A stretch of 64,000 nt of DNA, from contig JAFUCL010000103.1 of NCBI GenBank assembly GCA_017459725.1, forward strand, positions 67 to 64,066, written 5' to 3'. How positions within the stretch are numbered: the first letter of the stretch is position 1; every line of letters begins with the position of its first letter. Positions 1 through 64,000 of this stretch are shown here, piece after piece. A program made the translations under genes and the position numbers. Source of the DNA: Solobacterium sp. (GTDB lineage: Bacteria > Bacillota_I > Bacilli_A > Erysipelotrichales > Erysipelotrichaceae). A model generated the notes under the pieces. It had not been told where the DNA came from. It saw only the letters and a program-made list of their open reading frames with translations, and ran no database searches.

Positions 1-191
1 GCTTGAATCTCTTGAATATCGCCATTGAAATGAAATCTTTTCACTCTGGCTGGCTTCATTTGGATGTTCGCTTTAAATGAATCTAAAAAGAGGCTGTTTT
101 CCAGCCTCAGAATGTTTCACCATTCCTTAACTGTTACAGCCTCTTTTTTTATCCCTTCCGGTATTTGTGCATACCGAACAAAAAGAACAGG

Positions 192-776
192 CTATGCGCC
201 TGCTCTTTCGTTCTTCTCGATATGTCTTTCTATAATCACGCGGATAATGTCGGCCGCAAGCTTTACGTCATCGTTGCAGACAACGTACTTGTACTCGCTG
301 ATGCGTTCCATTTCCTTGGCAGCTTTGGCAAGACGCTGCTGGACGATTTCCTCCGGCTCCGTTTTTCTGCCGCGGATTCTGCTTTCCAGCTCTTCCATGG
401 TCGGCGGGATGATGTAAATCGTCAGGGCATCCGGGCATTTCTTCTTTACCTGGCAGCACCCATCAACTTCGATCTCCAGAAGCACATTCTTACCTTCATT
501 GCGGAGCTCTTCCACACCCTTTACCGGTGTTCCGTAGTAGTTGCCGACAAACTCTGTCCATTCCAGCAGTTCATCGTTCTTGATGGCTTCCTCAAACTGT
601 TCCCTGGTAACAAAATGGTAATTGACTCCGTCTTTCTCACCTTCACGCATCTGTCTGGTTGTCATTGATACCGAATATGACAAGCGCAGAGCGGGATCGT
701 CCATAAACTCTTTGAGAACTGTTCCTTTTCCTACACCTGACGGTCCGCTAATTACAATCAGCAATCCTTTTGGCAT
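192..776 (-). CDS. gmk: Guanylate kinase (paralog 1, canonical P-loop)
   Basis: GPSGVGKGT P-loop, YSVSMTTRxxRxGExDGVNYHF and GNYYGTP motifs; GGAGG-like RBS upstream. Confidence 0.95.
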   Translation of the reverse strand: MPKGLLIVISGPSGVGKGTVLKEFMDDPALRLSYSVSMTTRQMREGEKDGVNYHFVTREQFEEAIKNDELLEWTEFVGNYYGTPVKGVEELRNEGKNVLLEIEVDGCCQVKKKCPDALTIYIIPPTMEELESRIRGRKTEPEEIVQQRLAKAAKEMERISEYKYVVCNDDVKLAADIIRVIIERHIEKNERAGA

Positions 777-865
777 ATTCCTGTCCTCCTCACTCAGTTA
801 CCTTACAAGGAATTTTTCTTTCCGTCAATCATGTTATAATTAGAAGCTGTTACGGAGGGCACAGT

Positions 866-2512
866 ATGGCACTGGACGGTATTCTTCTGCATAAAATCAT
901 TCCCGGCATTGCGGATATTCTGCCCTGCCGCATTCAGAAAATCTATCAGATCTCACAGACAGAAGTGCTGTTTCAGGTACACGGTCAGGGCGGTAGACAG
1001 CAGCTGCTGATTTCCTGCCACTCACAGTACAACCGCATCCTGCTGACAAAGAGAAACTATCCGACACCGAGTGAACCCGGCAATTTCATCATGGTGCTAA
1101 GAAAGTATCTGGAAGGCGCCACGATTCATACCGTAAGACAGGCAGGTCTTGACCGCTGGTGTGAATTCCTCATCCGCCGCCGCAATGAACTCGGTGATCC
1201 CGAAGATCTGCGCCTGGTTACGGAACTGATGGGCAAATACGCCAATATCATACTGGTCAGTGCAGCCGGCAATGTCATCGATGCCCTCAAGCGCATTCCG
1301 CCCTTTGAGAATACAAGACGAACCATTCATCCCGGTGCACAGTTCCAGGAAACACCTCCCCAGGATAAACGCAATCCCTTTACGGATCCGTATATAGAAG
1401 CAGATAAAACACTTACCCAGCAGTTTGCGGGTATTTCACCGTTCCTTGCCAAGGAAATCGAATTCCGTATGCGTGCGGGACAGTCATTCCCCGATATCAT
1501 GCAGGAAATCGAGGCTTCCGACCGTATTTACATTGCCAATGATCAGAATGAAGCGGTCTTCCACTGCATTGAGCTGACCTCTGTCGGTCCCTGCCGCAGC
1601 TATCCTGTCTTTGAAGGTTTTGATATCCTGTATTACCACAAAGAAGAAAAAGAGCGGATCAAGGAGATCAGCGGTGATATCTTCCATACAGTCAAGCGTG
1701 AACTGAAGCACCAGACCACCAAGCTGCCGCGATTGCTGAAGGAATATGACGATGCCTGCGACAATGCGCGCTGGCAGAAGTACGGCGATCTGCTGTACAT
1801 CCACAATATTACCGATACCAAGGGACAGACATTCATTGAACTGGAAGACTATGAAACCGGCTCTATGATCAAAGTTCCCCTGGACCCCAAACTGGACGGC
1901 AGCCGCAATGCCCAGAAATGCTATACGAAATACACAAAGCTGAAAAAAGGACAGCAATATCTGCAGGAACAGATAGCAATCTGCGAGAATGAGATCAGCT
2001 ATTTTCAGGGTCTTCTGGAACAGCTGGAACAGGCAGATTTCAAGGTTGCTGAGGAGATCAAGGATGAACTGGTCCGCGGCGGCTATATGAAAGACAAGAA
2101 ACAGAAGAAGTTCCGCAAAAAGAAAGATACCGGTCCTTCCTTCAGGACGGTCCGGCTGGAAGACGGTACGGAGATTTCATTCGGACGCAACAACCTGCAG
2201 AATGAGGCACTTACATGGCATCATGCGCGGCGGAATGAAATATGGCTTCATGCCAAGGATTATCACGGCGCCCATGTCGTAATCCATACACCGGAACCGG
2301 ATGAGAATGCCCTGCGGACAGCAGCCATGATTGCGGCATACTACTCGGCAGGAAGGAATTCTTCTTCCGTACCGGTCAACTGGTGCAAAGTCAGCCAGCT
2401 CAAAAAAATACCCGGCGCAAAACCGGGTATGGTACAGCTCGGATCGTATAAGACGATTTACATTGATCCGGAACCGGATCTGCCGGAATGGCTGGGCTTT
2501 TCCGAAGACTGA
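866..2512 (+). CDS. rqcH: NFACT-family ribosome quality control protein RqcH (FbpA/PavA-like)
   Basis: MALDG start, ELMGKYANIIL, GRNNLQNE and WLHAKDYHGAHVVI motifs; start moved to ATG 866 after GGAGG (854-858) and TGTTATAAT. Confidence 0.92.
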   Translation: MALDGILLHKIIPGIADILPCRIQKIYQISQTEVLFQVHGQGGRQQLLISCHSQYNRILLTKRNYPTPSEPGNFIMVLRKYLEGATIHTVRQAGLDRWCEFLIRRRNELGDPEDLRLVTELMGKYANIILVSAAGNVIDALKRIPPFENTRRTIHPGAQFQETPPQDKRNPFTDPYIEADKTLTQQFAGISPFLAKEIEFRMRAGQSFPDIMQEIEASDRIYIANDQNEAVFHCIELTSVGPCRSYPVFEGFDILYYHKEEKERIKEISGDIFHTVKRELKHQTTKLPRLLKEYDDACDNARWQKYGDLLYIHNITDTKGQTFIELEDYETGSMIKVPLDPKLDGSRNAQKCYTKYTKLKKGQQYLQEQIAICENEISYFQGLLEQLEQADFKVAEEIKDELVRGGYMKDKKQKKFRKKKDTGPSFRTVRLEDGTEISFGRNNLQNEALTWHHARRNEIWLHAKDYHGAHVVIHTPEPDENALRTAAMIAAYYSAGRNSSSVPVNWCKVSQLKKIPGAKPGMVQLGSYKTIYIDPEPDLPEWLGFSED

Positions 2513-3231
2513 GCTTCTTCCACGAATTTCAGCAGTTCCTTTACTTCGAACATGCGCAGACGGCGGTATTCGCCCTGCCGCAGTGTTCCGTATGTCAGAT
2601 TGCCGTAACGGATGCGTTCCAGTCTTGTTACGGTATATCCGAAGTATTCCATCATACGTCTGATCTCACGGTTGCGGCCTTCAAAGATCGTAATCACGAG
2701 TTCAGTCTTTTCTTTTTTGGCATTGCGTGATGATACATGCACGGATGCCGGCAGTGTCATGCCGTCCTCAAGCATGATGCCTTTGCGCAGCTGGTGGGCT
2801 TCCTCATCACTCATCAGACCGCTGATCGTAACGTTATAGGTCTTGGGAAAGTGACTGCGCGGATGCATCAGACGGTTGGCAAATTCACCGTCATTTGTGA
2901 GCAGCAGCACCCCTGTGGTGTCATAGTCAAGACGGCCGACGGGATAGATGCGCTCGGCTATGCCCGGCATATAATCCAGCACTGTCTCCCTGCCGCGGTC
3001 ATCGGAAACCGCACAGAGCGTCTTTTTCGGCTTGTTCATGAGGAAATAGACTTTCTGTTCCCTCTGCAGAGGAACCCCGTCCACCTCAATATCATCACTG
3101 CCGGAAACCTTTGTGCCGAGTTCCCATACGGTGACGCCGTTGACCTTCACACGTCCCTCAGCGATCATTTCTTCCGCTTTCCGGCGTGAAGCAACACCGG
3201 CAGCTGCTATTACTTTCTGCAAACGTTCCAT
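2458..3231 (-). CDS. rluB: 23S rRNA pseudouridine synthase, RsuA/RluB family
   Basis: N-terminal S4 domain (ERLQKVIAAAGVASRRKAE), catalytic GRLDYDTTG, EGRNREIRRM. Confidence 0.9.
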   Translation of the reverse strand: MERLQKVIAAAGVASRRKAEEMIAEGRVKVNGVTVWELGTKVSGSDDIEVDGVPLQREQKVYFLMNKPKKTLCAVSDDRGRETVLDYMPGIAERIYPVGRLDYDTTGVLLLTNDGEFANRLMHPRSHFPKTYNVTISGLMSDEEAHQLRKGIMLEDGMTLPASVHVSSRNAKKEKTELVITIFEGRNREIRRMMEYFGYTVTRLERIRYGNLTYGTLRQGEYRRLRMFEVKELLKFVEEAQSSEKPSHSGRSGSGSM

Positions 3232-3233
3232 AC

Positions 3234-3512
3234 TCAGTGTTTGTTCTGCGTATTGCCCCAGTATGCTGATCCTGCTTTGGTGAAATCATTCAGTATCATT
3301 ACCGGAACCTGCGCAAAACGCCCCTCTTTCTTCCGCAGTCTGGCACAGGCTGTCAAACGTTTTCTGCCGTCCAGACATATATATCCGTCTTCACATTCAT
3401 TGACTCTGACCGGTATGGCAATGCCTGAGCGGGCAATGCTCGCAAGCAGTTCATCACCCGGTTCACATTCCTCAAACCGGATCAGATCAAGACTGACTTT
3501 CTTCGTGATCAT
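3234..3512 (-). CDS. Small stand-alone ParB/Sulfiredoxin-like N-terminal domain protein (about 92 aa)
   Basis: LLASIARSGIAIPVRV...YICLDGRKRLTAC fits the ParBc pattern; start taken at MITKK (3512), overlapping the upstream stop; ends 2 nt before rluB. Confidence 0.6.
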   Translation of the reverse strand: MITKKVSLDLIRFEECEPGDELLASIARSGIAIPVRVNECEDGYICLDGRKRLTACARLRKKEGRFAQVPVMILNDFTKAGSAYWGNTQNKH

Positions 3513-6462
3513 CGGTATTCTCCGTCTTTGCTTCTTTCTGTTTCGCGGCTTCTTCAGCCTTCCTGATTTCATCCAGATTCAGCACTTCCGTCTCAAACAC
3601 ATACATAGCCTGCGTGAAATCAACCGGCGGTGCGGGTTCCTTGGCCTTTTCCTCGTCCTTGATGACACGCATGTTCGCAACCTTGCGCTTCCGTCTGATG
3701 CGGTGGATCAGCGTAAACAGCAGAATGGAAATCAGAATCACACCGGCAGAGACGGTCAGGGCGATGATGAACTGTTCCATGTCAAAGGAAACGGTATCGG
3801 CGGAAACAGCCTCTTTCGGATCCACACCGGAGTATTCATTGGACGTACGCCGGCTGGTGACCATGTATTCCCCGTTGTGCCATCCCATGAAGGTAATCGT
3901 CTGGTCTGTCTGCCGTGTATAGCACTGAACGACATCACCTTCCGCAGGATCGAAATACAGCACCGTGAACACTTCGCCTTCCGTTGCATTCTCGGGTTTG
4001 CGGATCGTATACAGAATCGGCGCATCGGGATCAAACGTCTCGAAATTGCGGATCAGTTCAATGCGGAAGGACTCATGAATCTGGTTATCGATGAATGCCG
4101 TGGTCCGTGCCAATGCCGTTGTGGCAAGGTCGGAGATGTTTCCGGTGATCTTCACACGGTATGTATCTTCCTGGAATTCGGGTCTGTTCAGTGAATCCGC
4201 CAGCGGCAGTGAAGCCGTCAGACCGGAAACACCGAGTTCATATGTGTTCTCTTCAATGATGTAGCGGATCTTTTCCCCGACCGCTTTGCGCAGGATCGTA
4301 TCAAACGAACGCAGCTGGTTCTGGGTCAGATACGGCAGCACACTGTCATCGATCTTCTGTTTCAAAGAAATCAGATATTTGGCATCATCCTCGCTGAGCT
4401 GTTCCTTGTCCTGATACATGGAAATTGCCCGCAGGATCTCATCCTTCAGTGTATTGCGCAGAGTATCCTTCTCTGCACTTACGGAGATTGCATAGCTCGT
4501 TGTGCAGCCGGCATAGCTGACCACAACTTCCCCGTCTCCCGCCTTATCCAGCGAGTATCCGGATACCATGGATGAGCTTAACGGCACGTCCATGTCCGTA
4601 CCATCCTCAAAATGCACGAGCACAATGCCGTTCTTCAGGGAGATACGGTCATACAGTTCATAATCCTGCTGGGGATTCTGCTTCATCTCGATGGAGCGGA
4701 CATCACGGTACTGGGCACGCAGAACCGTATCACCGCTGAGCGCAGCGGGATCGCCATCCCAGCCCGTGAACAGTGCTTTCTTCTTTACCGGGGTTACGGC
4801 TGCGGCTGTGCTTCCTGCCGGAAGTGTATACGTTATTGATTCTGCCTTGCCGGGGAATTCACCGCCGTTTGCATCAAATGTTACGTAGTTGTATTCCTTC
4901 TCTTCATTGGAGCCTTCCAGAAGGATGTCTATATCTTCAGCCTTGATATAACCGAGGTCGTTTTCGTAATCATAGTCGTAGGAAAGATCGATCAGTGAGT
5001 CTGCGTTCAGGGTTGCTTCAGACTGCACCTTATACCACTCACCATAGTCATTGATGACATGCCCGAGAATGACAAATGCCATATCGGGATTCTGACCGCT
5101 GTTATAGAGAACCTTGGAGCCGTTTTCCGGATACTGGAATACATAGACAAAGGCATCATTGGTCTTGATGCCGATGGTATAGGAATTGCCGTCGCCGGCA
5201 CCGATCGTGCGGTCCAGATTGCGGTAATACGCTGCTGCCTTTTCACCCCAGTACGGGTCTGCCGAATAGCTTACATTCATACCGGCTGATTTATTGCCGA
5301 AGAATCCGCCGTGATACTCCGCCTTCAGAGGACTGCAGTATGTGCCGGAAATATAATACTTGGCATGTGAATAGATCGAATTGACGGGGCTCTGGTATCT
5401 GCCTTCTGCCGCTTCCTCTTCCGACTCATATGCCGCATGGCTGTAGAGATTGTTGCGGGTATAGCTGAGGGATGATCTGCCGTATGCGGATTCACTCTCA
5501 CTCATCGCCAGCATCATTAATGCATTTGATCCGTACTGATACTGATACTGGAAGAAAGCCTGCGCCGTGCCGTACAGCTGGGAACGGGTCAGCGTATCAT
5601 CGATCATGTCTTTATCGTCATCGTTGTAGCGGGCAATGGAACCGATCAGGCCCATATCCTCCGAGAAATAGTTCTCCAGATCAGTAACCTGTGCATTTGA
5701 CAATGTACGGTGGGATACAAACTGATAGTAGTCATAGTAAGGATCTTCGGAATTGACACTGCCGTCATGGACACCGTTCTGCAGGTCATCCATCATGATG
5801 GTCAGATCATCAAGTCCGTAAAAGTAATGACCGTCATAGCTGTAGTAGCTTTCGCCTTCCTTCAGGTATGCAGGAGCGTCGCCGCCGTTGACAATACTTG
5901 CGTAATTGTCATCCTCCATACTGTTCTTGATTTCATGATACAGAGTCCCCTGCACCACGATATACTGGCTCAGACGGCTCTTAATGTTCTCAACCGGAAT
6001 GATCTCCACATCATCTGCGGAAACCCATCCGGAGGCACCGGAAATCATGAATTCGATCTGATCACCGCTCTGATTGGTGCCGAGATATACGGCATCAATT
6101 CCGTAGCATCCGTTGACAAACCCTTCCAGCCCGTCCACGGCATTCACATATGTTGTCACCACACTGCACGCATCATCGGTAGGCAGCTTTACAATTGCAT
6201 GCTCTGCCTGCAGGAGTTTGCCGTTATCCACGATGCAGAGATTCTCATACTCTCCGGCAAGCTGGCTGAATGCGCTGCGGGCATAATAAAAACTGTTGTA
6301 GTTGTCGATGATTTCACCGCTCGCAAAATCAACCAGATATACAGTTCCGTCCACCGGCACATCGGTGACTTCGACTGCATTGACAGGAACCGTATTTGCC
6401 GCAAACAGAAGCCCTGCCGCAGCCGCACAGATTCCTTTTGTAACCCACTTTTTCATATCCAT
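3487..6462 (-). CDS. Secreted, C-terminally membrane-anchored GH73 glucosaminidase-family peptidoglycan hydrolase with InlB-B-like and Ig-like domains
   Basis: Signal peptide MKKWVTKGICAAAAGLLFAA; NALMMLAMSESESAYGRS..NNLY and GMNVSYSADPYWGEK motifs; YVTFDANGG..FTGW; Ig-like PQQDYELYD..GxVxVSYAG; TM helix then basic tail. Confidence 0.8.
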   Translation of the reverse strand: MDMKKWVTKGICAAAAGLLFAANTVPVNAVEVTDVPVDGTVYLVDFASGEIIDNYNSFYYARSAFSQLAGEYENLCIVDNGKLLQAEHAIVKLPTDDACSVVTTYVNAVDGLEGFVNGCYGIDAVYLGTNQSGDQIEFMISGASGWVSADDVEIIPVENIKSRLSQYIVVQGTLYHEIKNSMEDDNYASIVNGGDAPAYLKEGESYYSYDGHYFYGLDDLTIMMDDLQNGVHDGSVNSEDPYYDYYQFVSHRTLSNAQVTDLENYFSEDMGLIGSIARYNDDDKDMIDDTLTRSQLYGTAQAFFQYQYQYGSNALMMLAMSESESAYGRSSLSYTRNNLYSHAAYESEEEAAEGRYQSPVNSIYSHAKYYISGTYCSPLKAEYHGGFFGNKSAGMNVSYSADPYWGEKAAAYYRNLDRTIGAGDGNSYTIGIKTNDAFVYVFQYPENGSKVLYNSGQNPDMAFVILGHVINDYGEWYKVQSEATLNADSLIDLSYDYDYENDLGYIKAEDIDILLEGSNEEKEYNYVTFDANGGEFPGKAESITYTLPAGSTAAAVTPVKKKALFTGWDGDPAALSGDTVLRAQYRDVRSIEMKQNPQQDYELYDRISLKNGIVLVHFEDGTDMDVPLSSSMVSGYSLDKAGDGEVVVSYAGCTTSYAISVSAEKDTLRNTLKDEILRAISMYQDKEQLSEDDAKYLISLKQKIDDSVLPYLTQNQLRSFDTILRKAVGEKIRYIIEENTYELGVSGLTASLPLADSLNRPEFQEDTYRVKITGNISDLATTALARTTAFIDNQIHESFRIELIRNFETFDPDAPILYTIRKPENATEGEVFTVLYFDPAEGDVVQCYTRQTDQTITFMGWHNGEYMVTSRRTSNEYSGVDPKEAVSADTVSFDMEQFIIALTVSAGVILISILLFTLIHRIRRKRKVANMRVIKDEEKAKEPAPPVDFTQAMYVFETEVLNLDEIRKAEEAAKQKEAKTENTDDHEESQS

Positions 6463-6500
6463 ACCCGCTATTCTACCATAGATGCACAGACGAAACAAAA

Positions 6501-7406
6501 TTACAGCTCTCTCAGCTCATCCATCCAGATCAGATTGGAAACGGGAGACACTGTATATACTTTGGTGAACTCCTCCACGGACATTTCGAGATTATCCCGT
6601 CCGTATACGGCGTTGTAGAAGCGGAAGAGATTGTCACCCACCTTCCGGTAAGCAACAAAATGAGAACCGCGGCGGTGGAAATACAGGAATATACCGCAGG
6701 CGGAAGACTTGATCCTATGCAGGCACATTTCCTTGACCATATGCGTCATATGCACATCCAGACCCTGTTTCTTCAGCCAGGCATAGAGTCCGTATATGGA
6801 GTGTCCGAACAGTTCCCCTAGAAAATCATCCGAACCAATCTCATCAGCACACTCAAACATAGTGCGCTCCATACCGTTCATCTTAAGGATATTGTATGCC
6901 GCAATCCAGCCGCATCCCTTGTCACGCGAACTGAAAAAGCCGAACGGAAGCACTTCCGTCAGTCCCTGATGGATAATATACCCTTCACTGTCAAATACCG
7001 AATCTTTTACTGCATATCTGTAGCCTTCGACAAGACGCTGCAGTACTTTACCCTTCGGAAAGAACAGATTATGTTTCAATGCCCGGATGGTTTCCGCATC
7101 ACTGCCTTTATACAGAATACGTTCGGGATGATCCCTGACAATGATTCTGTTTATAAGCAATGCGGCTGTATGGAAGAGAACCTTGCGGGTCTTCCGTTCC
7201 GGAACCGTAATAAAGTAATCCAGCACACTGATGCTGTTCTCTGTTTTCCAGCGGCAGATACCGATCCTGGCATTGTCTTCCAGAACGTACACAAAACAGT
7301 CCCAGGCACTGTGGTCCATCTCAAAAAAATCCGGCGGCAGAACACCTGGATCTGCATTTACCGGATCATAAATACTGCTGAATTGGTTTTCAGACAGAGT
7401 CAGCAT
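6501..7406 (-). CDS. Hypothetical protein: possible GNAT-like N-terminal half plus papain-like (C39-like) cysteine peptidase C-terminal half
   Basis: C-half has YIIHQ (oxyanion Q), KGCGWIAAYN (Cys), GSHFVAY (His) and FYN in papain-fold order; in-operon spacing with both neighbours. Confidence 0.55.
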   Translation of the reverse strand: MLTLSENQFSSIYDPVNADPGVLPPDFFEMDHSAWDCFVYVLEDNARIGICRWKTENSISVLDYFITVPERKTRKVLFHTAALLINRIIVRDHPERILYKGSDAETIRALKHNLFFPKGKVLQRLVEGYRYAVKDSVFDSEGYIIHQGLTEVLPFGFFSSRDKGCGWIAAYNILKMNGMERTMFECADEIGSDDFLGELFGHSIYGLYAWLKKQGLDVHMTHMVKEMCLHRIKSSACGIFLYFHRRGSHFVAYRKVGDNLFRFYNAVYGRDNLEMSVEEFTKVYTVSPVSNLIWMDELREL

Positions 7407-7408
7407 GC

Positions 7409-7843
7409 TTACTGATTGTCCTCTGTCAGATTTTCCTTGATATAGCGGTATGCTTTTCTGAGCATCGCTGCATCGTTTTCATATGTAAGGATAGCCTGTG
7501 CATCCATGATACCGACCCATTTCACTTCACTGATTTCAGAATGGTCAGGATGCTCTGAGCCGGAGACAGGTGTGGCAAGGAAATAAACAACCTCTTTCTG
7601 AACACCGCTCTTAGGGCTGTAATGTGTTTCCTCTCTGAAACCGGGATCAAGGCTGGTCATAAAACCGGTCTCTTCCTCTACTTCACGGAGTGCAGTTTCC
7701 ATCTCGTTTTCTGCATTCTCAATATGTCCTTTTGGGAAACCCCAATGTCCCTGATTATGGCGGATAATCAATGTTTGAATCTGATCATTTTCACGGCGGT
7801 ATACGACAGCACCGCAGGACTTTTCTCTGACTGGATAAGACAT
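7409..7843 (-). CDS. NUDIX hydrolase, Ap4A hydrolase-like
   Basis: Nudix box GHIENAENEMETALREVEEETG; EKSCGAVV and HWGFPKGH; AGGAGG RBS before ATG 7843. Confidence 0.88.
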   Translation of the reverse strand: MSYPVREKSCGAVVYRRENDQIQTLIIRHNQGHWGFPKGHIENAENEMETALREVEEETGFMTSLDPGFREETHYSPKSGVQKEVVYFLATPVSGSEHPDHSEISEVKWVGIMDAQAILTYENDAAMLRKAYRYIKENLTEDNQ

Positions 7844-7869
7844 ACGATTCCTCCTAAAATTCTTACTAT

Positions 7870-7878
7870 AGTATAGCA
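7870..7878 (-). promoter_or_regulatory. Extended -10 promoter (TGcTATACT) for the NUDIX operon
   Basis: TG-n-TATACT 26 nt upstream of the start codon; TTGAAA lies 19 nt further upstream (non-optimal spacing). Confidence 0.55.
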
Positions 7879-8118
7879 CCAAATGACCATGCCTTTTCAA
7901 GTACATTCATGAATGTATTTTTGCGGTAAGAGCGCTTTGTTAACGTATTTACAAGGATTTTACATATCATACAGTTTGTAAAGACTGACTGTTTATTACA
8001 TGCAGAGATGGTTAACATCAACCGAATGTGCCTGCCGGAAATCTCCTCTTCCGAAAGGTTCGCAGCCTTCAAAAATCGGCTGTTTTAAAGCGTTTTCGCT
8101 CATACAGGCAAGGAACTG

Positions 8119-8142
8119 AAAAAGGCGGGATTTCCCGCCTTT
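8119..8142 (-). terminator. Intrinsic terminator of the giant surface protein operon
   Basis: AAAGGCGGGA-AA-TCCCGCCTTT hairpin with T-run on the minus strand, 6 nt after the stop codon. Confidence 0.85.
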
Positions 8143-8148
8143 CGGTGT

Positions 8149-11100
8149 TTATTCGGCTGTTTCATTCTCTTCCTGCTTCTCTTCGTTGCGGCCTGCTATG
8201 ATCAGCACCAGCACGATCTGGATGATCAGCAGAATCGCCATCAGGATCGTCCATCTGTCGAACAGACGCATGGTCCTGCTCATATCCTCGGTGAGGATGA
8301 ACACCACCACGGAGATCACGGCAATCAGGATGGAAATCAGCGTATGCGGCAGACTGTTCTTTTTGCTTTCTTTTTCATCTGCTTCCTCCGCCTTGGCTTC
8401 CGGCGCATCCTTTTCTTCCTCATCCTCCGTATCTTTCTTACGGTTGATCAGGTATACCGCAGCCATGAAGACTGCCGCAAATACGGACGCTGCCGCCGCA
8501 ATCAGGTTAATCAGAGCCCAGTAACCGACCGGTGCGTTTACCAGAGGTACTGACGCTTCATCGAGTTCAACAAGTTCTGCTTCCCCGTCGTCGCTGATCT
8601 GTACCTGGGCAAGGACTTCCTTGTCACGGTCAGGATCACCTGTACGGATCTGCTCTGTTTCTGCGGTAACCGTCGGTTCAGCTGTTACGGCTGCCGGTGT
8701 GCCGGTGCCTGCCGTTGGCTGTACCGGTGCAGGTGTCTGCGGTGTTTCACCGCCGCCATCACCAGGTTCTTCCGGTGCTGCCGGTACAACGACAGGTTCG
8801 GCTGCGGCCGGTCTGACCGGTGTATAGACAACCGTCAGTTCCAGATCACGCTCAGGCATGCCGTTCTCATCGGATACAACAGCATCGTACTGTGCTTCCA
8901 TACCCTCAATGTGCGGGGATATGATCGGACCGAATGCCTGTCCCTTCTGATATCTTGCCCGGAACGGATCCGCCAGGCTTCTGCCGGCTTCATCGAGATA
9001 CCGCACTGTCAGGAGATATGTGCCGGTGATTTCAAGCACACCGTTCTCGACTGTTACCGCAAACTGCTCAGTGACATCATTTCCGGAAGGATCCTTCACC
9101 ACGGCCTGTCCCTTCAGTTTGGCAGGCCAGATGCCTGCTTCCCTTGCGGTGACTGCCGATTCAAGACCGCTGACGGTATATGTCACACCGTTTACTGTGA
9201 AGGAATCCGCCGCGAAGCCGCTGACCGTATGTTCTTCTCCGTCATAGAGAACCTTATCGCTGTTGGCCTGCATGGTGATTTCATACTTGGCATCACGGTT
9301 GGTTACATTGATGGTTCCGAATACGGTTGTGAAGATGTAGTTGCTTTCTTTCGTATTGGCTGCTAGCACGGTTGTGAATGAGTTCTCGCTGGTGCCCGGG
9401 AGTGTACGGGCTGCGGACGGGATGAACTGTGCTCCTTCACCGGACGCAAAGCCATCACCTGTTACAGTGACACCGCCGCCCTGCAGAGGACTGCCGTCAT
9501 ACTTGCGGCTGATGACTGCCGAGGTCAGCGTTACGCGTCTGGGCAAAATGCGGAGTATGCCGTTTTCCGTCTTCACCGCAAACTGCGATGTGACATCATT
9601 GCCCGCATCATCAATCACGGACGGTGTGCCCGTTACCGTCACGGCGTATTCACCGGCATCTGTTCCGGATCCTTCACCGCTGAGACCGAGAACCGTATAT
9701 TTCTTTCCTTCGTATTCGAATGCGGTGTTCTTCAGCCCGCTTACGGTATACTCATCACCGCTGTACAGATACTCACCGCTTCTGGCACTTACGGTAACCA
9801 GAATCCTGGCATCACGGTTGAGGACTGCGAGTCTTCCGTATTCCTTGCGGATGTTGTAGTTCTCTTCGCTGGTGCCGTCATTCAGTGTATACGTGAAGAG
9901 GTTTTCACTTTCACCGACAATTGTTCTGCCGCTGCTGAATCTCCACACAGCACCTTCATTCTGTGCGAAGCCGTCACCCGATACTTCCACTGTTTCATTG
10001 GTCAGGCTTCTGCCGTTATAAGGCATTTCGGCTGAACCGGAGGTCAGGACAACGTTTCGCTTATCGATCTTCAGGATACCCGGGACCGTACGCACGATGA
10101 ACTGTGAAGTCACATCATTGCCTTCCGCATCCCTGACGACCGGAGTGCCCGTCACATGAACCGGATAGCTTCCGGCATTGACTGCCGTAATTCCGGCACT
10201 GAGACCGCTCACTTCGAAGACTGCATTTCCAACCGTAACCGCCAGCGCTTCACCATCAGCTGCTCCGTTTTCAGCGGAATAAATGCCGCTGAGTGTATGT
10301 TCGCTGCCGTCATAGAGCACGGTTCCGGAAGGTCCGGCTACGGTGATTTCGTATTTCGCTGCATCCGGTCTGCCTGTTACTGTCAGGATTCCGCATGCGG
10401 TCGTTACCACATAATCACCGGGTCTTGTGCCTTCGTTGAATGTATAGGTAAACGTATTCTCGGAAACACCCACGATTGTGCGGCTGCCCGATACATGCAC
10501 GGATATGCCGTCACCTTCGGCGAAACCGTCACCGCCGTACAGAACGGCAGGATTGCTGAGCGGTGTGCCGCTGTAGATCTTTTCGGCATCCGCAGAGCGC
10601 AGGGTGATTCTTCTCGGCTTAACCGTCAGGGTTCCCGGTTTGACGGTGACGATGAACTGGTCGCTGACATCGTTGTTCATTTCATCCAGGACAACCGGTG
10701 TTCCTTCAGCCGTAACCGGATAGCTTCCGGCGTGTACTGCTGCGGTATTCACCGTCAGTCCCGTCACGGTATAGACATGCGAAGCAATTCCGAAGCGGTT
10801 GCTGCGGAGAGTTGTCACGGCATGTTCATGACCGTCATACAGTGCTTCAGCCGAGGAAGTCTCCACGGTGATTGCATAGCGTGCGCTGCGGTTGACAACT
10901 GTAAGGCTGCCGTATTCTTCACGGACATCATAGTTGGATGCTGCCGTACCTGTGCGCATCGTCCAGGTGAAAGTATTCTTTGAGACACCCGGCAGGGTCT
11001 GGGTTCCGGTCACTGTGAAATCAGCCCCTTCACCTTCCGCGAAGCCGTCTCCCGTTACGGTGACATTATCCGCTTTCAGTTCATTGCCGCTGTATTCCGC

Positions 11101-14100
11101 TTCTGCATCTGCTGATGTGAAGACGAGGCTGCGGCGGTTGATTTCGAGCATGCCGTTCTGCAGGGTAACGATGAACTGCGAGGTTACATCATTGCCGTTT
11201 TCATCCAGTACAGCCGGGGTGCCGGTGATCGTTACCGGATAGCTGCCTGCCATGGTTGCGGCTGCTTCGGCAGTAATGCCGGTGACTTTGTATTCATGTC
11301 CGTCTGCCGTGAAGGTATCCTTCACAAAGCCGGATACGCTGTGTTCCTTGCCGTCATAGAGTGTTTTGAGACCTGCGGCCTGTACGGTTACTTCGTACTT
11401 CGCTTCACGGCTGCGGACAACAAGTCTGCCCTCTTCCTTGCGGATATTGTAGTTGGCAGCCAGGGTTCCGTCTGTGAGTCTGTAGTCAAATGTATTGGCG
11501 CTGCTTCCGGGGATCGTCTGCGAACCGCTGACACTGTACGCTGCACCTTCTCCTTCCGCAAAACCGCTGCCGAGCACTTCCACTGTACTGCATGTCAGCG
11601 GACTGCCGTCATATTCTCTGATCGCCCCGGCGGAGCGCAGAACCACATCCCTGCGGACGATGGTCAGGGTTCCGTCATGGGTGCTGATGGTGAACTGATC
11701 CGTCACATCATTGCCTGCCGTATCCGTCACCTTCGGTGTACCGGTTACTGCGGCCGGATAGATGCCTGCGTTTTTCTCATTGACACTGACGTTCAGACCG
11801 CCAATCTGATATCTGTGACCGTCTGCTACGACTTCGGTGCCGCGCAGTTCCGTTGCGGAATGTTCGCTGCCGTCATAGACATACGAAGCATCAACTGCGA
11901 ATACGTCTGCCGTGTACTTCTCTTCACCGCTGCGGTCCTTGACTTCCAGCACACCGAACTTTCTGCTGATTTCATAGTCATCTGCAGATGTGCCGCTCTT
12001 CAGGAAGTAATCAAAGCGGTTATCGGCGGTACCCGGCTGCGTTCTTGTTCCGGTAACCGTAATCACGGCACCTTCGTTTTCCGCAAAACCGTCACCTGAG
12101 ATAATGACGCCCTGGTTCTCCTGCAGTCTTGTTGTCAGCGGATCACCGTCGAATGTCTTGTATGCACTGAGGGATTCGAGATGCACTTTGCGGCGGTCGA
12201 TTGTAAGCGTGCCGTTCTGCACACTGACCGCAAACTGTTCCGTCACCTCGGCGCCCGTACTGTCAAAGACACGCGGTGTACCGGAAACGGTAACCGGATA
12301 TTCACCGGCATGTACGGCCGTTGCCTTTGCACTGAGGCCGGCAACCGTATACGTCCTGCCGTCGATTTCAACCTTGTCACTGATCAGTCCGCTGACTGTA
12401 TGCGTGGTTCCGTCGTACTTTGTATGCAGGCTTCTTGCACTGACTGTGACACCGTACGGTACATCACGGTTCAGTACGTTCAGTGATCCGAACAATGTAC
12501 TGATGCTGTAATTATCCGCATTGGTTCCTGCATTCATCGTGTAGGCAAATGTATTCTCAGAGACGCCTACAACGTTCTGGCTTCCGGTGACATCAAATAC
12601 AGCCCCTTCACCTGCCGCAAAGCCGTCTCCGCTCACTGTTACCGTTGAAGCTCTCAGCGGTATGCCGTCATATTCCTTCTCTGCCGAGGCACTGCTCAGC
12701 GTGACACTGCGTTTGGCAATATTCAGCTCGCCATCACGCAGATGCACCGCAAACTGTGAAGTCACATCATTGCCGTGCGCATCCGTGATCACCGGCAAAC
12801 CGGTAATCGCAACCGGATATGTGCCCGCATTGACGGCGTTTGCCGAAGCACTGAGTCCGCTCAGTGTATAGGACTGACCCCCGACGCTGAACTTGCTTCT
12901 GGTGAGACCCGTAACGGTATGTTCCTGACCGTCATAGAGGAAGTTTCCTCCTGCTGCAGTCACTGTCATATCGTATTTCACCTTACGGTCCGTAACCCGC
13001 AGGATACCCGGAACAGCCGTAATCAGATAGTCACCTGCTTCTGCTCCGCCTGCCAGTCTGTAGGTAAATGTATTGGCACTGGTTCCTGCCGTCAGCTGGG
13101 AACCGGTGACATCGTATTCTGCATAATCATCACCCGCAAAGCCGTCTCCGGATACGGTGACAGACGGTGCGGTAAGCGGTGAGCCGTCATATTCCTTCTC
13201 CACGGATGCGGAGGAAAGCGTAATGCGTCTCGGTTTGATCTGCAGTGTGCCGCTGATGCGTTCGACATCAAACTGTGCGGTAACATCATTGCCCTCTTCA
13301 TCAAGAACAACCGCATCACCTGTAATCTCTACAGGATATGTACCGGCATGCAGTCCTTCGGCCGCTGCACTGAGTCCGCTGACCGTATACTGTCTGCCGT
13401 TGACACGGAATGTATCCAGCAGAATACCTTCAACGTTCTGTGTTTCACCGCTGTATACCGTTTCGCGGGAAGCTGCCGTAACCGTAATCTTCAGATGTTC
13501 ATCCGCATTGCGGTCGGTGATTGTCAGCGTTCCGTATTCAGAAGAGATGATGTAGTTTGCTGCACTGGTCTGATCCGCCGGCACATATGTGAATGTGTTC
13601 AGCGAAGAGCCCGGCAGAAGCTGTCTTCCGGTCAGGGTGACACTGACGCCTTCACCCTGTACGAAACCGTCACCGCGGATACTGATGCCGCTGTTGTCGA
13701 GATCTGCCGTTGTCAGTGCCGATCCGTCATAGGCCTTGGCAGCCGATGCGGAAACCAGAACGACACTGCGCTTACTGATGGTTAGGGTTCCCTTTTCAGC
13801 AGTGACCGCAAACTGCGATGTGACATCGTTGCCTGCTTCATCCTTCACCACTGCCGTTCCCCTTACAGGGATGGAATAGGTACCGGCATTCTTCTGTTCG
13901 ATGGAAGCACTGAGTCCGCTGATCCGGTAATTGTTGCCGTCCACCGTGAATGTTTCATTCTCAATACCGCCGGCTTTCTGCATTTCACCGTTATAGACCA
14001 GATCATGATCTGCAGCTTTGACGGTTACCGTATACAGCGCATCACGGTTGGTGACGGTCAGTGTGCCGTACACAACGGATACGGTATAGTTTGCTGCATT

Positions 14101-17100
14101 TGTGCCGCTGCGGAAGCCGTAGGTAAACCGGTTCTCGGATGAGCCGACAACCGTCTGTAAACCCGTTACTCTGAATTCTGCGCCTTCACCTGCCGCAAAG
14201 CCTTCACCGCCTACAGTTACATCACTGTTGCGCAGCGGGTTGCCGTTATACGGTCTGGAATCGGAAGCGGAGGTCAGAACGATTCTTCTCTCCCGCACCG
14301 TAAGGATTCCCGATGCATATGCAGGTTCATAGTTCGGATTCTCTGCCCTTAACGAATACACCAGCGTTCCGGCATCGGTGAGTTCGGGTGCTGTATCCGT
14401 CCAGCTGTTTCCTTCATCCAGGCTGTAGGAAAGCACGGTATTCTCAGGAACACCGCCCTGTACACCTGCAGAGAGAGGAATACCGTCATATGCTTTCTGC
14501 CCGGATACTGCACTTACGGAAAGCACGCCTTTGCGGACAGTCAGTTCACTGCCCGTGAATGACACTTCGTAGTTGCCCTGATTCTTTTCATATTCTGCAC
14601 TGATTGCGTAGGTTCCGGCATCTTCACCGGCTTCTCTCTTCAGTGTATAGGCAATTGTATCTCCCTCAAGCACCCCGGTAATCTCTGCTTCAAGTACAGG
14701 ATCAGCACTGCCGAATACCTTCGCGGCAGGCAGTATAGTGATCTGCACCGGACGCGGGGTGATCTCGATCACCGCTTCAGCCTCGGCCGGTTCATAATTC
14801 GGATTCTCTGCCTTGATACGGACTGTCATCCTGCCGGCATCCTTAAGACCCGGAGCTTCTTCACTCCAGGTGCTGCCGTTATCCGTACTGTAGGAAACGG
14901 TTGTTCCTTCGGATACAGATGGCTGTGCGGAAATGCTGTGCACGGCACCGTCATAAACACCGGTATATCCCGATGCATAGATGCTGAGTGTACCGGCCTT
15001 TTCGATGACAAATGAACCGTCTTCAAACGATACCGTATAGTTGCCCTGCACTTCATTGCCTGTGCTGTGAATAACATAGGTTCCTGTTTCTTCGCCGGCA
15101 TCTCTTCTGAGGGTATATGCAATCCGGCGTTCTTCACCCGGTTTACAGCCGGTAATGACAGCCTCCAGGACAGGATCTTTTTCACCGAACGTCTTGCCGC
15201 TGTCTGCAGCTTTGACGGTTACCGGCGCTCTGCTGATTTCAAGCGTTCCGGGTATCGTTTCGGTCACGATATATCTGCCGGTGGTATCGATCAGACCAAT
15301 GGTGCCATCCGCAAACGCATTCGTATATGTGCCGGCATCCGTGCCTGAAACACCGCATACAACACCATTGAAGACAACCCCTGCCGGTGATACCGAATAT
15401 CCGGATATACTGTGTTCACTGCCGTCATAGACGGTGGTGAGGCTTTCCGCCTGCAACGCTGCATTGATGCAGTATTCCATGCGGATCTCCATACCTGCCG
15501 CAGATACGGTTACTGTCTTTGCGCCGCTGCGCGGTGTGTATCCTTCGATCTGTTTCGGGGATACTTCCACCGTTTCACCAAAGCGCTTCATCACGGTTTC
15601 TGCCGGTACGATCAGCTCATCCGTGCCCTGGATATAATGTCCTACCTTGACACTCACCAGACGCTTTGTGTAGTATACACGGATAACATTCTTGCTTTCA
15701 TCCGCATCCACTGTAATAGAGGACGGTTCGGCAGAACTGAATGTGAATCCGGTTCTTGTCTTATCGGTATATGAAGAAATCACGGTTCCGATCGGTGTGC
15801 CGGAAGAAACAATTGTTTCCGACGCATCCATCACACCGTCATAGTAGTATTCAACCCGGTAACGTGACGAAGTAGCCCGGTAGCCTCCGTAGAAAGTTGT
15901 ATTGCCGCTCAGACTTCCGGAGAAATCAGCCGGTACCGTATAACCGGGATCCAGATACCAGCCCGTAAACTCATAGCTGATACCGTTGTAATTCATTGTC
16001 TGCGGAACTGCTTTGGCCGATGGACGCTTTACTGCACTCAGGGCTGTTCCTTCCGTGAATCTCTGCGCATAATCCGTCAGGCCTTCCGGCTGTGAATTGT
16101 ACGGATATTTAACCGCAAAACTGACACTGACATATGACGTCTCGTTGAGAACGCAGATATAGTCCATATGGTACGTGTGGACTTTGCTGACATACGGATT
16201 GTAGGAATTGTATCCGGCATTCGCACCGGATGAAACGGTTACACGGAACGGCTGCAGTGTGTAGTAGCCGTATTCCTCTGCTTCAGGTGATCCGGCCTGC
16301 GCATAATGGTATGTCACACCATCATAGGTCAGATCCGGATACAGTGGTTTGACAGTACCGCCCACCGTATAATCCGTGATGACTGTTCCGAGTGAGAGAG
16401 GACCGGGATCCTTGGCACCGCTGATTTTGGATACACCCAGACCAAACCATCTGGAATCGGCGTTGCTGTTGTTATTGTTGGCATCAGCTCCCGGAATCAG
16501 GCCATAGTGATAAAGATCATATTCACTGAATTCCACGTTTACCGAAGCGGAGGCTGTGTATGTATTGCCGTACAGACTGTCCTCTTCCGGTGCAACCGCA
16601 GCTGTCACAACGGCAGTGCCCGATGAAACAGCGGTTAAGGTACCGTTGTCAACGGTCACAACCGACGGATCGGAGGATGTCCATACAATTGTATTCTCAG
16701 AACTGATATTGTTCAGTTTGGCCTTCAGAACGGCTGTGTCTCCGATGCCCTGCAGGGAGACGGAAACAGGTGAAACGGAAATGGAAGGAACAAGTACGGC
16801 TTCCTGTACATATACCGTATATGTACCGGCAGTCGTATATCCGCTCCAGCCAGAACCTGTCTCAAACGTAATGACGGCAGTGCCTGCATTCAGTGCAGTC
16901 ACAACACCTGCAGATGAGACTTTCGCCACCGATGAATCAGATGATTTCCACTTTTTGCTGCTGTACCACAAACTTACTTCGGGCTGCGGAATCTTCAGGG
17001 TTTCACCCACACGCAGTGTGTATTCCGCGCTGTCGCTCTGTACGGAAGATGTCGTGGTAACAACATAGGTTGAGAATCCGGACGCACTGAAAGAAACCGC

Positions 17101-18309
17101 ATCCGCACTTGCTGAATCGGATACTTTCTCAATACTTCCGCTGTTATCGACATGGAATACCGATGCAGCTTCACCCTGCTTAACACCGGCACCCGTAATG
17201 GATACATGCACCGGTTTCTGCGGCTCTATTTCGCTGCCGTTCCGGTCATGGATTGTAATATCATAGGCAACATAGTCGACCAGCTCATTGTCATCACCGA
17301 TTGCACCCTCAATCGCAGAAAGAACATGACCTGCCGATACGATTCTGACCTGTACCGAAGAATTCTCGGGGAGAGCTCCTTCCGGCGCGTCAATCACGAT
17401 TAAAGCACCATCGGATGCAAATGCCTGCAGTGTCATGGCCGGCATCTTTTCTTCTTCCGGTTCTTCTTCCTCAGGTTCTTCTTCCTCAGGTTCTTCTTCC
17501 TTTTCGGGTTTCTCGGTTTTTTCCGGCTTCTCTGTTTTTTCCGGTTTTGCACTTTCTTCCGGTTCTGCTGTCTCCTCAGGTTCCGCGGTTTCTTCAGGTT
17601 CTGCGGTTTCTTCAGGCTCTGCGGTTTCCTCCGGTTTTGCGGTTTCCTGCGGTTCAGCAGTTTCTTCCGGCTGCGCTGTTTCGGCAGGCTGTTCGCTTTC
17701 CTGCGGTTGTGCGCTTGCTTCCGGAGCAGCTGTTTCTTCAGGGACTGCTGTCTCCTGCGGTACGGTTGTCTCGGCCGGAGCAACTGTTTCTTCCGGAGCA
17801 GGTTCCTGGACAGGTTCCGGTTCACTCACCGGCTCCGCTGCCGGTTCAGGTACGGCTGCCGGTTCAGGTTCAGCGACAGGCTCGGGTTCGGGTGCCGGTT
17901 CCGGAACAGGTTCCTCTGCCGGTACTTCCACGACGACCTCGGGTGCCGGTTCTTCTGCCGGTGCCTCGGGAATCACTTCCGGAGCAGGTTCTTCCGCCGG
18001 TGCCTCTGGAACTACTTCCGGAGCAGGCTCTTCAACCACAGGTTCTTCAACAGGCTGCTCTGCTTCTTCAACTACGATCTCCTGCGGTATTTCCTCAGGA
18101 GCTTCTTCTTCGAGGAACACTTCAATTGTTTCTTCTGAAAGTCCCTCTTCTTCCGTGTATGCTTCATCCGTTACAGCTGTTTCATCCGGCAGCTCCGTTG
18201 CATACAGAATCCGTTCTGTTGAGCTGGACAGTCCGTACGTCACTACGACCACCAAAGCTACAAACAACAGCGTAATCCTTCTAAGAATCTTCCGCATTGT
18301 CTTATTCAT
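8149..18309 (-). CDS. Giant (3386 aa) repetitive cell-surface protein, putative adhesin: signal peptide, acidic E/P/A stalk, Big_2-like, InlB-B-like, MucBP-like and MBG-like domains, three C-terminal TM helices
   Basis: Single 10.2 kb ORF; signal peptide ending ILYA; KWKSSDSSVAKVSSAGVVTAL (Ig group 2); FTGWYLD; repeated YDG..GxLxI modules; three hydrophobic segments in the last 130 aa; no LPXTG. Confidence 0.9.
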   Translation of the reverse strand: MNKTMRKILRRITLLFVALVVVVTYGLSSSTERILYATELPDETAVTDEAYTEEEGLSEETIEVFLEEEAPEEIPQEIVVEEAEQPVEEPVVEEPAPEVVPEAPAEEPAPEVIPEAPAEEPAPEVVVEVPAEEPVPEPAPEPEPVAEPEPAAVPEPAAEPVSEPEPVQEPAPEETVAPAETTVPQETAVPEETAAPEASAQPQESEQPAETAQPEETAEPQETAKPEETAEPEETAEPEETAEPEETAEPEESAKPEKTEKPEKTEKPEKEEEPEEEEPEEEEPEEEKMPAMTLQAFASDGALIVIDAPEGALPENSSVQVRIVSAGHVLSAIEGAIGDDNELVDYVAYDITIHDRNGSEIEPQKPVHVSITGAGVKQGEAASVFHVDNSGSIEKVSDSASADAVSFSASGFSTYVVTTTSSVQSDSAEYTLRVGETLKIPQPEVSLWYSSKKWKSSDSSVAKVSSAGVVTALNAGTAVITFETGSGWSGYTTAGTYTVYVQEAVLVPSISVSPVSVSLQGIGDTAVLKAKLNNISSENTIVWTSSDPSVVTVDNGTLTAVSSGTAVVTAAVAPEEDSLYGNTYTASASVNVEFSEYDLYHYGLIPGADANNNNSNADSRWFGLGVSKISGAKDPGPLSLGTVITDYTVGGTVKPLYPDLTYDGVTYHYAQAGSPEAEEYGYYTLQPFRVTVSSGANAGYNSYNPYVSKVHTYHMDYICVLNETSYVSVSFAVKYPYNSQPEGLTDYAQRFTEGTALSAVKRPSAKAVPQTMNYNGISYEFTGWYLDPGYTVPADFSGSLSGNTTFYGGYRATSSRYRVEYYYDGVMDASETIVSSGTPIGTVISSYTDKTRTGFTFSSAEPSSITVDADESKNVIRVYYTKRLVSVKVGHYIQGTDELIVPAETVMKRFGETVEVSPKQIEGYTPRSGAKTVTVSAAGMEIRMEYCINAALQAESLTTVYDGSEHSISGYSVSPAGVVFNGVVCGVSGTDAGTYTNAFADGTIGLIDTTGRYIVTETIPGTLEISRAPVTVKAADSGKTFGEKDPVLEAVITGCKPGEERRIAYTLRRDAGEETGTYVIHSTGNEVQGNYTVSFEDGSFVIEKAGTLSIYASGYTGVYDGAVHSISAQPSVSEGTTVSYSTDNGSTWSEEAPGLKDAGRMTVRIKAENPNYEPAEAEAVIEITPRPVQITILPAAKVFGSADPVLEAEITGVLEGDTIAYTLKREAGEDAGTYAISAEYEKNQGNYEVSFTGSELTVRKGVLSVSAVSGQKAYDGIPLSAGVQGGVPENTVLSYSLDEGNSWTDTAPELTDAGTLVYSLRAENPNYEPAYASGILTVRERRIVLTSASDSRPYNGNPLRNSDVTVGGEGFAAGEGAEFRVTGLQTVVGSSENRFTYGFRSGTNAANYTVSVVYGTLTVTNRDALYTVTVKAADHDLVYNGEMQKAGGIENETFTVDGNNYRISGLSASIEQKNAGTYSIPVRGTAVVKDEAGNDVTSQFAVTAEKGTLTISKRSVVLVSASAAKAYDGSALTTADLDNSGISIRGDGFVQGEGVSVTLTGRQLLPGSSLNTFTYVPADQTSAANYIISSEYGTLTITDRNADEHLKITVTAASRETVYSGETQNVEGILLDTFRVNGRQYTVSGLSAAAEGLHAGTYPVEITGDAVVLDEEGNDVTAQFDVERISGTLQIKPRRITLSSASVEKEYDGSPLTAPSVTVSGDGFAGDDYAEYDVTGSQLTAGTSANTFTYRLAGGAEAGDYLITAVPGILRVTDRKVKYDMTVTAAGGNFLYDGQEHTVTGLTRSKFSVGGQSYTLSGLSASANAVNAGTYPVAITGLPVITDAHGNDVTSQFAVHLRDGELNIAKRSVTLSSASAEKEYDGIPLRASTVTVSGDGFAAGEGAVFDVTGSQNVVGVSENTFAYTMNAGTNADNYSISTLFGSLNVLNRDVPYGVTVSARSLHTKYDGTTHTVSGLISDKVEIDGRTYTVAGLSAKATAVHAGEYPVTVSGTPRVFDSTGAEVTEQFAVSVQNGTLTIDRRKVHLESLSAYKTFDGDPLTTRLQENQGVIISGDGFAENEGAVITVTGTRTQPGTADNRFDYFLKSGTSADDYEISRKFGVLEVKDRSGEEKYTADVFAVDASYVYDGSEHSATELRGTEVVADGHRYQIGGLNVSVNEKNAGIYPAAVTGTPKVTDTAGNDVTDQFTISTHDGTLTIVRRDVVLRSAGAIREYDGSPLTCSTVEVLGSGFAEGEGAAYSVSGSQTIPGSSANTFDYRLTDGTLAANYNIRKEEGRLVVRSREAKYEVTVQAAGLKTLYDGKEHSVSGFVKDTFTADGHEYKVTGITAEAAATMAGSYPVTITGTPAVLDENGNDVTSQFIVTLQNGMLEINRRSLVFTSADAEAEYSGNELKADNVTVTGDGFAEGEGADFTVTGTQTLPGVSKNTFTWTMRTGTAASNYDVREEYGSLTVVNRSARYAITVETSSAEALYDGHEHAVTTLRSNRFGIASHVYTVTGLTVNTAAVHAGSYPVTAEGTPVVLDEMNNDVSDQFIVTVKPGTLTVKPRRITLRSADAEKIYSGTPLSNPAVLYGGDGFAEGDGISVHVSGSRTIVGVSENTFTYTFNEGTRPGDYVVTTACGILTVTGRPDAAKYEITVAGPSGTVLYDGSEHTLSGIYSAENGAADGEALAVTVGNAVFEVSGLSAGITAVNAGSYPVHVTGTPVVRDAEGNDVTSQFIVRTVPGILKIDKRNVVLTSGSAEMPYNGRSLTNETVEVSGDGFAQNEGAVWRFSSGRTIVGESENLFTYTLNDGTSEENYNIRKEYGRLAVLNRDARILVTVSARSGEYLYSGDEYTVSGLKNTAFEYEGKKYTVLGLSGEGSGTDAGEYAVTVTGTPSVIDDAGNDVTSQFAVKTENGILRILPRRVTLTSAVISRKYDGSPLQGGGVTVTGDGFASGEGAQFIPSAARTLPGTSENSFTTVLAANTKESNYIFTTVFGTINVTNRDAKYEITMQANSDKVLYDGEEHTVSGFAADSFTVNGVTYTVSGLESAVTAREAGIWPAKLKGQAVVKDPSGNDVTEQFAVTVENGVLEITGTYLLTVRYLDEAGRSLADPFRARYQKGQAFGPIISPHIEGMEAQYDAVVSDENGMPERDLELTVVYTPVRPAAAEPVVVPAAPEEPGDGGGETPQTPAPVQPTAGTGTPAAVTAEPTVTAETEQIRTGDPDRDKEVLAQVQISDDGEAELVELDEASVPLVNAPVGYWALINLIAAAASVFAAVFMAAVYLINRKKDTEDEEEKDAPEAKAEEADEKESKKNSLPHTLISILIAVISVVVFILTEDMSRTMRLFDRWTILMAILLIIQIVLVLIIAGRNEEKQEENETAE
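9025..14292 (-). repeat. Ten tandem intragenic repeats of about 173 aa, each made of two MBG-like modules
   Basis: Ten GNDVTxQF-type motifs at about 13823, 13282, 12762, 12242, 11702, 11183, 10666, 10110, 9591 and 9072 (spacing about 517-556 bp), each preceded by LTSASxxKxYDG..GDGFAxGEG..ENTFxY. Confidence 0.9.
17449..18190 (-). repeat. Low-complexity Glu/Pro/Ala stalk with short tandem repeats
   Basis: At least six imperfect 18-bp units (ETAEPE) at 17563-17670; two exact 15-bp units ttcttcttcctcagg at 17461-17490; three EEPAPEV-type units. Confidence 0.85.
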
Positions 18310-18484
18310 ACGAGTCCTCGTTTCTATGATCTTTATCGTTCATACTGTTCCGGTAAGACTTGATTCTCTGTTTAATACTTTTCTCTTCCTGACGGTAGCG
18401 AAGATAACGCAGAATAAATGACACAGCCAGCAGTGCAATGCCCAGAATGAGCAGAATATCTGAAATCCATCCCGTCCGCATCAT
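18302..18484 (-). CDS. Single-TM microprotein (about 60 aa)
   Basis: AAGGAGGT RBS; start overlaps the upstream stop (ATGA); TM ILLILGIALLAVSFIL then basic tail; stop overlaps the giant gene start (ATGAATAA). Confidence 0.7.
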   Translation of the reverse strand: MMRTGWISDILLILGIALLAVSFILRYLRYRQEEKSIKQRIKSYRNSMNDKDHRNEDSYE

Positions 18485-18621
18485 CCTAAACCTCCTTCCG
18501 GATACTTCCGCCGGCATTCCTCCCGGTACCGTCTGCTCTGCACTTCATGATAAATGCGGCCGGCCAGGAAAATGATGACGGCAAGCACCGCACATAACAA
18601 AGCCCATACATCAGCGCTCAT
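18481..18621 (-). CDS. Single-TM microprotein (about 46 aa; alternative start 18627)
   Basis: GAAAGCGGG RBS-like; TM VWALLCAVLAVIIFLAG then R-rich tail; start and stop both overlap neighbours. The longer 114-aa version in the ORF track overlaps the upstream gene and is unlikely. Confidence 0.65.
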   Translation of the reverse strand: MSADVWALLCAVLAVIIFLAGRIYHEVQSRRYREECRRKYPEGGLG

Positions 18622-19021
18622 GATCATCACCCGCTTTCCGGGTATATGCCAGTTCAGCTTCAGCAGCTTCCCTGCGCAGCGTAAAGAGTTTCTGGTCTGC
18701 ATGGTAAAAATACACGGTATAGAACACCGAACCCAGCAGCAGCACGATTCCCATGAGCAGATGCTCGGTTCCGTTTCTGCCCGGTGAATCCGGTGAAGCC
18801 GCCAGCGGAACTTTTTCCTCTTCAATATCTTCGGCCGGAATATCCTCCACGACCGTGATCAGCAGCTCCTTCTCAGGTTCCGGTGATGGTGTTGTTTCGG
18901 CTGTTTCCTCCGCCGCAACGGTGATCTGCGAAGGCAGAGATATCATCACACTCATCGCAAAAAACAGACACAATGCGGTCAGTGCGGTCAGTAGATATCT
19001 TTTTATTCTGTTCATGTTCAT
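18611..19021 (-). CDS. Small secreted/membrane protein (136 aa) with DIEEEKVPLAASP motif and C-terminal TM
   Basis: Signal peptide ending TVAA, short acidic ectodomain, VPLA motif, TM LLMGIVLLLGSVFYTVYFY, charged tail. Confidence 0.75.
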   Translation of the reverse strand: MNMNRIKRYLLTALTALCLFFAMSVMISLPSQITVAAEETAETTPSPEPEKELLITVVEDIPAEDIEEEKVPLAASPDSPGRNGTEHLLMGIVLLLGSVFYTVYFYHADQKLFTLRREAAEAELAYTRKAGDDHER

Positions 19022-19025
19022 AGGC

Positions 19026-20225
19026 TTACCTGCTTCTCTGTTTCAGTGTAAAAGCAATATGCAGTGTGTTCCCGATATGATCCGGAATATAAACATCACT
19101 GCTTATTTGCGGGTATTCAAAGACGATTTCACCTGTTTCACTGTCATACCGCAGCGGTTTGATGATGGTGCCGCTGATATCCCTGGCATAAACACCGCGG
19201 TAATTGACACCTATGCCTTCATCCTTTACGTACAGAATGACTTCACCGTTTTCCGTACGGCTCTCGCTCAGCACCGGTCCTTTCGCATCAACTGCGGTTA
19301 CCGGATACACGGTATGGGTATTCTGTCTGTTGATCAGTTCCACCTCAATCGTCATATCCGCATTCCGGATCGGCTCAACGGTAAAGATTTTTGCATCCGC
19401 TTCATAGACCGGAAGACTGTGACTGCGGATTCTGGCAGTGACACGCCTGACCGGCAGGAACGACTTCACCGAGATCGTGTAAACAGGAAGACCCCTGCTG
19501 CCAAGATCCACGGAAGATACATCGTATTCCGGCAGAATAAACAGCATCGGCAAAGCCAGGAACAGTATTCCCGCTCCGACCGTTATTCTCTTCTGCAGGG
19601 AAAAGCGCTCTTTCCGGTAAACCGCATAGGAAGACAAAGCTTCCATCGGCACCGTATTTGCCTTCCAGCCGCAGATATCAAACGCATGGCTCAGCGTCTG
19701 CAGCAATCGGACGGGATCGGCCTTTTCCGTATGCACGAAAGGAATACTGTCTGTAACGGATACAGTACTGCGTTTGCCTGCAGAGATGCCGAGATGGCGG
19801 TCTGCCGATTTCAGATACCGCTTCACCATGGACCGGCTCACATTGAGCAGATCTGCGATTAAGGAGTTGCTCATGTTCTGTCTGTACTTCATAACAGCCA
19901 TCTGTGATTCACTCAGCGGCAATGAAAGCAGACGGATCATTTCCTCATCTTCCGTATCCGCACGTTCCATGGCACAGCGAAGACACTGGCGCAGTGCCCA
20001 GGGCAAAAACAGTTCGGGATTCTGCAGTGATGGAATTCCCTTCAGAATCATCACAACCGAACTCTGCATGAGCTCCCACACGGTTTCCCGGTCGTCACTC
20101 AGATGTCTCAGATAGATATAGAAACGCTCTGCACAGGCCGCATACAGCTCCGCAAAGGAATTGCTGCTGCCGGTCATAGCCTTACGGACTATATCATTCA
20201 GATATGCCTGGTCCAGTCTCTCCAC
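19026..20225 (-). CDS. ECF sigma-70-like protein fused to a TM helix and a predicted extracellular beta-rich domain
   Basis: Sigma-2-like SFAELY..F..W and sigma-4-like LLSLP..MS..IA.LL.VS...VK..L; TM ITVGAGILFLALPMLFIL; C-terminal VDAKGPVL (Ig-like); GTG start 20225 after GGGAG (track start 20273). Confidence 0.72.
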   Translation of the reverse strand: MERLDQAYLNDIVRKAMTGSSNSFAELYAACAERFYIYLRHLSDDRETVWELMQSSVVMILKGIPSLQNPELFLPWALRQCLRCAMERADTEDEEMIRLLSLPLSESQMAVMKYRQNMSNSLIADLLNVSRSMVKRYLKSADRHLGISAGKRSTVSVTDSIPFVHTEKADPVRLLQTLSHAFDICGWKANTVPMEALSSYAVYRKERFSLQKRITVGAGILFLALPMLFILPEYDVSSVDLGSRGLPVYTISVKSFLPVRRVTARIRSHSLPVYEADAKIFTVEPIRNADMTIEVELINRQNTHTVYPVTAVDAKGPVLSESRTENGEVILYVKDEGIGVNYRGVYARDISGTIIKPLRYDSETGEIVFEYPQISSDVYIPDHIGNTLHIAFTLKQRSR

Positions 20226-20316
20226 ACTGTTCTCCCGTCTCCTGTATATCATATATCGCAGGCGAATAATCATAAGTGCCTGCTGTTACCGGTAAAATTG
20301 ATGCTTTCTGTGACTG

Positions 20317-21000
20317 TTAAGCGGATGCACGCCGGTCTGACAGTGCCACAAGCTCCGCCAGTGAGGCTGCCTGTTCCTTCTGCTGCAGAGCTGTTCCGGC
20401 ATGGTATTTAATAGCCGCATCGGGATGCGCCTCGTTATAGTGATTGATTCCCGTTTCTACAGCTTCCAGAAATCCGGCTATCCGCTTCTCCGTACTTTCA
20501 CGGAAAATCGCAACAAACTTGTTGCCGCCGTTTCTGCCCAGGAAGCAGATTCCCCCAGCCGCATTGCTGAGGGTCTCCGAGAATGCCTGAATCGCCGCAT
20601 CTCCTCCCGCATGACCGTGCGCTTTGTTGATCTCCGACAGATTGAGCAGATCAAGGGTTACACAGCCCATATCCGCCGGTATGACGCCTTCCGCAAACCT
20701 CTGGATATAAAGGTCCACACTGTAACGGTTGGCAATACCGGTCAGGGCATCGGAATACACCGCATGGTCAAGCTCCGAATTCTCCCGGCGCAGATCTGCA
20801 TACGAATTGAAGTCATAGAACAGAAAAGCAAACGAAATGCCGAGCACAACCCACAGCAAAAGTGCCAGCATACGTATACTGCGGTCTGCCGCAATCATGC
20901 TGTACAGTTCATGATTGTTGAAAATAATCAGCAGTCCTGCCGCCGTACACAATACCAGCAGAATCAGCTGTACGGTCTTGATCACATCAAAACGCTTCAT
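20317..21000 (-). CDS. Two-TM GGDEF-domain protein with degenerate active site (GGNKF)
   Basis: DALTGIANR, INKAHGHAGGDAAI and GRNGGNKFVAIF; two N-terminal TM helices; start overlaps the lepB stop (ATGA). Confidence 0.85.
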   Translation of the reverse strand: MKRFDVIKTVQLILLVLCTAAGLLIIFNNHELYSMIAADRSIRMLALLLWVVLGISFAFLFYDFNSYADLRRENSELDHAVYSDALTGIANRYSVDLYIQRFAEGVIPADMGCVTLDLLNLSEINKAHGHAGGDAAIQAFSETLSNAAGGICFLGRNGGNKFVAIFRESTEKRIAGFLEAVETGINHYNEAHPDAAIKYHAGTALQQKEQAASLAELVALSDRRASA

Positions 21001-21554
21001 GAATCACCACCTGCTTCCCGCATCAGCCTGCGCAGACTGCCGCCGCTGTACACAAGAATAATCCTTCCCTTGATCTGCCGCAGATTCACTTCACCGAACG
21101 TCCGTGAATCAAGCGAAACGGTGCGGTTATCTCCCAGCACAAAGACATTGCCTTCCCTGACCGCATACGGGAATATGACTGTTCCCGTCTCGGTCTCCGT
21201 CTGTCCGCGCGCCCACGGTTCATCCAGCACCTCACCGTTGACAATAACACTGCCATCCGCCAGATCCACCGTATCACCGCCCTGTGCAATCACCCGCTTG
21301 ATATAGTAATCACCGGAAGGAACACGCATGGAAACCACATCACCGTAACGGTAATCTTTCCCTGTACGCAGATAGACGACAATATCACCGTCCATAAGAT
21401 TCGGATACATCGACTCACCGCCGACAACCGATATACCGATGACAAAACGGAATACAATGACCAATGCTAAAATAAGCACAATAAAGAAAAGCGAATCCCG
21501 CAGCCAGTCGAGCTTCAGACCATTGTACCGTTCCAGTAATCTTCTGTTTCTCAC
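20997..21554 (-). CDS. lepB: Signal peptidase I (S26)
   Basis: Catalytic GESMYP (Ser) and YIKRV (Lys), GDNRxxSLDSR box; one N-terminal TM; start uncertain (GTG 21554 favoured, track 21620). Confidence 0.92.
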   Translation of the reverse strand: MRNRRLLERYNGLKLDWLRDSLFFIVLILALVIVFRFVIGISVVGGESMYPNLMDGDIVVYLRTGKDYRYGDVVSMRVPSGDYYIKRVIAQGGDTVDLADGSVIVNGEVLDEPWARGQTETETGTVIFPYAVREGNVFVLGDNRTVSLDSRTFGEVNLRQIKGRIILVYSGGSLRRLMREAGGDS

Positions 21555-21560
21555 ATATAA

Positions 21561-21566
21561 ATTATA
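21561..21566 (-). promoter_or_regulatory. -10 box (TATAAT) heading the lepB-to-giant-protein operon
   Basis: Perfect TATAAT in the AT-rich gap after ftsZ, 6 nt before the in-frame GTG; no strong -35. Confidence 0.5.
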
Positions 21567-21638
21567 CTTTGGACAAGCATAATCGAAAACGGATTCGCAC
21601 ATAAAAAACCGCGTTTTCACGCGGTTTGTGAGTAATCA

Positions 21639-22748
21639 TTAACCTCTGTTGAAGAAATTCGGGATACCGGAACGGTCATCATCCTCTTCTTCGACAACGG
21701 AAGAGATTCTGCCGAAGCTGAGATCATCATCATCACTGCTGGCAACGACACCAGAACCGGAAATCGGATTCTTTTCAGAAGCAGGACCATCTGTTTCAAT
21801 CATCGTAGCACGCGGCAGATCGAAGCCTGTAGCGATAACCGTAACGATGATGGACTCACCGATCTTATCATTGATGGCAACACCGAAGATGATATCGATA
21901 TCATTACCGGCTGCCTGACGGATGAAGTCAACAGCTTCCTGTGCATCGTATGCGGACATGCTTGCACCGCCGGTAACGTTGACGATTGCACTCTTGGCAC
22001 CTGTAATCTGTGCTTCAAGCAGCGGAGACTGAATAGCCTTCGTAGCTGCATCCTTAGCCTTGTTTTCACCGGAAGCCATACCGATACCGATGAGAGCACT
22101 GCCCTGACCTTCCATGACACTCTTGATATCAGCGAAGTCAAGGTTGATCATAGCCGGTACAGCAATCAGATCAGTAATTGTCTGAACACCCTGGCGCAGG
22201 ATGTTGTCCGCTTCTTTAAATGCATCTTCAAAAGGTATATGACCGATAACTTCCAGAACTTTGTTGTTGGAAATAATAATCAGACTGTCTACATATTCTT
22301 TGAGCTGTTCCAGACCCTGTTCAGCCTGGATCATTCTCTTACGGCCTTCAAAGCTGAACGGCTTTGTGACAATACCGACTGTCAGGCATCCGAGCTCTTT
22401 TGCAATCTTTGCAAACAGAGGAGATGCACCTGTACCGGTACCGCCGCCAAGACCGGCTGTCAGGAAGATCATATCTGCACCTTCCATTGCCTTCTTGATA
22501 TCAGCTTCGCTTTCAACTGCTGCCTTACGGCCGTTGTCAGGATTTCCGCCGGCACCGAGACCTTCTCTGCCGAGCTGAATCTTATTGGCTACAGGAGAAA
22601 CATCAAGAGCCTGCAGATCGGTGTTTGCTACATAGAATTCAACACCCTGCACGCCTTCCTGCACCATGCGGTTCACTGCATTGCTTCCGGCGCCGCCAAC
22701 ACCGAATACCTTAATCTTTGCAATCTGATTGTACGATAAATCTGCCAT
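21639..22748 (-). CDS. ftsZ: Cell division protein FtsZ
   Basis: GVGGAGSNAVNRM, GLGAGGNP, GGGTGTG tubulin signature, INLDFAD, C-terminal IPNFF. Confidence 0.99.
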   Translation of the reverse strand: MADLSYNQIAKIKVFGVGGAGSNAVNRMVQEGVQGVEFYVANTDLQALDVSPVANKIQLGREGLGAGGNPDNGRKAAVESEADIKKAMEGADMIFLTAGLGGGTGTGASPLFAKIAKELGCLTVGIVTKPFSFEGRKRMIQAEQGLEQLKEYVDSLIIISNNKVLEVIGHIPFEDAFKEADNILRQGVQTITDLIAVPAMINLDFADIKSVMEGQGSALIGIGMASGENKAKDAATKAIQSPLLEAQITGAKSAIVNVTGGASMSAYDAQEAVDFIRQAAGNDIDIIFGVAINDKIGESIIVTVIATGFDLPRATMIETDGPASEKNPISGSGVVASSDDDDLSFGRISSVVEEEDDDRSGIPNFFNRG

Positions 22749-22762
22749 AACCCTTTCCTCTC

Positions 22763-24019
22763 TTACCTCTTACTGTTGGAAAACATTCCCTTAAGCTTCC
22801 TCGTCAGAGTATCTTCCTGATCGTCTTTCTTATCACGATACGAAACTGATTTCAGGAATTCCTCCATATTCAGGCTGTTATCGGTATATCCGGTAATCGG
22901 CAATTTGTCTTTATAAGCATAAAATAAACCCAGACAGCATGTCATCCCTGCATTCCGTCCGCCAAGGGTTTCCGGAATATAGTTTCTGACTTCGCATCCG
23001 AGCTTACGCTGAAGAAGCTCGTCAAGGCCCTGCATTTCGCCGCCTTCTCCCGCTATGATAACAGTAGTTGGGCCGGCTTGCAAGATTCCGCCGCATAATT
23101 TCTCCATATCGGACACCCATCCGTCAACAGAACCGCGGATGCAGTCACAGAGTTCCTGTTCGGTAATTTTGCGTGCATTGCCGTTCTCAGACCAGATATA
23201 TACCGGATTTGTGGAGTTGACTTTTTCATTCAGACGGGCGCTGTATTTAACAAGCTCAGCTGCTTCAGCCCGCTTCAGACCGTACTGATCAACGATCGGT
23301 GAAGCAATCGTACCGACACCGACCGGAACAATCGTGCACTCACGCAGACGTCCTCTGGCAAGTCTTGCCACGGTTGTTGCCGTACGTTCCATCTTAAGAA
23401 CGATAACGTTGCGGTCTACACTCTGTTCAAACAGAGCTGCTTCCTTGGCTGCCGCAAAGACATCCAGGAAGATATCCATAACTGTCAGACCGGCATTCTC
23501 AATGCAGCCGACAAGTGTGAAGGCCATCTGACGGTCCGCACACAGAAGATCAATATCAACGGTCAGTTCACTTGCTCTCTCACCGACCGGAAGACGCCTT
23601 GACGCAATACCGTCAACGGTATACTTGACCGCAACCGTCTGGATCAGGGCCAGGTTTTTATCAATGGATACCTGCTGCGCATTCTTAAGAGCTGTGCGTA
23701 CATCCTGTACGGTGATGACACCGTCAATGCCCTCAACCGGAACAGTTGCTTTTACGGATTTGCGCTTCATGGCAACGGACGGAATGGAAAGAATGACTTT
23801 TTCTACGGTTGCACCGAGCATCTTCCTTGTTTCATCAGCTGCCTGACGTACTGCTTTTGTTATTTCCTCAGGATTCAGAACCTGGTCATATGACATCGCA
23901 TCGGTAGGTATGCGTTCTACTTTCAGAATATTAAAACGTGTGTTGAAGAATTCCCCCACAACCATGCGTACTTCATGATCGGCAACTTCCACTGCCGCAA
24001 AAATCTGCTTGTCGCTCAC
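22763..24019 (-). CDS. ftsA: Cell division protein FtsA
   Basis: Actin-like fold motifs (IFAAVEV..EVRMVV, AGEGGEMQGL); directly upstream of ftsZ; GTG start after AAGGAG. Confidence 0.85.
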   Translation of the reverse strand: MSDKQIFAAVEVADHEVRMVVGEFFNTRFNILKVERIPTDAMSYDQVLNPEEITKAVRQAADETRKMLGATVEKVILSIPSVAMKRKSVKATVPVEGIDGVITVQDVRTALKNAQQVSIDKNLALIQTVAVKYTVDGIASRRLPVGERASELTVDIDLLCADRQMAFTLVGCIENAGLTVMDIFLDVFAAAKEAALFEQSVDRNVIVLKMERTATTVARLARGRLRECTIVPVGVGTIASPIVDQYGLKRAEAAELVKYSARLNEKVNSTNPVYIWSENGNARKITEQELCDCIRGSVDGWVSDMEKLCGGILQAGPTTVIIAGEGGEMQGLDELLQRKLGCEVRNYIPETLGGRNAGMTCCLGLFYAYKDKLPITGYTDNSLNMEEFLKSVSYRDKKDDQEDTLTRKLKGMFSNSKR

Positions 24020-24130
24020 ACTAAAACTCCTTCCGTAAACACATAAAAATTTTATCACAAGAATGAGTGATTAAAAAGATAAATACCTGTAAAACTTGTG
24101 CATATTCATCGCTATTCTTGCTTTTTGTGA

Positions 24131-24159
24131 TTGCAATTCACTCTTAAGCGTGATACTCT
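24131..24159 (+). promoter_or_regulatory. Sigma-A promoter of rpmB
   Basis: TTGCAA-17 bp-TACTCT with extended TG. Confidence 0.65.
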
Positions 24160-24195
24160 TATTAAGCGTTTAAGTGACAAGGAGGTGTACTGGTA

Positions 24196-24414
24196 ATGTC
24201 AAGAGTTTGTGCCGTATCCGGCAAAAAAGCAATGTCCGGTAACAGACGCTCCCATTCACTGCGTGCTACCCGCCGCAAGTGGAATGTAAACCTGCAGAAG
24301 GTTCATATGATCGTTGACGGAAAGCCGCAGACAGTACGGATTTCTGCCCGCGCTCTGAAAACTCTCAAAGGTGGAGCCGCAAAGAAAGCAAAAGCTGCAG
24401 CTCAGGCTGAGTAA
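24196..24414 (+). CDS. rpmB: 50S ribosomal protein L28
   Basis: [30 protein letters not shown]; AAGGAGGTG RBS. Confidence 0.97.
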
Positions 24415-24446
24415 AAAAACTGATTCCCTTTCGGGAATCTTTTTTT
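24415..24446. terminator. Bidirectional intrinsic terminator between rpmB and thiN
   Basis: GATTCCC-TTTC-GGGAATC hairpin flanked by A-run and T-run. Confidence 0.8.
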
Positions 24447-25053
24447 AATCTTCTGAGAGAAAGACCAGCACTGTGCCCTCATGAACCGTCAGGATACCCT
24501 CTTCACCGGTGATCTCATTCGAGAGTCCGTAAAGATCCTCCGGTTTAAGTTCGCGGTGATCCAGGGCATACTTCATGCCCTGCAGTGATATACAGGAAGG
24601 GTCACAGGCAAATACAGAGAAATACTTTGACTCACCTGCCGGGAAGCGCCAGCTTCCCTTTTTATATGCCTTGATTCTGTTCCGGCTGTCGGCCAGGGTC
24701 AGCACACCGGCAAACTGCACAGCCAGCTGCAGATTGACATATTCATGGTCGAGTCTGCCGCCCAGTGCCCCGTACAGGACTATATCCGCATATCCGCGGG
24801 AGACTGCTTCACGCACGGCATGTTCACTGTCACTGTCATCCTTGATGCAGTTCAGAACGACAACCTCATCCGCGTATGCTTTGATCCTCTCAAGTTCTTC
24901 AGCAGTGACCGAATCAAAATCACCCACTGCCAGAACCATGCGGATCCCCTGATCGGCCAGCACGAGCGCTCCTCGGTCGGCACCGATATAATCAGCGTTT
25001 TCTTCCGGCACAACCTCAGCCCGCTTCAGCGCAATGATGCACTTATCCTTCAA
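24445..25053 (-). CDS. thiN: Thiamine diphosphokinase
   Basis: GADRGA, GDFDS, KDDSDSE, GGRLDH and GLSNE motifs; conserved position after rpe. Confidence 0.93.
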   Translation of the reverse strand: MKDKCIIALKRAEVVPEENADYIGADRGALVLADQGIRMVLAVGDFDSVTAEELERIKAYADEVVVLNCIKDDSDSEHAVREAVSRGYADIVLYGALGGRLDHEYVNLQLAVQFAGVLTLADSRNRIKAYKKGSWRFPAGESKYFSVFACDPSCISLQGMKYALDHRELKPEDLYGLSNEITGEEGILTVHEGTVLVFLSED

Positions 25054-25687
25054 GCGACCTCACCGCCTCACCGATGTTTCTCTTAAATACATAGGAACCC
25101 GCCACCAGCACATCAGCACCTGCTTCACGCACAAGCTTCGCGGTTTCAGCATTGATACCGCCGTCCACCTGGATATGCATGGAAAGACCTGCTTCATTGA
25201 TCCATTGTCTGAGTGTGCGGATCTTATCGAGACTTGCCGGCATGAACGCCTGTCCGCCAAAGCCCGGCTCCACGGACATAACAAGAACCATATCAAAGTA
25301 CGGCAGCAGATCCTTCAGCACTTCCGGATCGGTTGCAGGTTTGATGGAGATACCTGCCTGTTTGCCGCGGGCGTGAATATGTTCCGCCAGCTGCACGGCC
25401 TTCTCAGCACCGGCTGCCTCATAATGGAACGTAATCATGTCCGCACCGGCATCTATGAAGATATCAGCGAAGAATACGGGATCACTTACCATAAGATGGA
25501 CATCCATATACAGATTGCTTAACTTGCAGAAAGCTTTCAGAATATCAGGTCCGAAGGTCAGATTCGGCACAAAATGTCCGTCCATCACGTCGAAGTGAAG
25601 CCACTGCGCTCCGGATGCATTCAGTTCAGACACCTGTTCGGGAAGTCTGCTGTAGTCCAGTGCAAGCACTGACGGTGAGATAATCAT
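25043..25687 (-). CDS. rpe: Ribulose-phosphate 3-epimerase
   Basis: ISPSVL, HFDVMDGHFVPNLTFG, MSVEPGFGGQ, VDGGIN. Confidence 0.97.
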   Translation of the reverse strand: MIISPSVLALDYSRLPEQVSELNASGAQWLHFDVMDGHFVPNLTFGPDILKAFCKLSNLYMDVHLMVSDPVFFADIFIDAGADMITFHYEAAGAEKAVQLAEHIHARGKQAGISIKPATDPEVLKDLLPYFDMVLVMSVEPGFGGQAFMPASLDKIRTLRQWINEAGLSMHIQVDGGINAETAKLVREAGADVLVAGSYVFKRNIGEAVRSLEG

Positions 25688-26547
25688 AAATACTTTTCCT
25701 TTCTGCTCTGAATCATTTTCAGGACCGCGAGATAGTTGTCATACCTGCTGCGGGATATCTCCCCTGCTTCAACAGCCTCTTTGACAGCGCACCCCGGTTC
25801 ATTCTGGTGGATGCAGTCGTTAAAGCGGCAGCACCCGAGATGCGGTCTGAATTCAATCACACTGTAGGCAAGATCTTCGGCACTCATATGCGAGAAGTCC
25901 AGTGAAGAGAAGCCCGGTGTATCCGCCACCCATCCCCCGGCAACAGCATGCAGCTCATTATGCCGTGTCGTATGTTTGCCACGGCCCAGTGCTTTTGATA
26001 TTTCCTGTGTTGCCAGATGGAAGGAAGGCTCCAGGGTATTCAGCAATGTTGACTTGCCTGCTCCGGACTGTCCGGTCAGCACCGATATACGGCCGCTGAG
26101 GATACCGGCAAGTTCCGGTTCCAGCGTATCCTTGGCTGTGCGGATCACCTTGATTGGTCCCTTTTCATAGTCCTGGATGATAGCTTCCAGTTCATCCGAT
26201 ATGCCGAGGTCCGTTTTCGTTATGATCAGAACCGGTTCAATCCCCGCATCCGCAATCAGAAAAGACAGCCGGTCTACCAGTACGGATGAAAAAACCGGAT
26301 CCTTGACGCTCATAACAATCAGTGCCTGATCCACATTGGCTACAGCCGGTCTTTTCAGACAATTCGTACGCGGCAGAATACGATCTATCCCGTACTGTCC
26401 GTCCGTAAGGCGCAGCTCCACCAGATCACCCGCATACGGAGTGAACTGAAGACGCACTTTGCCCATTGCCACAGCGCGTACGGTTTCACCGCTGTCCAGA
26501 CGGACCGTATAGTTCTTTGATACAATACTGAGAATTCGACCTCTCAT
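25684..26547 (-). CDS. rsgA: Ribosome small subunit-dependent GTPase A
   Basis: GQSGAGKST, GRGKHTT, DTPGF and zinc finger CRFNDCIHQNEPGC. Confidence 0.97.
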   Translation of the reverse strand: MRGRILSIVSKNYTVRLDSGETVRAVAMGKVRLQFTPYAGDLVELRLTDGQYGIDRILPRTNCLKRPAVANVDQALIVMSVKDPVFSSVLVDRLSFLIADAGIEPVLIITKTDLGISDELEAIIQDYEKGPIKVIRTAKDTLEPELAGILSGRISVLTGQSGAGKSTLLNTLEPSFHLATQEISKALGRGKHTTRHNELHAVAGGWVADTPGFSSLDFSHMSAEDLAYSVIEFRPHLGCCRFNDCIHQNEPGCAVKEAVEAGEISRSRYDNYLAVLKMIQSRKEKYL

Positions 26548-26562
26548 GCCACCTCACTCAAA

Positions 26563-28317
26563 TCAGTAATAGAACAGAATAATATAATTGTCTTCCCGCT
26601 GTGTATATGCGGTTCCGAATTCCGGATCACACTTGATGACAACCCCGCGGGCGAGATTTTCCTTTTCTTCTTCAGACAGTGAACTGTCGTCCAGGGGACT
26701 GGTGAATACACGGGCACCCATTTCAGTCAATGTACGCTCGGCATCCTCAATCGGCATCCACTCCAGCTCCCATGGAATCTCTATGGTCGGATATGCGACA
26801 TAAACAATACGCAGCTCGGTTTTGGCAGCCGGATTGAACTGTTCGCCGACTTCCAGCAGTTCCTGGCTGATGACCGTTCCCGGCTCTGCACCTTCTGCCT
26901 GCTGTTCCACCGTCTCCAGGATAATGTTGCTGTACTGCGGTTCGCTCAGCATCTGCTGCACTTCTTCAAGACTCTTGCCGATCAGATTCGGTGCAACTGC
27001 GTAAAGGCCGCTGGATACGGTAAGCTTCAGGGAAGAACCGCGTTCGATCTCCGTGCCTACGCCGGGTTCAACGGCAATGATCTTACCCTTTTCCGTGCTC
27101 TCGGTCAGCGTGTAACTGATATTGTGGCCGTCAATCACCAGATTGTTTTCATCACAGACTGTACTTGCCTCAGCCACGGTCAGTCCTATAATGTCAGGCA
27201 CCTCTACATGCCTGCTTTCCTCATTCATCTGCTGCAGTGTGCGCAGCGCAAAGTAAACTCCGGATGCCCCCAGGATAAACAGCAGGACGATCAGCAGGAT
27301 CGTCAGCGGTTTGATGCGGTTCTTCGTCTTCTTCTTTACGGCAGGCTGCACAACTTTGGAGTTGCTGGAGCGGATGATCGTTTCGACTTTCGGACTCGGT
27401 CCTCCCGTATCCGTAAGCACATGTTCCGGCAGTGTATCAAAGCCATGGTCTGTCGGCACCTGTCTGGCGGAAAGCACGACCCGCTTCTCATTGGCACGCT
27501 CCGGTCTCAGGCATGTGCTGAGGTCCTGGAGCATCTCCGTGCAGCTGCGGTAACGCATGGCCGGATCCTTTGCCGTAGCGCGTATAATCACATTCTCGAT
27601 CGACTGCGGCAGTTCAGGGTTGATGGAACGCACCGGGGGTATTTCATTGCGCATCTGCATCAGCGCAACCTGTACGGCCGAATCCGCCTTGAACGGAACA
27701 TCCCCTGTAAGCATCTCAAACAATACAATACCGAGCGCATAGATATCCGACTGCACGGAAGCAGATTCACCCTTGGCAAGCTCCGGAGCCAGGTAATGCA
27801 CGGAACCCATAACATTGTTGGCTTCCGTCAGCTGCATACTTCCTTTGGCAAGCGCAATACCGAAGTCCAGAATCTTGATGGAACCGTCTGCTTTGACGAT
27901 GACATTCTGGGGTTTGATATCACGGTGAATGATGCCTCTGCGGTGGGCTTCTCCGGTTGCGGATACAAGCTGTTTCTCAATGTCGATTGCTTCCGCGGTC
28001 AGTAAAGCTCCCCGGTCATGAATGACCTTCTTCAGGGTCTTTCCGGGAACATATTCCATGACGATATAGTGATGACCTTTGTAGTCGCCTACATCGTAGA
28101 TTTCCACAATATTGGGATGAGACAGGGTTGTGGCAGCCTGTGCCTCACGTTCAAAACGGAGCACGGACACCGCATCCGTACACAGTTCACTGCGCAGGAT
28201 CTTGATCGCTACCTGCCGGTTCAGGATCGTGTCGACCGCAAGAAAAACATCAGCCATGCCGCCCTGGCCGATATGCTGGAAGACTTCGTAGCGATTGGCA
28301 ATCATATTCTTGCTCAT
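26563..28317 (-). CDS. prkC: PASTA-domain Ser/Thr protein kinase
   Basis: GQGGMADV, HRDIKPQN, DFGIA, GSVHYLAPE; TM helix; PASTA-like VPDIIG / APNLIG repeats. Confidence 0.95.
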   Translation of the reverse strand: MSKNMIANRYEVFQHIGQGGMADVFLAVDTILNRQVAIKILRSELCTDAVSVLRFEREAQAATTLSHPNIVEIYDVGDYKGHHYIVMEYVPGKTLKKVIHDRGALLTAEAIDIEKQLVSATGEAHRRGIIHRDIKPQNVIVKADGSIKILDFGIALAKGSMQLTEANNVMGSVHYLAPELAKGESASVQSDIYALGIVLFEMLTGDVPFKADSAVQVALMQMRNEIPPVRSINPELPQSIENVIIRATAKDPAMRYRSCTEMLQDLSTCLRPERANEKRVVLSARQVPTDHGFDTLPEHVLTDTGGPSPKVETIIRSSNSKVVQPAVKKKTKNRIKPLTILLIVLLFILGASGVYFALRTLQQMNEESRHVEVPDIIGLTVAEASTVCDENNLVIDGHNISYTLTESTEKGKIIAVEPGVGTEIERGSSLKLTVSSGLYAVAPNLIGKSLEEVQQMLSEPQYSNIILETVEQQAEGAEPGTVISQELLEVGEQFNPAAKTELRIVYVAYPTIEIPWELEWMPIEDAERTLTEMGARVFTSPLDDSSLSEEEKENLARGVVIKCDPEFGTAYTQREDNYIILFYY

Positions 28318-29057
28318 ACAGCACTGTCCTCCAGATCAATCAGGATTACGGTGACATTGTCATATCCGCCGGCATCAAGAGCAGCCTCAATAAGCTTTCT
28401 TGTGCGTCTTGCCGGATCGGTCTTTGTGTTCAGCACAATACCCGCAATCACATCTTCATCCACATATCCGTGCAGACCGTCACTGCAGATCAGGAAACCG
28501 TCATTCTTCTCATTGAAAGTCTCAATATCGCAGCGCACCGTCTCCCATACACCGAGAGCATTGGTCAGCACATTCTTCTGCGGATAGTTCTCCGCTTCTT
28601 CCTTGGTGATCTCACCGTGCAGCAGCATATCATTGACCAGCGAATGATCCCTGGTGATCTGACGGAAGCCGCTCCGGTGGGAATATGTATAGCAGCGGCT
28701 GTCACCGATGTTCACAATGAAAGTACCGACGGATGTAATAAGAACACCGCAAAGCGTCGTACCCATTCCCTTCAGGGAAGGACGTTCGTTGCCGGCATCA
28801 AAGATAACCCGGTTGACTTCGCTTACTCTCGTCCTGATCCAGTTCTTCAGAGCATACTGATCGGCAAATGCACCGGTTGCGGCAAAAGCAACGGAAAAAC
28901 GGGATACCGCCATCTGACTGGCAACGTCTCCCCCTCTTCCTCCGCCGATACCGTCACAGATCAGCGCAAAAACATCGCCGTTTTCATTAGTGGCGATTAC
29001 ATAGCTGTCCTGATTGGTGCGGCGGATACCGCGGTCAGTGCCTCCGAAATACTTCAT
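28314..29057 (-). CDS. prpC: PP2C-family Ser/Thr phosphatase
   Basis: RRTNQDS, CDGIGG, GMGTT, NIGDSR, CSDGL, GGYDNVT. Confidence 0.95.
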   Translation of the reverse strand: MKYFGGTDRGIRRTNQDSYVIATNENGDVFALICDGIGGGRGGDVASQMAVSRFSVAFAATGAFADQYALKNWIRTRVSEVNRVIFDAGNERPSLKGMGTTLCGVLITSVGTFIVNIGDSRCYTYSHRSGFRQITRDHSLVNDMLLHGEITKEEAENYPQKNVLTNALGVWETVRCDIETFNEKNDGFLICSDGLHGYVDEDVIAGIVLNTKTDPARRTRKLIEAALDAGGYDNVTVILIDLEDSAV

Positions 29058-30106
29058 GAATCGTTTCTGTTCCTTTCGTGCCTTGCCCGAAGCTGTCCGC
29101 AGGCCGCATCAATATCATCACCGTGCTTGCTGCGCAGCGTAGCCTTGACACCGTGTTTCATCAGCACATCATAAAAACGAAGTGCCGTGCGTTCATCCGT
29201 GGATCCGTAACCGTTCTCATCCACCTGGTTGTACGGAATCAGATTGACATACGCATTCATGCCTCTGATGAGATCCGCCAGCTGAACGGCATGTCCGTCG
29301 GAATCATTGACACCCTTCAGCAGAATATACTCAAATGTCAGCCTGCGGTGATTGCCTTCACTGTATCGTTTCAGCGCATTCATCAGCACCGGAATCGGAT
29401 ATGCATGGTTGACCGGCATCAGCCTGTCACGAAGCTCATCACTCGGCGCATGCAGGGAAATGGCAAGGTTATACTGCAGATGCTCATCCGCAAAATCGTT
29501 GATCCGCGGCACAATACCGCAGGTAGAAATCGTAATGTGTCTTGCACCGATGGCCAGACCATGATCGGAATTGACGGTCCTGCAGAAAAGCATAACGTTG
29601 TCGTAATTATCAAACGGTTCACCCGTTCCCATGATTACGATGTTATCAACACGGCTGCCTTCCGCATCCAGTTCCTTCTGTATGTACATGATTTCACCGA
29701 CCATCTCGCCGCCGGTCAGATCACGCTGTTTTTTCAGCAGTCCGGACGCACAGAACGTGCAGCCCATGTTGCAGCCGACCTGCGAGGAAACACATACGCT
29801 CTTGCCGAAGTTGAAATGCATCAGCACCGTCTCAATCGTACTGCCGTCGGACAATTCGAAAAGATACTTTGCGGTCTTGTCCCTGGCAACCTGCTTCTCA
29901 ACCAATGTTACAGGCATGATCACAAACGTTTCCTTCAGCACTGCAATCAATGAAGCCGGAAGATCCGTCATTTCATCAAAGCCCAGTACACGCTTGCGGT
30001 AAAGCCAGCTGTAAATCTGTTTAGCCCTGTATGTTTTCTCCCCGTGTTCCTTCAGCCAGGCTTCAAGTCCCTGAAGATCGAGGTCATATATCGTCTGCAT
30101 GTCCAT
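29054..30106 (-). CDS. rlmN: Dual-specificity 23S rRNA m2A2503 methyltransferase (radical SAM)
   Basis: CVSSQVGCNMGCTFCASG, MGTGEP, DIDAACGQL; alternative start at 30100. Confidence 0.97.
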   Translation of the reverse strand: MDMQTIYDLDLQGLEAWLKEHGEKTYRAKQIYSWLYRKRVLGFDEMTDLPASLIAVLKETFVIMPVTLVEKQVARDKTAKYLFELSDGSTIETVLMHFNFGKSVCVSSQVGCNMGCTFCASGLLKKQRDLTGGEMVGEIMYIQKELDAEGSRVDNIVIMGTGEPFDNYDNVMLFCRTVNSDHGLAIGARHITISTCGIVPRINDFADEHLQYNLAISLHAPSDELRDRLMPVNHAYPIPVLMNALKRYSEGNHRRLTFEYILLKGVNDSDGHAVQLADLIRGMNAYVNLIPYNQVDENGYGSTDERTALRFYDVLMKHGVKATLRSKHGDDIDAACGQLRARHERNRNDS

Positions 30107-30113
30107 TATTCTA

Positions 30114-31345
30114 TCACGAATTTCCCTTTTTTCTCATCACTGCCGCATAGAACCCGTCACTGCGGTTTTCCATCGGCATATACGTCTTCTCACTGATCAG
30201 TTCAAATTCCGGATGACGGTCAATGAAAAGCGCCGTCTGGTATTCATTTTCCTTCCGGTTCAGCGTGCACGTGCTGTAGACCAGGATCCCGTCCGGTTTC
30301 AGATATCCGCAGGAAGTATCCAGAATCTGTTTTTGAACATTGGCAATGGCGTTCAGGTCCTCCGGTTTTACATGAAAACGGATTTCCGGTTTGTGGCGCA
30401 GATCACCCAGGCCGCTGCACGGTGCATCAATCAGTATACGGTCAAACGAGTTATCCGCAAAGTCTTTCTGTCTGATACAGGCATCTCCCGTTTTCACTTT
30501 GACAATATCCACCCCGGTGCGTGCCATCAGCGGCGGTATCAGAGCCGCCCTCTCCGGATAAATATCCATGGCTGTTATCTCACCGCAGTTTTCCATCAGC
30601 ATCGCGATTTCCTGTGTTTTCGTGCCGGGTGCCGCACAGACATCCAATACCTTCATGCCAGGACGCAGATTCAGAAGCACCGGGATCAAAGCAGAAGATA
30701 CATCCTGAACAACTGCTTTGCCTTCCCGGAACCAGTCCGTATCCGTCAGGACACCGTCATAGGTGAAGGAAAGATCGTTCACAAAAACTGCCCCGTCTGC
30801 CTCCAGCTGTGCACGGTCTGTCTTCAGTGTATTGATACGTCCGTATACAAAGGCTCTGGTCTGGTTGAATTCAGCAATCGCAACAGCGGTATCTTCCCCG
30901 TAATGCGCCTTCCAGAGCTTTAACAGCCACAGCGGATGGCTTGTCATCAGAGCACATCTTTCCAGTCTGTCCGTGACTTCTGCTTCCCGGACACCGCGTC
31001 TTTGGACATTGCGCAGGATGGCATTCACAAAGCCCTTGTCATGCTTGCCGCAAAGCCGTACAGCTTCATCCACCGCCGCATAGGCAGGTATCCTGTCCAG
31101 AAACAGCAGCTGATACACCGTCATATCCAGCAGTGCGCTGATGCGTGATGAGGGTTTCTTTTTCACCAGATCATTCCACTGGTATTCAAGCCAGGTCAGA
31201 TTGCGCAGTGTACCGTACACCAGTTCACTGACCAGACCCATATCCTCACGGCTGAGGTCTTTGTCAGGCCGGCGCATGGCAAGAGACGCATATGCATCAT
31301 GGTATATGACCTGTTCCAGCACCTGAAGTGCATAACTGCGCGCGC

Positions 31346-31349
<4 letters not shown>
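30114..31349 (-). CDS. rsmB: 16S rRNA m5C967 methyltransferase (Sun)
   Basis: NusB-like N-terminus, DVCAAPGTKT, DAPCSGLG, YSTCT. Confidence 0.95.
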
Positions 31350-33508
<2,159 letters not shown>

Positions 33509-33527
33509 ACAGCCTCCATCCTGATAT

Positions 33528-33551
33528 AAATAAAGCCACAGAATCTGTGGC
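33528..33551 (-). terminator. Hairpin plus U-tract after tRNA-Val
   Basis: GCCACAG-ATT-CTGTGGC followed by TTTATTT. Confidence 0.6.
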
Positions 33552-33562
33552 CTGATATGCAC

Positions 33563-33638
33563 TGGTGAAGGCTACAGGGCTCGAACCTGCGACTTCATCC
33601 CTGTGAAGGATGCGCTCTCCCAACTGAGCTAAGCCTTC
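33563..33638 (-). tRNA. tRNA-Val, anticodon CAC
   Basis: 76-nt cloverleaf: acceptor GAAGGCT/AGCCTTC, D arm GCTC/GAGC, anticodon stem CATCC/GGATG with loop TTCACAG, T loop TTCGAGC, A73 and encoded CCA. Confidence 0.96.
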
Positions 33639-34200
33639 CTGTGGTAACTATTGTAGCACTTTTCTCACCCATGCGCTCACAAATCGTCATGATCCCGTCA
33701 AGATCGACATCCCACGGATCAGTGTCTATACTGTCCACTTCCTGGCACGGATATGCATAGCCGATTTTCAATGCCGCATCATTGAGCACGGAATCATAGA
33801 ATCCCCGCCCGTAGCCGGTGCGGTGACCTGCTTTGTCAAAAGCACTCAGCGGCACGATCATCACATCAATGTCCGCCACTGCCATCCGGTCTTTGTCTTC
33901 CGGCTCATCGATTCCGAACGAAGACTTAACAAGTCCCTCCAGTGTTGTAATCCGGTGGAAGGTCAGTGTTTTACCGCAAACCCTGGGTATACAGACGCAT
34001 TTGCCGCAGTCCAGGAGCTTCTGTATCAGCTGACGGGTATCCGCCTCATCCCGGGCAGATACGTAGATACCGACCGTATGGTACGGCGCAAGAAAATGAA
34101 AAGCCCCGGAACAGAGCAGCGCATCTGCTTCCGCTCTCTGCTCCGGAGTCATGTTTCTTCTTGCCTTCAGCCCGGTTTTACGGGCCGCGGTCTTATCCAA
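33595..34200 (-). CDS. 5-formyltetrahydrofolate cyclo-ligase
   Basis: [29 protein letters not shown]; the ORF runs 44 nt into the tRNA. Confidence 0.88.
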
Positions 34201-35608
34201 CGGATCCGCTCATATCCAGCTTCAGCAGCTGGTTGAGCTCTACGGCATATTCCATCGGCAGTTCTCTTGTGAACGGCTCCAGGAAGCCCATAACGATCAT
34301 CTCCGTAGCCTGTGCCTCGGTCAGTCCGCGGCTCATCAGATAGAAGAGTTCTTCCTCACTGATCTTGGATACGGTTGCTTCATGTTCGATTGTCGAAGTG
34401 TTGCTGCGGCTGATATTGGTCGGAATCGTATCGCTTCTGCTCTGCTGATCAAGAATCAGCGTATCGCACTCAACCTTGGATTTCGCAAATTCAGCTTTGG
34501 GTCCGTGCATGACCTGACCGCGGTAATTGGCGGTTCCGCCTGCTCTCGATACTGATTTGGAAACAATGGAAGATGAAGTATGCGGAGCGAGATGAATCAT
34601 CTTTGCGCCGGTATCCTGGATCTGATTACTGGATGCGACCGCAACGGAGATCGTCATGCCGCGGGCATATTCACCGTTGAGGATGCAGGCCGGATACTTC
34701 ATGGAAATATGGGAACCGACGTTGCCGTCAATCCATTCCATGGCGCCGTATGCTTCGACCTTTGCTCTCTTGGTCGTCAGGTTCAGAATATTCTTGGACC
34801 AGTTCTGCACTGTTGAATATCTCGCCTTGCCGCCCTTCTCCACGAAGATTTCGACAACGGCAGCGTGCAGGGAATCCTTTGAATAAATCGGAGCCGTGCA
34901 GCCTTCCACATAATGCAGATCAGCGCCTTCATCCACAATGATCAGTGTGCGTTCAAACTGACCCATGCTTTCGGAATTGATTCTGAAATAAGACTGCAGC
35001 GGTTTGTCCAGTGTCACTCCGGGCGGAACATAGATAAAGCTGCCGCCGGACCATACTGCACCGTTCAGCGCCGCAAACTTATTGTCAGAGGGAGGAACGA
35101 TGGTTCCGAAGTATTTCCGGAACAGATCGGGACAGTGCTTCAGGGCAGTATCCGTATCAAGGAAAATAACACCCTTCTGCTGCACTTCATCCAGCATGTT
35201 GTGGTAAACAACTTCAGACTCATACTGTGTGGATACACCGGCCAGGAACTTCTTCTCTGCTTCCGGAATACCGAGTCTGTCGAAGGTGTCCTTGATGGTT
35301 TCGGGAACTTCCTCCCAGCTTTTGCCCTGCTTCTTGTCACTGGGCTTTATGTAGTAGGTATAATCACTGAAATCGATAAAGGAAAGATCCGGTCCCCAGG
35401 CAGGCATCGGCATCTTCTCAAAGATATGAAATGAATTGACTCTGTATTCGGTCATCCATTCCGGCTCTTCCTTGATCCGGGAGATTTCCCGTACGATTTC
35501 CTCCGTAAGACCTTTGCCGGTGTTATATACGGATACATCCTCGTCACGGAAGCCGTACTGGTAATCATCCTGTGAGGTGATTACGCTCTGATCGTCTCTC
35601 TCACTCAT
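34193..35608 (-). CDS. sufB: Fe-S cluster assembly protein SufB
   Basis: [36 protein letters not shown]. Confidence 0.97.
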
Positions 35609-36057
35609 GCGGCCTCCTCACTTTCCGACATCAGCTGTTTGATTGCGTTCCAGCCGATTGTTGCGCATTTGATCCGGTTGGCCTGCTTATACACGTTTTT
35701 CATGGCAACCGCTTCACCGAGCAGATCATCGTCATATTCCTTACCGTCGATCATGCTGAAATAGTTGTCGACAATCTCCCTGGCTTCAGCCAGTGTCTTG
35801 CCGGCCAGAAGATCCGTCATAATGCTTGTGCTGGCGGTGCTGATCGTGCATGCAACACCGTCAAAACGGATATCATCAATGACACCGTCAGTGATCTTTG
35901 CCTGGACAGTAATATCATCAATGCAGCTTTCACTGGACATATGTCTGGAAAGATATCTGCCGTCCTTGACCAGGGCGTGGTTATGCGGATACTGGTAATG
36001 ATCCATAATCAGCTCACGGAGAATCTCCGGATTGCTGAGCAGACTTTTATCGTCCAT
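35605..36057 (-). CDS. sufU: SUF system SufU (zinc sulfurtransferase)
   Basis: ELIMDHY, Cx[10 protein letters not shown] and RIKCA ligands. Confidence 0.92.
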
Positions 36058-36071
36058 CGGTAGGCACCTCC

Positions 36072-37292
36072 TTAAAAGAATATGCCGATGGCATTCTCAA
36101 TGGAAATGCCCTTCATCGCTTCAATGCAGCGGTCGGCTTCTTCTTTTGTATTGTAGAAATACAGGGAAGCACGGATCGTCTGATCGGTCCCTATGATTTC
36201 ATGCAGAATCTTCGCACAATGATTGCCGGAACGCACAGCTATGCCCTGGGAAGCCAGATAGCCTGCCGCATCCTGCGCAAATACCCCTTTGCCGTTGAAG
36301 GCAAGCGGGCCTGTCTCATTGTCCGGGTTGTAGATTTCAATGTTTTCCAGTTCCTTTGCCTTGCTTACAAAATATGCACGCAGGGAACGTTCGTATTCTT
36401 CAATATTGTCCATCCCGATGCTCATCAGGTATTTCGCTGCCACACCGAGACCGATCACACCTTCGATATTCGGTGTACCGGCTTCAAACTTTTCCGGCGC
36501 ATGTTTCAGGGTGACTTCACCGCAGGCATTGAAGCGGGCATTCATGCCCCCGCCAAGCAGCAGCGGATCCATCTGTTCCAGTAACTCATGCTTGCCGTAT
36601 AAAACGCCGACACCGTCCGGTCCGCACATTTTATGTGAAGAGAACGCCAGCAGATCAACATCCAGGTCTTTGACATCCGTTTTACGGTGCGGAACACTCT
36701 GTGCCCCGTCCACTACGATCAAAGCACCGTATTCATGGGCAAGCGCTGCCAGTTCCTTCACCGGCTGCACGGTTCCCAGAACGTTGCTGACATGCGCAAC
36801 AGAGATCACCTTGACGCCGTCATGCATTGCCTTGCGGGCATCATCCATGCTGATCAGTCCCACCGCATCGGTCGGAATATATTCAATCTTTACATTCCGC
36901 TCTTCCGCAAGCCGGTACCACGGCAGCAGATTGCTCGCATGTTCCGCTTCGGTTGTCAGCACCGTACCGCCGTCTTTCAGAACCGTACGGGAAAGACCGT
37001 AAACGATCTGATTCAGGGATGCCGTATCATTTGCCGTGAATACAACTTCATCCGGACGGCAGTTCAGGAATTCCCCAATGATATCACGGGTGCCGTCATA
37101 GAGTTTATCTGCTTCCGCCGAAAGTGCATAATCACCGCGGTGCACGTTTGAGGTTCCGTACTCATAGAAATGCACAACTGCATCGATTACAGCCTGCGGT
37201 TTGAAGGTGGTGGCTCCGTTGTCAAAATAGACAAGTTCCGGATGGTTGCGTATCATCGGAAAATCGGCTCTAATCTTTTCTACATCGAGCAT
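36072..37292 (-). CDS. sufS: Cysteine desulfurase SufS
   Basis: YFDNGATT, VHRG, SSHKMCGP (PLP Lys), RSGNHCA. Confidence 0.95.
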   Translation of the reverse strand: MLDVEKIRADFPMIRNHPELVYFDNGATTFKPQAVIDAVVHFYEYGTSNVHRGDYALSAEADKLYDGTRDIIGEFLNCRPDEVVFTANDTASLNQIVYGLSRTVLKDGGTVLTTEAEHASNLLPWYRLAEERNVKIEYIPTDAVGLISMDDARKAMHDGVKVISVAHVSNVLGTVQPVKELAALAHEYGALIVVDGAQSVPHRKTDVKDLDVDLLAFSSHKMCGPDGVGVLYGKHELLEQMDPLLLGGGMNARFNACGEVTLKHAPEKFEAGTPNIEGVIGLGVAAKYLMSIGMDNIEEYERSLRAYFVSKAKELENIEIYNPDNETGPLAFNGKGVFAQDAAGYLASQGIAVRSGNHCAKILHEIIGTDQTIRASLYFYNTKEEADRCIEAMKGISIENAIGIFF

Positions 37293-38086
37293 AGTTCACT
37301 GATTTTCCTTTCCAGTTCTTCTTTGAGTTCATCACGCAGCTGCGGGTTATCAATGACCTGTGTAACCGGCATCAGATATCCGGTACTGATCAGAGCCGTG
37401 CACTGCTTGGGTGTCAGTCCTCTTGACTGCATGTAATACAGCTGGTCTTCATCCACACGTCCGAGACTCGTCGCATGGCTGGCCTGCACATCATTCTCAT
37501 CAATCAGCAGGATTGGCAGGATCTCGCTTGTCATGCCTTCATCGAAGCAGAGTGCCCGGCTGGTCTGATGACTCTCGGAACGGACTGCTCCTTTGACAAT
37601 TTCACCGGTGGCATGCATGACATACCGTCCGCCCTTCAGCACAACGCTGTAGTTCTGCATTCTGCCGTCTGTATGCGGTGCCAGTGAAGCTACCCGCACA
37701 TTGAATTCCTTGCGCACACCGGTAAGAACCGCACTGCTGAGAACTGCAGATGCGCCGGTCTCCGCCAGCTCAATATCGGTATTTCTCTCTGTATCAGCCT
37801 GCTCGACTTCCGCGTATGCAACCTTCAATGCCGCATCCCGCTTGACCGTGTACTTTTCAGACGCATGCATCTTGTCTGTATTCCCGTTCCAGAACAGCAC
37901 CGTCATCTGCGCACCTTCACCGGCTTCCGCAGTAACGGTCAGTTCAGGACAGTTCAGAATACGGATGAATGCATCGCTGTGTCCCGTACCGGTAAGCTTC
38001 AGCTTCAGCGGCTTCTCCGAGTCGATTTCATAGGAAGCATACCCTTCGCCAAGACTGATCTCCGTACTTTCCCTGATCAGTGTCAT
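37280..38086 (-). CDS. sufD: Fe-S cluster assembly protein SufD (short form)
   Basis: PILLIDENDVQASHATSLG, LYYMQSRGL; position in suf operon. Confidence 0.88.
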   Translation of the reverse strand: MTLIRESTEISLGEGYASYEIDSEKPLKLKLTGTGHSDAFIRILNCPELTVTAEAGEGAQMTVLFWNGNTDKMHASEKYTVKRDAALKVAYAEVEQADTERNTDIELAETGASAVLSSAVLTGVRKEFNVRVASLAPHTDGRMQNYSVVLKGGRYVMHATGEIVKGAVRSESHQTSRALCFDEGMTSEILPILLIDENDVQASHATSLGRVDEDQLYYMQSRGLTPKQCTALISTGYLMPVTQVIDNPQLRDELKEELERKISELCSM

Positions 38087-38922
38087 CTGTTGTCATCCTT
38101 CCGCATCTGCGCACCTACGGCACAGCTGCCCAGACTGATCACCGGTCTCTTTTCCTCTGCTTCCGCAGCCGGTGCAACACCGTATTCCTTATAAATCCAG
38201 TCGTAACCGTCCGTATCGATCTTACGGGCAAGCTCCGCATCGCCTTCCAGCACAACACGGCCGTCCACGATAACATGAGTGAACTGCGGTTCAATCAGTT
38301 CATAGAAACGCTCATAGTGCGATACAACGACAAGGCTCATACCGGTTTCTTTATGCAGATCGTTGATGGCATTGGCAACGATACGCAGCGCATCGACATC
38401 AAGTCCGGAGTCGATCTCATCAAGCATAGCAAGAGTCGGCCGCAGCATCTTCATCTGCACGATCTCATTGCGCTTCTTTTCACCGCCGGAAAAACCTTCA
38501 TTCAGGAATCTGTGAGCCAGGTCTTCCTTCATCTCCAGCGCACTGATTGTCTTTTCCATTTCTTTAATAAACGTAAACAGCGATACCGGCTTGTCACGTC
38601 TTGCATTCATGGCAGCTCTCAGGAAATCACTGTTGGTCACACCCGGAATTTCCTGCGGATACTGCATGGCAAGAAACAGACCTGCACGGCTGCGCGCATC
38701 TACAGTCATCTCCAGCACATTCTGGCCGTCATAAAAGACAGACCCTTCCGTCACTTCGTACTTCGGATGTCCCATTACCGCACCGAGCAGTGTGGACTTA
38801 CCGTTGCCGTTGGGGCCCATCAATGCATGTACTTCATTTTCGTTGACGGTCAGATCAACGCCTCTCAATATTTCTTTTCCTTCCACGGACACATGGAGGT
38901 TTTTGATTTCCAATGTTCTCAT
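38083..38922 (-). CDS. sufC: Fe-S cluster assembly ATPase SufC
   Basis: GPNGNGKST, LAMQYP, FSGGEKKRNEI, LDEIDSGLD. Confidence 0.97.
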   Translation of the reverse strand: MRTLEIKNLHVSVEGKEILRGVDLTVNENEVHALMGPNGNGKSTLLGAVMGHPKYEVTEGSVFYDGQNVLEMTVDARSRAGLFLAMQYPQEIPGVTNSDFLRAAMNARRDKPVSLFTFIKEMEKTISALEMKEDLAHRFLNEGFSGGEKKRNEIVQMKMLRPTLAMLDEIDSGLDVDALRIVANAINDLHKETGMSLVVVSHYERFYELIEPQFTHVIVDGRVVLEGDAELARKIDTDGYDWIYKEYGVAPAAEAEEKRPVISLGSCAVGAQMRKDDNR

Positions 38923-39049
38923 ATCCTGTTCACCTCTTGAGCATTATAGCACACCGGCATTTATCCTCTACCTATTTTGTCATTTTACACAAACAAAGAG
39001 CATGTCTGCAAAATTCAGATAAAATTCAGTTTCTTTTGTTTGCGGAAAA

Positions 39050-39078
39050 TTGCAAATGAAAGAACGCTATCATATAAT
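39050..39078 (+). promoter_or_regulatory. Sigma-A promoter for the PrsA-like pair
   Basis: TTGCAA-17 bp-TATAAT, followed by AAGGAGG RBS. Confidence 0.75.
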
Positions 39079-39103
39079 GAATAAGCGTTTTTAAGGAGGC
39101 ACT

Positions 39104-40201
39104 ATGGGGAATTTTCTCAAAAAGAACTGGTTCGTGGCCCTTCTGGCTGTGATATTTGCAGGGATCAGCTGCTTTTATATCTACGACACGAACAAAGGAA
39201 AACTCAAAGGTAAAAAAGCCGACGGACAGGACGTTGTATACTCTGTCGCCGGTCAGGATGTCACCGCATCCGAATTCTACGGAGAACTGTATGACCAGGG
39301 CGGCATCACAGCACTGGCAAACATCGTTGCTCAGCAGACTGCTGAACAGACGGTAACGGCAACTGATGAAATGAAGGAACAGGCAAAGACACAGGCTGAA
39401 AACCTGATTGCTTCCTATCAGAACTACTACGGCAGCACTTACCGTGAAGCACTCGACCAGGCTATGAAGTCAGTCGGATACACCGGACATGAAGATGTTG
39501 AGAAGTACATGCTGAACATGCTGAAGCAGCAGCAGCTGACCAAAGATTATGCGATGAACAACTTCGATGATCTCAAGATCCGCAGCATCTCCTACTTGCT
39601 GATCCAGTTTGATGATGTACCGCACACGATGGAAGAAGCGACCGACGCTGAAAAAGCAAGAATCAAGGCAGTTGATGATGCCTTCAAAGCCGGTGAAGAT
39701 TTCCGCACAATTGCGGCGAACAACTCACAGGATACTTCCACTGCTCCCAAGGGCGGTCTGCTCGGCACAGTCGATAAGAACACAACAGGACTTGATGCAG
39801 CATTCCTCGAAGCTGCCCTCGCCCTCAATGAAGGCGAAGTCAGTGACTGGGTATACTCAAACAGCTTCGGCTGGTTCCGCATCAAGTGCAATGCAAGCAC
39901 GAAAGATTCCCTGCAGACATTCGCTGATGAACAGGCTCTCTACGAAGCAAGAGCCGCTGCTGAAAAAGCTGCGGCTGCGGCTGCCGGTGAAGGCAAGGAA
40001 CCTGAACCTGTCAACGATGAGGATCTGACGGTAACACCGATTGATCCGCTGAATTCCCTTGTAGCAACATATGACCAGACACTTACTTCAAAGGCAGTCT
40101 TTGAAAAAGCGCAGGAGCTCGGCATTACGTATCATGACGACGAACTTCTGGAAGGACAGCTCAAGGCAGTATTCGGGCTGACCGAGGATCAGGAGGGCTG
40201 A
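39104..40201 (+). CDS. PrsA-like foldase with parvulin domain and N-terminal TM anchor
   Basis: FRTIAANNSQDTSTAPKGGLLG and EGEVSDWVYSNSFG parvulin pattern; SurA-like N-domain. Confidence 0.75.
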   Translation: MGNFLKKNWFVALLAVIFAGISCFYIYDTNKGKLKGKKADGQDVVYSVAGQDVTASEFYGELYDQGGITALANIVAQQTAEQTVTATDEMKEQAKTQAENLIASYQNYYGSTYREALDQAMKSVGYTGHEDVEKYMLNMLKQQQLTKDYAMNNFDDLKIRSISYLLIQFDDVPHTMEEATDAEKARIKAVDDAFKAGEDFRTIAANNSQDTSTAPKGGLLGTVDKNTTGLDAAFLEAALALNEGEVSDWVYSNSFGWFRIKCNASTKDSLQTFADEQALYEARAAAEKAAAAAAGEGKEPEPVNDEDLTVTPIDPLNSLVATYDQTLTSKAVFEKAQELGITYHDDELLEGQLKAVFGLTEDQEG

Positions 40202-40203
40202 AA

Positions 40204-41121
40204 ATGAAACGGATGATTAAGATGCTGGCGGCTGCAGTTATTGCACTGAGTGCCGCAGGATGCAGTGATGCGGTTGCTTCACTGAAGGAAAAGAACGATA
40301 AAGTCATTACAATCGGCAACCACACGGTTACCAAAGGTGATCTCTATGCAAATCTGCGTGATACATACGGCGGTGATGTAGCCATCGACAAAGCAAAGAG
40401 ACGCATTGCTTCTCAGGAAGTTGAAACAACTGACGAAATCAAGAACAAAGCACAGGAATATGTCGATTCAATGAAGAAGTATTACGGGGACGATTTTGAA
40501 TCCGTGATGGCTGAAAGCGGCGGCTCCGAAGAGGAAATGCTGAACACCTACATTGAGACACTTAAAGTCGAAAAGCTGACTTCCACCTACATCGAAGACA
40601 ACTTCGATCTGGTATGCGAGAAGTACAAGCCTGTCAAAGCCATTGTTCTCACCTTCACGGATCTGAACAATGCGGCATACTGCCAGAGAGCCCTCTCCAC
40701 CAAGGTTCTGACGGTTGAAGAAGCAGCCAAGGAATACGGTGCAGGATCCTCCTCACAGGCACAGTTCTTCACCATTGACTCCACGACATATGATGCGGAA
40801 GCAAGATCCATCATCATGAGCAACACTCCGGAAGATGACTGGGCACTGACATCCAGCCTGGACGGCAATACACACTATGTCATCCACGTTGAATCCAACA
40901 CCCCTTCCGAATTCAAGGATGATGTCGTTCAGCAGATGACGATCAACGGCAGCGTTGAAGAAGACTGCACGAAGTACTATTTCGCAAATCACAATTTCCA
41001 CGTATACGACAAGTTCATCTTCGATCAGATTCAGGAAAATGCTTCCTACGCTCTGGTCCAGGTACCAGCTCCGGCTGAGGAAACAGCAGAACCCGCCCCA
41101 ACTGAAGCAGCAGGCAATTAA
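40204..41121 (+). CDS. Second, more divergent PrsA/SurA-like lipoprotein
   Basis: Lipobox LSAAGC; ITIGNHTVTKGDLY resembles a PrsA N-terminus; parvulin motifs largely eroded. Confidence 0.55.
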   Translation: MKRMIKMLAAAVIALSAAGCSDAVASLKEKNDKVITIGNHTVTKGDLYANLRDTYGGDVAIDKAKRRIASQEVETTDEIKNKAQEYVDSMKKYYGDDFESVMAESGGSEEEMLNTYIETLKVEKLTSTYIEDNFDLVCEKYKPVKAIVLTFTDLNNAAYCQRALSTKVLTVEEAAKEYGAGSSSQAQFFTIDSTTYDAEARSIIMSNTPEDDWALTSSLDGNTHYVIHVESNTPSEFKDDVVQQMTINGSVEEDCTKYYFANHNFHVYDKFIFDQIQENASYALVQVPAPAEETAEPAPTEAAGN

Positions 41122-41128
41122 CAGATTT

Positions 41129-41160
41129 GGAATCTTTCTCCGGGAAGATTCCTTTCTTTT
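41129..41160 (+). terminator. Intrinsic terminator
   Basis: GGAATCTT...AAGATTCC stem followed by TTTCTTTT. Confidence 0.75.
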
Positions 41161-41200
41161 GCGTATTCTTCTATAATTGAACGCGGAGGTACTACTGAAT

Positions 41201-41593
41201 ATGTGCATTTTCTGTGATATCATTGCCGGCACGATTCCTTCCCGCAAAGTCTACGAGGACGATAACGTACTGGCCATTCTGGATGTAAATCCCCTGTCCA
41301 AAGGACATACTCTCATTCTTCCAAAGAAGCACACGGACAGCTTCCTGACAGCTGATGCCGAAACCGTGCAGAACCTTGCCGCATGTGCTCATGAACTTGC
41401 TGTTAAGATCACCGAACGTACAGGCGCTGACGGCTGCAACATTCTGACCAACTGCGGCGAAGCAGCCGGACAGTCCGTCTCCCACCTGCATGTCCATATC
41501 ATTCCCCGCTACAATGGTGACAGTGCAGTATCATTCGAACACGCTGCTGACAGTACGGATCCCGATGAAGTTCTGAAGCTTCTCACCAAATAG
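41201..41593 (+). CDS. HIT family nucleotide hydrolase
   Basis: CIFCDI, GHTLILPK, HLHVHIIP; GGAGGT RBS before ATG 41201. Confidence 0.93.
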   Translation: MCIFCDIIAGTIPSRKVYEDDNVLAILDVNPLSKGHTLILPKKHTDSFLTADAETVQNLAACAHELAVKITERTGADGCNILTNCGEAAGQSVSHLHVHIIPRYNGDSAVSFEHAADSTDPDEVLKLLTK

Positions 41594-41622
41594 AAAAACA
41601 GCCTGCCGGCTGTTTTCTTTTT
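41594..41622. terminator. Bidirectional terminator between HIT and gatD
   Basis: AAAACAGCC-TGCC-GGCTGTTTT. Confidence 0.8.
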
Positions 41623-41626
41623 GTCT

Positions 41627-42361
41627 TCACTGTACACGCAGACGTTTCAGCATGACTTCCCTGGCTTTGTTTTCCAGCGTATCATCCAGGGCTTCAAGCT
41701 CCGTCTCACCGTATCTCTTCTTCAGTGCCCTCTTGATCACCAGATCAGCGATTTGCGGATTCTTGGGAAGCAGCGGTCCGTGCATGTAGGTTGCCAGAAC
41801 CGTATCGTTCACAAACCCCTCAAAACCGCCGTTATACGTGTTTCCGTGCCCTTTGAGCACTTTGCCCAGGGGTGAGCTTACGTTCTTCGTCTGACCGCCG
41901 TGGTTCTCAAAACCGACCGCATTGAACGTGCATCCGTCCATATGAACCTGCACGGCTATATTGCCGATACAGCGGTGATCCCTGGTGGTTGCCTCGGTAT
42001 AGTAATCAAAGAAGCCGAGACCGTCGATGACTTTTCCATCCTGGTCTTTATAGTACTGACCAAACAGCTGGTAGCCTCCGCAGATCAGCAGAAAGGCCGT
42101 CCCTTCCGCAAGAGCCTGCGCAATGTTGCCTCGGCGGCTTAACAGATCCTCATAGATCAGGGTCTGTTCATGATCGGCACCGCCGCCCAGAAAGAACAGA
42201 TCATAATCCGTCGCATCTGCCGGTTCCCCGATCGTACATGCCGTAACACTGCAGCGGATGCCCCGCCGTTCCGTCCTGGTCTTCAGAACCTGTATATTGC
42301 CTTTATCGCCGTACAGGTCCATCAGATCATGATACATCCAGAGTATATTCAGTTCCTTCAT
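41627..42361 (-). CDS. gatD: Lipid II isoglutaminyl synthase, glutaminase subunit
   Basis: YGDKGN, GGGAD, ICGGYQLFG, GFENHGG, YMHGPLLPKN; coupled to murT. Confidence 0.92.
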   Translation of the reverse strand: MKELNILWMYHDLMDLYGDKGNIQVLKTRTERRGIRCSVTACTIGEPADATDYDLFFLGGGADHEQTLIYEDLLSRRGNIAQALAEGTAFLLICGGYQLFGQYYKDQDGKVIDGLGFFDYYTEATTRDHRCIGNIAVQVHMDGCTFNAVGFENHGGQTKNVSSPLGKVLKGHGNTYNGGFEGFVNDTVLATYMHGPLLPKNPQIADLVIKRALKKRYGETELEALDDTLENKAREVMLKRLRVQ

Positions 42362-43668
42362 TTCGCTGCCTGCCTCCGCAGAATCGCACGGGTCGAATGC
42401 AGCGCCGTGTAGGTTGCCATGACAAAGCTGTTCATATCCGCTTCATCCAGCCACTTCACCGCTTCCGCCGCATCCTCGATCACTTTGATTCTGTCTTCCA
42501 GTCCTTCGTATTTCAGACGCAGAGCCATATCATACGCCCGGGTGCCGCTGCAGATGATTGTCTTAGTCGCAGGTGAATCAAGCCGTTCAAAATGCGCATC
42601 CCAGATCCAGGAAACATCATGTCCGTCCTGGTCGTTGTCATTCAGCAGGATGCATATATTCTTATCCTCGGGTCTCGACATGATGTCCTTCATGACTTCA
42701 TTGGCACCGGTCGGATTCTTGATCAGATTGATTTCACACGGTTTGGAGAGTTCAAAGCATTCATGCCTGCCCTCATTCAGCACATAATCACTGAACACCC
42801 TGTCAGCGGCTTCCGGATCAAGACCGAGCGCCTTCATGACCGTCAGGACTGCCGCACAGTTGTATATCATGTAAATGGCATTCACGAACGAATGGAAGCG
42901 CCTGCCTCCGCACGTAAACGTACCGGTCGTATAATCCACGGAATCAACCAGGATCTCCGGCTCGATTGCACCGAAATGATCCTCCGGACATTCAAACCGG
43001 CCGATATGCGAATACTGGTAATACCGGTACTGCAGAGGTCTGCCGCACCGGGGACAGAATTTGCCTTCACTGGCTTCATCCGTATGTTCACGGCTTACCG
43101 CATTCTCGCCTACAGAGTAAAGATGTATGCGTGCTTTCTTCGCATGGTCGGCAATACGCAGCACATTGGGATCATCCCCGTTCAGGATCAGATCACCTTC
43201 AAAATCTTCGGTCACTTCAATGATCTTCCGGATGATGGTTTCCATCTCTCCGGCTCTGTCAAGCTGATCACGGAAGAAGTTGTTGACGACAAGTGCGGAG
43301 GGATGCAGGTTTTTGAACTGTCTGTACAGGGTCAGCTCATCGACCTCAATGACACAGGCATCTGCCTGAATATTGTATGAACCGTCACTGCCCCCTGCCA
43401 GCAGCGACGCAATCCCGACATTCAGATTATCGCCGCGGTGGTTGTTCAGCACCGTCATGCCGCTTTGCCGCAGGGATTCCGCAATCAGATTCGAGGTTGT
43501 CGTCTTTCCGTTTGTGCCGGTCACCAGAATCACGGTTGCGGGCATTTTGAAACGGCTGATGAAGTTACGGTCCATCAGCAGTCCCAGCTGGCCGGGAAAG
43601 GAACCGCCCCTGCCGCTTCTCTGCAGAATCTTCTGTACTGTTTTAACGATCTGTAATCTTATACCCAT
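42358..43668 (-). CDS. murT: Lipid II isoglutaminyl synthase, Mur-ligase-like subunit
   Basis: VTGTNGKTTT, EVDE, FRDQLDRAGE, zinc knuckle CPRC..C, LIKNPTG, DGHDVSWIWD. Confidence 0.92.
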   Translation of the reverse strand: MGIRLQIVKTVQKILQRSGRGGSFPGQLGLLMDRNFISRFKMPATVILVTGTNGKTTTSNLIAESLRQSGMTVLNNHRGDNLNVGIASLLAGGSDGSYNIQADACVIEVDELTLYRQFKNLHPSALVVNNFFRDQLDRAGEMETIIRKIIEVTEDFEGDLILNGDDPNVLRIADHAKKARIHLYSVGENAVSREHTDEASEGKFCPRCGRPLQYRYYQYSHIGRFECPEDHFGAIEPEILVDSVDYTTGTFTCGGRRFHSFVNAIYMIYNCAAVLTVMKALGLDPEAADRVFSDYVLNEGRHECFELSKPCEINLIKNPTGANEVMKDIMSRPEDKNICILLNDNDQDGHDVSWIWDAHFERLDSPATKTIICSGTRAYDMALRLKYEGLEDRIKVIEDAAEAVKWLDEADMNSFVMATYTALHSTRAILRRQAAK

Positions 43669-43670
43669 AG

Positions 43671-44606
43671 TCAGATTTTCGGCTTGTAGAACTGCCGGCC
43701 TTCCATAGAAAACATCTTGGATGTCCAGGCGCCTTCCGCAACCCCTGCAAGAGCTGTTTTCAGCGTATTGAGTCTGGCATCCATATTGTCAATCAGAAAC
43801 AGCACTTCGGCTTCCTGCAGGGCCGGAAGAACCGGAGAACCGTATTCCTGTTTGCCGTGATGGCTGAGCACCATATGTCTCAGCAGGATTGCTTCTTCAC
43901 TGTCCGCAAGACCTGTTTCAGCTGCGGTTTCCATCAGCCAGCCGTGGCAGATGGAAATATGTCCGGTCAGTCTTCCCTCTTCCGTATATTCGGAGGATAC
44001 AAGCCCGCCCAGCTCAACTGTTTTGCCCATATCATGAATCAGAATACCGGAGATCAGAAGATCACGGTTCAGCTGCGGATACAGCTCGCAGATTGCTTCG
44101 GCAAGTGCAGCCATACCGAGAGTATGCTCTGCCAGACCGCCGAGATAGCTGTGATGGATCCGGGAAGCTGCCGGATATGCATAGAAGCGCTTCTCCACCC
44201 GTTCCAGCATGGCGCTGACAAGTGTTCTGAGATTGGCATTCTGCAGGGAATCAATCTTCTGCATCATGCGGCTGCGCAGCTCTTCTTCGGTATATACGGA
44301 AGCCTGCAGGTATTCATTCATGCGGATGCTTTTCTGATCAAGCGGAACAATGCTGTTGACGCGCAGCTGCAGGGCATGGTTGTATTCGAGCACTTCGAAA
44401 TTCAGCTCTGCCACCGTACCGGCAACCGCATTCTCCATATCTTCAGGCTTGGCATCCCAGAACTTTCCGTCAATGGTACCCGAATTGTCCTGCAGGATCA
44501 GATTCAGATACGGAGAACCTTTGGAAGTCGTTCCCTTGGTGCAGCTCTTGATCAGAAGAGGCTGTCTGAGCCTGTCTTTTTCCTTCAGATCTTTGATTTT
44601 AGTCAT
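43671..44606 (-). CDS. yhaM: 3'-5' exoribonuclease YhaM (OB + HD domain)
   Basis: PAASRIHH..GGL.EH, HDMGK, LSHHG..YGSP..P...EA..L..IDNMDA; start MTKIK after GGAG. Confidence 0.88.
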   Translation of the reverse strand: MTKIKDLKEKDRLRQPLLIKSCTKGTTSKGSPYLNLILQDNSGTIDGKFWDAKPEDMENAVAGTVAELNFEVLEYNHALQLRVNSIVPLDQKSIRMNEYLQASVYTEEELRSRMMQKIDSLQNANLRTLVSAMLERVEKRFYAYPAASRIHHSYLGGLAEHTLGMAALAEAICELYPQLNRDLLISGILIHDMGKTVELGGLVSSEYTEEGRLTGHISICHGWLMETAAETGLADSEEAILLRHMVLSHHGKQEYGSPVLPALQEAEVLFLIDNMDARLNTLKTALAGVAEGAWTSKMFSMEGRQFYKPKI

Positions 44607-46587
44607 TTTCCCACTCCATTTCATCAAGCATCGCATAGATTTCCTCGGAAGGATATCCCTGCGACATGCAGTATCTGTATACGGCATTTCTGAGATCTCT
44701 GCCTGAATGCTTGTGCATATAGCGTTTCTTTGCTTTGTTTGCACAGTTTCTCAGATTCTCCGTTTCCGTCAGTTCATCCGCCGCATAATCAAGCGAAGCC
44801 ACGGCATTTCTGGCCGTATCGGCAGAATAACCCTTCTGGATCAGCTTGTTCTCAAGCTTTTTCTTCTTCATCCGCACCGATTCATTGCGTACGGAATTCT
44901 GCACACGGACCGCAAACTCTTTGGCATCACGGATTTCATCATGCGGATACTTCGCAATGGCAGTGTTGATTGTCTCTTCCGGAAGTCCCTTACGGCGCAG
45001 ATCCGCCGCAATGCGCTCTTCGCCGAACAGTGCAGCCTTCATACTGCCGACCGCACTTTCCGCATACCGCTGATCATCGATATACCCTTTGATTTCCAGT
45101 CTGCCGATGATCTCTTCAATGCTGTCTTCAGTAAGCTCGGTATGTTCCTGCAGCCAGTCATGCATCTCACGCCTTGTACGGTCCTTGACCGCAATACGCC
45201 TGATGCAGCTCTCATATGCCTTGACGCTTTCTTCACGCTTATGCAGGTCGGCGATCTGTGTATCGCTGATGCGGGTGCCGCGCTTGAGTCCCTTGCTGTA
45301 GTAATCGTCCAGGGATACCGTCACACGGTCCTCTTCACCGTCGATGCGCTTGAGGTACAGCTGCACGGAGTCTTCCCGCACTTTGATTTCCTCAATGGAT
45401 GCCATGTCATGACACAGCGCAATCGCATGCTTATACACTTCCTCGGCTCTTGCCGCAAAGGTATCGCTGCTGTAAGGAACAGTCTTTTCAAGACATGCCT
45501 TCTTCATCTTCGCCCGGCTCTCGGCATCCATGGCCGCAAATTCCGCAACGAGATCCGGGAAATCCTCCGCATCCCTGAAGAACCAGCCGGTTTCCTCCGG
45601 CACAAGAAGCTGATCGAGAACTTCATCCCGGCGTGCAAACAGCGGCAGACCGCTTGCCATAGCCTCTATAAACGTCATGCCCTGTGTTTCCGAAAGACTG
45701 GCCGATACAAAGGCATCCGCCGCCCTGTAGTAATCGGGAACCTGTGCGGAAGGCACCGGTCCGGCAAAATGCACCATATCCTGCAGTCCCAGCGAAACAG
45801 CCTTCTCCTTGAGTCCGTCAAGATCAGGTCCTCCTCCGACCACAAGGAACTGAACATCCGTTCCTCTTTTCTTCAGATTCGCAAACCCGTCAATGACAAG
45901 ATCCAGGGACTTCTCCTTGGCAATGCGGCCGACATAGATAATAAACAATGAATCACCGATCCCGTACTGGGCACGGATTTCCGCACTTCTTGCCGGATCC
46001 TCATGTTCCGGTGAGAAACGATCCAGCGGCAGACCGGTCGGCACAACAAAGATATCCGAACGCACGTTATATGACTTCAGCAGCTCCTTGGTCTTCTCAC
46101 TCGGCGCAATCACCGCTGCCGAAGAATCCCCGTACAGCTTCGACATATAGGAAACCGCACGCTTGGCATACGTATCCACGGTTGAGGAATGCAGCGGATT
46201 CACATAATGCGTATAATCCTCATAGGTGGTATGGTATGTGCTGACCAGCGGTATATCCAACTGCTTCGCACAGATGCGCGCAAAGATGCCGACACCAAAT
46301 TCCGTCTGCACATGAATAATATCCGGTTTCATCTTACGGATTTCATTCATGGCATGAATATGAAGCGGAAAAGTCACCACATATCCGTACAGAGCTTCAA
46401 GCTTGAAACCGTACAGATACAGGATACTGTGTGTCTCATCCCACTCCGCAGGACCCGAACCTTCCTTCGGGGCTACGACAAATACCTCATGACCGCGGCT
46501 GCGCAGAGCATCACAGAGAATGCTCGTACTGTTTGCCACACCGTTTATATCCGGCGGAAATGTATCACTGAATAATCCTATCCTCAT
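44599..46587 (-). CDS. GT4 glycosyltransferase (diacylglycerol glucosyltransferase-like) fused to RecX
   Basis: MRIGLFSDTFPPDINGVA, FVSASLSETQGMTFIEAMASG; C-terminal 270 aa with RecX repeats (YIDDQRYA, IAADLRRKG, KLIQKGY) in one frame. Confidence 0.88.
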   Translation of the reverse strand: MRIGLFSDTFPPDINGVANSTSILCDALRSRGHEVFVVAPKEGSGPAEWDETHSILYLYGFKLEALYGYVVTFPLHIHAMNEIRKMKPDIIHVQTEFGVGIFARICAKQLDIPLVSTYHTTYEDYTHYVNPLHSSTVDTYAKRAVSYMSKLYGDSSAAVIAPSEKTKELLKSYNVRSDIFVVPTGLPLDRFSPEHEDPARSAEIRAQYGIGDSLFIIYVGRIAKEKSLDLVIDGFANLKKRGTDVQFLVVGGGPDLDGLKEKAVSLGLQDMVHFAGPVPSAQVPDYYRAADAFVSASLSETQGMTFIEAMASGLPLFARRDEVLDQLLVPEETGWFFRDAEDFPDLVAEFAAMDAESRAKMKKACLEKTVPYSSDTFAARAEEVYKHAIALCHDMASIEEIKVREDSVQLYLKRIDGEEDRVTVSLDDYYSKGLKRGTRISDTQIADLHKREESVKAYESCIRRIAVKDRTRREMHDWLQEHTELTEDSIEEIIGRLEIKGYIDDQRYAESAVGSMKAALFGEERIAADLRRKGLPEETINTAIAKYPHDEIRDAKEFAVRVQNSVRNESVRMKKKKLENKLIQKGYSADTARNAVASLDYAADELTETENLRNCANKAKKRYMHKHSGRDLRNAVYRYCMSQGYPSEEIYAMLDEMEWEND

Positions 46588-46680
46588 GAAAACCTCCCCC
46601 CTATACACAAAAAAAGTATTACCTTACTATTATACTGTTTTATGAGGATTTATCCCCTCTCACTTGTCTGATTCACTGTG

Positions 46681-46710
46681 AAAAAAGAGAGCCTATTCAG
46701 CGGCTCTCTT
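46681..46710 (-). terminator. Intrinsic terminator overlapping the gmk paralog 2 stop
   Basis: AAGAGAGCC-GCTGAATA-GGCTCTCTT followed by T-run. Confidence 0.75.
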
Positions 46711-47271
46711 CTTCATTTCTTCCATTACGACGCTCTTGATCTGGGCGACTGCCTTCTCCGTATCATTGTTGTAAACAATGTTGTTGAACAGCGGCGCCAG
46801 GTCCATTTCCATTTTGGCTTTGCTGAGACGTCTTTCAACAGTTGCCTGATCATCGCCGTACAGACGGTTGATCTGATTTTCAAGTTCCTCGATGCTTTCC
46901 GGCATCACGAAGAATGCGATGGCGTCCGGGAGATTCAGCTTCAGCTGTCCGGTTCCCTGTGCTTCAACTTCAATAAGAACATTCTTGCCTTTGTTGATCA
47001 GGAACTCAACCTGTGCCTTCGGTGTACCGTAGTAGTAACCGTTGAACTCGGCATATTCGAGCAGTTCCTTGTCACGGACGGATTTTGCAAACTGTTTATG
47101 GCTGACAAAATAATAATCTTTGCCGTCTACTTCGCCTTCCTTCTGAGGCCTTGTCGTCTCGGAAATCGAATAGAACAGTTTCAGATCAGGATCGGCCAGC
47201 AGTGTGTCACGGATTGCGCCTTTGCCTACTGAACTCGCTCCTGTAAGGATAACAACAATACCTTTTGCCAT
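46693..47271 (-). CDS. gmk: Guanylate kinase (paralog 2, altered P-loop GASSVGKG)
   Basis: YSISETTRPQKEGEVDGKDYYFV, GYYYGTP, LIEVEAQG; GGAGG RBS before MAKG. Confidence 0.82.
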   Translation of the reverse strand: MAKGIVVILTGASSVGKGAIRDTLLADPDLKLFYSISETTRPQKEGEVDGKDYYFVSHKQFAKSVRDKELLEYAEFNGYYYGTPKAQVEFLINKGKNVLIEVEAQGTGQLKLNLPDAIAFFVMPESIEELENQINRLYGDDQATVERRLSKAKMEMDLAPLFNNIVYNNDTEKAVAQIKSVVMEEMKKRAAE

Positions 47272-47329
47272 ACATTCCTCCCTGTTTCCCAATTGTCTGT
47301 ATAAATACTTCCTACAGTTCTATTTTAGC

Positions 47330-48307
47330 TTATTTTTCGTAAAGCATGCAGGAAACAATACGGTTTCCGACCTGAATCGGCTTCGGTGTTTCTTTGTGGC
47401 AGCGTTCCGTAGCCTTCGGGCATCTTGTCGAGAACGGGCAGCCAGCCGGCGGATTGATCGGAGACGGGATTTCACCGCCGAGAACGATACGTGCCTTGGA
47501 TTTGGCAATATCGGGATCCGGAATCGGAATTGCGGAAAGCAGCGCGGTTGTGTAGGGATGCAGCGGTGAATGGTAAACATCGTTGCTGTCGCCCATTTCA
47601 ACCATATGACCGAGATACATAACACCGATCTTATCGGAGATATGCTTGACCATGCTCAGGTCATGCGCAATGAACAGATAGGAAAGCCCCATCTCCTTCT
47701 GGATACTTTCAAGCAGATTGACTACCTGCGCCTGGATGGAAACGTCAAGCGCGGAAATAGGTTCGTCACAGACAATGAACTTCGGATTAACGGCAAGCGC
47801 ACGCGCGATACCGATTCTCTGTCTCTGTCCGCCGGAGAATTCAGCCGGATATCTTCTGATATGGTCAGGCTTGAGACCGACGATCTTGAGCAGTTCAACG
47901 ACTCTGTCTTCACGTTCCTGATCGTTTGCGTAAATGTTATGGATGATCATCGGTTCCTTGACGATTTCACCGACAGTCATACGGGGGTTCAGGGATGCAT
48001 ACGGATCCTGGAAGATCATCTGCATATCCTTGCGGAAGGAAATCAGTTCCTTTCCCTTCAGCTTGGCAATGTCACGGCCTTCAAATTCAATGGAGCCGCC
48101 TGCCGGTTCATACAGTTTTACAATCGTACGTCCCAGCGTGGTTTTTCCGCAGCCGGACTCACCGACAAGTCCGAATGTCTCATTCGGCATAACGTCAAAC
48201 GAAACATCATCAACAGCTTTAACGATCTGCTTCTGGGCAAAGAGACCTTTGGTTACGTCAAAGTACGTCTTCAGATTGCGTACACGAAGGATTGGATTCT
48301 CGCTCAT
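47330..48307 (-). CDS. oppF: Oligopeptide/dipeptide ABC transporter ATP-binding protein (OppF-like)
   Basis: GESGCGKTT, FQDPYASLNPR, FSGGQRQRIGIARA, HPYT, PPAGCPF..RC. Confidence 0.92.
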   Translation of the reverse strand: MSENPILRVRNLKTYFDVTKGLFAQKQIVKAVDDVSFDVMPNETFGLVGESGCGKTTLGRTIVKLYEPAGGSIEFEGRDIAKLKGKELISFRKDMQMIFQDPYASLNPRMTVGEIVKEPMIIHNIYANDQEREDRVVELLKIVGLKPDHIRRYPAEFSGGQRQRIGIARALAVNPKFIVCDEPISALDVSIQAQVVNLLESIQKEMGLSYLFIAHDLSMVKHISDKIGVMYLGHMVEMGDSNDVYHSPLHPYTTALLSAIPIPDPDIAKSKARIVLGGEIPSPINPPAGCPFSTRCPKATERCHKETPKPIQVGNRIVSCMLYEK

Positions 48308-49302
48308 TTCGTCACCGCCTTACTATGCAGCAGCCAGCATGCACACTGGTGCGTATCACTGAATGTCGTCACTTCCGGCGCGCGGTCTTTGCAGATGCGC
48401 ATCGCCTTCGTGCAGCGGTCAACGAACGGACAGCCCTTCGGCGGATTCAGAAGATCCGGCGGAGAACCGGCAATCGGCTCCAGCGGCTTGTCTTCATCAT
48501 CTTCCGGATTTGCCACACAGTTCAGCAGACCCTGCGTATACGGATGCTTTGCCTCATAGAATACTTCACGGTCGGTGCCGATCTCAACGATCTTGCCGCC
48601 GTACATAATCGCAATACGGTCGCACAGTTTTGCCACGACACCGAGGTCATGGGAAATCATGATGATGGCTGAATTACTGTTTGTCTTCAGTTCATCAATG
48701 AGTTCGAGAACCTGTGCCTGGATCGTAACGTCCAGCGCAGTTGTCGGTTCATCCGCAATGACCAGCTTAGGTGCATTGGCAAGTGCAATTGCAATGACGA
48801 TACGCTGACGCATACCGCCGGAAAATTCAAACGGATACTGATCGATACGCTTCTCAGGTGAAGGAATACCGACCTGCTCCATCAGTCTCAGCGCACGCGT
48901 GCGTGCTTCGCTTTCACTGACATGCATATGGTTCTTGATCGGTTCCGTCAGCTGTTTGCCGATTTTCAGAATCGGATTCAGGAATGTCATCGGATCCTGG
49001 AAAATCATGGCCATCGTATTGCCGCGCAGTTCACCCATCTTCTTTTCATAGGTCTGTTTGTCGGTTTTGCCCGGTGTAATGTCCTGACCGTCAAAGACTA
49101 CTTTATCGGCAGTCGCAATACCGTTGTCTGCCAGCAGTCCGATGATTGAATACATCGTCTGGCTCTTTCCGGAACCGGATTCCCCGACGATTCCGAGCGC
49201 TTCGCCCTGATCTACATGAAAAGAGACGTCACGTACAGCTTTAACCATGCCCTGGTCTGTTTTAAAGTCAGTATGTAGGTTTTGTACTTCAAGTAATGGC
49301 AT
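48304..49302 (-). CDS. oppD: Oligopeptide/dipeptide ABC transporter ATP-binding protein (OppD-like)
   Basis: GESGSGKS, IFQDPMT, FSGGMRQR, ADEPTTALDVTIQAQ, PKGCPFVDRC. Confidence 0.92.
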   Translation of the reverse strand: MPLLEVQNLHTDFKTDQGMVKAVRDVSFHVDQGEALGIVGESGSGKSQTMYSIIGLLADNGIATADKVVFDGQDITPGKTDKQTYEKKMGELRGNTMAMIFQDPMTFLNPILKIGKQLTEPIKNHMHVSESEARTRALRLMEQVGIPSPEKRIDQYPFEFSGGMRQRIVIAIALANAPKLVIADEPTTALDVTIQAQVLELIDELKTNSNSAIIMISHDLGVVAKLCDRIAIMYGGKIVEIGTDREVFYEAKHPYTQGLLNCVANPEDDEDKPLEPIAGSPPDLLNPPKGCPFVDRCTKAMRICKDRAPEVTTFSDTHQCACWLLHSKAVTK

Positions 49303-49502
49303 CTTTTCTCACCCACTTTCACAGCCGCAGGCATGAATTCACATGGCCTGCATGAAAGACTCCTTCCTCAATATGTTAAAAAGATTACACCAGAATCGCA
49401 TACAATTCAAGAAATATTTTTCAGACATGTAAATGAAAATTTTCATAAAGAGTTTGAATGTGTGTTACTATTTTCATAGACAACAGAAAGGACTTGAATA
49501 AT

Positions 49503-50936
49503 ATGGATTTTGATCTTTCCAAACGCTACTGCTATTACTTTAATGAAATATCAAAGATTCCGCGCGGATCGGGTAATGAAAAAGCAGTCAGCGACTATGT
49601 GGTAGGTTTTGCTGAAGAACACGGTCTTGCATACAAACAGGACCATGTATGGAATGTCATTATAGAAAAGGATGCTTCTGAGGGATATGAGAATGCCGAA
49701 CCGCTGATCATGCAGGCACATCTTGATATGGTCAACGAGAAGAATAAGACATCCTCCCACAACTTCGATACGGATCCCCTTGATCTGTATGTGGAAGACG
49801 GCTGGCTGAAGGCAAGAGGAACAACCCTGGGCTGCGATGACGGCTACGGCGTCAGCTACATGCTTGCAATCCTGGAAGATGACACCCTTCCCCATCCCCC
49901 GCTCGTATGCATCTTTACGACAATGGAGGAAATCGGTCTGCTCGGTGCACGTGAAATCAAGGCTGAAGATGTCCACGGCAAGAGACTGATCAACCTCGAC
50001 TCGGGCGGAGAGACCATCACCAACGTCAGCTCGGCCGGCGGTGCTACAGGTCTTGTCACAAAAACATTCGAGTATGAAGCAAATGATCTGCCCTGCTATT
50101 CCCTGGCTGTACGCGGTCTGCTCGGCGGTCATTCCGGCGGTCTGATTCATACAGAGAAAGGAAACTCCAATATCATCGGCTTCCGCATTCTCAAGGAACT
50201 GCGTCTTGCCGGCATTGATCTGAACCTGGTCAGCTTCACCGGCGGTCTCAAATACAACGCAATCCCCCGTGAAGCAGATGCTGTATTCGCTTCCGGTGCC
50301 GATCCCGACTGCATCCTCAGTACCATCAAGCGCATCAGCGATGAAATCAAGGCAGAACTGGAATTCAGCGACGGCGGTTTCTATACCGAATGCACGCCCT
50401 GCGAAGCATCCGATAAACGTCTGCCTAAAGATGTCTCGGATAATATCATCGATTTCTTCTTCCTGGTTCCCGACGGCTTCCAGCACCGTTCCATGGCTAT
50501 CGAAGGTCTGACTGTTGCTTCACTGAACATGGGTGTTGTCAGACTTGAAAACGGACAGCTGAGCGGACAGAGCCTGATCCGCTGTGCTCTCGGCAGTCAT
50601 ACAGACCTGCTCCTCAACCGCATGATCACCCTCGGCAGACTCCTTAATATTAATGTAGAAGCAGCCGACCGCTATCCGGGCTGGAGCTATGCAGAGGTTT
50701 CCCCGCTCAGAGACATCTACAGGGATGTACTGGCAGGACACGGCATTGAGCTTGAAACACGCGCTACCCACGGCGGTCTTGAAGCTTCCGTATTCAAGGG
50801 TCTTGTGCCGGATATGGATATCATCACCTTCGGACCTGTTGCCAAGGGTGCGCACACACCGGATGAGACGCTGAACCTTGAATCATTTGACCGTGCATAC
50901 GGTTATCTCTGCGAAATCATCAAAGCCTGCAGGTAG
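49503..50936 (+). CDS. pepD: Aminoacyl-histidine dipeptidase (M20C)
   Basis: IPRGSGNE, QAHLDMV, TTLGCDDG, EEIGLLGA, NLDS, HGGLE, HTPDE; AAAGGA RBS before ATG 49503. Confidence 0.92.
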   Translation: MDFDLSKRYCYYFNEISKIPRGSGNEKAVSDYVVGFAEEHGLAYKQDHVWNVIIEKDASEGYENAEPLIMQAHLDMVNEKNKTSSHNFDTDPLDLYVEDGWLKARGTTLGCDDGYGVSYMLAILEDDTLPHPPLVCIFTTMEEIGLLGAREIKAEDVHGKRLINLDSGGETITNVSSAGGATGLVTKTFEYEANDLPCYSLAVRGLLGGHSGGLIHTEKGNSNIIGFRILKELRLAGIDLNLVSFTGGLKYNAIPREADAVFASGADPDCILSTIKRISDEIKAELEFSDGGFYTECTPCEASDKRLPKDVSDNIIDFFFLVPDGFQHRSMAIEGLTVASLNMGVVRLENGQLSGQSLIRCALGSHTDLLLNRMITLGRLLNINVEAADRYPGWSYAEVSPLRDIYRDVLAGHGIELETRATHGGLEASVFKGLVPDMDIITFGPVAKGAHTPDETLNLESFDRAYGYLCEIIKACR

Positions 50937-50943
50937 TATCCGC

Positions 50944-50978
50944 AAGTTATGCATTCCCGTGCGTGCATAACTTTTTTT
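50944..50978 (+). terminator. Intrinsic terminator after pepD
   Basis: AAGTTATGCA...TGCATAACTT stem then T-run. Confidence 0.75.
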
Positions 50979-51052
50979 CTGACGTATATTTCACTGTTTT
51001 AACGTTCCAGTACAGGTAACTTTTCTGCTATACTTTAGCCTGAGGTGAATTT

Positions 51053-52540
51053 ATGAACAAAACCGCATTTGATTCTGAGAAATACCTGAAGCTTCAGCGC
51101 GACAAGATTCTTGAGCGGATCCAGTTATTCCAGGGTAAGCTGTATCTTGAATTCGGCGGCAAGATTTTCGATGACCTGCATGCCGCAAGAGTGCTTCCCG
51201 GTTATCAGCCTGACAACAAAATCAGACTGCTCACCGAACTGAAAGACCAGGTCGAGATGATTGTCTGCATCAACGCCAATAACATTGAAGAATCGAAGAC
51301 CAGAAACGATCTGGATATCAGCTATGACAACGAAGTATACAGACTCATCGATGCTTTCAAGTCCCTTGATCTGTATGTCGGCAGTGTCGTCATTACACAG
51401 TACACCGGTCAGCCGGATGCGGATGCATTTATTCACCAGCTTACGATGAGCGGCATTCCCTGCTACAAGCATTATCCGATTCCCGGATATCCTTCCGATG
51501 TTGACTTCATCGTTTCCGAGAACGGTCTCGGAAAGAACGATTATATCAAGACATCCAGAAACCTGATCGTTATGACAGCCCCGGGTCCTGGTTCCGGCAA
51601 AATGGCAACCTGCATCTCCCAGCTGTACCATGATCAGCTGCACGGTGTCCGTTCCGGTTATGCTAAGTTTGAAACCTTCCCGGTCTGGAACCTTTCCCTG
51701 CATCATCCGGTCAACCTTGCCTATGAAGCCGCAACCGTTGATCTGAATGATGTAAACATGATCGACCCGTTCCACCTGGATGCCTACGGCAAGACCGCCG
51801 TCAACTACAACCGTGACGTTGAGATCTTCCCGGTGCTGAACCGTATGTTCCAGCGTATCCAGAAAGAATGCCCTTACAAGTCTCCGACGGATATGGGTGT
51901 CAATATGGTCGGTTTCTGCATCACCGATGATGAAGCCGCAAGAGAAGCCGCAAGAGTGGAAATCCTGCGCCGTTATTACCAGGGTCTCGTAGACCTTAAG
52001 AATGAACGTATCAATGAAGCTGCCCTTAAGAAAATCGAGCTGCTGATGAATGAAGTCGGTGTCACCCCCGGTGACCGCAAGGTAACGCTTGTTGCCCGTG
52101 AAAAAGCGGAAAAGACAGGCGCACCGGCTATGGCTCTGGAGCTGCCCGACGGACGCGTTGTGACGGGTAAGACATCTTCCCTCTTCGGTCCCAGTGCAGC
52201 GGTCATCACCAATGCCATCAAAGCACTCGGCAATATTTCTAAGGAAACACTGCTGATCGATCCGGAATATGTAAAACCGATCCAGGAACTCAAGGTCAAC
52301 AGCCTCGGCAACCACAACCCGCGTCTGCACTCAGATGAACTTCTGATTGCCCTGGCCATCACCGCCCAGACCAACCCCGCCACATCGGAAGCGATGAAAC
52401 ACCTCAACGGTCTGCACGGATCCGAAGCACATTCCACGGTTATCCTGCCGCTGGAAGATGCCAACGTATTCCGCAAGCTCGGTGTCAATGTGACATACGA
52501 TCCGGTCTATACACACAAGAAACTTTATCACCCGAAATAA
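51053..52540 (+). CDS. DUF1846 (UPF0371) family protein
   Basis: [50 protein letters not shown]. Confidence 0.9.
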
Positions 52541-52565
52541 GCATTCACCCGAATGCTTTTTCTTT
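52539..52565 (+). terminator. Intrinsic terminator
   Basis: AAGCATTC-ACCC-GAATGCTT followed by T-run. Confidence 0.65.
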
Positions 52566-52602
52566 CGGCAGGTTATAATTTACGAAAGCGAGGTATACAG
52601 CA

Positions 52603-53109
52603 ATGAGCAGAGAACTGAAAGCAGATCTTTACCATCGTGTCAGTATCAGGAAATATACGGATGAACCCGTTAAAAAGGAATTGATCGAGGAAATCCTGCG
52701 GGCAGGTATGCAGGCGCCTTCCACGGCCAACCAGCAGCCCTGGGAATTCTATGTCGTCACGGACCGTGCCCTCTGTGAAAAACTCGGTGCCGTTTCCAAA
52801 CCGTCATGGCCGGCGGCCGGTGCACCCGTGGTCATTGTCACCGCATACCGGGAAGCTTCACGGCTTTCTGGCTGGGCACAGATCGACCTTTCCATCTGTA
52901 TGGAGAATATGTGGCTGGCTGCCGATGCCCTCGGACTCGGTGCAGTGTGGCTCGGAATTGCGCCGAATGAAGACAGAATGAAGGATGTGGAGCAGCTCAT
53001 CGGCATGCCGGAAGGCATCCGTGCCTTCGGACTGTTTGCGCTGGGACATCCTGCCGAAAGCAAGGAACAGGAAGACCGTTTCAAACCGGAAAGGATTCAC
53101 TGGCTCTGA
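52603..53109 (+). CDS. Nitroreductase family protein
   Basis: RVSIRKY, APSTANQQPWEF, LGLGAVWLG, LGHP. Confidence 0.92.
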   Translation: MSRELKADLYHRVSIRKYTDEPVKKELIEEILRAGMQAPSTANQQPWEFYVVTDRALCEKLGAVSKPSWPAAGAPVVIVTAYREASRLSGWAQIDLSICMENMWLAADALGLGAVWLGIAPNEDRMKDVEQLIGMPEGIRAFGLFALGHPAESKEQEDRFKPERIHWL

Positions 53110-53146
53110 GATTTATTAATCACGCAGAATATAATAGAATAGTCTC

Positions 53147-54334
53147 ATGGATGTAAAACGGTTTGGAAACAGAGTATTGAAAGCAGCCTGTCCGGCCGTT
53201 TTTCTCGTTTCTGCATGTGTTGGAAAAACAACAAACGAAATTGCACCGGTTACACCCTCTCCGACCCCTGTTACAACCACTGAGACGACCGTATTCGCGG
53301 ACTGTTTCCTGAATGACGGCATGACACTGCCTGAAATAGATGCAAAGTGGACGGTATTGTCGGGGCATGCGGAGATCACAGACGGCGTGATTCACAAAAC
53401 AGAACAGGCTTCCGAGTATGAGCCGGTTGTGCTGCAGATGGAGCAGAACGGTGTTGCACAGACATATGAGGATATGCTATTACTTGATCCGTATGTGGCA
53501 TATGTCATAGCCTATTTCAGCGAGAACGGTGATGAAAAGGAAAGCCTCAAACTGGCATATACATATAACTGCAGATACTGGTTCAAACTGAATAAAGACA
53601 ATGCCGTTCTCAAACCTGAGACCGGCACACGCAGACTGCGCGATCCTTCCTTCGTCCGCAGAAAGGACGGCACCTTCACCCTGCTGGCTACCCAGGGATA
53701 CGACACCGATGCAATCTATGCATTCGACACTGCCGACTTCAGCACATATACCGGTGAACGTCTGCTGCAGGTCAATCCCCGGGGTGAACAGGCCTGGGCG
53801 CCGGAAGCGTTCTATGACCGAACCATCGACCAGTATGTCATCATCTGGTCCAGTGTCAAAGACGGCGGCATGTATTACAACCTGTCTCCCGACCTCTGCA
53901 CCTTCTCCCCGCCGCAGAAACTGCTGGATACCGGCTTCCCGGTCATTGACGGAACGGTCGTGCGGGATGGTGAACGGGCAGCGATCATTCTGAAGGATGA
54001 GCGTGAACCGATGGAGACGTACTCACAGCTGTTTGCCGGATGGTCCGATCACGGCTGGCAGAATTTCTCAAAGTTCTCAGAACCGTTCAGCGGGCATCAG
54101 AGTGAAGGTCCGATGATCATGAAGTGTCTGGACACGGACGGCTATGATATTTACTACGATGACTACACCCGCTTCCAGTTCCGTGCCTACCATACGGATG
54201 ATCTGTTCTCCGGGAACTTTGAACCGATACCGGATACAGAGCTGATGATTCCTCTTGATGATCCCGCCCACAGCCATGCCATTCCGGTTACCTGGAAGGA
54301 ACTTGAACGGCTGATGCAGATATACGGAGAGTAA
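53147..54334 (+). CDS. Lipoprotein with GH43-like five-bladed beta-propeller
   Basis: Lipobox LVSAC; LRDP, AWAPE, VIDG and SEGP motifs typical of GH43. Confidence 0.75.
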   Translation: MDVKRFGNRVLKAACPAVFLVSACVGKTTNEIAPVTPSPTPVTTTETTVFADCFLNDGMTLPEIDAKWTVLSGHAEITDGVIHKTEQASEYEPVVLQMEQNGVAQTYEDMLLLDPYVAYVIAYFSENGDEKESLKLAYTYNCRYWFKLNKDNAVLKPETGTRRLRDPSFVRRKDGTFTLLATQGYDTDAIYAFDTADFSTYTGERLLQVNPRGEQAWAPEAFYDRTIDQYVIIWSSVKDGGMYYNLSPDLCTFSPPQKLLDTGFPVIDGTVVRDGERAAIILKDEREPMETYSQLFAGWSDHGWQNFSKFSEPFSGHQSEGPMIMKCLDTDGYDIYYDDYTRFQFRAYHTDDLFSGNFEPIPDTELMIPLDDPAHSHAIPVTWKELERLMQIYGE

Positions 54335-54360
54335 AAATGACTGCCCGCAGGCAGTCATTT
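54335..54360. terminator. Bidirectional terminator between convergent GH43 and GH3 genes
   Basis: Perfect 11-bp stem AAATGACTGCC-CGCA-GGCAGTCATTT. Confidence 0.75.
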
Positions 54361-54368
54361 AATTACGG

Positions 54369-56069
54369 TCAGAACTTTGTATCTTCTCTTCCGCAGAAGG
54401 GATCCACCGGACTGACACCGAGGAATTCGCTCTTTCCCTCCAGCTTGTCCAGCACCGCTTCAATTGTGTATTCGTTCAGTGTGTATGCGTTGATGAATGT
54501 ATGCATTTCCGGCACATCGATCAGATGATACGGATTTGCAAAGCTGACAGCCATCGTCGGAATCTCCTCGGAGAACCAAGGTGTATTGGAACCGCCGAGA
54601 CCGCCCTTCCAACTCAGACGGACAACCGTATTGTTGGAAGCTGTCGGGAAGTTAAAGGCATACAGTGCAAGATCATAACTGGTCTTGAATCCTTCAACGG
54701 TGATGGGCTTATCAGTGATATAGCCACCCTCCGGAGCATCCAGCACGTTGAATCCGCGTCTCTGCAGAGCATCCTTCAGCTGTGCGCCAAGACCGTCTGT
54801 CTCACCCATGTATCCGCCGCCTTCCGAGGCAAACAGTACGATACGCGGATAACGCTCCGGTGTAATCGGGAGAAGATGTCTCGTATCTTTTACAAGCGTT
54901 ACGGATTTGTCGGCGCATTCCTTTGCCCATGATACAAACTCGGGATTCCGCAGGACCTTCAGGGCTGCCTTGCCCGGAACCAGGGTTCCGTTTGTTTTCT
55001 TTCTGTGCAGGTTCAGGGATGCCTTCAGACCGAGAATTCTTGTCAGTGCTTCTTCCAGGCGTTCTTCCGTGATAATACCGTCACGGTAACCCTGCATCAT
55101 GAATTCATAATCTTCATAGAAATCCTTGTTGAAGAGGAACATGTCAATACCGATGGCAATCGTGCGCGGAACCGCCTTGGAACGCTCCATGGCTGTTGTA
55201 TATCCGAGCATAGGTGTCGCATCCGTAACGATCATGCCGTTGAAGCCAAGCTCGCCTCTCAGAAGACCCTGGATCAGTTCCGGAGACAGCGTTGCCGGTG
55301 TATGTGCCTGCTCATCCGTCAGTTCCGGGTTCAGTTTCTTTTCCCAGGCCGGCTGTGAGATATGGGCGATCATGACAGTCTTGGCACCTCTGTCGATCAG
55401 ACCGCCGTATACCTTTCCGTAGGTGTTCATCCACTCATCTGCGGAAAGACTGTTGGTGGTTGTATGGAGATGCTGATCACGCTCATCCACACCGTCACCG
55501 GGGAAGTGCTTGATGGAAACCGCAAGACCTGCTTCATCCGCGCCTCTCATATACTCTGCACCGTAGGCAAGCACACGGTCTGCACTGTCACCGAATGTAC
55601 GCAGATTGGTGATCGGATTGCGCCAGTTCATATCGATATCCACAATCGGCGCAAAGGACCAGTTCACACCGACGGCAGCACCTTCCGTGCAGCTGACCTT
55701 GCCGAGATAATAACCGAACTTCGGATCATTGCACGCAGCAGCCTGCAGCGGTTTGCCGAAATTGGTGCCTTCAGAAGCAGAACCGATACCGCCTGCTTCG
55801 AGATTGGCAGCCAGCAGAAGCGGAATGCGTGCATGATTCTGCAGGAATCTGTGAGCCTCCTGAATCTCCTGAGCAGGTCCGGAACGGTACATCAGTCCGC
55901 CTACACCTCTGTCGAGCATATCGGTTAAAACCGCGGGGTCTTTACTGTATCCGACCGGGCAGAAAAGCTGACCGATCTTCTCTTCGATTGTCATTGAAGC
56001 AATCGTATCCTTTACCCACTGAATGGATTCATCATCGAGGTAAAACGGCTTGGCCTTGAGATCAACCAT
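54369..56069 (-). CDS. Glycoside hydrolase family 3 (beta-glucosidase/hexosaminidase type)
   Basis: EEKIGQL, FAPIVDI, NPIT..RTFG, KHFPGDG, LRGELGFNGMIVTDA (nucleophile Asp). Confidence 0.9.
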   Translation of the reverse strand: MVDLKAKPFYLDDESIQWVKDTIASMTIEEKIGQLFCPVGYSKDPAVLTDMLDRGVGGLMYRSGPAQEIQEAHRFLQNHARIPLLLAANLEAGGIGSASEGTNFGKPLQAAACNDPKFGYYLGKVSCTEGAAVGVNWSFAPIVDIDMNWRNPITNLRTFGDSADRVLAYGAEYMRGADEAGLAVSIKHFPGDGVDERDQHLHTTTNSLSADEWMNTYGKVYGGLIDRGAKTVMIAHISQPAWEKKLNPELTDEQAHTPATLSPELIQGLLRGELGFNGMIVTDATPMLGYTTAMERSKAVPRTIAIGIDMFLFNKDFYEDYEFMMQGYRDGIITEERLEEALTRILGLKASLNLHRKKTNGTLVPGKAALKVLRNPEFVSWAKECADKSVTLVKDTRHLLPITPERYPRIVLFASEGGGYMGETDGLGAQLKDALQRRGFNVLDAPEGGYITDKPITVEGFKTSYDLALYAFNFPTASNNTVVRLSWKGGLGGSNTPWFSEEIPTMAVSFANPYHLIDVPEMHTFINAYTLNEYTIEAVLDKLEGKSEFLGVSPVDPFCGREDTKF

Positions 56070-56148
56070 ATAAAATTATCCTCCTGTCGTTATCTGCTAT
56101 AAGCGTACCATATTCTGCATATGTATTGATGCCGTATGGGTAAACGGG

Positions 56149-58653
56149 TCACTTCAGCTGTTTCAGATACCGGCCGGTCAGACTGTCCGGATTATTCCTG
56201 ATATCCTCCGGTGTTCCGCAGGCAATGATGCGTCCGCCCTGTCTGCCTCCGCCCGGACCCATATCTATGACATAATCCGCACTGCCGATGACATCCAGAT
56301 CATGCTCAATCACGATGACGGTCGCACCGAGTTCTATCAGATGACGGAATACACCCAGAAGAACTTCTACGTCCAGGGGATGCAGACCGATTGTAGGTTC
56401 ATCAAAGACAAATACTGTATCAGACTGTCCTCTGCCCATTTCACTGGCAAGCTTCAGTCTCTGCGCTTCACCGCCGGAAAGCGACGGTGTTTCTTCACCA
56501 AGTGTAAGATAACCAAGCCCCAGATCATGCAGCACCTGCAGTCTTGATGAAACGGTCTTCAGATCCGCACAGAACTGCAGAGCCTCATCAACACTCATTG
56601 CCATCAGTTCAGGAAGCGAACGTTCCGCTCCGGCACGGTTCTTACGGCGCACGGCATAAGCAGCTGAGGCATAGCGGGATCCGCGGCATTCGGGACACGG
56701 AATATTCACATCCGGAAGGAACTGCACATCCAGACTGATTTCACCCGTACCGTCACAGGCTGTACAGCGCAGCTTACCGGTATTGTAGGAGAAATCCCCT
56801 GCCTTGTATCCGTGCTTCTTCGCATCCGGGGAAGCCGCAAATATACGCCGCAGTTCATCATGCACATTCGCATATGTCGCCACCGTGGAGCGCACATTGA
56901 TGCCGATCGGCACTGCATCGATGAGCTTGACCTGATGAATATCGGGTGCCTCTATCTGCAGAACATGATCAGGTAATTTTGTTTCCTTGATCATTGCCTC
57001 AAGTCCGGGTATCAGGCTTTCCAGCACCATCGTTGTCTTGCCGGAACCTGACACTCCGGTTACAGCCGTAAGTCTTCCTTTGGGTATATCCACCTGCAGC
57101 GGATGCACGGTATGAATACCTGCTGTCTCCATGTGTATCGTTCCATGCGCAAACACATCCTGTGCAGGCACAGTATTGTGGTTGGGTTTGTTTACTGCAT
57201 GCAGGTATCTGCCGATGATCGATGCTTCATTGTTAACCAGGTTTTCCGGTGTGCCTTCCGCAATGATCCTGCCGCCTTCCGCACCTGCCTTTTCACCAAG
57301 TTCAATGATCCAGTCGGATTCAGCCAGAACCTGTACGTCATGATCGACCAGAATAATGGAATTGCCGTCATTCACCAGATCGTTCATCACGGCAGTCAGT
57401 CCGGTAATGTTATGGGGATGCAGACCAATGGAAGGCTCATCCAGAACATACAGCACACCGGTTGTACGGTTGCGTACGGCTCTGGCAAGCTGTGTGCGCT
57501 GACGCTCTCCGGTGGACAGTGTAGAGGATGCTCTGTCCAGGGAAAGATACGACAAACCGAGATCCACAAGCCTCTGCGCTGTATGCAGGAATGCTTCGCT
57601 GATACTGACAGCCATGGGACGCATGTCTTCCGGTAAAGATGCCGGAACGCCTTTGACCCATTCAATCAGATCACTCAGCTGCATTTCACAGACCTGATCC
57701 AGTGACATATCTCTGATCTTCGGAGCTCTGGCAGCTTCCGACAGTCTTGTGCCATGACAGCATGGACACGGTGTCAGGTGCAGGAATTTCTCCACCCGCT
57801 TCATGCCCTTCTCATCTTTTACCTTTGCCAGGGCATTCTCCACCGTATGCACAGCACTGTAGTATGTGAAATCCATTTCTGCTACAGTATTTGTTTTCTC
57901 GTTTGTATAGAAGATATGTCTCTTTTCAGCTGCACCGTGCAGAACGATTTCCTTTTCCGCTTCACTCAGATCCCGGATCGGAACATCGGTTCTTACACCC
58001 ATATCCCTGACGATATCCTTCATAAGCGACCACATCAAAGACTGCCATGGTGCCACTGCGCCCTCATCGATTGACAGTGAATCATCCGGCACCAGCGTGC
58101 TTTCATCCACTGTACGCACAATACCGGTACCGTCGCACTCACGGCAGGCACCGGAACTGTTGAAGGCAAGTTCCTCCGCACCGGGCGCATAGAAGTGTGC
58201 GCCGCAGACCGGACAGACCAGTTCCTTTTCAGCAGCCACATTCTTTGTCGGAGGCAGATAATGACCGTTGGGACAGCGGTGTGAAGCAAGTCTCGAAAAC
58301 ATCAGACGCAGACTGTTCAGCAGTTCGGTGGACGTACCGAACGTACTGCGGATACCGGGCACTCCCGGACGCTGATGCAGCGCAAGCGCAGCCGGCACAT
58401 AGCGGACTTCATCCACCAAGGCTCTGGCAGCCTGTGTCATACGCCGCCGTGTATACGTTGAAAGAGACTCAAGATATCTTCTTGAGCCTTCCGCATACAG
58501 CACCCCCAGTGCCAGTGATGATTTGCCTGAACCGGATACACCTGCTATACCGACAATCTTATGCAGCGGTATATCCACATCAATATGCTTCAGATTATGT
58601 ACAGACGCGCCTCTTACAAGAATGTTCTGCGGCGGTTTCCGTGAGTCACTCAT
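56149..58653 (-). CDS. UvrA-like ABC ATPase (short, class II-type)
   Basis: Two NBDs (GVSGSGKSSL; GVSGSGKTT), LSTGERQR and LSGGEAQRLKLA, zinc fingers; 834 aa; no uvrB adjacent. Confidence 0.85.
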   Translation of the reverse strand: MSDSRKPPQNILVRGASVHNLKHIDVDIPLHKIVGIAGVSGSGKSSLALGVLYAEGSRRYLESLSTYTRRRMTQAARALVDEVRYVPAALALHQRPGVPGIRSTFGTSTELLNSLRLMFSRLASHRCPNGHYLPPTKNVAAEKELVCPVCGAHFYAPGAEELAFNSSGACRECDGTGIVRTVDESTLVPDDSLSIDEGAVAPWQSLMWSLMKDIVRDMGVRTDVPIRDLSEAEKEIVLHGAAEKRHIFYTNEKTNTVAEMDFTYYSAVHTVENALAKVKDEKGMKRVEKFLHLTPCPCCHGTRLSEAARAPKIRDMSLDQVCEMQLSDLIEWVKGVPASLPEDMRPMAVSISEAFLHTAQRLVDLGLSYLSLDRASSTLSTGERQRTQLARAVRNRTTGVLYVLDEPSIGLHPHNITGLTAVMNDLVNDGNSIILVDHDVQVLAESDWIIELGEKAGAEGGRIIAEGTPENLVNNEASIIGRYLHAVNKPNHNTVPAQDVFAHGTIHMETAGIHTVHPLQVDIPKGRLTAVTGVSGSGKTTMVLESLIPGLEAMIKETKLPDHVLQIEAPDIHQVKLIDAVPIGINVRSTVATYANVHDELRRIFAASPDAKKHGYKAGDFSYNTGKLRCTACDGTGEISLDVQFLPDVNIPCPECRGSRYASAAYAVRRKNRAGAERSLPELMAMSVDEALQFCADLKTVSSRLQVLHDLGLGYLTLGEETPSLSGGEAQRLKLASEMGRGQSDTVFVFDEPTIGLHPLDVEVLLGVFRHLIELGATVIVIEHDLDVIGSADYVIDMGPGGGRQGGRIIACGTPEDIRNNPDSLTGRYLKQLK

Positions 58654-58671
58654 ACTCCGTCTCCCTTCCGG

Positions 58672-59235
58672 TTACTGCAGTACTTCGTCAATCCTCTTCT
58701 CAGCGTCCTTCAGAATTGCATCTACATCAGCACCGTAAATATCCAGTCCTTCCGCACTGAAGCAGACACAGTCCTTGATTCCGTAGAATGTTTCAGCCAG
58801 TGCTTTAACATATCCGAAACCGAAAGCCGGATCAGCAATCTGGCCCCCTGCCGTTGTAACGTAATAGAGTTTCTTTGCCTTGCAGTGTCCGACCGGAATA
58901 CCCTGTTCGTTATAAGAGAAGGTAAGGCCAATGACATTGATCTGCTCAAAGTACTGCTTCAGCGCTGCCGGAAAAGACAGATCCCAGTACGGTGCCGCAA
59001 TCACGATTGTATCTGCCTGTGCAAACTCACGCGCAGGTGCGAACAGTTCCGCACCAAACTTACCATCATGGATCAGGCTGTCCCTCTCTGCCAGAAATGC
59101 TGCATCCGCTTTGGGCATATGCATATCCTCAAGCCGGCGTTCCTGCACCGGGCTGTCTATTTTCTGCAGCAGATACTCCGTGAGCTTTTTCGTACGTGAC
59201 TGTTCACGAACACATGCATTGATATACAGAACCAT
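58672..59235 (-). CDS. FMN-dependent NADH-azoreductase / flavodoxin-2 family oxidoreductase
   Basis: VLYINACVR..SRT, ADTIVIAAPYWDLSFPAALKQY, YVTTAGG; start at MVLY after AGGAAAGGA. Confidence 0.85.
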   Translation of the reverse strand: MVLYINACVREQSRTKKLTEYLLQKIDSPVQERRLEDMHMPKADAAFLAERDSLIHDGKFGAELFAPAREFAQADTIVIAAPYWDLSFPAALKQYFEQINVIGLTFSYNEQGIPVGHCKAKKLYYVTTAGGQIADPAFGFGYVKALAETFYGIKDCVCFSAEGLDIYGADVDAILKDAEKRIDEVLQ

Positions 59236-59337
59236 AGAAACCATCCTTTCCTGCTGTTATCCAGCAAATATGTATGTTTTGTGCGGATGTAGCAGTATTA
59301 TATATAGGACTGCTTAAAAGCACGGAGGAGACAGAGT

Positions 59338-60078
59338 ATGAAAACTGCAGAAACTGCATATGCCGGCATTCTGTATGGCAAGAAATGGACTGTCTGCGGA
59401 GACAGTTTTACAGCCGGGGTTACCGGTCACGTATTTGAAGATGAACCGTTCAAAGGTATGAACAAGGTCTATCCATATTTTATTGCCAGACGGTGCGGTA
59501 TGGAAATAGTGCCGTTCTTCCAGGGCGGCAGAACACTTGCCTTTCCAGAAGACGGAACATTCCATAACAGCCTGACGGATCCTGAAAGCGAATGCTACTA
59601 CAAGAATATTCCTGCCGACTCTGATTATATAACCATCTACCTCGGCATCAATGATTCCCACCATGAGCACGGCAAAGGCGGCGACGGCGAAGATCCGACC
59701 GGTATTATCCCGCTCGGCACGATCACCGACAATACCACCGCAACCTATTACGGCGCATGGAACGAAGTGCTCACATGGCTTGTAACAAACAGACCGTTCG
59801 CACATGTCGGCATCATCGTGTCAAACGGATGCGACCGTGAAGCCTACCGTACTGCCCAGATTGAAATTGCCGAGAAATACGGTATTCCCTATATCGATCT
59901 CAACGGTGACCGCTATACACCTGTCATGATCCGCTCCATGAATCCGAATATCTCCGAAGAAGTCAAACAGGCTGTCAAACTGAAGCAGGCTGTCGACTAT
60001 CCGGTGAATACGCATCCGAATGATGCCGCTCATGAATACGAATCCGCATTCATTGAAGACTTCCTGAGACACATCTGA
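59338..60078 (+). CDS. SGNH/GDSL hydrolase family protein
   Basis: Block I GDSFT, block III LGIND, block V THPN. Confidence 0.8.
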   Translation: MKTAETAYAGILYGKKWTVCGDSFTAGVTGHVFEDEPFKGMNKVYPYFIARRCGMEIVPFFQGGRTLAFPEDGTFHNSLTDPESECYYKNIPADSDYITIYLGINDSHHEHGKGGDGEDPTGIIPLGTITDNTTATYYGAWNEVLTWLVTNRPFAHVGIIVSNGCDREAYRTAQIEIAEKYGIPYIDLNGDRYTPVMIRSMNPNISEEVKQAVKLKQAVDYPVNTHPNDAAHEYESAFIEDFLRHI

Positions 60079-60102
60079 GCTCTGCATATGCAGAGCTTTT
60101 TT
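60078..60102. terminator. Terminator between SGNH and NhaC genes
   Basis: AGCTCTGCA-TA-TGCAGAGCT then T-run. Confidence 0.7.
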
Positions 60103-61408
60103 ATTCCGTGATAACCGTTATGACCACTGAGATCAGCAGCACAAACGGATAGATCAGACACGGAATCAAAGAGAAACTGCTGATGCCGGCAATGTTTGAA
60201 GCAATCAGAAGCTGTGCACCGTACGGGATGATTCCCTGCATGATGCAGGAACAGATATCCAGCAGTGAAGCTGTCATCTTCGGATCCACGCTGTACTCGC
60301 TGCTGATTTCCTTCGCAATCGGTGCAGCAATGACGATCGCCACAGTATTGTTGGCAGTCGCAAGATCCATGAACGCCGTCAGGAAACCGATGCCTGCCAT
60401 ACCGCCCTTCTTGCTTTTGGCCTTACGGCGGATCAGCGCAAGAATAGCCGCAAATCCTCCGTTCGCCTTCATAAGCGCAGAAATAGAAGCAACTAATATC
60501 GTTACGATCATCGTTTCATACATACCGCTGATGCCGCTTCCCATTGACGCCAGCGCACTTGCATAGGTCAGAGAACCTGTCAGGATACCGGCAAGCACAA
60601 ACAGCAGACATCCTGCAATCAGAACCGCAAACACATTGATTCCCAGTATGGACAGGATCAGCACGATAAAGTACGGCAGCGCCTGCAGAATACTGAAACT
60701 GAATGAACCGATCACTGCGCCGCTGTGCATCAGTGAATAACCCAGCAGGATCAGCAATGTTATAATCGCCGCCGGCAGTGCAATGCGGATATTCGTACGG
60801 AACTTATCCTTCATCTCCACACCCTGCGTTCTCGTTGCCGCAATGGTCGTATCAGAGATAAAGGACAGATTATCACCGAACATGGATCCCCCGACCACTA
60901 CACCGACACATAAAGCAAGCGGCAGATTCCCGTTCGCAGATACGGCACAGGCAATCGGAGCAAGCACGGAGATCGTACCGACACTGGTTCCCATTGCCAT
61001 GGAGATCAGACACGAAATAACAAATAAACCTGCTACAGCAAAGCGTCCGGGGATGATGCTCAGCAGCAGATTGGCAGTACTGTATGCACCGCCTGCTTCA
61101 CCGGCAATGCCGCTGAACGCTCCGGCCAGTATGAATATGAACAGCATGGTCACGATGTTGGCATCACCGATGCCCTCTGCACAGACCGCTATCTTCTCAT
61201 CAAATGTTCTTTTCCTGTCCTGTATGAATGCGGCAATAAGCGCCACCGCAAAAGCCAGCACTACAGAGACAACGTAGAATCCCATCTGTCCTTCTTCACC
61301 GGCAATGTATTCAAAGTAGATACCGTTGCCGAGATACAGCACAAGAAACAAAACAATCGGCAGCAATGCCCTGCCGTTCGGCTTCACTTCATTCTGAATA
61401 TGTTCCAT
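60101..61408 (-). CDS. Na+/H+ antiporter NhaC family protein (possible amino acid transporter)
   Basis: Many TM helices; MGTSVGTI, GSMFGDNLSFISDTTIAAT, QGIIPYGAQ; GGGAG RBS before MEHIQ. Confidence 0.85.
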   Translation of the reverse strand: MEHIQNEVKPNGRALLPIVLFLVLYLGNGIYFEYIAGEEGQMGFYVVSVVLAFAVALIAAFIQDRKRTFDEKIAVCAEGIGDANIVTMLFIFILAGAFSGIAGEAGGAYSTANLLLSIIPGRFAVAGLFVISCLISMAMGTSVGTISVLAPIACAVSANGNLPLALCVGVVVGGSMFGDNLSFISDTTIAATRTQGVEMKDKFRTNIRIALPAAIITLLILLGYSLMHSGAVIGSFSFSILQALPYFIVLILSILGINVFAVLIAGCLLFVLAGILTGSLTYASALASMGSGISGMYETMIVTILVASISALMKANGGFAAILALIRRKAKSKKGGMAGIGFLTAFMDLATANNTVAIVIAAPIAKEISSEYSVDPKMTASLLDICSCIMQGIIPYGAQLLIASNIAGISSFSLIPCLIYPFVLLISVVITVITE

Positions 61409-61486
61409 ACTCTTTCTCCCTCTGACAGACTGCGTAAATACATACACACGGATGCACAGAACGTCTGTCTTCAGGTCGGAGTACAG

Positions 61487-61680
61487 GCGATGACGATGTT
61501 CAGGACGTGAACTACCCGTGCCTGAAGGCACAGGGCTTCTGGGAACACGGTAGTCTGGTACAGATACATACCTCCGGCATCCCGCTATTGACCATGGCCC
61601 GTTCCGGGCCTTTTCTGTTTTTCTTTATGCAAGTCCAAGATTCAGTATGTTTATTGCCGCATTCACATCACGGTCGTGAT
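61487..61680 (-). ncRNA. Predicted TnpB omegaRNA (reRNA): scaffold from the tnpB 3' end through RE, plus about 20 nt flanking guide
   Basis: Position by analogy with characterized TnpB systems; internal hairpin GGCCCG-GAA-CGGGCC at 61596-61610; 5' boundary is a guess. Confidence 0.55.
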
Positions 61681-62779
61681 GTGCACCACAGACCGGGCAG
61701 TTCCACTCCCGCACCTTCAGCCATCCATAAGACGAGAAGCCAAGGCGATTGTTTACGCATCCGCAGTCACTGCATGTTTGCGATGTGCTGCGGGGATCGA
61801 CTTTACGAAGTTCTTTTCCGGAAAACCCGCATTTGTACTCAAGCATCGTGACGAATTCACGCCATCCGGCATTCGCAATCGCTCTCGCCAGTTTGTGGTT
61901 CTTCATCATGTGACTCGTATACAGATCCTCAACTACGATCACATCGTACTTGCGCACAAGCTCCGCAGTGATCTTCTGAAGATAGTCATGTCTTTGAGAA
62001 GCGATGTGCTCATTGATCTTCGCGACCATTTGCCTTGCCTTCTGATAATTACGAAAATCGCTCAGTTTAAGGTTTGGATCCTCACGCATTGCTTCTTTGG
62101 CTTTCAGAAGCCTGCGGGACATGATTCTTTGCCAGTAAGCGAGCTTATCTTCCAGAGCTTTGTCAAACCGCACAGCCGGTATCTTCGTGCCGTCCGAAAG
62201 AACTGCAAGATCTTTCAGACCTACATCTATCCCAATGGCCTTCCCGGTCTTTGTCAAAGGTTCTTCTTCACATTCGCAGAGAACGGAAGCGTAATACTTT
62301 CCGGAAGGCTTCATCCGTATAGTAACAGAACAGATCCGACCATGCGGGATGCGCCCGCTTCTGTAGTACAGAATGCCGGCTTTTGGAATCAGAATATGGT
62401 GTTCGTCAATGATGCGTATATTGTTGTTCACGCATTTGGAAATGTAGCTTTGTTCATACTTTTTGGATTTGAACCTTGGTGCTTTGGCGTTCTTTTGAAA
62501 GAAGTTCCTGAATGCACGGCCAAGGTTATCGTTCACTCCTGTCAGGGCGGTGGCGTCAGCCTCTTTCAGCCAGGGATATTCCCGTTTGAGCTGTGTGAGG
62601 ATATAGTTCATGGAATATGTCGTCAGGAATCCTGCTTCCGGAGAGTTGTCGTAACGTTCCTTCTGAAGGGCGAGCATATGGTTATACAGCCAGCGGCAGG
62701 CACCAAATGTTTTTGTGAACAGTGCTTTCTGATCGGTGTTTGGATAGATGCGTATATTGAATCCCTTTTTAATCGCCAT
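61625..62779 (-). CDS. tnpB: RNA-guided endonuclease TnpB
   Basis: N-terminal RIYP..Q..G.CR.LYN; RuvC GIDVG, VEDL, DRDVNAA all intact; zinc finger CSDC/CPVC; AAGGAG RBS before MAIKK. Confidence 0.95.
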   Translation of the reverse strand: MAIKKGFNIRIYPNTDQKALFTKTFGACRWLYNHMLALQKERYDNSPEAGFLTTYSMNYILTQLKREYPWLKEADATALTGVNDNLGRAFRNFFQKNAKAPRFKSKKYEQSYISKCVNNNIRIIDEHHILIPKAGILYYRSGRIPHGRICSVTIRMKPSGKYYASVLCECEEEPLTKTGKAIGIDVGLKDLAVLSDGTKIPAVRFDKALEDKLAYWQRIMSRRLLKAKEAMREDPNLKLSDFRNYQKARQMVAKINEHIASQRHDYLQKITAELVRKYDVIVVEDLYTSHMMKNHKLARAIANAGWREFVTMLEYKCGFSGKELRKVDPRSTSQTCSDCGCVNNRLGFSSYGWLKVREWNCPVCGAHHDRDVNAAINILNLGLA

Positions 62780-63215
62780 CCGTCTCTTTCTCCTTTGCAC
62801 GCTGATCATCAATGTATTTGGCAACCGCCTGTTCGTTCGAAGCTCCAATGCTTTCCACGAAATAAGACGGAGACCACAGATGCCGGTCTTCCTTTTTCCA
62901 GTAGAATTGTTTCAGCTCAGGATGCCTTCGGAACAGGCGAAAGGCGGATGTACCTTTCAAACAGCTGACGATCGTCGTCACAGAAAGCTTTGGCGGAGCC
63001 GACACCAAAAGATGAGCATGATCGTCTGTTCCGATCTCCAAATGCGTTATGGAAAAGCCTTTTTCCGCAGCGATATCATAAAGCATTTGTTTCAGCTCGT
63101 CTTCGATATCTCTGTTAAGAACTTTGTTCCGATATTTGATTCCCCATACGATATGATAGTTCAAATTGTACACACAAGTCCTACCGTATGTAAGTCTTTC
63201 ATCATGCCGTTTCAT
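62769..63215 (-). CDS. tnpA: IS200/IS605 HUH (Y1) transposase TnpA
   Basis: YHIVWGIKYR, DHAHLL HUH motif, LWSPSYFV, catalytic YIDDQ; start MKRH 6 nt after TGcTATAAT. Confidence 0.95.
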   Translation of the reverse strand: MKRHDERLTYGRTCVYNLNYHIVWGIKYRNKVLNRDIEDELKQMLYDIAAEKGFSITHLEIGTDDHAHLLVSAPPKLSVTTIVSCLKGTSAFRLFRRHPELKQFYWKKEDRHLWSPSYFVESIGASNEQAVAKYIDDQRAKEKETDGD

Positions 63216-63319
63216 ACTAATATTATAGCACATCTTAACGTATCTGAGGTTACCGTATGCACGTTCTTTGGGACAATTCATCTCGGCTCTGAAGAACCGA
63301 GTTTCCTTGCCATTCCAAC

Positions 63320-63351
63320 AAAAAACAGACAGACATCCACAGTCCGTCTGT
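63320..63351 (-). terminator. Intrinsic terminator of the tyrosine phosphatase gene, adjoining the IS left end
   Basis: ACAGACGGAC...GTCTGTCTGT stem followed by T6. Confidence 0.8.
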
Positions 63352-63379
63352 ATTCATATATGCCAGGTATCTGTCTGGT

Positions 63380-64000
63380 TCAGCTTTCCAGATACATTTC
63401 CTTCAGCAGAATGCATTCCTCATAACTGATCTGCAGCGCATCACACCGGAACCGATCAAAGCTTCCATATGATGCATCGATTTGCGCAAACGCCGCATTG
63501 ATGTATTCCGCCTGTACACTGAACAGTGCCTTCAGAGCATCCTCCGGAACCGCACCGATCTTATCCATGAGCGCTGCCAGGTTTCCGCCTGTCTGTTCCT
63601 GGTACTGATTCGAGGCAAGATAATCCGCCGCAATATCTTCATCCGCAACACCGAGGGTTTTCTCAATCAGCGCAGCCGCCAGACCCGTACGGTCCTTGCC
63701 TGCCGTGCAGTGCCAGAATACAGCCTTCTCACGCGTCTGCAGAAGTATGCGCATAAACTTTGCATACTGTCTGACGGTGAATTCATCCGTGACCATGTTC
63801 CGGTAAAGACCCTTCATGTATTCCGCGGCAGCACCGGGATTCTTCAGAAACACAGCCAGCCCACTGCGGTCACTGCTTCCTTCATGCGAAATACCAGCAC
63901 GTGCCATCTGAAACGCCGGCAGATGCATATACTCGATTCCCGGTATCACGGGATCCGGTTTTTCCTTGCACTCTTCATCGGTGCGAAAATCAATGATCAG
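63380..64000 (-). CDS. Protein tyrosine/serine phosphatase (IphP-like), 5' end outside the window
   Basis: WHCTAGKDRTG active site; frame stays open to the window edge (LIIDFRT..E..PD). Confidence 0.88.
   Translation of the reverse strand: MIIDFRTDEECKEKPDPVIPGIEYMHLPAFQMARAGISHEGSSDRSGLAVFLKNPGAAAEYMKGLYRNMVTDEFTVRQYAKFMRILLQTREKAVFWHCTAGKDRTGLAAALIEKTLGVADEDIAADYLASNQYQEQTGGNLAALMDKIGAVPEDALKALFSVQAEYINAAFAQIDASYGSFDRFRCDALQISYEECILLKEMYLES

What the first reader, a model, noticed from the sequence alone, without database searches (positions are those of the whole stretch)
8149..21570. Candidate new system: signal peptidase + degenerate GGDEF + membrane-tethered ECF sigma + microproteins + giant repeat surface protein in one coupled operon
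Seen in sequence: seven minus-strand ORFs follow one TATAAT (21561-21566) and end at one terminator (8119-8142). Four of the six junctions overlap start/stop codons, one is a 4-nt gap, and only GGDEF-to-sigma is longer (about 90 nt). Established knowledge: giant adhesins are often controlled by c-di-GMP and by proteolytic release (LapA/LapD/LapG in Pseudomonas, with a degenerate GGDEF-EAL receptor), and ECF sigmas are activated by regulated proteolysis. Inference: this may be a Gram-positive analogue in which a dedicated peptidase, a non-catalytic GGDEF and a sensor-sigma fusion control display, shedding or transcription of the giant protein. I do not recognise this combination as a described system, but I could not search the literature.
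Basis: partly seen in the sequence, partly recalled or inferred. Interest (0 to 1): 0.85.

Follow-up and report, generated by a model that had tools for sequence, protein, structure and literature searches.

The report
Adhesin operon with membrane-tethered sigma factor
A rumen bacterium carries a tightly packed, evolutionarily conserved seven-gene operon that couples a signal peptidase, an inactive "diguanylate cyclase" look-alike and a membrane-anchored sigma factor to a giant surface adhesin; the combination has not been described and looks like a new way of wiring cell-surface sensing to adhesin production.

Summary

Gene order is conserved in about 30 species-level genomes from ruminant guts. 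S26 peptidase, GGNKF protein, sigma fusion and a 136-aa membrane protein occur in every locus that is long enough. The giant adhesin follows in about 17 of 26.

- **Sigma protein:** it is an ECF-type sigma fused to an anti-sigma-like single-pass sensor with two Ig-like ectodomains. Four genomes encode the two halves as separate genes.
- **GGDEF protein:** it is a pseudo-enzyme, with GRNGGN(K/R)F invariant even in distant relatives.
- **Peptidase:** its catalytic residues are intact.
- **Adhesin:** it ends in a 3-TM "FILTED" anchor (NCBIfam NF052597), which is widespread and not specific to the module.

In Lachnospiraceae the same quartet sits beside giant adhesins that share this one's unusual signal peptide. 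There it is joined by a transglutaminase-like lipoprotein and a PilC/PilT pseudopilus cluster.

My best reading is a sigma/anti-sigma signalling module activated by proteolysis, gated by the pseudo-GGDEF, that controls adhesin-related genes. The mechanism is inferred, not shown. It is not a Lap-system member. I found no description in the literature. I rate it a new variant of a known kind, with moderately high interest.

The parts
21606..21627 (-). Intrinsic terminator of the upstream ftsA-ftsZ unit (9-bp stem, T-run). It marks the upstream boundary of the module.
   Evidence: ftsZ and ftsA are not upstream of the module in any other locus.
21561..21566 (-). TATAAT -10 element, 6 nt before the GTG start of the first gene. 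Probably a sigma-A-type promoter giving a leaderless mRNA.
   Evidence: Sequence. A -10-like hexamer lies 6-7 nt before the peptidase start codon in 13 related loci and 9-10 nt before it in two more. No experimental transcription start site is available.
20997..21554 (-). Type I signal peptidase (S26, bacterial type), 185 aa, with one N-terminal TM helix. The catalytic Ser (GESMYP), Lys (YIKRV) and GDNRxxSxDSR box are intact.
   Evidence: Pfam PF10502 113.6 bits; TIGR02227 120.4 bits, above its cut-off of 47. Catalytic motifs are conserved in 28 orthologues at 60-71% identity. An orthologue 49% identical sits beside the Lachnospiraceae version of the module.
20317..21000 (-). Two-TM pseudo-diguanylate cyclase, 227 aa. 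It has the GGDEF fold with GRNGGNKF in place of GG(D/E)EF and no RxxD inhibitory site.
   Evidence: PF00990 59 bits. GGN(K/R)F is invariant in 28 of 28 orthologues and in distant relatives L112, L114, L115 and L120.
19791..20225 (-). ECF-type sigma part (sigma-2 and sigma-4 domains) of the 415-aa fusion protein. The full ORF is 19026-20273.
   Evidence: AF2 model with pLDDT 84.8. Foldseek matches SigW, CnrH, AlgU, RpoE and SigK at E about 1e-4. NCBIfam and Pfam sigma hits fall below their cut-offs. It is 30% identical (E 4e-20) to the separate sigma of L120, which carries Pfam Sigma70_r4_2/r4 hits (r2 and Sigma70_ECF only faint); the separate sigma of L112 carries Sigma70_ECF and r4_2.
19029..19790 (-). 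Anti-sigma-like part of the fusion. It comprises a linker helix, an invariant juxtamembrane segment (NTVPMEALSSYAVYRKERFSLQ), one TM helix (residues about 210-240) and two beta-sandwich (Ig/FN3-like) ectodomains ending in YIPDHIGNTLH.
   Evidence: It is encoded as a separate gene in L025, L028, L029 and L030. About 400 representative clusters contain it, mostly as stand-alone proteins of about 240 aa.
18611..19021 (-). p136: signal peptide, acidic stretch, conserved VVEDIPAEDIEExxVPLAA motif, one TM helix and a charged cytoplasmic tail.
   Evidence: No family hit. Found directly after the sigma gene in 24-26 related loci.
18481..18621 (-). mic1: 46-aa single-TM microprotein, start overlapping the p136 stop.
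   Evidence: Called by an independent gene caller. Similar ORFs occur at the same position in at least 10 loci, though sequence conservation is weak.
18302..18484 (-). mic2: 60-aa single-TM microprotein (LLDxIPV-TM-FLxRxxRYRxEEKxL).
   Evidence: Homologues occur in at least 15 loci, including loci that lack the giant gene.
8149..18309 (-). Giant surface protein, 3386 aa. In order it has a conserved signal peptide (..TYGLSSSTERILYA|TE), a 250-aa Glu/Pro-rich stretch, Big_2 and MBG_2 domains, ten repeats of about 175 aa, a Pro-rich stalk and a C-terminal 3-TM anchor.
   Evidence: Orthologues follow the module in about 17 of 26 loci. The signal-peptide motif SxDR(V/I/L)LxA(T/E) is shared with the giants beside the Lachnospiraceae modules.
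8173..8520 (-). FILTED domain (residues 3264-3379): WALINL-TM1, acidic cytoplasmic loop, TM2 ending in FILTEDM, DRWT-TM3.
   Evidence: NCBIfam NF052597, 105.9 bits against a cut-off of 40. Alignments. 292 relatives were found in metagenome contigs.
8121..8142 (-). Intrinsic terminator after the giant gene (AAAGGCGGG-AAAT-CCCGCCTTT plus Ts). It marks the downstream boundary of the module.

Best explanation
This is a conserved, self-contained envelope module of ruminant-gut Clostridia, transcribed as one probably leaderless mRNA from a housekeeping-type promoter.

**Shown by sequence and comparative data.** The operon encodes:
- an active type I signal peptidase;
- a membrane-anchored pseudo-GGDEF protein;
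- an ECF-type sigma factor covalently fused to its own anti-sigma-like single-pass sensor with two Ig-like ectodomains;
- one to three small single-pass membrane proteins;
- a giant repeat adhesin held in the membrane by a FILTED 3-TM anchor.

**Inferred mechanism.**
- The sigma domain is kept inactive at the membrane by its fused anti-sigma-like part.
- A cue sensed outside by the Ig-like ectodomains licenses a first cut on the outer face by the operon's own signal peptidase. The cue could be the state of the adhesin or of the small VPLA-motif protein p136. Housekeeping or specialised signal peptidases do the same for RsiV and RsiP.
- An intramembrane protease then releases the sigma domain, which switches on adhesin-related genes.
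- The pseudo-GGDEF sits on the cytoplasmic face. It most likely binds the invariant juxtamembrane segment of the anti-sigma part and gates release, possibly in response to a guanine nucleotide.
- The same peptidase probably also removes the adhesin's unusually conserved signal peptide.
For: - Operon structure and boundaries.
- The order peptidase, GGNKF, sigma, p136 is conserved in all 28 informative loci from about 30 species, while the flanking genes vary. The giant adhesin lies downstream in about 17 of 26.
- Sigma fold plus TM plus tandem beta-sandwich domains.
- In four independent genomes the sigma part and the TM/ectodomain part are separate genes that break at the same position. This is the canonical sigma/anti-sigma layout.
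- The ectodomain family has about 400 representative clusters, mostly stand-alone proteins of about 240 aa. In 6 of 6 contexts that could be read, a GGN(K/R)F gene is adjacent; in 4 of them a separate ECF sigma lies between the two, in L115 the sigma-like part is fused to the ectodomain protein, and in L116 a split sigma gene lies upstream of the GGDEF-like gene.
- An orthologous S26 peptidase (49% identity) lies next to the module in Lachnospiraceae loci L118-L121. The adjacent giants in L116 and L120 share the adhesin's signal-peptide motif, which other FILTED proteins lack.
- The peptidase's catalytic residues are intact in all orthologues.
- Precedents: signal peptidase as site-1 protease for RsiV and RsiP/SipP (PMC8844934); fused sigma/anti-sigma IutY and ECF52 released by proteolysis (PMC8999054).
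- Metatranscriptome contigs span the lepB/GGDEF and p136/mic1 junctions. This evidence is weak.
Against: - No cleavage, release or regulon has been shown. Everything beyond anatomy and conservation is inference.
- The extracellular juxtamembrane stretch of the fusion (LP.Y.V(S/T).) has no consistent AXA-type signal-peptidase site across the family.
- No ECF-type promoter was found in or around the operon. Its own promoter looks sigma-A-like, so the sigma's targets are unknown.
- The peptidase is missing next to the triad in some relatives (L114, L116), so it is not an obligatory partner.
- The peptidase is the most conserved gene (60-71% identity) and could simply be the cell's housekeeping enzyme. 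I could not count S26 paralogues per genome.
- The window's sigma part scores below the curated cut-offs of the sigma models.
- Nine related loci keep the core but have no adhesin gene beside it.
Confidence: 0.45

Rival explanations
1. Dedicated maturation module. The peptidase is there mainly to cleave the adhesin's and p136's signal peptides, as a cognate peptidase/cargo pair like SipW with TasA/TapA. The sigma/anti-sigma and pseudo-GGDEF proteins are an ordinary envelope-stress or surface-sensing regulator that is not a substrate of the peptidase.
For: - The adhesin's signal peptide is strikingly conserved, with a long c-region: SxDR(V/I/L)LxA|(T/E). This holds in the rumen clade and in the Lachnospiraceae giants, while the adjoining acidic region is not conserved.
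- p136 has a canonical (V/A)xA|E site in all orthologues.
- In L006, proteins with SipW-dependent-type signal peptides lie directly upstream of the peptidase gene.
- The fusion protein has no clear peptidase site.
Against: - The peptidase stays in the core in nine loci that have no adhesin gene beside it.
- The cleavage sites (Leu at -3, Ala at -1) look acceptable to a general signal peptidase.
- The peptidase is of the ordinary bacterial type, not the SipW/ER type. TIGR02228 scores 32 bits against a cut-off of 51.85.
Confidence: 0.25
2. One reading: a Gram-positive analogue of LapA/LapD/LapG. The degenerate GGDEF protein senses c-di-GMP and controls a protease that sheds or retains the giant adhesin.
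For: - Giant adhesin, degenerate membrane GGDEF and protease lie in one operon.
- In related loci a transglutaminase-fold (clan CA-like) lipoprotein is encoded directly after the anti-sigma-like gene or upstream of the peptidase.
- A VPL(A/V) motif precedes the membrane anchor in both the adhesin and p136. It could be a shedding site.
Against: - There is no EAL, HAMP or periplasmic sensor domain, and the protein is only 227 aa.
- There is no RxxD site, and in distant relatives the guanine-contacting Asp is also lost.
- The window has no LapG-like or transglutaminase-like gene.
- The adhesin is Sec-dependent and anchored by three TM helices. It is not held in an outer-membrane pore.
- The invariant genomic partner of the GGNKF protein is a sigma/anti-sigma pair, not a protease.
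Confidence: 0.08
3. Fortuitous operon. The S26 is the housekeeping signal peptidase and the other genes merely share its transcript, with no functional coupling between peptidase, pseudo-GGDEF, sigma fusion and adhesin.
For: - The peptidase is the most conserved gene and has all the features of a general SPase I.
- The operon promoter is housekeeping-type.
- The adhesin is absent from a third of the loci.
Against: - Order and adjacency are kept in 28 of 28 loci while both flanks vary freely.
- Start and stop codons overlap.
- The same four families re-associate in a different arrangement in Lachnospiraceae.
- The pseudo-GGDEF/sigma/anti-sigma triad is conserved down to 30-40% identity.
Confidence: 0.1

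Closest known systems
Fused sigma/anti-sigma ECF factors (IutY of Pseudomonas putida, ECF243; SCO4117 and the ECF48/52/53 groups of Actinobacteria)
   Same: An ECF sigma domain is joined through a cytoplasmic linker and TM helix to an extracytoplasmic sensor domain. The model is release by regulated proteolysis (PMC8999054).
   Different: Different lineage (Clostridia). No FecR-like or zinc-finger anti-sigma domain was detected. The ectodomain is two Ig-like domains of a family without a Pfam model. It has obligate pseudo-GGDEF and signal-peptidase neighbours. Fused and split forms coexist within the same family.
Signal-peptidase-triggered activation of ECF sigmas (sigmaV-RsiV; sigmaP-RsiP with the specialised peptidase SipP)
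   Same: A single-pass anti-sigma whose first, extracellular cut is made by a type I signal peptidase. SipP is a specialised paralogue with a non-canonical site, VQS (PMC8844934).
   Different: Here the peptidase gene is in the same operon, which I did not find stated for sipP. The anti-sigma has no DUF4179 domain. No cleavage site could be recognised, and nothing has been tested experimentally.
c-di-GMP-armed anti-sigma RsiG with sigma-WhiG (Streptomyces)
   Same: A guanine-nucleotide signalling component is coupled directly to a sigma/anti-sigma switch (PMC7005675).
   Different: RsiG itself binds c-di-GMP and no GGDEF-fold protein is part of that complex. Here a membrane pseudo-GGDEF is the partner, and its ligand, if any, is unknown.
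LapA/LapD/LapG adhesin retention system
   Same: A giant repeat adhesin with a degenerate GGDEF-containing membrane protein and a protease encoded together. Related loci add a transglutaminase-fold lipoprotein.
   Different: No EAL/HAMP receptor, no calcium-dependent LapG-type protease in the window, no T1SS/RTX adhesin and no outer membrane. The partner of the GGDEF-like protein is a sigma factor.
tapA-sipW-tasA (Bacillus subtilis), and SipA/LepA of streptococcal pilus islands (from my own knowledge)
   Same: A signal-peptidase homologue is encoded in the same operon as the surface or matrix protein it serves.
   Different: SipW is ER/archaeal-type and its cargo carries a recognisable SipW-type signal peptide. 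Here the peptidase is bacterial-type, and the adhesin and p136 do not match that signal-peptide model.
FILTED domain-containing surface proteins (NCBIfam NF052597)
   Same: The giant protein's C-terminal 3-TM anchor is a clear member.
   Different: The family is a generic anchor found on many unrelated surface proteins in gut and digester Clostridia. Only 1 of 80 sampled FILTED loci carries the module.

Membership tests
ECF (group 4) sigma-70 factors | Sigma-2 and sigma-4 domains only, with the typical fold | tested here: met
   In the AF2 model, residues 22-161 form two helical domains. Foldseek matches SigW, CnrH, AlgU, RpoE and SigK at E 1e-4 to 1e-3 and TM-score about 0.5 on the target.
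ECF (group 4) sigma-70 factors | Score above the curated cut-off of a sigma-70/ECF sequence model | tested here: not met
   For the window protein, Sigma70_r4_2 scores 18.1 against 25.7 and TIGR02937 scores 26.9 against 42.9. Many orthologues, and the separate sigma genes of relatives, do carry precomputed Pfam r4/r4_2/ECF hits.
ECF (group 4) sigma-70 factors | Binds RNA polymerase core and directs promoter-specific transcription | not testable with these tools
   No candidate ECF-type target promoter was found.
Fused sigma/anti-sigma ECFs activated by proteolysis (IutY, ECF52 type) | Sigma domain followed in one polypeptide by a TM helix and an extracytoplasmic domain | tested here: met
   The split form in four genomes shows that the C-terminal part is an independent module.
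Fused sigma/anti-sigma ECFs activated by proteolysis (IutY, ECF52 type) | Recognisable anti-sigma domain (FecR-like or zinc-binding ASD) | tested here: not met
   No Pfam or NCBIfam hit in residues 162-415, or in the stand-alone homologues. There is only a conserved helix (187-201) and a juxtamembrane motif.
Signal-peptidase-dependent RIP (RsiV, RsiP/SipP type) | Catalytically competent type I signal peptidase | tested here: met
   TIGR02227 scores 120.4 against a cut-off of 47. The Ser, Lys and GDNR/DSR boxes are conserved in 28 orthologues.
Signal-peptidase-dependent RIP (RsiV, RsiP/SipP type) | Signal-peptidase cleavage site just outside the anti-sigma's TM helix | tested here: inconclusive
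   The segment LP.(Y/F).(V/I)(S/T). fits the -3/-1 rule in some members (VSS, SVS, TVS) but not in others.
Signal-peptidase-dependent RIP (RsiV, RsiP/SipP type) | Cleavage of the anti-sigma by the peptidase, followed by a site-2 protease | not testable with these tools
   This needs experiment. I did not search for a RasP-type gene.
Diguanylate cyclases (GGDEF) | GGDEF-domain fold | tested here: met
   PF00990 scores 59 bits against 23.8; TIGR00254 scores 45.7 against 37.4.
Diguanylate cyclases (GGDEF) | Catalytic GG(D/E)EF motif | tested here: not met
   GGNKF in the window. GGN(K/R)F is invariant in 28 orthologues and in distant relatives.
Diguanylate cyclases (GGDEF) | RxxD allosteric c-di-GMP site five residues before the motif | tested here: not met
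   The sequence is GGICFLGRNGGNKF, with no RxxD.
Lap system (LapA/LapD/LapG) | LapD-type receptor: periplasmic domain, HAMP and degenerate GGDEF + EAL | tested here: not met
   The protein is 227 aa, with two TM helices and a GGDEF-like domain only. The LapD model scores E 5.9e-6 and 24.9 bits against a cut-off of 1020.
Lap system (LapA/LapD/LapG) | LapG-type periplasmic cysteine protease | tested here: not met
   None in the 64-kb window. A Transglut_core lipoprotein exists in related loci L002 and L118-L121.
Lap system (LapA/LapD/LapG) | T1SS-secreted RTX adhesin with an N-terminal retention module | tested here: not met
   The adhesin has a Sec-type signal peptide and a C-terminal 3-TM anchor, with no RTX or T1SS genes nearby.
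FILTED domain-containing surface protein (NCBIfam NF052597) | Model score above the curated cut-off; C-terminal WALINL-TM1 / TM2-F(I/F)LTEDM / DKWT-TM3 | tested here: met
   105.9 bits against 40, residues 3264-3379. Motifs aligned.
SipW-type cognate peptidase/cargo pair | ER/archaeal-type signal peptidase, and cargo with a SipW-dependent-type signal peptide | tested here: not met
   TIGR02228 scores 32.1 against 51.85. Neither the adhesin nor p136 matches TIGR04088. That signal-peptide type does occur in genes upstream of the module in L006.

The most novel reading that the evidence does not exclude
The quartet of pseudo-GGDEF, ECF sigma, Ig-domain anti-sigma and S26 peptidase may be the sensory and regulatory arm of an undescribed Gram-positive surface-display system. 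In that system a PilC/PilT-type pseudopilus machine and a transglutaminase-fold lipoprotein install, remodel or release giant FILTED-anchored adhesins. The pseudo-GGDEF would act as a new kind of cytoplasmic co-regulator of an anti-sigma factor. The window would hold the regulatory arm plus cargo, with the machine encoded elsewhere in the genome.
Probability: 0.25. Interest if true: 0.85.

Novelty: new variant of a known kind. Interest (0 to 1): 0.62.

Why it matters
- **Signalling.** ECF sigma/anti-sigma pairs and degenerate GGDEF proteins are two of the largest families of poorly understood bacterial signalling proteins. Here a pseudo-GGDEF is an invariant genomic partner of a sigma/anti-sigma pair across two families of gut Clostridia. 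That points to a direct, testable link between a cyclase-fold pseudo-enzyme and sigma-factor release.
- **Peptidase.** The operon-encoded signal peptidase offers a genetically tidy case for the emerging idea that signal peptidases act as site-1 proteases in sigma activation.
- **Adhesin.** The cargo is a 3,386-residue adhesin of uncultured rumen bacteria. The module therefore bears on how fibre- or host-associated gut anaerobes control attachment.
- **Tractability.** A cultured strain, 'Lachnospiraceae bacterium FE2018', carries the core, so experiments are feasible.

Tried and rejected
1. **FILTED as the defining partner of the module.** Rejected. A word-based protein search with the anchor gave only 4 small proteins. 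The metagenome scan then gave 292 relatives, and only 1 of 80 sampled loci carried the core.
2. **ftsA-ftsZ linkage, and a relation to the spoIIGA-sigE position downstream of ftsZ.** Rejected. No other locus has ftsZ upstream.
3. **An internal promoter in the GGDEF-sigma gap** (TTTACC-16-TATGAT). Not conserved. The gap is 2-80 nt in other loci.
4. **An ECF-type autoregulated promoter upstream of the operon.** Not found. The conserved element is a sigma-A-like -10 next to the start codon.
5. **TGACG direct repeats as a shared operator.** They occur upstream of FILTED genes in L004 and L010, but are not enriched upstream of the peptidase gene across loci.
6. **The element CCCTTTTTC...CTTATATA upstream of Lachnospiraceae giants as the sigma's promoter.** It is absent from the window and its spacing varies from 14 to 20 nt, so I do not accept it as a -35/-10 pair.
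7. **A special signal peptide common to all FILTED proteins.** Rejected. Only the module-associated giants share it.
8. **RNA evidence for co-transcription.** Only two short metatranscriptome contigs span junctions, which is too weak to count as proof.
9. **Further conserved neighbours of the module**, such as a site-2 protease. None was found within 10 kb on either side in 30 loci.

Full report
**1. What is in the window**

On the minus strand, ftsA (22763-24058) and ftsZ (21639-22748) end at a clean intrinsic terminator at 21627-21606. Seven ORFs follow:
- an S26 signal peptidase (20997-21554);
- a GGDEF-like protein (20317-21000);
- a 415-aa sigma-like protein (19026-20273);
- a 136-aa protein (18611-19021);
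- two microproteins of 46 aa (18481-18621) and 60 aa (18302-18484);
- a 3386-aa protein (8149-18309).

They are closed by a hairpin plus T-run at 8142-8121. A NUDIX gene and other unrelated genes follow. A public contig that is 99% identical was annotated by an independent gene caller with the same seven genes, microproteins included.

The start choices in the gap are ATG 20273, or GTG 20225 with a GGGAGA ribosome-binding site that aligns with homologue starts.

The peptidase ORF has no ATG upstream of its catalytic serine. Its homologues align from a GTG at 21554, only 6 nt after TATAAT (21561-21566). In 13 related loci a -10-like hexamer lies 6-7 nt before the peptidase start codon, and in two more 9-10 nt. 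The operon is therefore probably read from a sigma-A-type promoter as a leaderless mRNA.

**2. Conservation**

The 415-aa protein has 171 full-length homologues at 41-50% identity, all from gut and rumen metagenomes or MAGs. A scan of one genome per species returned 30 loci. Their NCBI labels vary: Mogibacterium, Anaerovoracaceae, Eubacterium, Lachnospiraceae, Erysipelotrichaceae. They include the cultured 'Lachnospiraceae bacterium FE2018'.
- In all 28 loci with enough upstream sequence, the order peptidase, GGDEF-like, sigma is kept. The peptidase is 60-71% identical and the GGDEF-like protein 49-62%.
- A p136 homologue follows in 24-26 loci.
- mic2-like and mic1-like microproteins follow in many loci, but not in the Mogibacterium-type ones.
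- A giant orthologue follows in about 17 of 26 informative loci. Nine loci keep the core but continue with unrelated genes.
- Both flanks differ between loci, and no further conserved neighbour exists. ftsZ is upstream only in the window.

**3. The parts**

*Peptidase.* It is a bacterial-type SPase I (TIGR02227, 120 bits). The Ser (G[DE]SM.P), Lys (YY[IV]KRV) and GDNR..S.DSR boxes are intact in every orthologue.

*GGDEF-like protein.* It has two N-terminal TM helices and a GGDEF fold (PF00990, 59 bits). The active-site motif reads GRNGGNKF in all 28 orthologues (once GGNRF), and there is no RxxD site. It is a long-conserved pseudo-enzyme, not a decaying cyclase.

*Sigma-like protein.* An AlphaFold2 model built on 25 homologues (pLDDT 84.8) shows two helical domains (residues 22-161). 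These are followed by a confident helix (187-201), a TM helix (about 210-240) and two beta-sandwich domains (249-408). Foldseek pairs the N-terminal half with the ECF sigmas SigW, CnrH, AlgU, RpoE and SigK, and the C-terminal half with Ig/FN3 tandems. Sequence models of sigma-2 and sigma-4 hit only below their cut-offs. The most conserved stretch is the cytoplasmic juxtamembrane segment NTVPMEALSSYAVYRKERFSLQ, together with the ectodomain.

*p136.* It has a signal peptide with a canonical (V/A)xA|E site, an acidic stretch, the motif VVEDIPAEDIEExxVPLAA, one TM helix and a charged tail.

*Giant protein.* In order it has:
- a signal peptide whose c-region is unusually long and conserved, SxDR(V/I/L)LxA|(T/E);
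- 250 residues that are 36% Glu and 20% Pro;
- Big_2 and MBG_2 domains;
- ten repeats of about 175 residues;
- a Pro-rich stalk with a VPLV motif;
- three C-terminal TM helices that match NCBIfam NF052597, 'FILTED domain-containing surface protein', at 105.9 bits against a cut-off of 40.

I found no paper mentioning FILTED.

**4. Fusion equals sigma plus anti-sigma**

In four independent MAGs (L025, L028, L029, L030) the sigma part ends with a stop after ...KHLxKxxF. The linker/TM/ectodomain part starts as a separate gene a few dozen bases further on. This is the canonical sigma/anti-sigma layout.

A full HMMER search with the C-terminal 240 residues against 1.84 billion representatives found 402 clusters, 88 of them below 1e-30. 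Most are stand-alone proteins of 235-245 aa at 30-40% identity, annotated at best as hypothetical Lachnospiraceae proteins with no Pfam domain.

In every context I could read, a GGDEF-like gene carrying GRNGGN(K/R)F is adjacent to the ectodomain protein's gene. These contexts are L112, L114, L115, L116/117, L118/119 and L120/121. In L112, L114, L118/119 and L120/121 a separate ECF sigma recognised by Pfam lies between the two. In L115 the sigma-like part is fused to the ectodomain protein, and in L116/117 a split sigma gene and a 248-aa gene lie upstream of the GGDEF-like gene.

The deep, conserved core is therefore a triad: two-TM pseudo-GGDEF, ECF sigma and single-pass Ig-domain anti-sigma-like protein. 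The rumen clade fused the last two.

**5. The wider neighbourhood**

In Lachnospiraceae loci L118-L121 the triad is followed by these genes:
- a Transglut_core lipoprotein;
- a GspF/PilC-like protein;
- four small pseudopilin-like proteins, one of them DUF4860;
- a PilT-family ATPase (418 bits against a cut-off of 319);
- a convergent S26 peptidase.

That peptidase is 49% identical to the window's over its full length, including the N-terminal KYxGxKxxWLxD motif.

In L116/117 and L120/121 a giant adhesin of 2,600-3,200 aa is transcribed divergently from the triad. It carries Flg_new and CLIPPER domains, plus MBG_2 and Big_2 in L121, and begins with the same signal-peptide motif, SSD(S/A)(F/Y)LRA(S/T).

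One rumen-clade locus, L002, has the lipoprotein, PilC, four small proteins, PilT, a winged-helix/BTAD regulator with a degenerate GGDEF-like tail, and a 155-aa gene directly upstream of the peptidase on the same strand.

The 64-kb window contains none of these extra genes.

Conversely, FILTED anchors are common: 292 relatives in metagenome contigs from termite, human, rumen and digester samples. Only 1 of 80 sampled loci carries the sigma/p136/mic2 core, whereas 11-14 carry the lipoprotein/PilC/PilT cluster. Ordinary FILTED proteins have ordinary signal peptides.

The anchor is therefore generic. What tracks the quartet is the particular giant adhesin with the SxDRVLxA signal peptide.

**6. 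How it most likely works**

*Shown.* Anatomy, operon structure, conservation, pseudo-enzyme status, intact peptidase, sigma fold, and the fused versus split forms.

*Inferred.* The fusion protein is an inactive, membrane-held sigma that must be cut free. This is documented for the fused sigma/anti-sigma IutY and proposed for ECF52-type factors (PMC8999054). Type I signal peptidases are established site-1 proteases for RsiV and, in the form of the specialised paralogue SipP, for RsiP (PMC8844934). A signal peptidase fixed in the same operon is the obvious candidate for the first cut.

The pseudo-GGDEF is cytoplasmic, membrane-anchored and invariably adjacent. It most plausibly contacts the invariant juxtamembrane segment and gates release. 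A nucleotide input is conceivable, because the rumen-clade proteins keep the guanine-contacting Asn and Asp. That input is weakened by loss of the Asp in distant relatives. RsiG/c-di-GMP/sigma-WhiG is the only known precedent for nucleotide control of an anti-sigma (PMC7005675).

The peptidase may in addition, or instead, mature the adhesin and p136.

*Weak points.* There is no consistent peptidase site outside the TM helix. No target promoter was found. The peptidase is absent beside some triads. I could not establish whether this S26 is a paralogue or the housekeeping enzyme. RNA evidence is limited to two short metatranscriptome contigs that cross the lepB/GGDEF and p136/mic1 junctions.

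**7. Comparison with what is known, and verdict**

The module is not a Lap system. The LapD architecture, a LapG-type protease in the window and a T1SS/RTX adhesin were all tested and not met. It behaves like a fused ECF sigma/anti-sigma unit with a signal-peptidase trigger. It does not meet the sequence-model thresholds of ECF families, and it has no recognisable anti-sigma domain.

Literature searches found nothing on FILTED or DUF4860. The ECF classification paper does not mention 'GGDEF' or 'signal peptidase'.

I rate it a real, conserved, undescribed module and a new variant of a known kind. My confidence is high in its existence and composition, and moderate to low in the specific mechanism.

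The most novel reading still open is that it is the regulatory arm of an undescribed system built around a pseudopilus and a transglutaminase-like lipoprotein that handles giant adhesins in Gram-positive gut anaerobes.

Noticed in passing
window 21552-21566 (-); L001, L003, L004, L006, L008-L013, L016, L018, L019, L024 upstream of the peptidase gene: The first gene of the operon appears to be translated from a leaderless mRNA. A TATAAT-like -10 lies 6-7 nt before the start codon in 13 loci (9-10 nt in L003 and L024), which is GTG in the window and in L001. There is no Shine-Dalgarno sequence.
   Followed up: partly
L025, L028, L029, L030 around 10001-11500: In four MAGs the sigma part and the TM/ectodomain part of the fusion protein are separate, adjacent genes that break at the same position. 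Fused and split forms therefore coexist within one family.
   Followed up: yes
L002 2295-8700; L118-L121 10741-16315; metagenome loci L032, L035, L043, L045, L048, L070-L072, L074, L076, L081: A recurrent uncharacterised cluster lies next to FILTED adhesin genes. It comprises a Transglut_core lipoprotein, a GspF/PilC-like protein, four small pseudopilin-like proteins (one DUF4860) and a PilT-family ATPase, often with a winged-helix/BTAD regulator. No paper mentions DUF4860.
   Followed up: partly
L004 150-415 and 2540-3080; L010 3190-3310: Direct repeats of AAAATGACG(G), spaced about 11-12 bp apart, lie upstream of three FILTED-protein genes in Mogibacterium-type loci. They may be an activator binding site. 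They are not found upstream of the peptidase gene or in the window's operon.
   Followed up: partly
L114 6353-6382 (-), L116 7681-7707 (-), L120 8097-8126 (-), L030 11502-11534 (+): A shared element, CCCTTTT(T/G)C - N14-20 - CTTATAT(A/T), followed by A(A/G)GGAT in three of the four, lies upstream of giant adhesin genes in three Lachnospiraceae lineages and upstream of the p136-like gene in L030. The CCCTT/AAGGG ends are inverted repeats. It is absent from the window.
   Followed up: partly
L006 5283-8494 and 11601-11909: In L006 the giant gene is missing and only a 102-aa ORF remains, corresponding to FILTED TM2-TM3. It may be a deletion remnant or a mini-FILTED protein. Directly upstream of the peptidase gene lie four small secreted proteins. 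The one tested, at 5283-5861, has a SipW-dependent-type signal peptide (TIGR04088, above its cut-off).
   Followed up: partly
L108 941-2185; L039 984-1757: Other, unrelated ECF sigma-TM-ectodomain fusion proteins are encoded immediately after FILTED-protein genes in termite-gut contigs. Membrane-tethered sigmas may be a recurrent partner of FILTED adhesins.
   Followed up: no
L002 6997-8223: The BTAD-type regulator next to the pseudopilus cluster has a C-terminal remnant of a GGDEF domain (RYSKGQYLVLLANTT). It is a second, different pseudo-GGDEF in the same neighbourhood.
   Followed up: no
window 18611-19021 and 8545-8600 (-); A2 alignment: A motif (I/V)x(D/E)(D/E)x(V/T/I)P(L/M)(A/V) precedes the membrane anchor in p136, in the giant adhesin and in unrelated FILTED proteins. 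p136 looks like a miniature copy of the adhesin's stalk plus first TM helix. Its function is unknown.
   Followed up: no
window 3487-6498 (-): A 1003-aa secreted protein with a glucosaminidase domain lies two genes downstream of the module. It looks like ordinary cell-wall enzymology and is not conserved next to the module.
   Followed up: no

Follow-up and report, generated by a model that had tools for sequence, protein, structure and literature searches.

A VPLA-type juxtamembrane motif shared by a giant surface protein and a small bitopic protein of one operon

Results

Gene content of the operon

The window, i.e., the whole stretch of 64 kb from a gut bacterium that was analysed, encodes on its minus strand a type I signal peptidase, a degenerate GGDEF protein, a membrane-tethered ECF sigma factor, a small protein, two mini membrane proteins and a giant surface protein, in this order (Table 1). 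The open reading frame of the signal peptidase extends to position 21620; the GTG at 21554 is its probable start, judged from the N-termini of orthologues and from the ftsZ terminator at 21606-21627. These orthologues are 59-65% identical and occupy the same position in the loci L001-L012. The GGNKF signature of the GGDEF protein is invariant in eight orthologues. A PDB search with the sequence of the tethered sigma factor alone gave nothing significant, and its ECF part was revealed only by profile A5, positions 11-153 of which match SigW (5wuq, 1.1e-11), 6dxo (8e-11) and other ECF sigma factors. The extracytoplasmic domain of this protein is highly conserved in an alignment of nine orthologues.

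The 301-bp 'gap' between the small gene and the giant gene is occupied by miniA and miniB. For the miniA of the window, tblastn gave a match in L004 alone (1e-4). L009, L010 and L011 have positional homologues with lengths of 48-49 aa, and the mini-ORFs of L009 and L011 match L004, L010 and each other. For miniB, tblastn matches were obtained in L009 (2e-5), L010 (4e-5) and L005 (3e-3).

Table 1. Positions of the operon genes and of the features discussed in the text.
Feature	Positions in the window	Strand	Basis or composition
Type I signal peptidase of the S26 family, opening the conserved module	20997..21554	-	Pfam Peptidase_S26, 1.2e-32
Two-TM GGDEF-domain protein, degenerate signature GGNKF	20317..21000	-	Pfam GGDEF, 6.2e-16
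ECF sigma factor with sigma2 and sigma4, continued by TM helix (aa 228-252) and ectodomain of about 165 aa	19026..20273	-	Profile A5, TM prediction
Bitopic protein, 136 aa	18611..19021	-	TM helix at aa 87-106 between an N-terminal part (signal peptide, acidic linker, motif block) and a conserved helix on the cytoplasmic side
Invariant ectodomain block VVEDIPAEDIEEEKVPLA, aa 57-74	18800..18853	-	Family alignment; NF033073 positions 2-17
Core 9-mer IEEEKVPLA of the small protein	18800-18826	-	Inside the invariant ectodomain block
miniA, single-TM ORF, 46-48 aa	18481..18627	-	Overlaps the stop codon of the small gene
miniB, single-TM ORF, 60 aa	18302..18484	-	Stop codon overlaps the ATG of the giant gene
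Surface protein, 3386 aa	8149..18309	-	Signal peptide, Pro/Glu-rich linker, N-terminal domain, Big_2 domains, MBG_2-type repeats, motif, FILTED anchor
Conserved N-terminal domain of the giant, aa 280-440	16990-17472	-	Sequence matches in other loci
Predicted beta-hairpin AQVQI/AELVE, aa 3234-3248, directly before the motif	8566..8610	-	AF2 model
Core 9-mer LDEASVPLV of the giant, aa 3249-3257	8539..8565	-	Minus-strand translation and pattern scan
FILTED three-helix C-terminal anchor, aa 3264-3379	8173..8520	-	NCBIfam NF052597, 105.9 bits (cutoff 40)

The chain of overlapping open reading frames, together with the same order of small gene and surface-protein gene in L012, L007/L008, L004, L009, L010 and L011, bears out the proposal of the initial annotation that the two genes are operon partners. 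Signal peptidase, GGDEF protein, sigma factor and small protein are conserved in 12 of 12 loci. An orthologous surface-protein gene follows in seven distinct loci (L004, L007/L008, L009-L012) besides the window and is absent from the operon in L001-L003, L005 and L006. Furthermore, the surface proteins of L004 (387 aa), L009 (376 aa) and L011 (657 aa) are short and lack the C-terminal helix, the anchor and the motif. Thus the coupling of the operon to a motif-bearing cargo is not universal. Upstream of the signal peptidase gene we found no shared ECF-type promoter, only ordinary sigma-A-like -10 elements, and the promoter/terminator scan remained at background level. Expression is weakly suggested by a gut metatranscriptome.

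The shared motif

Translation of the minus strand places ELDEASVPLVNAP (8530-8568) at aa 3248-3260 of the surface protein and DIEEEKVPLAASP (18791-18829) at aa 65-77 of the small protein, while a plus-strand reading of the same coordinates yielded meaningless translations and was discarded. The refined pattern [ILV][DE][DE]xx[VTI]PL[AVSG] has two matches in the six-frame window, where 0.019 are expected from shuffled ORFs, and these two are the sites in the giant and in the small protein. In the giant, LDEASVPLVNAP has the register of the first motif copy of the curated model NF033073 (see below). Both regions are rich in Glu and Asp and the motif is short, so that a chance or compositional likeness of two acidic linkers had to be considered. 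However, the match count, the in-register conservation in both protein families and the existence of a curated HMM for the same element already refute this reading, and its probability is practically nil.

Pattern scan and homologue alignments agree that the motif is real and stands in exactly the same register in both proteins. Its strongly conserved positions are a hydrophobic residue at -5, acidic residues at -4 and -3, and then V/T-P-L-A. The initial annotation had written the motif as VPLxxxP and had staked it on conservation in homologues. It is kept in both families, yet the trailing P is only moderately conserved, with 70 of 120 members in the small-protein family, and rare in the flanks of FILTED anchors. 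The residue following PLA varies as well, being A or D in the small family and G, A, N, K, P or E in FILTED flanks. The reported distances to the membrane were reproduced: the FILTED model begins at W3264 of the giant, three residues after the motif, and about ten residues separate the motif of the small protein from its TM helix.

The giant surface protein and its FILTED anchor

The giant carries an N-terminal hydrophobic segment (aa 5-32), a long array of MBG_2-type repeats and three C-terminal hydrophobic segments (aa 3261-3290, 3318-3345 and 3348-3377). A conserved S.DR[VI]L.A[TE] follows directly after the core of the signal peptide in the surface protein. Its N-terminal domain recurs in the gene that follows the small one in L009 (6e-35), L004 (1e-30) and L010 (5e-29) and also in a FILTED protein of L007/L008 (7e-23), while a sequence search of the PDB with this domain returned nothing significant. 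In the AF2 model of the flank, two strands (q37-41 and q47-51; block pLDDT 83) precede the motif, which is modelled as coil between this hairpin and helix 1. The overall confidence of the AF2 models (pTM 0.39 and 0.45) is insufficient for searches by fold.

The giant is a clear member of the FILTED family (NF052597): besides its score, it keeps WALxNL, FILTED and DxWT, carries the domain at its extreme C-terminus and has an N-terminal signal peptide. The anchor starts with helix 1 (WALINL), which an acidic loop in the cytoplasm joins to helix 2 with FILTED at its outer end; DxWT, helix 3 and an acidic tail follow. W, A, L, N, L, F, T, E, D and T are invariant in alignment A3 of the family, and 46-115 aa separate the FILTED motif from the C-terminus across representatives. 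NF052597 matches 2683 representative clusters at E<=1e-3, whereas the small protein gave no match. A tblastn search of annotated plasmids with the FILTED anchor found no match. A separate scan of genome contigs with alignment A2 gave only four loci.

The VPLA-type motif falls just outside the curated NF052597 model, which begins at the Trp of helix 1. Within 25 aa of this helix, the strict motif is present in 68 of 141 FILTED representatives, which is more than 100-fold over the within-protein background of 0.004 per window, and the motif-bearing representatives spread over the score tertiles (17/24/27) without ranking bias. In alignment A3, the conservation of the motif proline is 90% or higher. 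In the flanks, I, L or V occupies position -5 in 39 of 39 cases and D or E position -3 in 36 of 39, followed by [VTI]PLA; two motif copies occur in 13 of 96. A relaxed P-x-[AG] is kept in 106 of 141 representatives. Since about half of the family lacks the strict motif, it is not obligatory for the FILTED anchor. The presence of the doubled-motif element upstream of the other half is new here. Nor is the motif confined to this operon: it precedes thousands of FILTED anchors elsewhere.

Relation to the doubled-motif LPXTG anchor

The initial annotation had traced VPLA to the doubled-motif LPXTG anchor of Clostridial sortase-anchored proteins (NF033073), and this assignment held. Natural metagenomic anchors, retrieved by a pattern scan for the motif abutting LPKTG, score 66-101 bits on this model and read ...IEPGDVPLANLPES...IDDGNVPLAG-LPKTG; the same pattern had zero matches in viral contigs. 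Positions 1-16 of the model correspond to V-T-I-E-P-G-D-V-P-L-A-N-L-P-E-S in natural members, and I-E-E-E-K-V-P-L-A-A-S-P-D-S of the small protein aligns to positions 2-17, trailing P included. Motif, register and the extracytoplasmic, anchor-proximal location are thus shared. However, neither window protein has LPXTG, a second copy next to it or the short basic tail. The small protein scores 13.6-14.4 bits on the whole model, which is below membership at the curated cutoff of 48, while the giant flank alone gave no match.

The cassette of NF033073 comprises two motif copies, with three in some natural anchors. Where LPXTG follows, 22-23 residues separate copy 1 from the second copy, which places copy 1 about 30 residues from LPKTG and farther still from the helix. 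Test peptides with two motif copies and a generic LPKTG tail reach 62.9 bits over the full model; natural FILTED flanks fused to the same tail reach 42-48 bits, and the tail alone 23.8. The element shared by the window proteins is therefore, in all likelihood, copy 1 of the doubled-motif cassette, [ILV]-[DE]-[DE]-x-x-[VTI]-P-L-A-x-x-(P). As this cassette is found before LPXTG (NF033073), three-helix FILTED (NF052597) and single-helix anchors, it is portable between these three anchor types, and flanks and anchors look modular.

No LPXTG-like signal was found anywhere in the window, in agreement with the initial annotation. The LPXTG anchor model TIGR01167 did not match either native protein; it matched only chimeric test peptides with added LPKTG. 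The sortase signature TLxTC was not found in the window or in L001-L012. The earlier statement that the system lacks a sortase thus stands, and holds only for the window. Its absence there says nothing further, since 70 genuine doubled-motif loci (600 kb) also lack the signature nearby.

One might nevertheless read V-P-L-A-[G/A] as a variant sortase signal, with the FILTED domain or the single helix as the discarded sorting signal. The pentapeptide resembles [L/V]-P-x-[T/A]-[G/A] and lies at an LPXTG-like place relative to the helix, and xPx[T/S] stands in LPXTG register in 53 of 120 members of the small family. However, the motif coexists with canonical LPKTG in the same natural proteins and is no substitute for it; P1' is not conserved, and position +9 is never Gly in the small family. 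Moreover, the FILTED anchor is a conserved polytopic domain of 110 aa with an acidic loop and tail instead of a short helix with a basic tail, and the tail of the small protein is a conserved helix, modelled by AF2 with very high confidence. We regard this reading as highly improbable. A decayed LPXTG as the origin of the trailing P was set aside as well, as the register fits in those 53 members only and copy 1 of the doubled motif (VPLAxLPE) fits better.

The small-protein family

About 120 clusters, all of 100-190 aa, form the family of the small protein. Among 119 aligned members, the motif proline is kept in 119, Leu in 117, Ala in 119 and Ile at -5 in 118. Signal peptide, linker, TM helix and tail all vary, and the motif block is the sole conserved feature of the ectodomain. 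The cytoplasmic tail is nevertheless helical and conserved, with 12-55 aa (median 24); in the window it comprises about 30 aa, which is too short for a recognisable anti-sigma domain, and the protein matched nothing in Pfam or NCBIfam, including any such domain. AF2 predicts helices at residues 3-28 and 80-135, while the motif block between these confident helices is without secondary structure (mean pLDDT about 59-64). A degenerate half-copy, VEDIPA, lies upstream of the motif. In effect, this protein presents the motif without any cargo, which agrees with its earlier description as a minimal carrier. The further suggestion of a decoy or partner needs to be narrowed: its constant neighbours are the signal peptidase, the GGDEF protein and the tethered sigma factor, which points to a regulatory role rather than to a decoy for the giant alone.

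Another function of this protein could be to tether the surface protein of the operon in trans via its motif block, especially where that protein is short and anchorless, as in L004, L009 and L011. The conserved order of small protein, mini-ORFs and surface protein and the exposed coil predicted for the block would fit. However, the giant has its own anchor and the small protein is kept all the same, it is also kept where the operon holds no surface-protein gene, and trans-anchoring would not account for the presence of this motif in thousands of FILTED and LPXTG proteins that are unrelated. We consider it very unlikely. Most simply, and quite probably, both window proteins are held in the membrane by their own helices.

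Discussion

The shared stretch, which is modelled as unstructured coil, lies at the foot of surface-protein stalks, just outside the membrane and 4-13 residues from the anchor. While the motif as such is already curated in NF033073, we describe here its reuse on two anchors of a non-sortase kind. It may, as the initial annotation proposed, be a signal for processing, retention or assembly. Our literature search on the FILTED domain, the function of the doubled LPXTG motif, the VPLA/TPLA motif and Firmicu-CTERM returned nothing relevant.

One might argue that the motif plays only a passive part, structural or topogenic, and is kept by descent: an acidic patch and a Pro-Leu-Ala turn would close the exported chain and aid stop transfer by the next helix (negative outside, positive inside), common origin and shuffling of anchor cassettes would explain its distribution, and the block of the small protein would be kept for binding the sigma ectodomain. 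Indeed, the outer side of the giant motif block is acidic with K/R (NRKK) right after helix 1, the modular look of flanks and anchors and the half of FILTED members that manage without the strict motif are in line with this, and the very conserved sigma ectodomain is a plausible binding partner. In contrast, invariant I(-5), V, P, L and A with free -1 and -2 over three unrelated anchor types are the signature of a recognised peptide, not of a charge patch. In LPXTG anchors, copy 1 is too distant from the helix for a stop-transfer role, and a TM-anchored glucosaminidase of 1003 aa in the same window does without the motif. We therefore consider a passive role unlikely, and a docking motif rather than a passive linker is slightly better than an even bet.

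The motif might also be a release site. A protease outside the cell or at the membrane surface would cut it and shed surface proteins whatever their anchor, while cleavage of the small protein would be a site-1 event that leads to intramembrane proteolysis and activation of the sigma factor. With P1 = Ala and P4 = Val, Thr or Ile, the motif would comply with a rhomboid-type rule. Whatever the anchor type, no conserved element lies closer to the anchor than the motif, and a GGDEF protein and a serine peptidase are encoded in the operon. Furthermore, its frequent repetition in FILTED flanks and LPXTG anchors recalls the PPEP-1/2 sites (PMC8610288). However, the motif has no Pro-Pro bond, the window has neither a PPEP-like nor a rhomboid gene, and the residue after PLA is variable. 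Canonical cleavage by signal peptidase I after PLA is disfavoured by Pro at -3; with the motif N-terminal to the helix, cleavage after VPLA by the signal peptidase of the operon was set aside on these rules. Release is, like the passive role, an unlikely explanation.

The explanation that we favour overall, at somewhat under an even chance, is that an envelope partner docks on the motif and that the small protein acts as a regulatory reporter. The motif, neither a folded domain nor itself a sortase cleavage site, would be the docking site of a putative membrane-proximal partner common to Clostridia, possibly an enzyme or a sorting factor which acts at the membrane surface. Like the real cargo proteins, the small protein would show this peptide to that partner. 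Through its conserved cytoplasmic helix, it could then inform the neighbouring tethered sigma factor of occupancy or processing, and the sigma factor would tune the expression of the downstream surface protein. Taken by itself, this reporter role is possible, if doubtful. As motif-bearing families are far more widespread than the operon of sigma factor and small protein, the operon cannot be the general partner of the motif. A bolder version is quite unlikely: [ILV][DE][DE]xx[VT]PLA would be the tag of an undescribed, anchor-independent handling system at the membrane surface, for sorting or for regulated release. The small protein would be a cargo-less bait whose processing or occupancy controls the tethered ECF sigma factor, possibly with the S26 peptidase as site-1 enzyme. 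If true, such a tag and bait would amount to feedback control over the expression of a giant adhesin.

Gut Clostridia have many giant adhesins, which are poorly understood; to our knowledge, their retention on and release from the cell are known only for sortase substrates. Here, one short peptide stands at the stalk base in three anchor architectures and is at the same time the sole conserved extracellular feature of a small protein encoded beside a membrane-tethered sigma factor. It thus offers a nine-residue, mutable handle in the search for an envelope partner. The two curated models could be linked: NF052597 might be extended upstream, and LPXTG proteins are not alone in having the 'doubled motif' of NF033073. 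Should the motif turn out to be a tag for release or sorting, one could predict and manipulate the surface display of commensal Lachnospiraceae; if it is only a linker, it is still a useful annotation rule.

Comparison with known systems

The PPEP-1/PPEP-2 motifs in CD2831/CD3246 of C. difficile and in VMSP of Paenibacillus alvei are likewise short, Pro-containing, often repeated and anchor-adjacent in adhesins of Firmicutes, and this system is linked to c-di-GMP with adjoining genes for protease and substrate (PMC8610288). However, the sequence differs, (I/L/V)NP|P(A/I/V)P compared with [DE]xxVPLA here: the motif contains no PP, the window has no M34 PPEP gene, and no metalloprotease gene lies next to the operon. 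Tripartite signals (LPXTG/sortase, PEP-CTERM/exosortase and GlyGly-CTERM/rhombosortase) consist of a motif, a TM helix and a charged tail, and the small protein has this layout. In contrast to these, it is cargo-less with a conserved helical tail and the giant bears the 110-aa polytopic domain, while CTERM-type NCBIfam models gave no match even at E<=10.

In the RsiV/SigV system, regulated proteolysis employs signal peptidase as the site-1 protease (PMC4183432, PMC6066255, PMC9044953). As there, an ECF sigma factor is held at the membrane and a type I signal peptidase, here the first gene of the operon, is a plausible trigger. However, the sigma factor of the window carries the TM helix and the ectodomain itself, with no separate anti-sigma factor, and the small protein has no recognisable anti-sigma domain. 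The orthologue alignment gave no evident AxA-type site after the helix of the sigma factor. Finally, operons of the tapA-sipW-tasA type encode a dedicated signal peptidase with its secreted matrix protein, and the operon described here likewise combines a signal peptidase with a secreted or surface protein. It differs in that its S26 enzyme is of the bacterial P-type, not SipW-type, and is accompanied by a sigma factor, a GGDEF protein and three small membrane proteins.

Results

The initial annotation had placed a peptide of the form [L/I][D/E]ExxVPLxxxP close to a membrane helix in both a giant surface protein and a 136-aa membrane protein. Both peptides are present as exact translation matches on the minus strand (ELDEASVPLVNAP in the giant, DIEEEKVPLAASP in the small protein), which is the coding strand of both genes; plus-strand reading of the same coordinates gave a meaningless translation. 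The register is exact, with L-D-E-A-S-V-P-L-V in the giant and I-E-E-E-K-V-P-L-A in the small protein, and in both the motif is extracytoplasmic and proximal to the anchor. Across all six frames of the 64-kb window, these two sites were the only matches to the refined pattern [ILV][DE][DE]..[VTI]PL[AVSG] (shuffled ORFs gave a mean of 0.019 hits). A glucosaminidase/Big_3 surface protein with a C-terminal TM helix and a basic tail lacks the motif, which is therefore not universal among the helix-anchored exoproteins of this organism. Between the glucosaminidase gene and a NUDIX gene lies a 301-aa ORF without a Pfam or NCBIfam match.

Features of the window and of related loci (coordinates of L entries are those of the respective locus)
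Feature	Coordinates	Strand	Details
Glucosaminidase/Big_3 protein	3487-6498	-	1003 aa
ORF next to NUDIX gene	6501-7406	-	301 aa
Giant ORF	8149-18309	-	3386 aa; N-terminal signal-like segment
Giant motif	8530-8568	-	aa 3248-3260
Giant C-terminal hydrophobic segments		-	aa 3261-3290, 3318-3345, 3348-3377
Repeat-array region	9897-12761		skips 9897 to 11023 and 11566 to 12761
miniB	18302-18484	-	60 aa; single TM; overlaps giant start
miniA	18481-18627	-	46-48 aa; single TM; overlaps small-gene stop
Small ORF	18611-19021	-	136 aa
Small-protein motif	18791-18829	-	aa 65-77
Other small-protein parts		-	signal-like segment aa 8-37; TM helix aa 87-106
Sigma-like protein	19026-20273	-	positions 11-153 of its profile match complete ECF sigma factors (SigW 5wuq, 1.1e-11)
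GGDEF-domain protein	20317-21000	-	two TM; GGNKF replaces GG[DE]EF
Type I signal peptidase	start probably GTG 21554; ORF start 21620	-	upstream of GGDEF gene
Terminator-like hairpin of ftsZ	21606-21627	-	
GT4/RecX ORF	44599-46608	-	669 aa; GT4 aa 21-390; RecX domains aa 464-659
Surface-protein orthologue, L004	3462-4625		
Surface-protein orthologue, L009	8995-10125		
Surface-protein orthologue, L011	10799-12772		
Surface-protein orthologue, L012	3403-13399		4497 aa
Tandem FILTED proteins, L007/L008	1-7279		

A curated model, NCBIfam NF033073 ('doubled motif LPXTG anchor domain'), already covers the motif. The small protein's DIEEEKVPLAASPDSP aligns to positions 2-17 of this model, albeit weakly (13.6-14.4 bits, cutoff 48). 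We probed the content of this model with chimeric test peptides, which are not natural sequences. A generic LPKTG with helix and basic tail scored 23.8 bits alone, 25.4 bits after a scrambled motif, 34.9-42.2 bits after one small-protein motif copy and 62.9 bits (model positions 2-66) after two; the same LPKTG tail behind the natural doubled flanks of the FILTED proteins P0073, P0047 and P0013 reached 45.0, 48.2 and 42.3 bits. Natural examples of the junction PLAG-LPKTG were found in a metagenome scan, a typical anchor reading ...TVTIEPGDVPLANLPESSSSDNLILIDDGNV-PLAG-LPKTG-helix-KKREEEK-stop. An upstream second copy occurs in 35 natural anchors, mostly 22-23 residues off, and some have three copies; four natural C-termini scored 66-101 bits. 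Copy 1 of the curated cassette thus has the sequence V-T-I-E-P-G-D-V-P-L-A-N-L-P-E-S, and the annotated pattern is its consensus. One and the same cassette therefore stands before three kinds of anchors, namely LPXTG sorting signals, the FILTED three-helix anchor and a single helix. That the motif represents a variant sortase signal is unlikely, because it occurs together with LPKTG within single proteins and the residue following PLA is not conserved. No sortase or rhomboid was found among the genes of the 64-kb window; the absence of a sortase carries no weight, since the surroundings of 70 genuine doubled-motif loci (600 kb) likewise contain no sortase signature in any case.

The giant belongs to the FILTED family: its residues 3264-3379 match NCBIfam NF052597 ('FILTED domain-containing surface protein') with 105.9 bits at a cutoff of 40. 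This model begins at W3264, so that the motif lies just outside of it. Searched exhaustively, the C-terminal 189 aa of the giant retrieved 2683 representative clusters at E<=1e-3. When representatives were anchored on the domain alone, [VTI]PL[AGSV] occurred at most 25 residues upstream of helix 1 in 68 of 141, independent of rank (17, 24 and 27 of 47 per score tertile), and P-x-[AG] within 14 residues in 106 of 141, the background elsewhere in the same proteins being 0.004 per window. Flanks aligned on the motif (n=39) have I/L/V at -5 in all 39 and D/E at -3 in 36, followed by [VTI]-P-L-A and, 4-6 residues later, by the Trp of WALxNL. The motif might alternatively be a passive acidic or stop-transfer linker that was inherited with shuffled anchor cassettes.

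V-P-L-A was invariant among the 10 relatives of the small protein found in a first search, and a profile search widened this family to about 120 clusters, whose lengths lie throughout between 100 and 190 aa. While signal peptide, linker, TM helix and tail (median 24 residues) vary, a single ectodomain block is conserved, [RK][PK]E[IL]T[IV]EVVEDIPAx[DE]IE[ED]xxVPLA[AD], with P in 119, L in 117, A in 119 and I(-5) in 118 of 119 aligned members; 8-13 residues separate the motif from the TM helix. The trailing Pro of the annotated pattern held in 70 of 120 family members and is rare in FILTED flanks.

In AlphaFold2 predictions the motif is modelled as unstructured coil in both proteins. For the last 189 aa of the giant (30-sequence alignment, mean pLDDT 66.7), a beta-hairpin at aa 3234-3248 (block pLDDT 83) leads into a VPLVNAP-containing coil and three long helices. 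The small protein (43 sequences, mean pLDDT 76.4) is predicted to form a helix at aa 3-28 and a second, uninterrupted helix at aa 80-135, which reaches pLDDT 91-98 in its cytoplasmic part; the coil between them (29-79) contains the invariant block (block pLDDT ~59-64). A peptide that stays invariant while the unstructured sequence around it varies usually marks a short linear motif read by a partner.

The apparent 301-bp gap between small gene and giant holds two mini-ORFs, miniA and miniB, whose start and stop codons overlap with both neighbors, so that the genes form a translationally coupled chain. Upstream, the sigma-like protein joins a complete ECF sigma factor, in one polypeptide, to a TM helix and a highly conserved ectodomain of ~165 aa that is better conserved than its sigma part. 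The GGNKF signature of the GGDEF protein is a degenerate site that is invariant in 8/8 orthologues compared, and consequently this protein is probably inactive as a cyclase. The probable start of the signal peptidase gene is the GTG rather than the ORF start; a TATAAT box lies ~7 nt ahead of this GTG, and the transcript may be near-leaderless. A shared ECF-type promoter was looked for and none was found.

The module of signal peptidase (S26), GGDEF, sigma-TM and small-protein genes is conserved in 12/12 related loci from Lachnospiraceae-, Eubacterium- and Mogibacterium-like MAGs. Coupled ORFs, module and gene order thus bear out the operon partnership proposed for giant and small protein. What follows the small gene differs: feoB in L001-L003 and L006; mini-ORFs only in L005; mini-ORFs and a protein that shares the signal region of the giant (S.DR[VI]L.A[TE]) in L004, L009, L010 and L011; an MBG_2/Flg_new giant starting 4 bp past the small gene in L012; and, in L007/L008, a directly adjacent giant that measures at least 3322 aa. 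The mini-ORFs of L004, L005, L009, L010 and L011 are similar in size and position, with weak sequence similarity. The surface proteins of L004, L009, L010 and L011 comprise only 376-657 aa, without anchor or motif; those of L004, L009 and L010 share the giant's N-terminal domain (tblastn 1e-30, 6e-35 and 5e-29), while that of L011 has MBG-type repeats without such a match. Orthologues thus range in length from 376 to 4497 aa, the shortest consisting of no more than signal, acidic linker and N-terminal domain, and S.DR[VI]L.A[TE], just past the signal-peptide core, is common to all, which suggests a specific signal-peptidase site. In the surface protein, the motif-bearing anchor is a variable C-terminal addition. 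In the Mogibacterium-like MAGs of L007/L008, two tandem FILTED-anchored proteins, with TPLA and TPMA ahead of WAL[IV]NL, lie directly upstream of the signal peptidase gene and form, with the downstream giant, a surface-protein island around the module.

The DNA comes from an uncultured bacterium found in metagenomes of the ruminant gut or other guts. Weak evidence of expression is provided by short gut metatranscriptome contigs on the anchor/motif region, the 5' end of the giant and the peptidase gene. In contigs of two public runs, 1125 and 1194 nt are missing from the MBG-type repeat array of the giant, as would fit a repeat number that differs between strains. The window otherwise contains housekeeping genes, among them ftsA/Z, PASTA kinase, PriA, Suf and MurT/GatD. 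One ORF combines a GT4 glycosyltransferase with three RecX helix-turn-helix domains, either as an unusual fusion or as two genes read together.

Discussion

Taken together, the initial observation is confirmed and its interpretation partly supported: the motif is real, giant and small protein are operon partners and the small protein presents the motif in minimal form, while the function of the motif stands as a proposal drawn from sequence. New is its occurrence before FILTED anchors and in a small protein that lacks cargo and is linked to a sigma-factor module. We found no paper on NF033073, NF052597 or the motif.

We propose that a membrane-proximal partner, shared among Clostridia, docks at the motif. 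The small protein, which has no parts other than signal peptide, linker, motif, helix and conserved cytoplasmic helix, would present the motif without cargo and couple its state to the membrane-tethered ECF sigma factor encoded next to it. Alternatively, the small protein could act as a trans-anchor. By analogy, the motif might also be a release-protease site, as repeated PPEP-1/2 sites adjoin the anchors of Clostridial adhesins (PMC8610288).

A signal peptidase acting as site-1 protease has a precedent in RsiV/SigV (PMC4183432, PMC6066255, PMC9044953); however, no AxA-like site is evident past the helix of the window's sigma factor. With the doubled-motif anchors of NF033073, the proteins described here share the same motif, but those natural proteins have LPKTG as well.

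Follow-up and report, generated by a model that had tools for sequence, protein, structure and literature searches.

A reading frame joining an ECF sigma-like half to a membrane anti-sigma half, and its relatives in Clostridia

The fused gene and its predicted operon

The 64,000-nucleotide stretch of DNA analyzed here, hereafter the window, carries on its minus strand a reading frame that joins sigma2-like and sigma4-like domains, a short cytoplasmic segment, a TM helix and two extracytoplasmic Ig-like domains in one chain (Table 1). The longest form of this frame, 19026..20273, begins with ATG and encodes 415 aa; homolog N-termini (M-E-x-L-D-Q) and a GGGAGA box 5 nt upstream favor the GTG at 20225 as the start.

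The fused gene sits in a predicted operon whose other genes encode a signal peptidase, a protein with a degenerate GGDEF domain, a trio of small membrane proteins and a giant adhesin; all would be co-transcribed. A terminator-like hairpin follows ftsZ, and a TATAAT box lies just before the start of the signal peptidase gene, whose true start is probably the GTG near 21554. The GGDEF-like neighbor matches PF00990 (59 bits) and departs from the GG(D/E)EF pattern of a diguanylate cyclase active site; the guanine-binding Asp of IND is not retained, and no RxxD occupies the inhibitory-site position. A scan of the whole window at Rfam gathering thresholds returned one tRNA only, with no c-di-GMP riboswitch or other RNA regulator near the operon.

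Table 1. Parts of the fused gene and neighboring genes in the window
Feature	Coordinates	Strand	Basis or remark
Whole ORF (sigma, anti-sigma, TM, two Ig-like domains)	19026..20225	-	399 aa; stop 19026-19028
Sigma2-like domain, residues 1-89, four helices, degenerate region 2.2 motif	19959..20225	-	Profiles, model, alignment
Residual sigma2-sigma4 linker, residues 90-93 (DTED), sole non-helical interdomain residues	19947..19958	-	AF2 model, alignment
Sigma4-like domain, residues 94-146: short helix, LPLSESQ helix, HTH	19788..19946	-	Profiles, model
Junction, residues 147-170, low model confidence, variable length	19716..19787	-	Model, alignment
Anti-sigma-derived cytoplasmic segment, residues 171-212, two helices	19590..19715	-	Alignment, model, conservation
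Single TM helix, residues 213-233, predicted N-in/C-out	19527..19589	-	Hydropathy, model
Two extracytoplasmic Ig-like beta-sandwich domains, residues 234-310 and 311-399	19029..19526	-	Model, Foldseek, motifs
Two-TM protein, degenerate GGDEF domain (RNGGNKF)	20317..21000	-	Upstream neighbor of fused gene
Signal peptidase I (S26)	20997..21620	-	First gene of operon; overlaps GGDEF start by 4 nt
p136: signal peptide, acidic region, VPLAASP motif, C-terminal TM helix	18611..19021	-	Starts 4 nt past fused-gene stop
p48, single-TM mini-protein	18481-18627	-	Frame overlaps p60 and neighbors
p60, single-TM mini-protein	18302-18484	-	Frame overlaps p48 and neighbors
3386-aa surface protein, Big_2 and MBG_2 repeats, C-terminal FILTED anchor	8149..18309	-	Last gene of operon

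The single frame could be an artefact, that is two genes merged by a sequencing or assembly error, or the decaying remnant of a gene, and the sigma half does miss curated HMM cutoffs. We give this explanation almost no credence. Across 18950-20350, contigs of four independent gut metagenomes show substitutions but not a single indel, and the one-ORF architecture is found again in 29 genomes and over 100 protein clusters (120 among the matches listed), with homologs 42-50% identical to the window protein over its full length. Omega lies between 0.08 and 0.18 across every domain, and the model is confident (pLDDT 90). An error joining two genes, which the initial annotation had named as grounds for abandoning its reading, is thus contradicted by the assemblies and by the recurrence of the architecture. 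The runs that contain the window sequence are DNA metagenomes only.

The N-terminal half had been annotated initially as sigma-like, with sigma2-like and sigma4-like segments only about 12 residues apart, and both statements hold. NCBIfam TIGR02954 matches residues 1-89 (E 1.2e-8), the family profile matches SigW across sigma2 and sigma4 (E 2.4e-13), and Foldseek returns sigma structures. The two segments are separated by ERADTEDEEMIR, and in the AF2 model only about four residues of this interval (90-93) are non-helical. Sigma2 and sigma4 are present without sigma3: the model comprises four helices, a 4-residue loop and four helices, and the profiles give no sigma3 match. Curated sigma models are not reached, in that Sigma70_r2 (Pfam) does not match the window protein, TIGR02937 gives 26.9 bits (cutoff 42.9), and Sigma70_r4_2 gives 18.1 bits on sigma4 (cutoff 25.7). 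The usual DAED-like motif indeed reads TVWE, where unfused relatives have LAQD; more fully, region 2.2 is TVWELMQSS in the window and LAQDALQET in those relatives. Overall, the window sigma domain is 41% identical to the sigma of an unfused relative.

Behind sigma4, about 70 cytoplasmic residues, one TM helix and about 165 beta-rich outer residues had been estimated; we find 67, a single hydrophobic segment at 214-232, and 166 residues modeled as two Ig-like beta-sandwich domains. The hydrophobic segment has a mean Kyte-Doolittle value of 2.27, and four K/R on its N side predict the N-in, C-out orientation. The Ig-like domains (pLDDT 90) match Ig domains of SiiE, SraP and LdtMt2 in Foldseek, and the ectodomain carries the conserved motifs RGLPVY, LPVYEA, EPxRNG, VDxxGP, GIGVDY and PDHIGNTLH. 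Ahead of the TM helix, the anti-sigma part consists of about 45 ancestral cytoplasmic residues forming two helices, and residues 171-212 contain the best-conserved cytoplasmic motif, NTVPxEALSSYAVYRKERFSLQ. This segment has no Cys/His zinc motif and differs from class I anti-sigma domains, which comprise four helices over about 80-90 residues and often an HxxxCxxC zinc motif. Neither the segment nor the ectodomain has any match to Pfam, NCBIfam or PDB sequences.

Split and fused relatives

Related Clostridia loci (n = 83) occur in two forms, 54 of them split into two adjacent genes and 29 fused into one ORF. Split loci encode a canonical ECF sigma of about 186 aa, followed by an anti-sigma-like protein (about 240 aa) whose short cytoplasmic part leads through a TM helix into two Ig domains. 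The two forms are orthologous and can be aligned through the junction, where residues 147-170 of the window protein correspond to the former sigma C-terminus, the stop codon and the anti-sigma N-terminus. What follows sigma4, unrecognized in the initial annotation, is the ancestral anti-sigma factor of this protein, which most relatives still encode in a gene of its own. The initial view of a membrane-tethered ECF-like protein akin to sigma/anti-sigma hybrids is thereby borne out, with sigma, anti-sigma and TM helix in one chain that is orthologous to a split pair. In ten split loci only an in-frame stop lies between the two genes, and the fusion probably arose via stop-codon loss. The converse, that split loci are broken assemblies of a fused gene, is unlikely given 54 independent genomes in which the reading frames of the two genes often differ.

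The neighborhood is shared as well. A GGDEF-like gene directly precedes the sigma or fused gene in 82 of 84 related loci, and 67 of its 83 orthologues have GGNKF in place of GGDEF. Most loci also have a signal peptidase I gene linked to the module.

One unfused sigma scores above the curated cutoffs (TIGR02937, 68.1 vs 42.9; Sigma70_r2, 24.5 vs 24; Sigma70_r4_2, 46.1 vs 25.7), and the ancestor was therefore a real sigma factor. The fused clade of 29 loci, which includes the window, is monophyletic and nested among split forms, and its short linker and its loss of the DAED-like motif are derived. More specifically, counted from the conserved W of region 2.3 to the LP of sigma4, the median spacing is 62 for split and 32 for fused forms, with 27 in the window; along with the region 2.2 motif (DAED..QE type) that binds the beta-prime subunit of core RNA polymerase, the sigma half of the fused clade has lost about 30 linker residues. 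PDB structures of ECF sigmas, some of them bound to RNA polymerase, have 26-35 more residues between sigma2 and sigma4 than the fused-family profile. Fusion with a short linker (31-44) is also seen in other deep-branching lineages, and in 13 representatives sigma4 is lost and sigma2 alone is joined to the anti-sigma part. Degeneration may have preceded fusion rather than followed it, because a split sister locus, L029, already has a short linker and a decayed motif.

Conservation differs between the two forms. The mean frequency of the commonest residue falls in the region 2.2 helix from 0.74 (split) to 0.43 (fused), making it the least conserved helix of the fused clade, and is 0.68 and 0.53, respectively, in region 2.3/2.4; in the second anti-sigma helix it rises from 0.70 to 0.86. 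Pairwise identity among split forms is 62% for sigma2 and 38-40% for the Ig domains, an order that is reversed among fused forms (44% and 56%). For sigma2, dN/dS is 0.06 among split and 0.18 among fused forms, both rough values with dS saturated in many pairs, and dN(sigma2)/dN(Ig) is 0.37 vs 1.35. Effectively, the sigma domains of the fused clade evolve about three times faster than unfused ones while purifying selection is kept (omega about 0.18). Because of this selection and the confident fold, the sigma-like domain retains some role.

Promoters, polymerase binding and the possibility of release

In unfused relatives, an ECF-type promoter, TGGACC-N17-CGTCTT, precedes the giant-adhesin operon; the motif TG(G/A)(A/G)CC-N17-CGTCTT (or aCACTTtAT) lies 30-130 nt upstream of the adhesin/p131 gene in at least 27 split loci. 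Not one of the 29 fused loci has this promoter at the right position (about 21 kb searched per related genome), nor does it occur in the intergenic regions of the window. A relocated or re-specified target promoter could lie beyond the local sequence that was searched. Loose ECF-promoter matches number 34 in the window; one of them, at 19263-19237 (-) in the Ig2 coding region, combines an imperfect -35 with a spacer that is 1 nt too short, and was dismissed as chance. A generic sigma-70 promoter scan of 7900-22000 gave 14 sites vs 12.0 +/- 3.2 in shuffled sequence, and thus no excess.

The structural comparison is based on an AF2 model of residues 1-235 (pTM 0.80). The best Foldseek matches are anti-sigma-bound sigmas (SigW/RsiW, CnrH/CnrY [4cxf] and SigK/RskA) at an rmsd of 8-9 A; RNA-polymerase-bound sigmas align to the model at 27-30 A, and PhyR/NepR structures are among the weaker matches. 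From the pTM and these matches, we infer an intramolecular clamp formed by residues 171-212. In ECF sigmas, the sigma2-sigma4 linker spans RNA polymerase and substitutes for region 3.2 (PMC7826278); with 27 residues from W to LP, against a median of 62 in unfused forms, the window protein falls short of the length required. By known holoenzyme geometry, the roughly four remaining linker residues would leave both RNA polymerase docking sites out of reach. A linker too short for docking would imply that the protein is no longer a canonical transcription initiation factor.

We therefore favor, at a probability of about 0.6, a natural fusion in which an ECF sigma and its cognate membrane anti-sigma factor share one chain and the sigma half is now a pseudo-sigma. 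Most likely, the product is a membrane-locked pseudo-sigma/anti-sigma protein and not a releasable sigma.

A precedent for release is IutY of Pseudomonas putida (ECF243), the product of a fused sigma/anti-sigma pair (PMC8999054) in which the sigma is FecI-like and the anti-sigma FecR-like. Like the window protein, IutY combines in one chain an ECF sigma at the N-terminus, an anti-sigma segment in the cytoplasm, a single TM helix and an extracytoplasmic sensor. A functional one-component sigma of this type would sense a signal through the Ig domains, be cut at site 1 and site 2 and trimmed, and transcribe as a freed sigma. This would fit the known hybrid architecture, the purifying selection on the sigma domains and the sigma4 recognition helix of the window, SRSMVKRYLKS, which is nearly identical to that of unfused, functional-looking relatives. 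Site-1 cleavage would possibly fall to the co-encoded signal peptidase I, by analogy with RsiV, whose site-1 protease is signal peptidase I; the linkage of the two genes in most loci and the N-in single-TM topology, which is the one that signal peptidase cleaves, are in keeping with such a step. We nevertheless judge release improbable. Some four linker residues are left, against about 30 in RNA-polymerase-competent sigmas; the region 2.2 core-binding motif is gone, in what has become the least conserved part of the domain; all curated sigma thresholds are missed; the relatives' ECF promoter is missing from 29 of 29 fused loci and from the window; and sister architectures dispense with sigma4 altogether. 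Furthermore, no AxA-like small-residue cleavage motif after the TM helix is conserved in the family; a candidate signal peptidase site past the TM helix in the window, with the cut after VSS in VSSV, is not kept in the family and was discarded.

IutY itself differs in several respects. Prc and RseP release from it a fully competent sigma, whereas here the sigma half is degenerate and no target promoter was found. The outer domain of IutY is FecR-like and is paired with a TonB-dependent receptor in a Gram-negative envelope, whereas Ig-Ig domains in a Gram-positive cell are found here, with an anti-sigma segment of the short two-helix type. Two alternatives had been offered initially, a proteolytically released active sigma and a degenerate sigma repurposed as a DNA-binding or scaffold protein; the linker, region 2.2 and the loss of the promoter disfavor the former, and repurposing is favored, although its DNA-binding variant finds no direct support in a conserved target site or in the ECF promoter of unfused relatives, which the window does not contain.

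DNA binding by the window sigma4 may nonetheless persist, since its recognition helix is almost unchanged from that of unfused relatives. In a ToxR/CadC-type regulator, the sigma4 HTH would bind DNA in place at the membrane while the Ig domains sense an outside cue. Besides the intact, ancestral-like helix of the window, one fused subclade has a conserved direct repeat, AATGACGG-N5-6-AATGACG, ahead of a TATAAT box between the fused gene and p131, as such a regulator might use. However, the fused gene and p136 are just 4 nt apart in the window, which has no such repeat; the recognition helix varies in its N-terminal half across the fused clade; and the compact model packs sigma4 on sigma2 and the anti-sigma helices, a state in which the DNA-binding surface is usually occluded. 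We consider a regulator of this type highly improbable.

Degenerate ECF-like domains are also known as mimics that bind anti-sigma factors. PhyR, of the general stress response of Alphaproteobacteria, has an ECF-derived sigma2 and sigma4 fold, acts off RNA polymerase and binds an anti-sigma factor. A comparable decoy would have the pseudo-sigma occupy the anti-sigma helices until a signal displaces it, whereupon the anti-sigma would capture a free ECF sigma encoded elsewhere, or the reverse. The weaker PhyR/NepR fold matches, the anti-sigma helix as best-conserved cytoplasmic element and a sigma-like domain under selection without RNA polymerase features would agree with this. Yet a same-family sigma paralog was sought in the window and in the fused loci and none was found, the fused loci showed no ECF-type target promoter, and a covalent tether disfavors displacement by a free competitor. 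PhyR itself is soluble and receiver-fused and binds a separate NepR after phosphorylation, whereas here the anti-sigma is covalent and membrane-anchored. We consider a decoy very unlikely.

Proposed role, known systems and significance

In the single-chain pseudo-sigma/anti-sigma reading, the sigma-like domain would be held intramolecularly at the membrane by the two anti-sigma helices (171-212), in a compact 'inhibited' conformation, and would be kept to bind or structurally support the anti-sigma module. The juxtamembrane helix, the TM helix and the Ig-Ig ectodomain would now carry the function under selection. The protein probably acts in the membrane together with the co-conserved pseudo-diguanylate-cyclase (GGNKF), and the signal peptidase, the three mini-proteins and the giant FILTED adhesin are likely further partners. 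We tentatively hypothesize, at well below even odds, that the fused protein and the pseudo-cyclase form a non-transcriptional membrane module, a former signaling pair put to new use, with a structural, sorting or quality-control role for the adhesin and the mini-proteins, and that recurrent fusion with loss of the linker or of sigma4 is an exit route of an ECF pair from transcription control.

Other sigma factors resemble parts of this arrangement. The actinobacterial groups ECF48, ECF52 and ECF53 (e.g. SCO4117) likewise have a C-terminal extension with an anti-sigma-like part, TM helices and an extracytoplasmic domain, and proteolytic activation has been proposed for them. Their extensions carry a zinc-finger (ZAS-type) anti-sigma, whereas no such Cys/His motif is present here; their sigma cores have the features of genuine ECF sigmas, unlike the fused proteins, and ECF52 has a proline-rich and carbohydrate-binding ectodomain in place of Ig domains. 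The closest parallels for the anti-sigma segment are CnrH-CnrY (class II) and BldN-RsbN, with a short cytoplasmic segment of about 45 residues and about two helices before one TM helix, even though a PDB sequence comparison detects no similarity to any solved anti-sigma. SigV-RsiV (Bacillus, Clostridioides) and SigI-RsgI (Clostridium thermocellum) share a Gram-positive ECF or ECF-like sigma, a single-pass anti-sigma and a ligand-sensing ectodomain; RsgI systems control surface-protein genes, as the unfused relatives apparently do. Both differ in being two-gene systems with other ectodomains and without a degenerate GGDEF partner.

A literature search on ECF sigmas with a degenerate GGDEF protein, and on the FILTED domain, returned nothing relevant, and the main text of the ECF classification paper does not mention GGDEF. 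The pseudo-GGDEF protein, ECF sigma and Ig-Ig anti-sigma form a regulatory module of gut and rumen Clostridia that has not been described before. In a public source, at least one protein of the family is labeled 'sigma-70 family RNA polymerase sigma factor', a function that the fused forms probably lack. One family presents a graded series, from two-gene ECF pairs with a promoter, through pairs separated by a single in-frame stop and full fusions with shrinking linkers, to fusions of sigma2 only. The single-chain form is also a ready construct for determining the structure of a short, unclassified anti-sigma segment bound to a sigma. Finally, the predicted regulon of the pseudo-GGDEF/ECF sigma/anti-sigma module is a giant adhesin, and the module therefore bears on the control of bacterial attachment.

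A sigma factor joined to its own anti-sigma

Relatives of the window protein were sought by scanning one genome per species and were found in 118 species, all gut or rumen Clostridia (Lachnospiraceae, Anaerovoracaceae/Mogibacterium, Eubacterium and Oscillospiraceae), a few of them isolates (e.g. Lachnospiraceae bacterium FE2018, Hespellia stercorisuis, Laedolimicola intestinihominis and Mediterraneibacter agrestimuris). We classified 83 loci, the window among them. A single ORF is present in 29, including the window; 54 carry two genes, encoding a sigma of ~186 aa and then a protein of ~240 aa that has ~45 residues in the cytoplasm, a single TM helix and the two Ig-like domains also present in the window protein. 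In 10 of these 54, only a lone in-frame stop lies between the two genes. The unfused sigma passes TIGR02937 (68.1 bits), Sigma70_r2, Sigma70_r4_2 and Sigma70_ECF, its region 2.2 reads D-E-x-L-A-Q-D-A-L-Q-E-T-Y, and judged from its sequence it is a textbook ECF sigma. The second gene has the position of a cognate anti-sigma gene and the topology of an anti-sigma. Since the split relatives carry an ECF sigma followed by a gene so placed and shaped, the window protein is a sigma joined to its own anti-sigma. When a neighbour-joining tree is built from the anti-sigma part, fused forms make up one clade nested among unfused forms.

Two loci show further features downstream of the anti-sigma gene: a second, apparently interrupted sigma copy of the same family just beyond it in M. 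agrestimuris (L054, 3591-4161), and a ~170-nt stretch (AAAGCTTGATAGCGTTTTATTCAAACCCGAAGTTTGC...) present twice in tandem in L031 (~11344-11600), through duplication or as a repeat introduced in assembly.

Curated profiles score the window protein weakly: Pfam Sigma70_r4_2 is sub-threshold (18.1 bits vs a cutoff of 25.7), Pfam Sigma70_r2 gives no match, the ECF superfamily model TIGR02937 reaches 26.9 bits, below its cutoff of 42.9, and NCBIfam TIGR02954 matches the sigma2 part (E 1.2e-8). Despite these scores, homology to ECF sigmas is secure at the sequence level, because a profile built from 120 family members matches Bacillus subtilis SigW (E 2.4e-13) over both domains, as it does several further ECF sigmas. 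An AlphaFold2 model from these 120 sequences has a mean pLDDT of 90; Foldseek likens its N-terminal part to ECF sigmas crystallized with their anti-sigmas and its C-terminal part to tandem bacterial Ig-like domains (SiiE, SraP, LdtMt2 N-terminal domains).

The initial annotation had correctly described a 12-residue spacer, TVWE at the DAED position, a single TM helix and ~165 beta-rich residues, which form two domains in the model. Hydropathy places the TM segment at 214-232, and K/R residues on its N side imply an N-in, C-out topology. The ~70 cytoplasmic residues noted after sigma4 were likewise found, ~24 of them junction and ~42 the ancestral anti-sigma segment. It had also named a refuting case, namely two genes joined through a sequencing error. 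This artefact is extremely improbable and is contradicted by contigs of four independent gut or rumen metagenomes, which span 18950-20350 with 12-13 substitutions and zero indels, and by full-length homologs: a protein search returned 181, and the 120 listed are 385-464 aa long with 42-50% identity and 98-100% query coverage.

Coordinates of the features discussed (residue numbering follows the 399-aa form)
Feature	Location	Strand	Remarks
Window ORF	19026..20273	minus	415 aa when started at ATG
Window ORF, preferred start	GTG at 20225	minus	399 aa; all homolog N-termini agree (M-E-x-L-D-Q); GGGAGA box upstream
Four helices	residues 6-89		AlphaFold2 model
Loop, 4 residues	residues 90-93		AlphaFold2 model
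Four helices	residues 94-145		AlphaFold2 model
Low-confidence stretch	residues 147-170		AlphaFold2 model
Two helices	residues 171-185 and 194 onwards		AlphaFold2 model; second continues into TM helix
Two beta-sandwich domains	C-terminal part		AlphaFold2 model
Two-TM protein with degenerate GGDEF domain	20317-21000	minus	directly upstream of fused gene
Surface protein, 3386 aa	8149-18309	minus	acidic Pro/Glu-rich N-terminal region, Big_2 and many MBG_2-type repeats
Sigma2-only fusion	L084 10001-10999		Hespellia stercorisuis; also P0178, P0193, P0220 and 10 further representatives
ECF-type motif	L056 9101-9070	minus	upstream of adhesin or p131 gene
ECF-type motif	L021 6008-6036	plus	upstream of adhesin or p131 gene
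ECF-type motif	L072 6482-6510	plus	upstream of adhesin or p131 gene

Degeneration of the sigma half in the fused clade

Across the fused clade, the sigma half is degenerate. Measured between the conserved region 2.3 W and the sigma4 LP motif, the median distance is 62 residues in unfused and 32 in fused forms, and the window has 27. ECF sigmas in the PDB, those solved on RNA polymerase among them, have 26-35 extra residues between the domains relative to the fused-family profile; the sigma2-sigma4 linker is known to make contact with RNA polymerase much as region 3.2 does (PMC7826278). The region 2.2 motif is not recognisable in fused forms, and its helix shows the biggest drop in conservation (mean commonest-residue frequency 0.74 unfused, 0.43 fused), followed by region 2.3/2.4 (0.68 to 0.53). 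Conservation is unchanged in the N-terminal and LPLxESQ helices and goes up in the juxtamembrane anti-sigma helix, from 0.70 to 0.86.

Among unfused forms, pairwise identity is highest in sigma2 (62%) and lowest in the Ig domains (38-40%), an order that is reversed in fused forms (44% vs 56%); with Ig divergence matched (50-60%), sigma2 identity is 0.77 unfused and 0.40 fused. Nei-Gojobori estimates, rough and with dS saturated in many pairs, give omega of ~0.06 (sigma2) and 0.05 (sigma4) unfused vs 0.18 and 0.17 fused, and dN(sigma2)/dN(Ig) of 0.37 vs 1.35. On these omega values, the sigma domain of the fused clade is estimated to be about threefold relaxed, yet under selection. Judged as a functional ECF sigma, the window protein departs on five tested features; its architecture is that of a sigma/anti-sigma hybrid.

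A search of 1.84 billion representative proteins with the anti-sigma module returned 402 homologs at E <= 1e-3. The best 150 comprise ~17 members of the window's fused clade, ~6 deep-branch fused forms (W-to-LP 31-44) whose nearest relatives are mostly unfused, 13 proteins (318-349 aa) that lack sigma4 and have sigma2 joined directly to anti-sigma, TM and Ig-Ig, and otherwise stand-alone anti-sigmas or fragments. To our knowledge, a sigma2-only protein cannot serve as a sigma factor, so fusion here accompanies loss of sigma function. In L029, an unfused sister, the linker is already short (39), the motif has decayed, and p131, the small gene heading the adhesin operon in relatives, follows a promoter of housekeeping type; decay-first and fusion-first orders are therefore both possible.

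Target promoter, operon and partner genes

Unfused loci carry a bipartite motif of ECF type, TG(G/A)(A/G)CC, 17 nt, CGTCTT (aCACTTtAT replaces CGTCTT in the deeper clade), 30-130 nt upstream of the giant surface-protein gene or p131. At least 27 unfused loci have it in the right place and orientation, and it predicts a regulon for the unfused sigma. In L021 it additionally precedes the signal-peptidase-GGDEF-sigma operon; other GGDEF-first operons have housekeeping-type TGnTATAAT boxes. The fused clade has lost this target promoter, with the motif at promoter position in 0 of 29 fused loci and nowhere between genes in the 64-kb window. The fused gene directly abuts p131 in 11 of the 29 (window gap, 4 nt). 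The window operon runs signal peptidase I, GGDEF-like gene, fused gene, mini-protein genes p136, p48 and p60, and the 3386-aa adhesin, with gaps or overlaps of at most ~90 nt; by gene arrangement, the adhesin operon now forms the end of a single compact transcription unit.

A direct repeat, AATGACGG-N5-6-AATGACG, is conserved between fused gene and p131 in nine loci (L003, L007-L011, L013, L015, L030), lies ~13-15 nt ahead of a TATAAT-like box and looks like a putative activator binding site; in the window, whose genes abut, it therefore has no counterpart. Directly after ftsZ, a terminator-like hairpin, AAACCGCG-TGAA-AACGCGGTTT and then a T run (window 21606-21627, minus), overlaps the GTG assigned mechanically as the start of the signal peptidase ORF (21540-21620 region). 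The GTG near 21554 (VRNRRLLERYN...) is the probable true start; it sits only 9 nt past a TATAAT box and leaves almost no leader.

In 82 of 84 loci, from split and fused clades alike, the gene directly upstream of the sigma gene or fused gene is the degenerate-GGDEF gene. Its active-site motif is kept as RNGGNKF (GGNKF in 67 of 83), the RxxD inhibitory site is absent and the guanine-binding Asp is lost. The system appears to include this conserved pseudo-cyclase as an obligate third component. In split loci, ~20 nt past the anti-sigma gene (e.g. L056 11316-16044), a conserved array encodes a lipoprotein resembling transglutaminases, a T2SSF platform protein, a DUF4860 protein, several small proteins resembling pilins, and a PilT-like T2SSE ATPase. 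The array, which resembles a type IV filament system, is apparently co-transcribed with the GGDEF, sigma and anti-sigma genes; the window lacks it.

The C-terminus of the 3386-aa protein matches NCBIfam NF052597, 'FILTED domain' (113 bits, literal FILTED present), a domain for which we found no paper. It (~8149-8650) and p136 (18611-19021) end alike, with an acidic stretch, (V/I/T)PL(A/V)xxP, a TM helix and a basic tail, an observation for which L057, L062, L064, L067, L075 and L078 are also listed; adhesins of the deeper split clade end differently, in (V/I)PLAG...CCILHFLLML. The common ending may serve to sort or anchor these proteins, perhaps in connection with the signal peptidase I encoded alongside them.

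Proposed role of the fused protein

A second model, of residues 1-235, has a pTM of 0.80, which indicates that sigma2, sigma4 and the anti-sigma helices form one confidently packed assembly. Its best fold matches are the anti-sigma-bound sigmas SigW/RsiW, CnrH/CnrY and SigK/RskA (rmsd 8-9 A); RNA-polymerase-bound sigmas align at 27-30 A. These matches suggest an intramolecular clamp.

We favour, at a probability of about 0.6, a membrane-held former sigma that no longer serves RNA polymerase and is kept as partner of the anti-sigma. The tethered anti-sigma helices would hold the sigma-like domain permanently at the membrane, where it would stop serving RNA polymerase and be retained (omega ~0.18) as a folding or binding partner of the anti-sigma segment. 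The juxtamembrane helix, the TM helix and the Ig-Ig ectodomain would carry the selected activity and work with co-conserved membrane partners. The best argument for the other readings is the window's nearly ancestral sigma4 recognition helix, SRSMVKRYLKS. Set beside the shortened linker, the unrecognisable region 2.2 and the lost promoter, a sigma still releasable in the manner of IutY is unlikely. A role as a decoy, in the manner of PhyR, for some separately encoded sigma is improbable, and a ToxR-like tethered DNA binder marginally more so.

PhyR has a known degenerate sigma-like domain that binds an anti-sigma, as the sigma half of the window protein would. Sigma/anti-sigma fusions are known too, in IutY (PMC8999054) and ECF48/52/53, and the window protein has the fusion itself in common with them. 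New are the Gram-positive family, the short two-helix anti-sigma segment (its sequence matches no solved or curated anti-sigma domain in PDB sequences, Pfam or NCBIfam), the Ig-Ig ectodomain, the apparently obligate GGNKF partner and the connection to giant adhesins. Also new is that split, fused and truncated states coexist, so that the sigma half is seen decaying.
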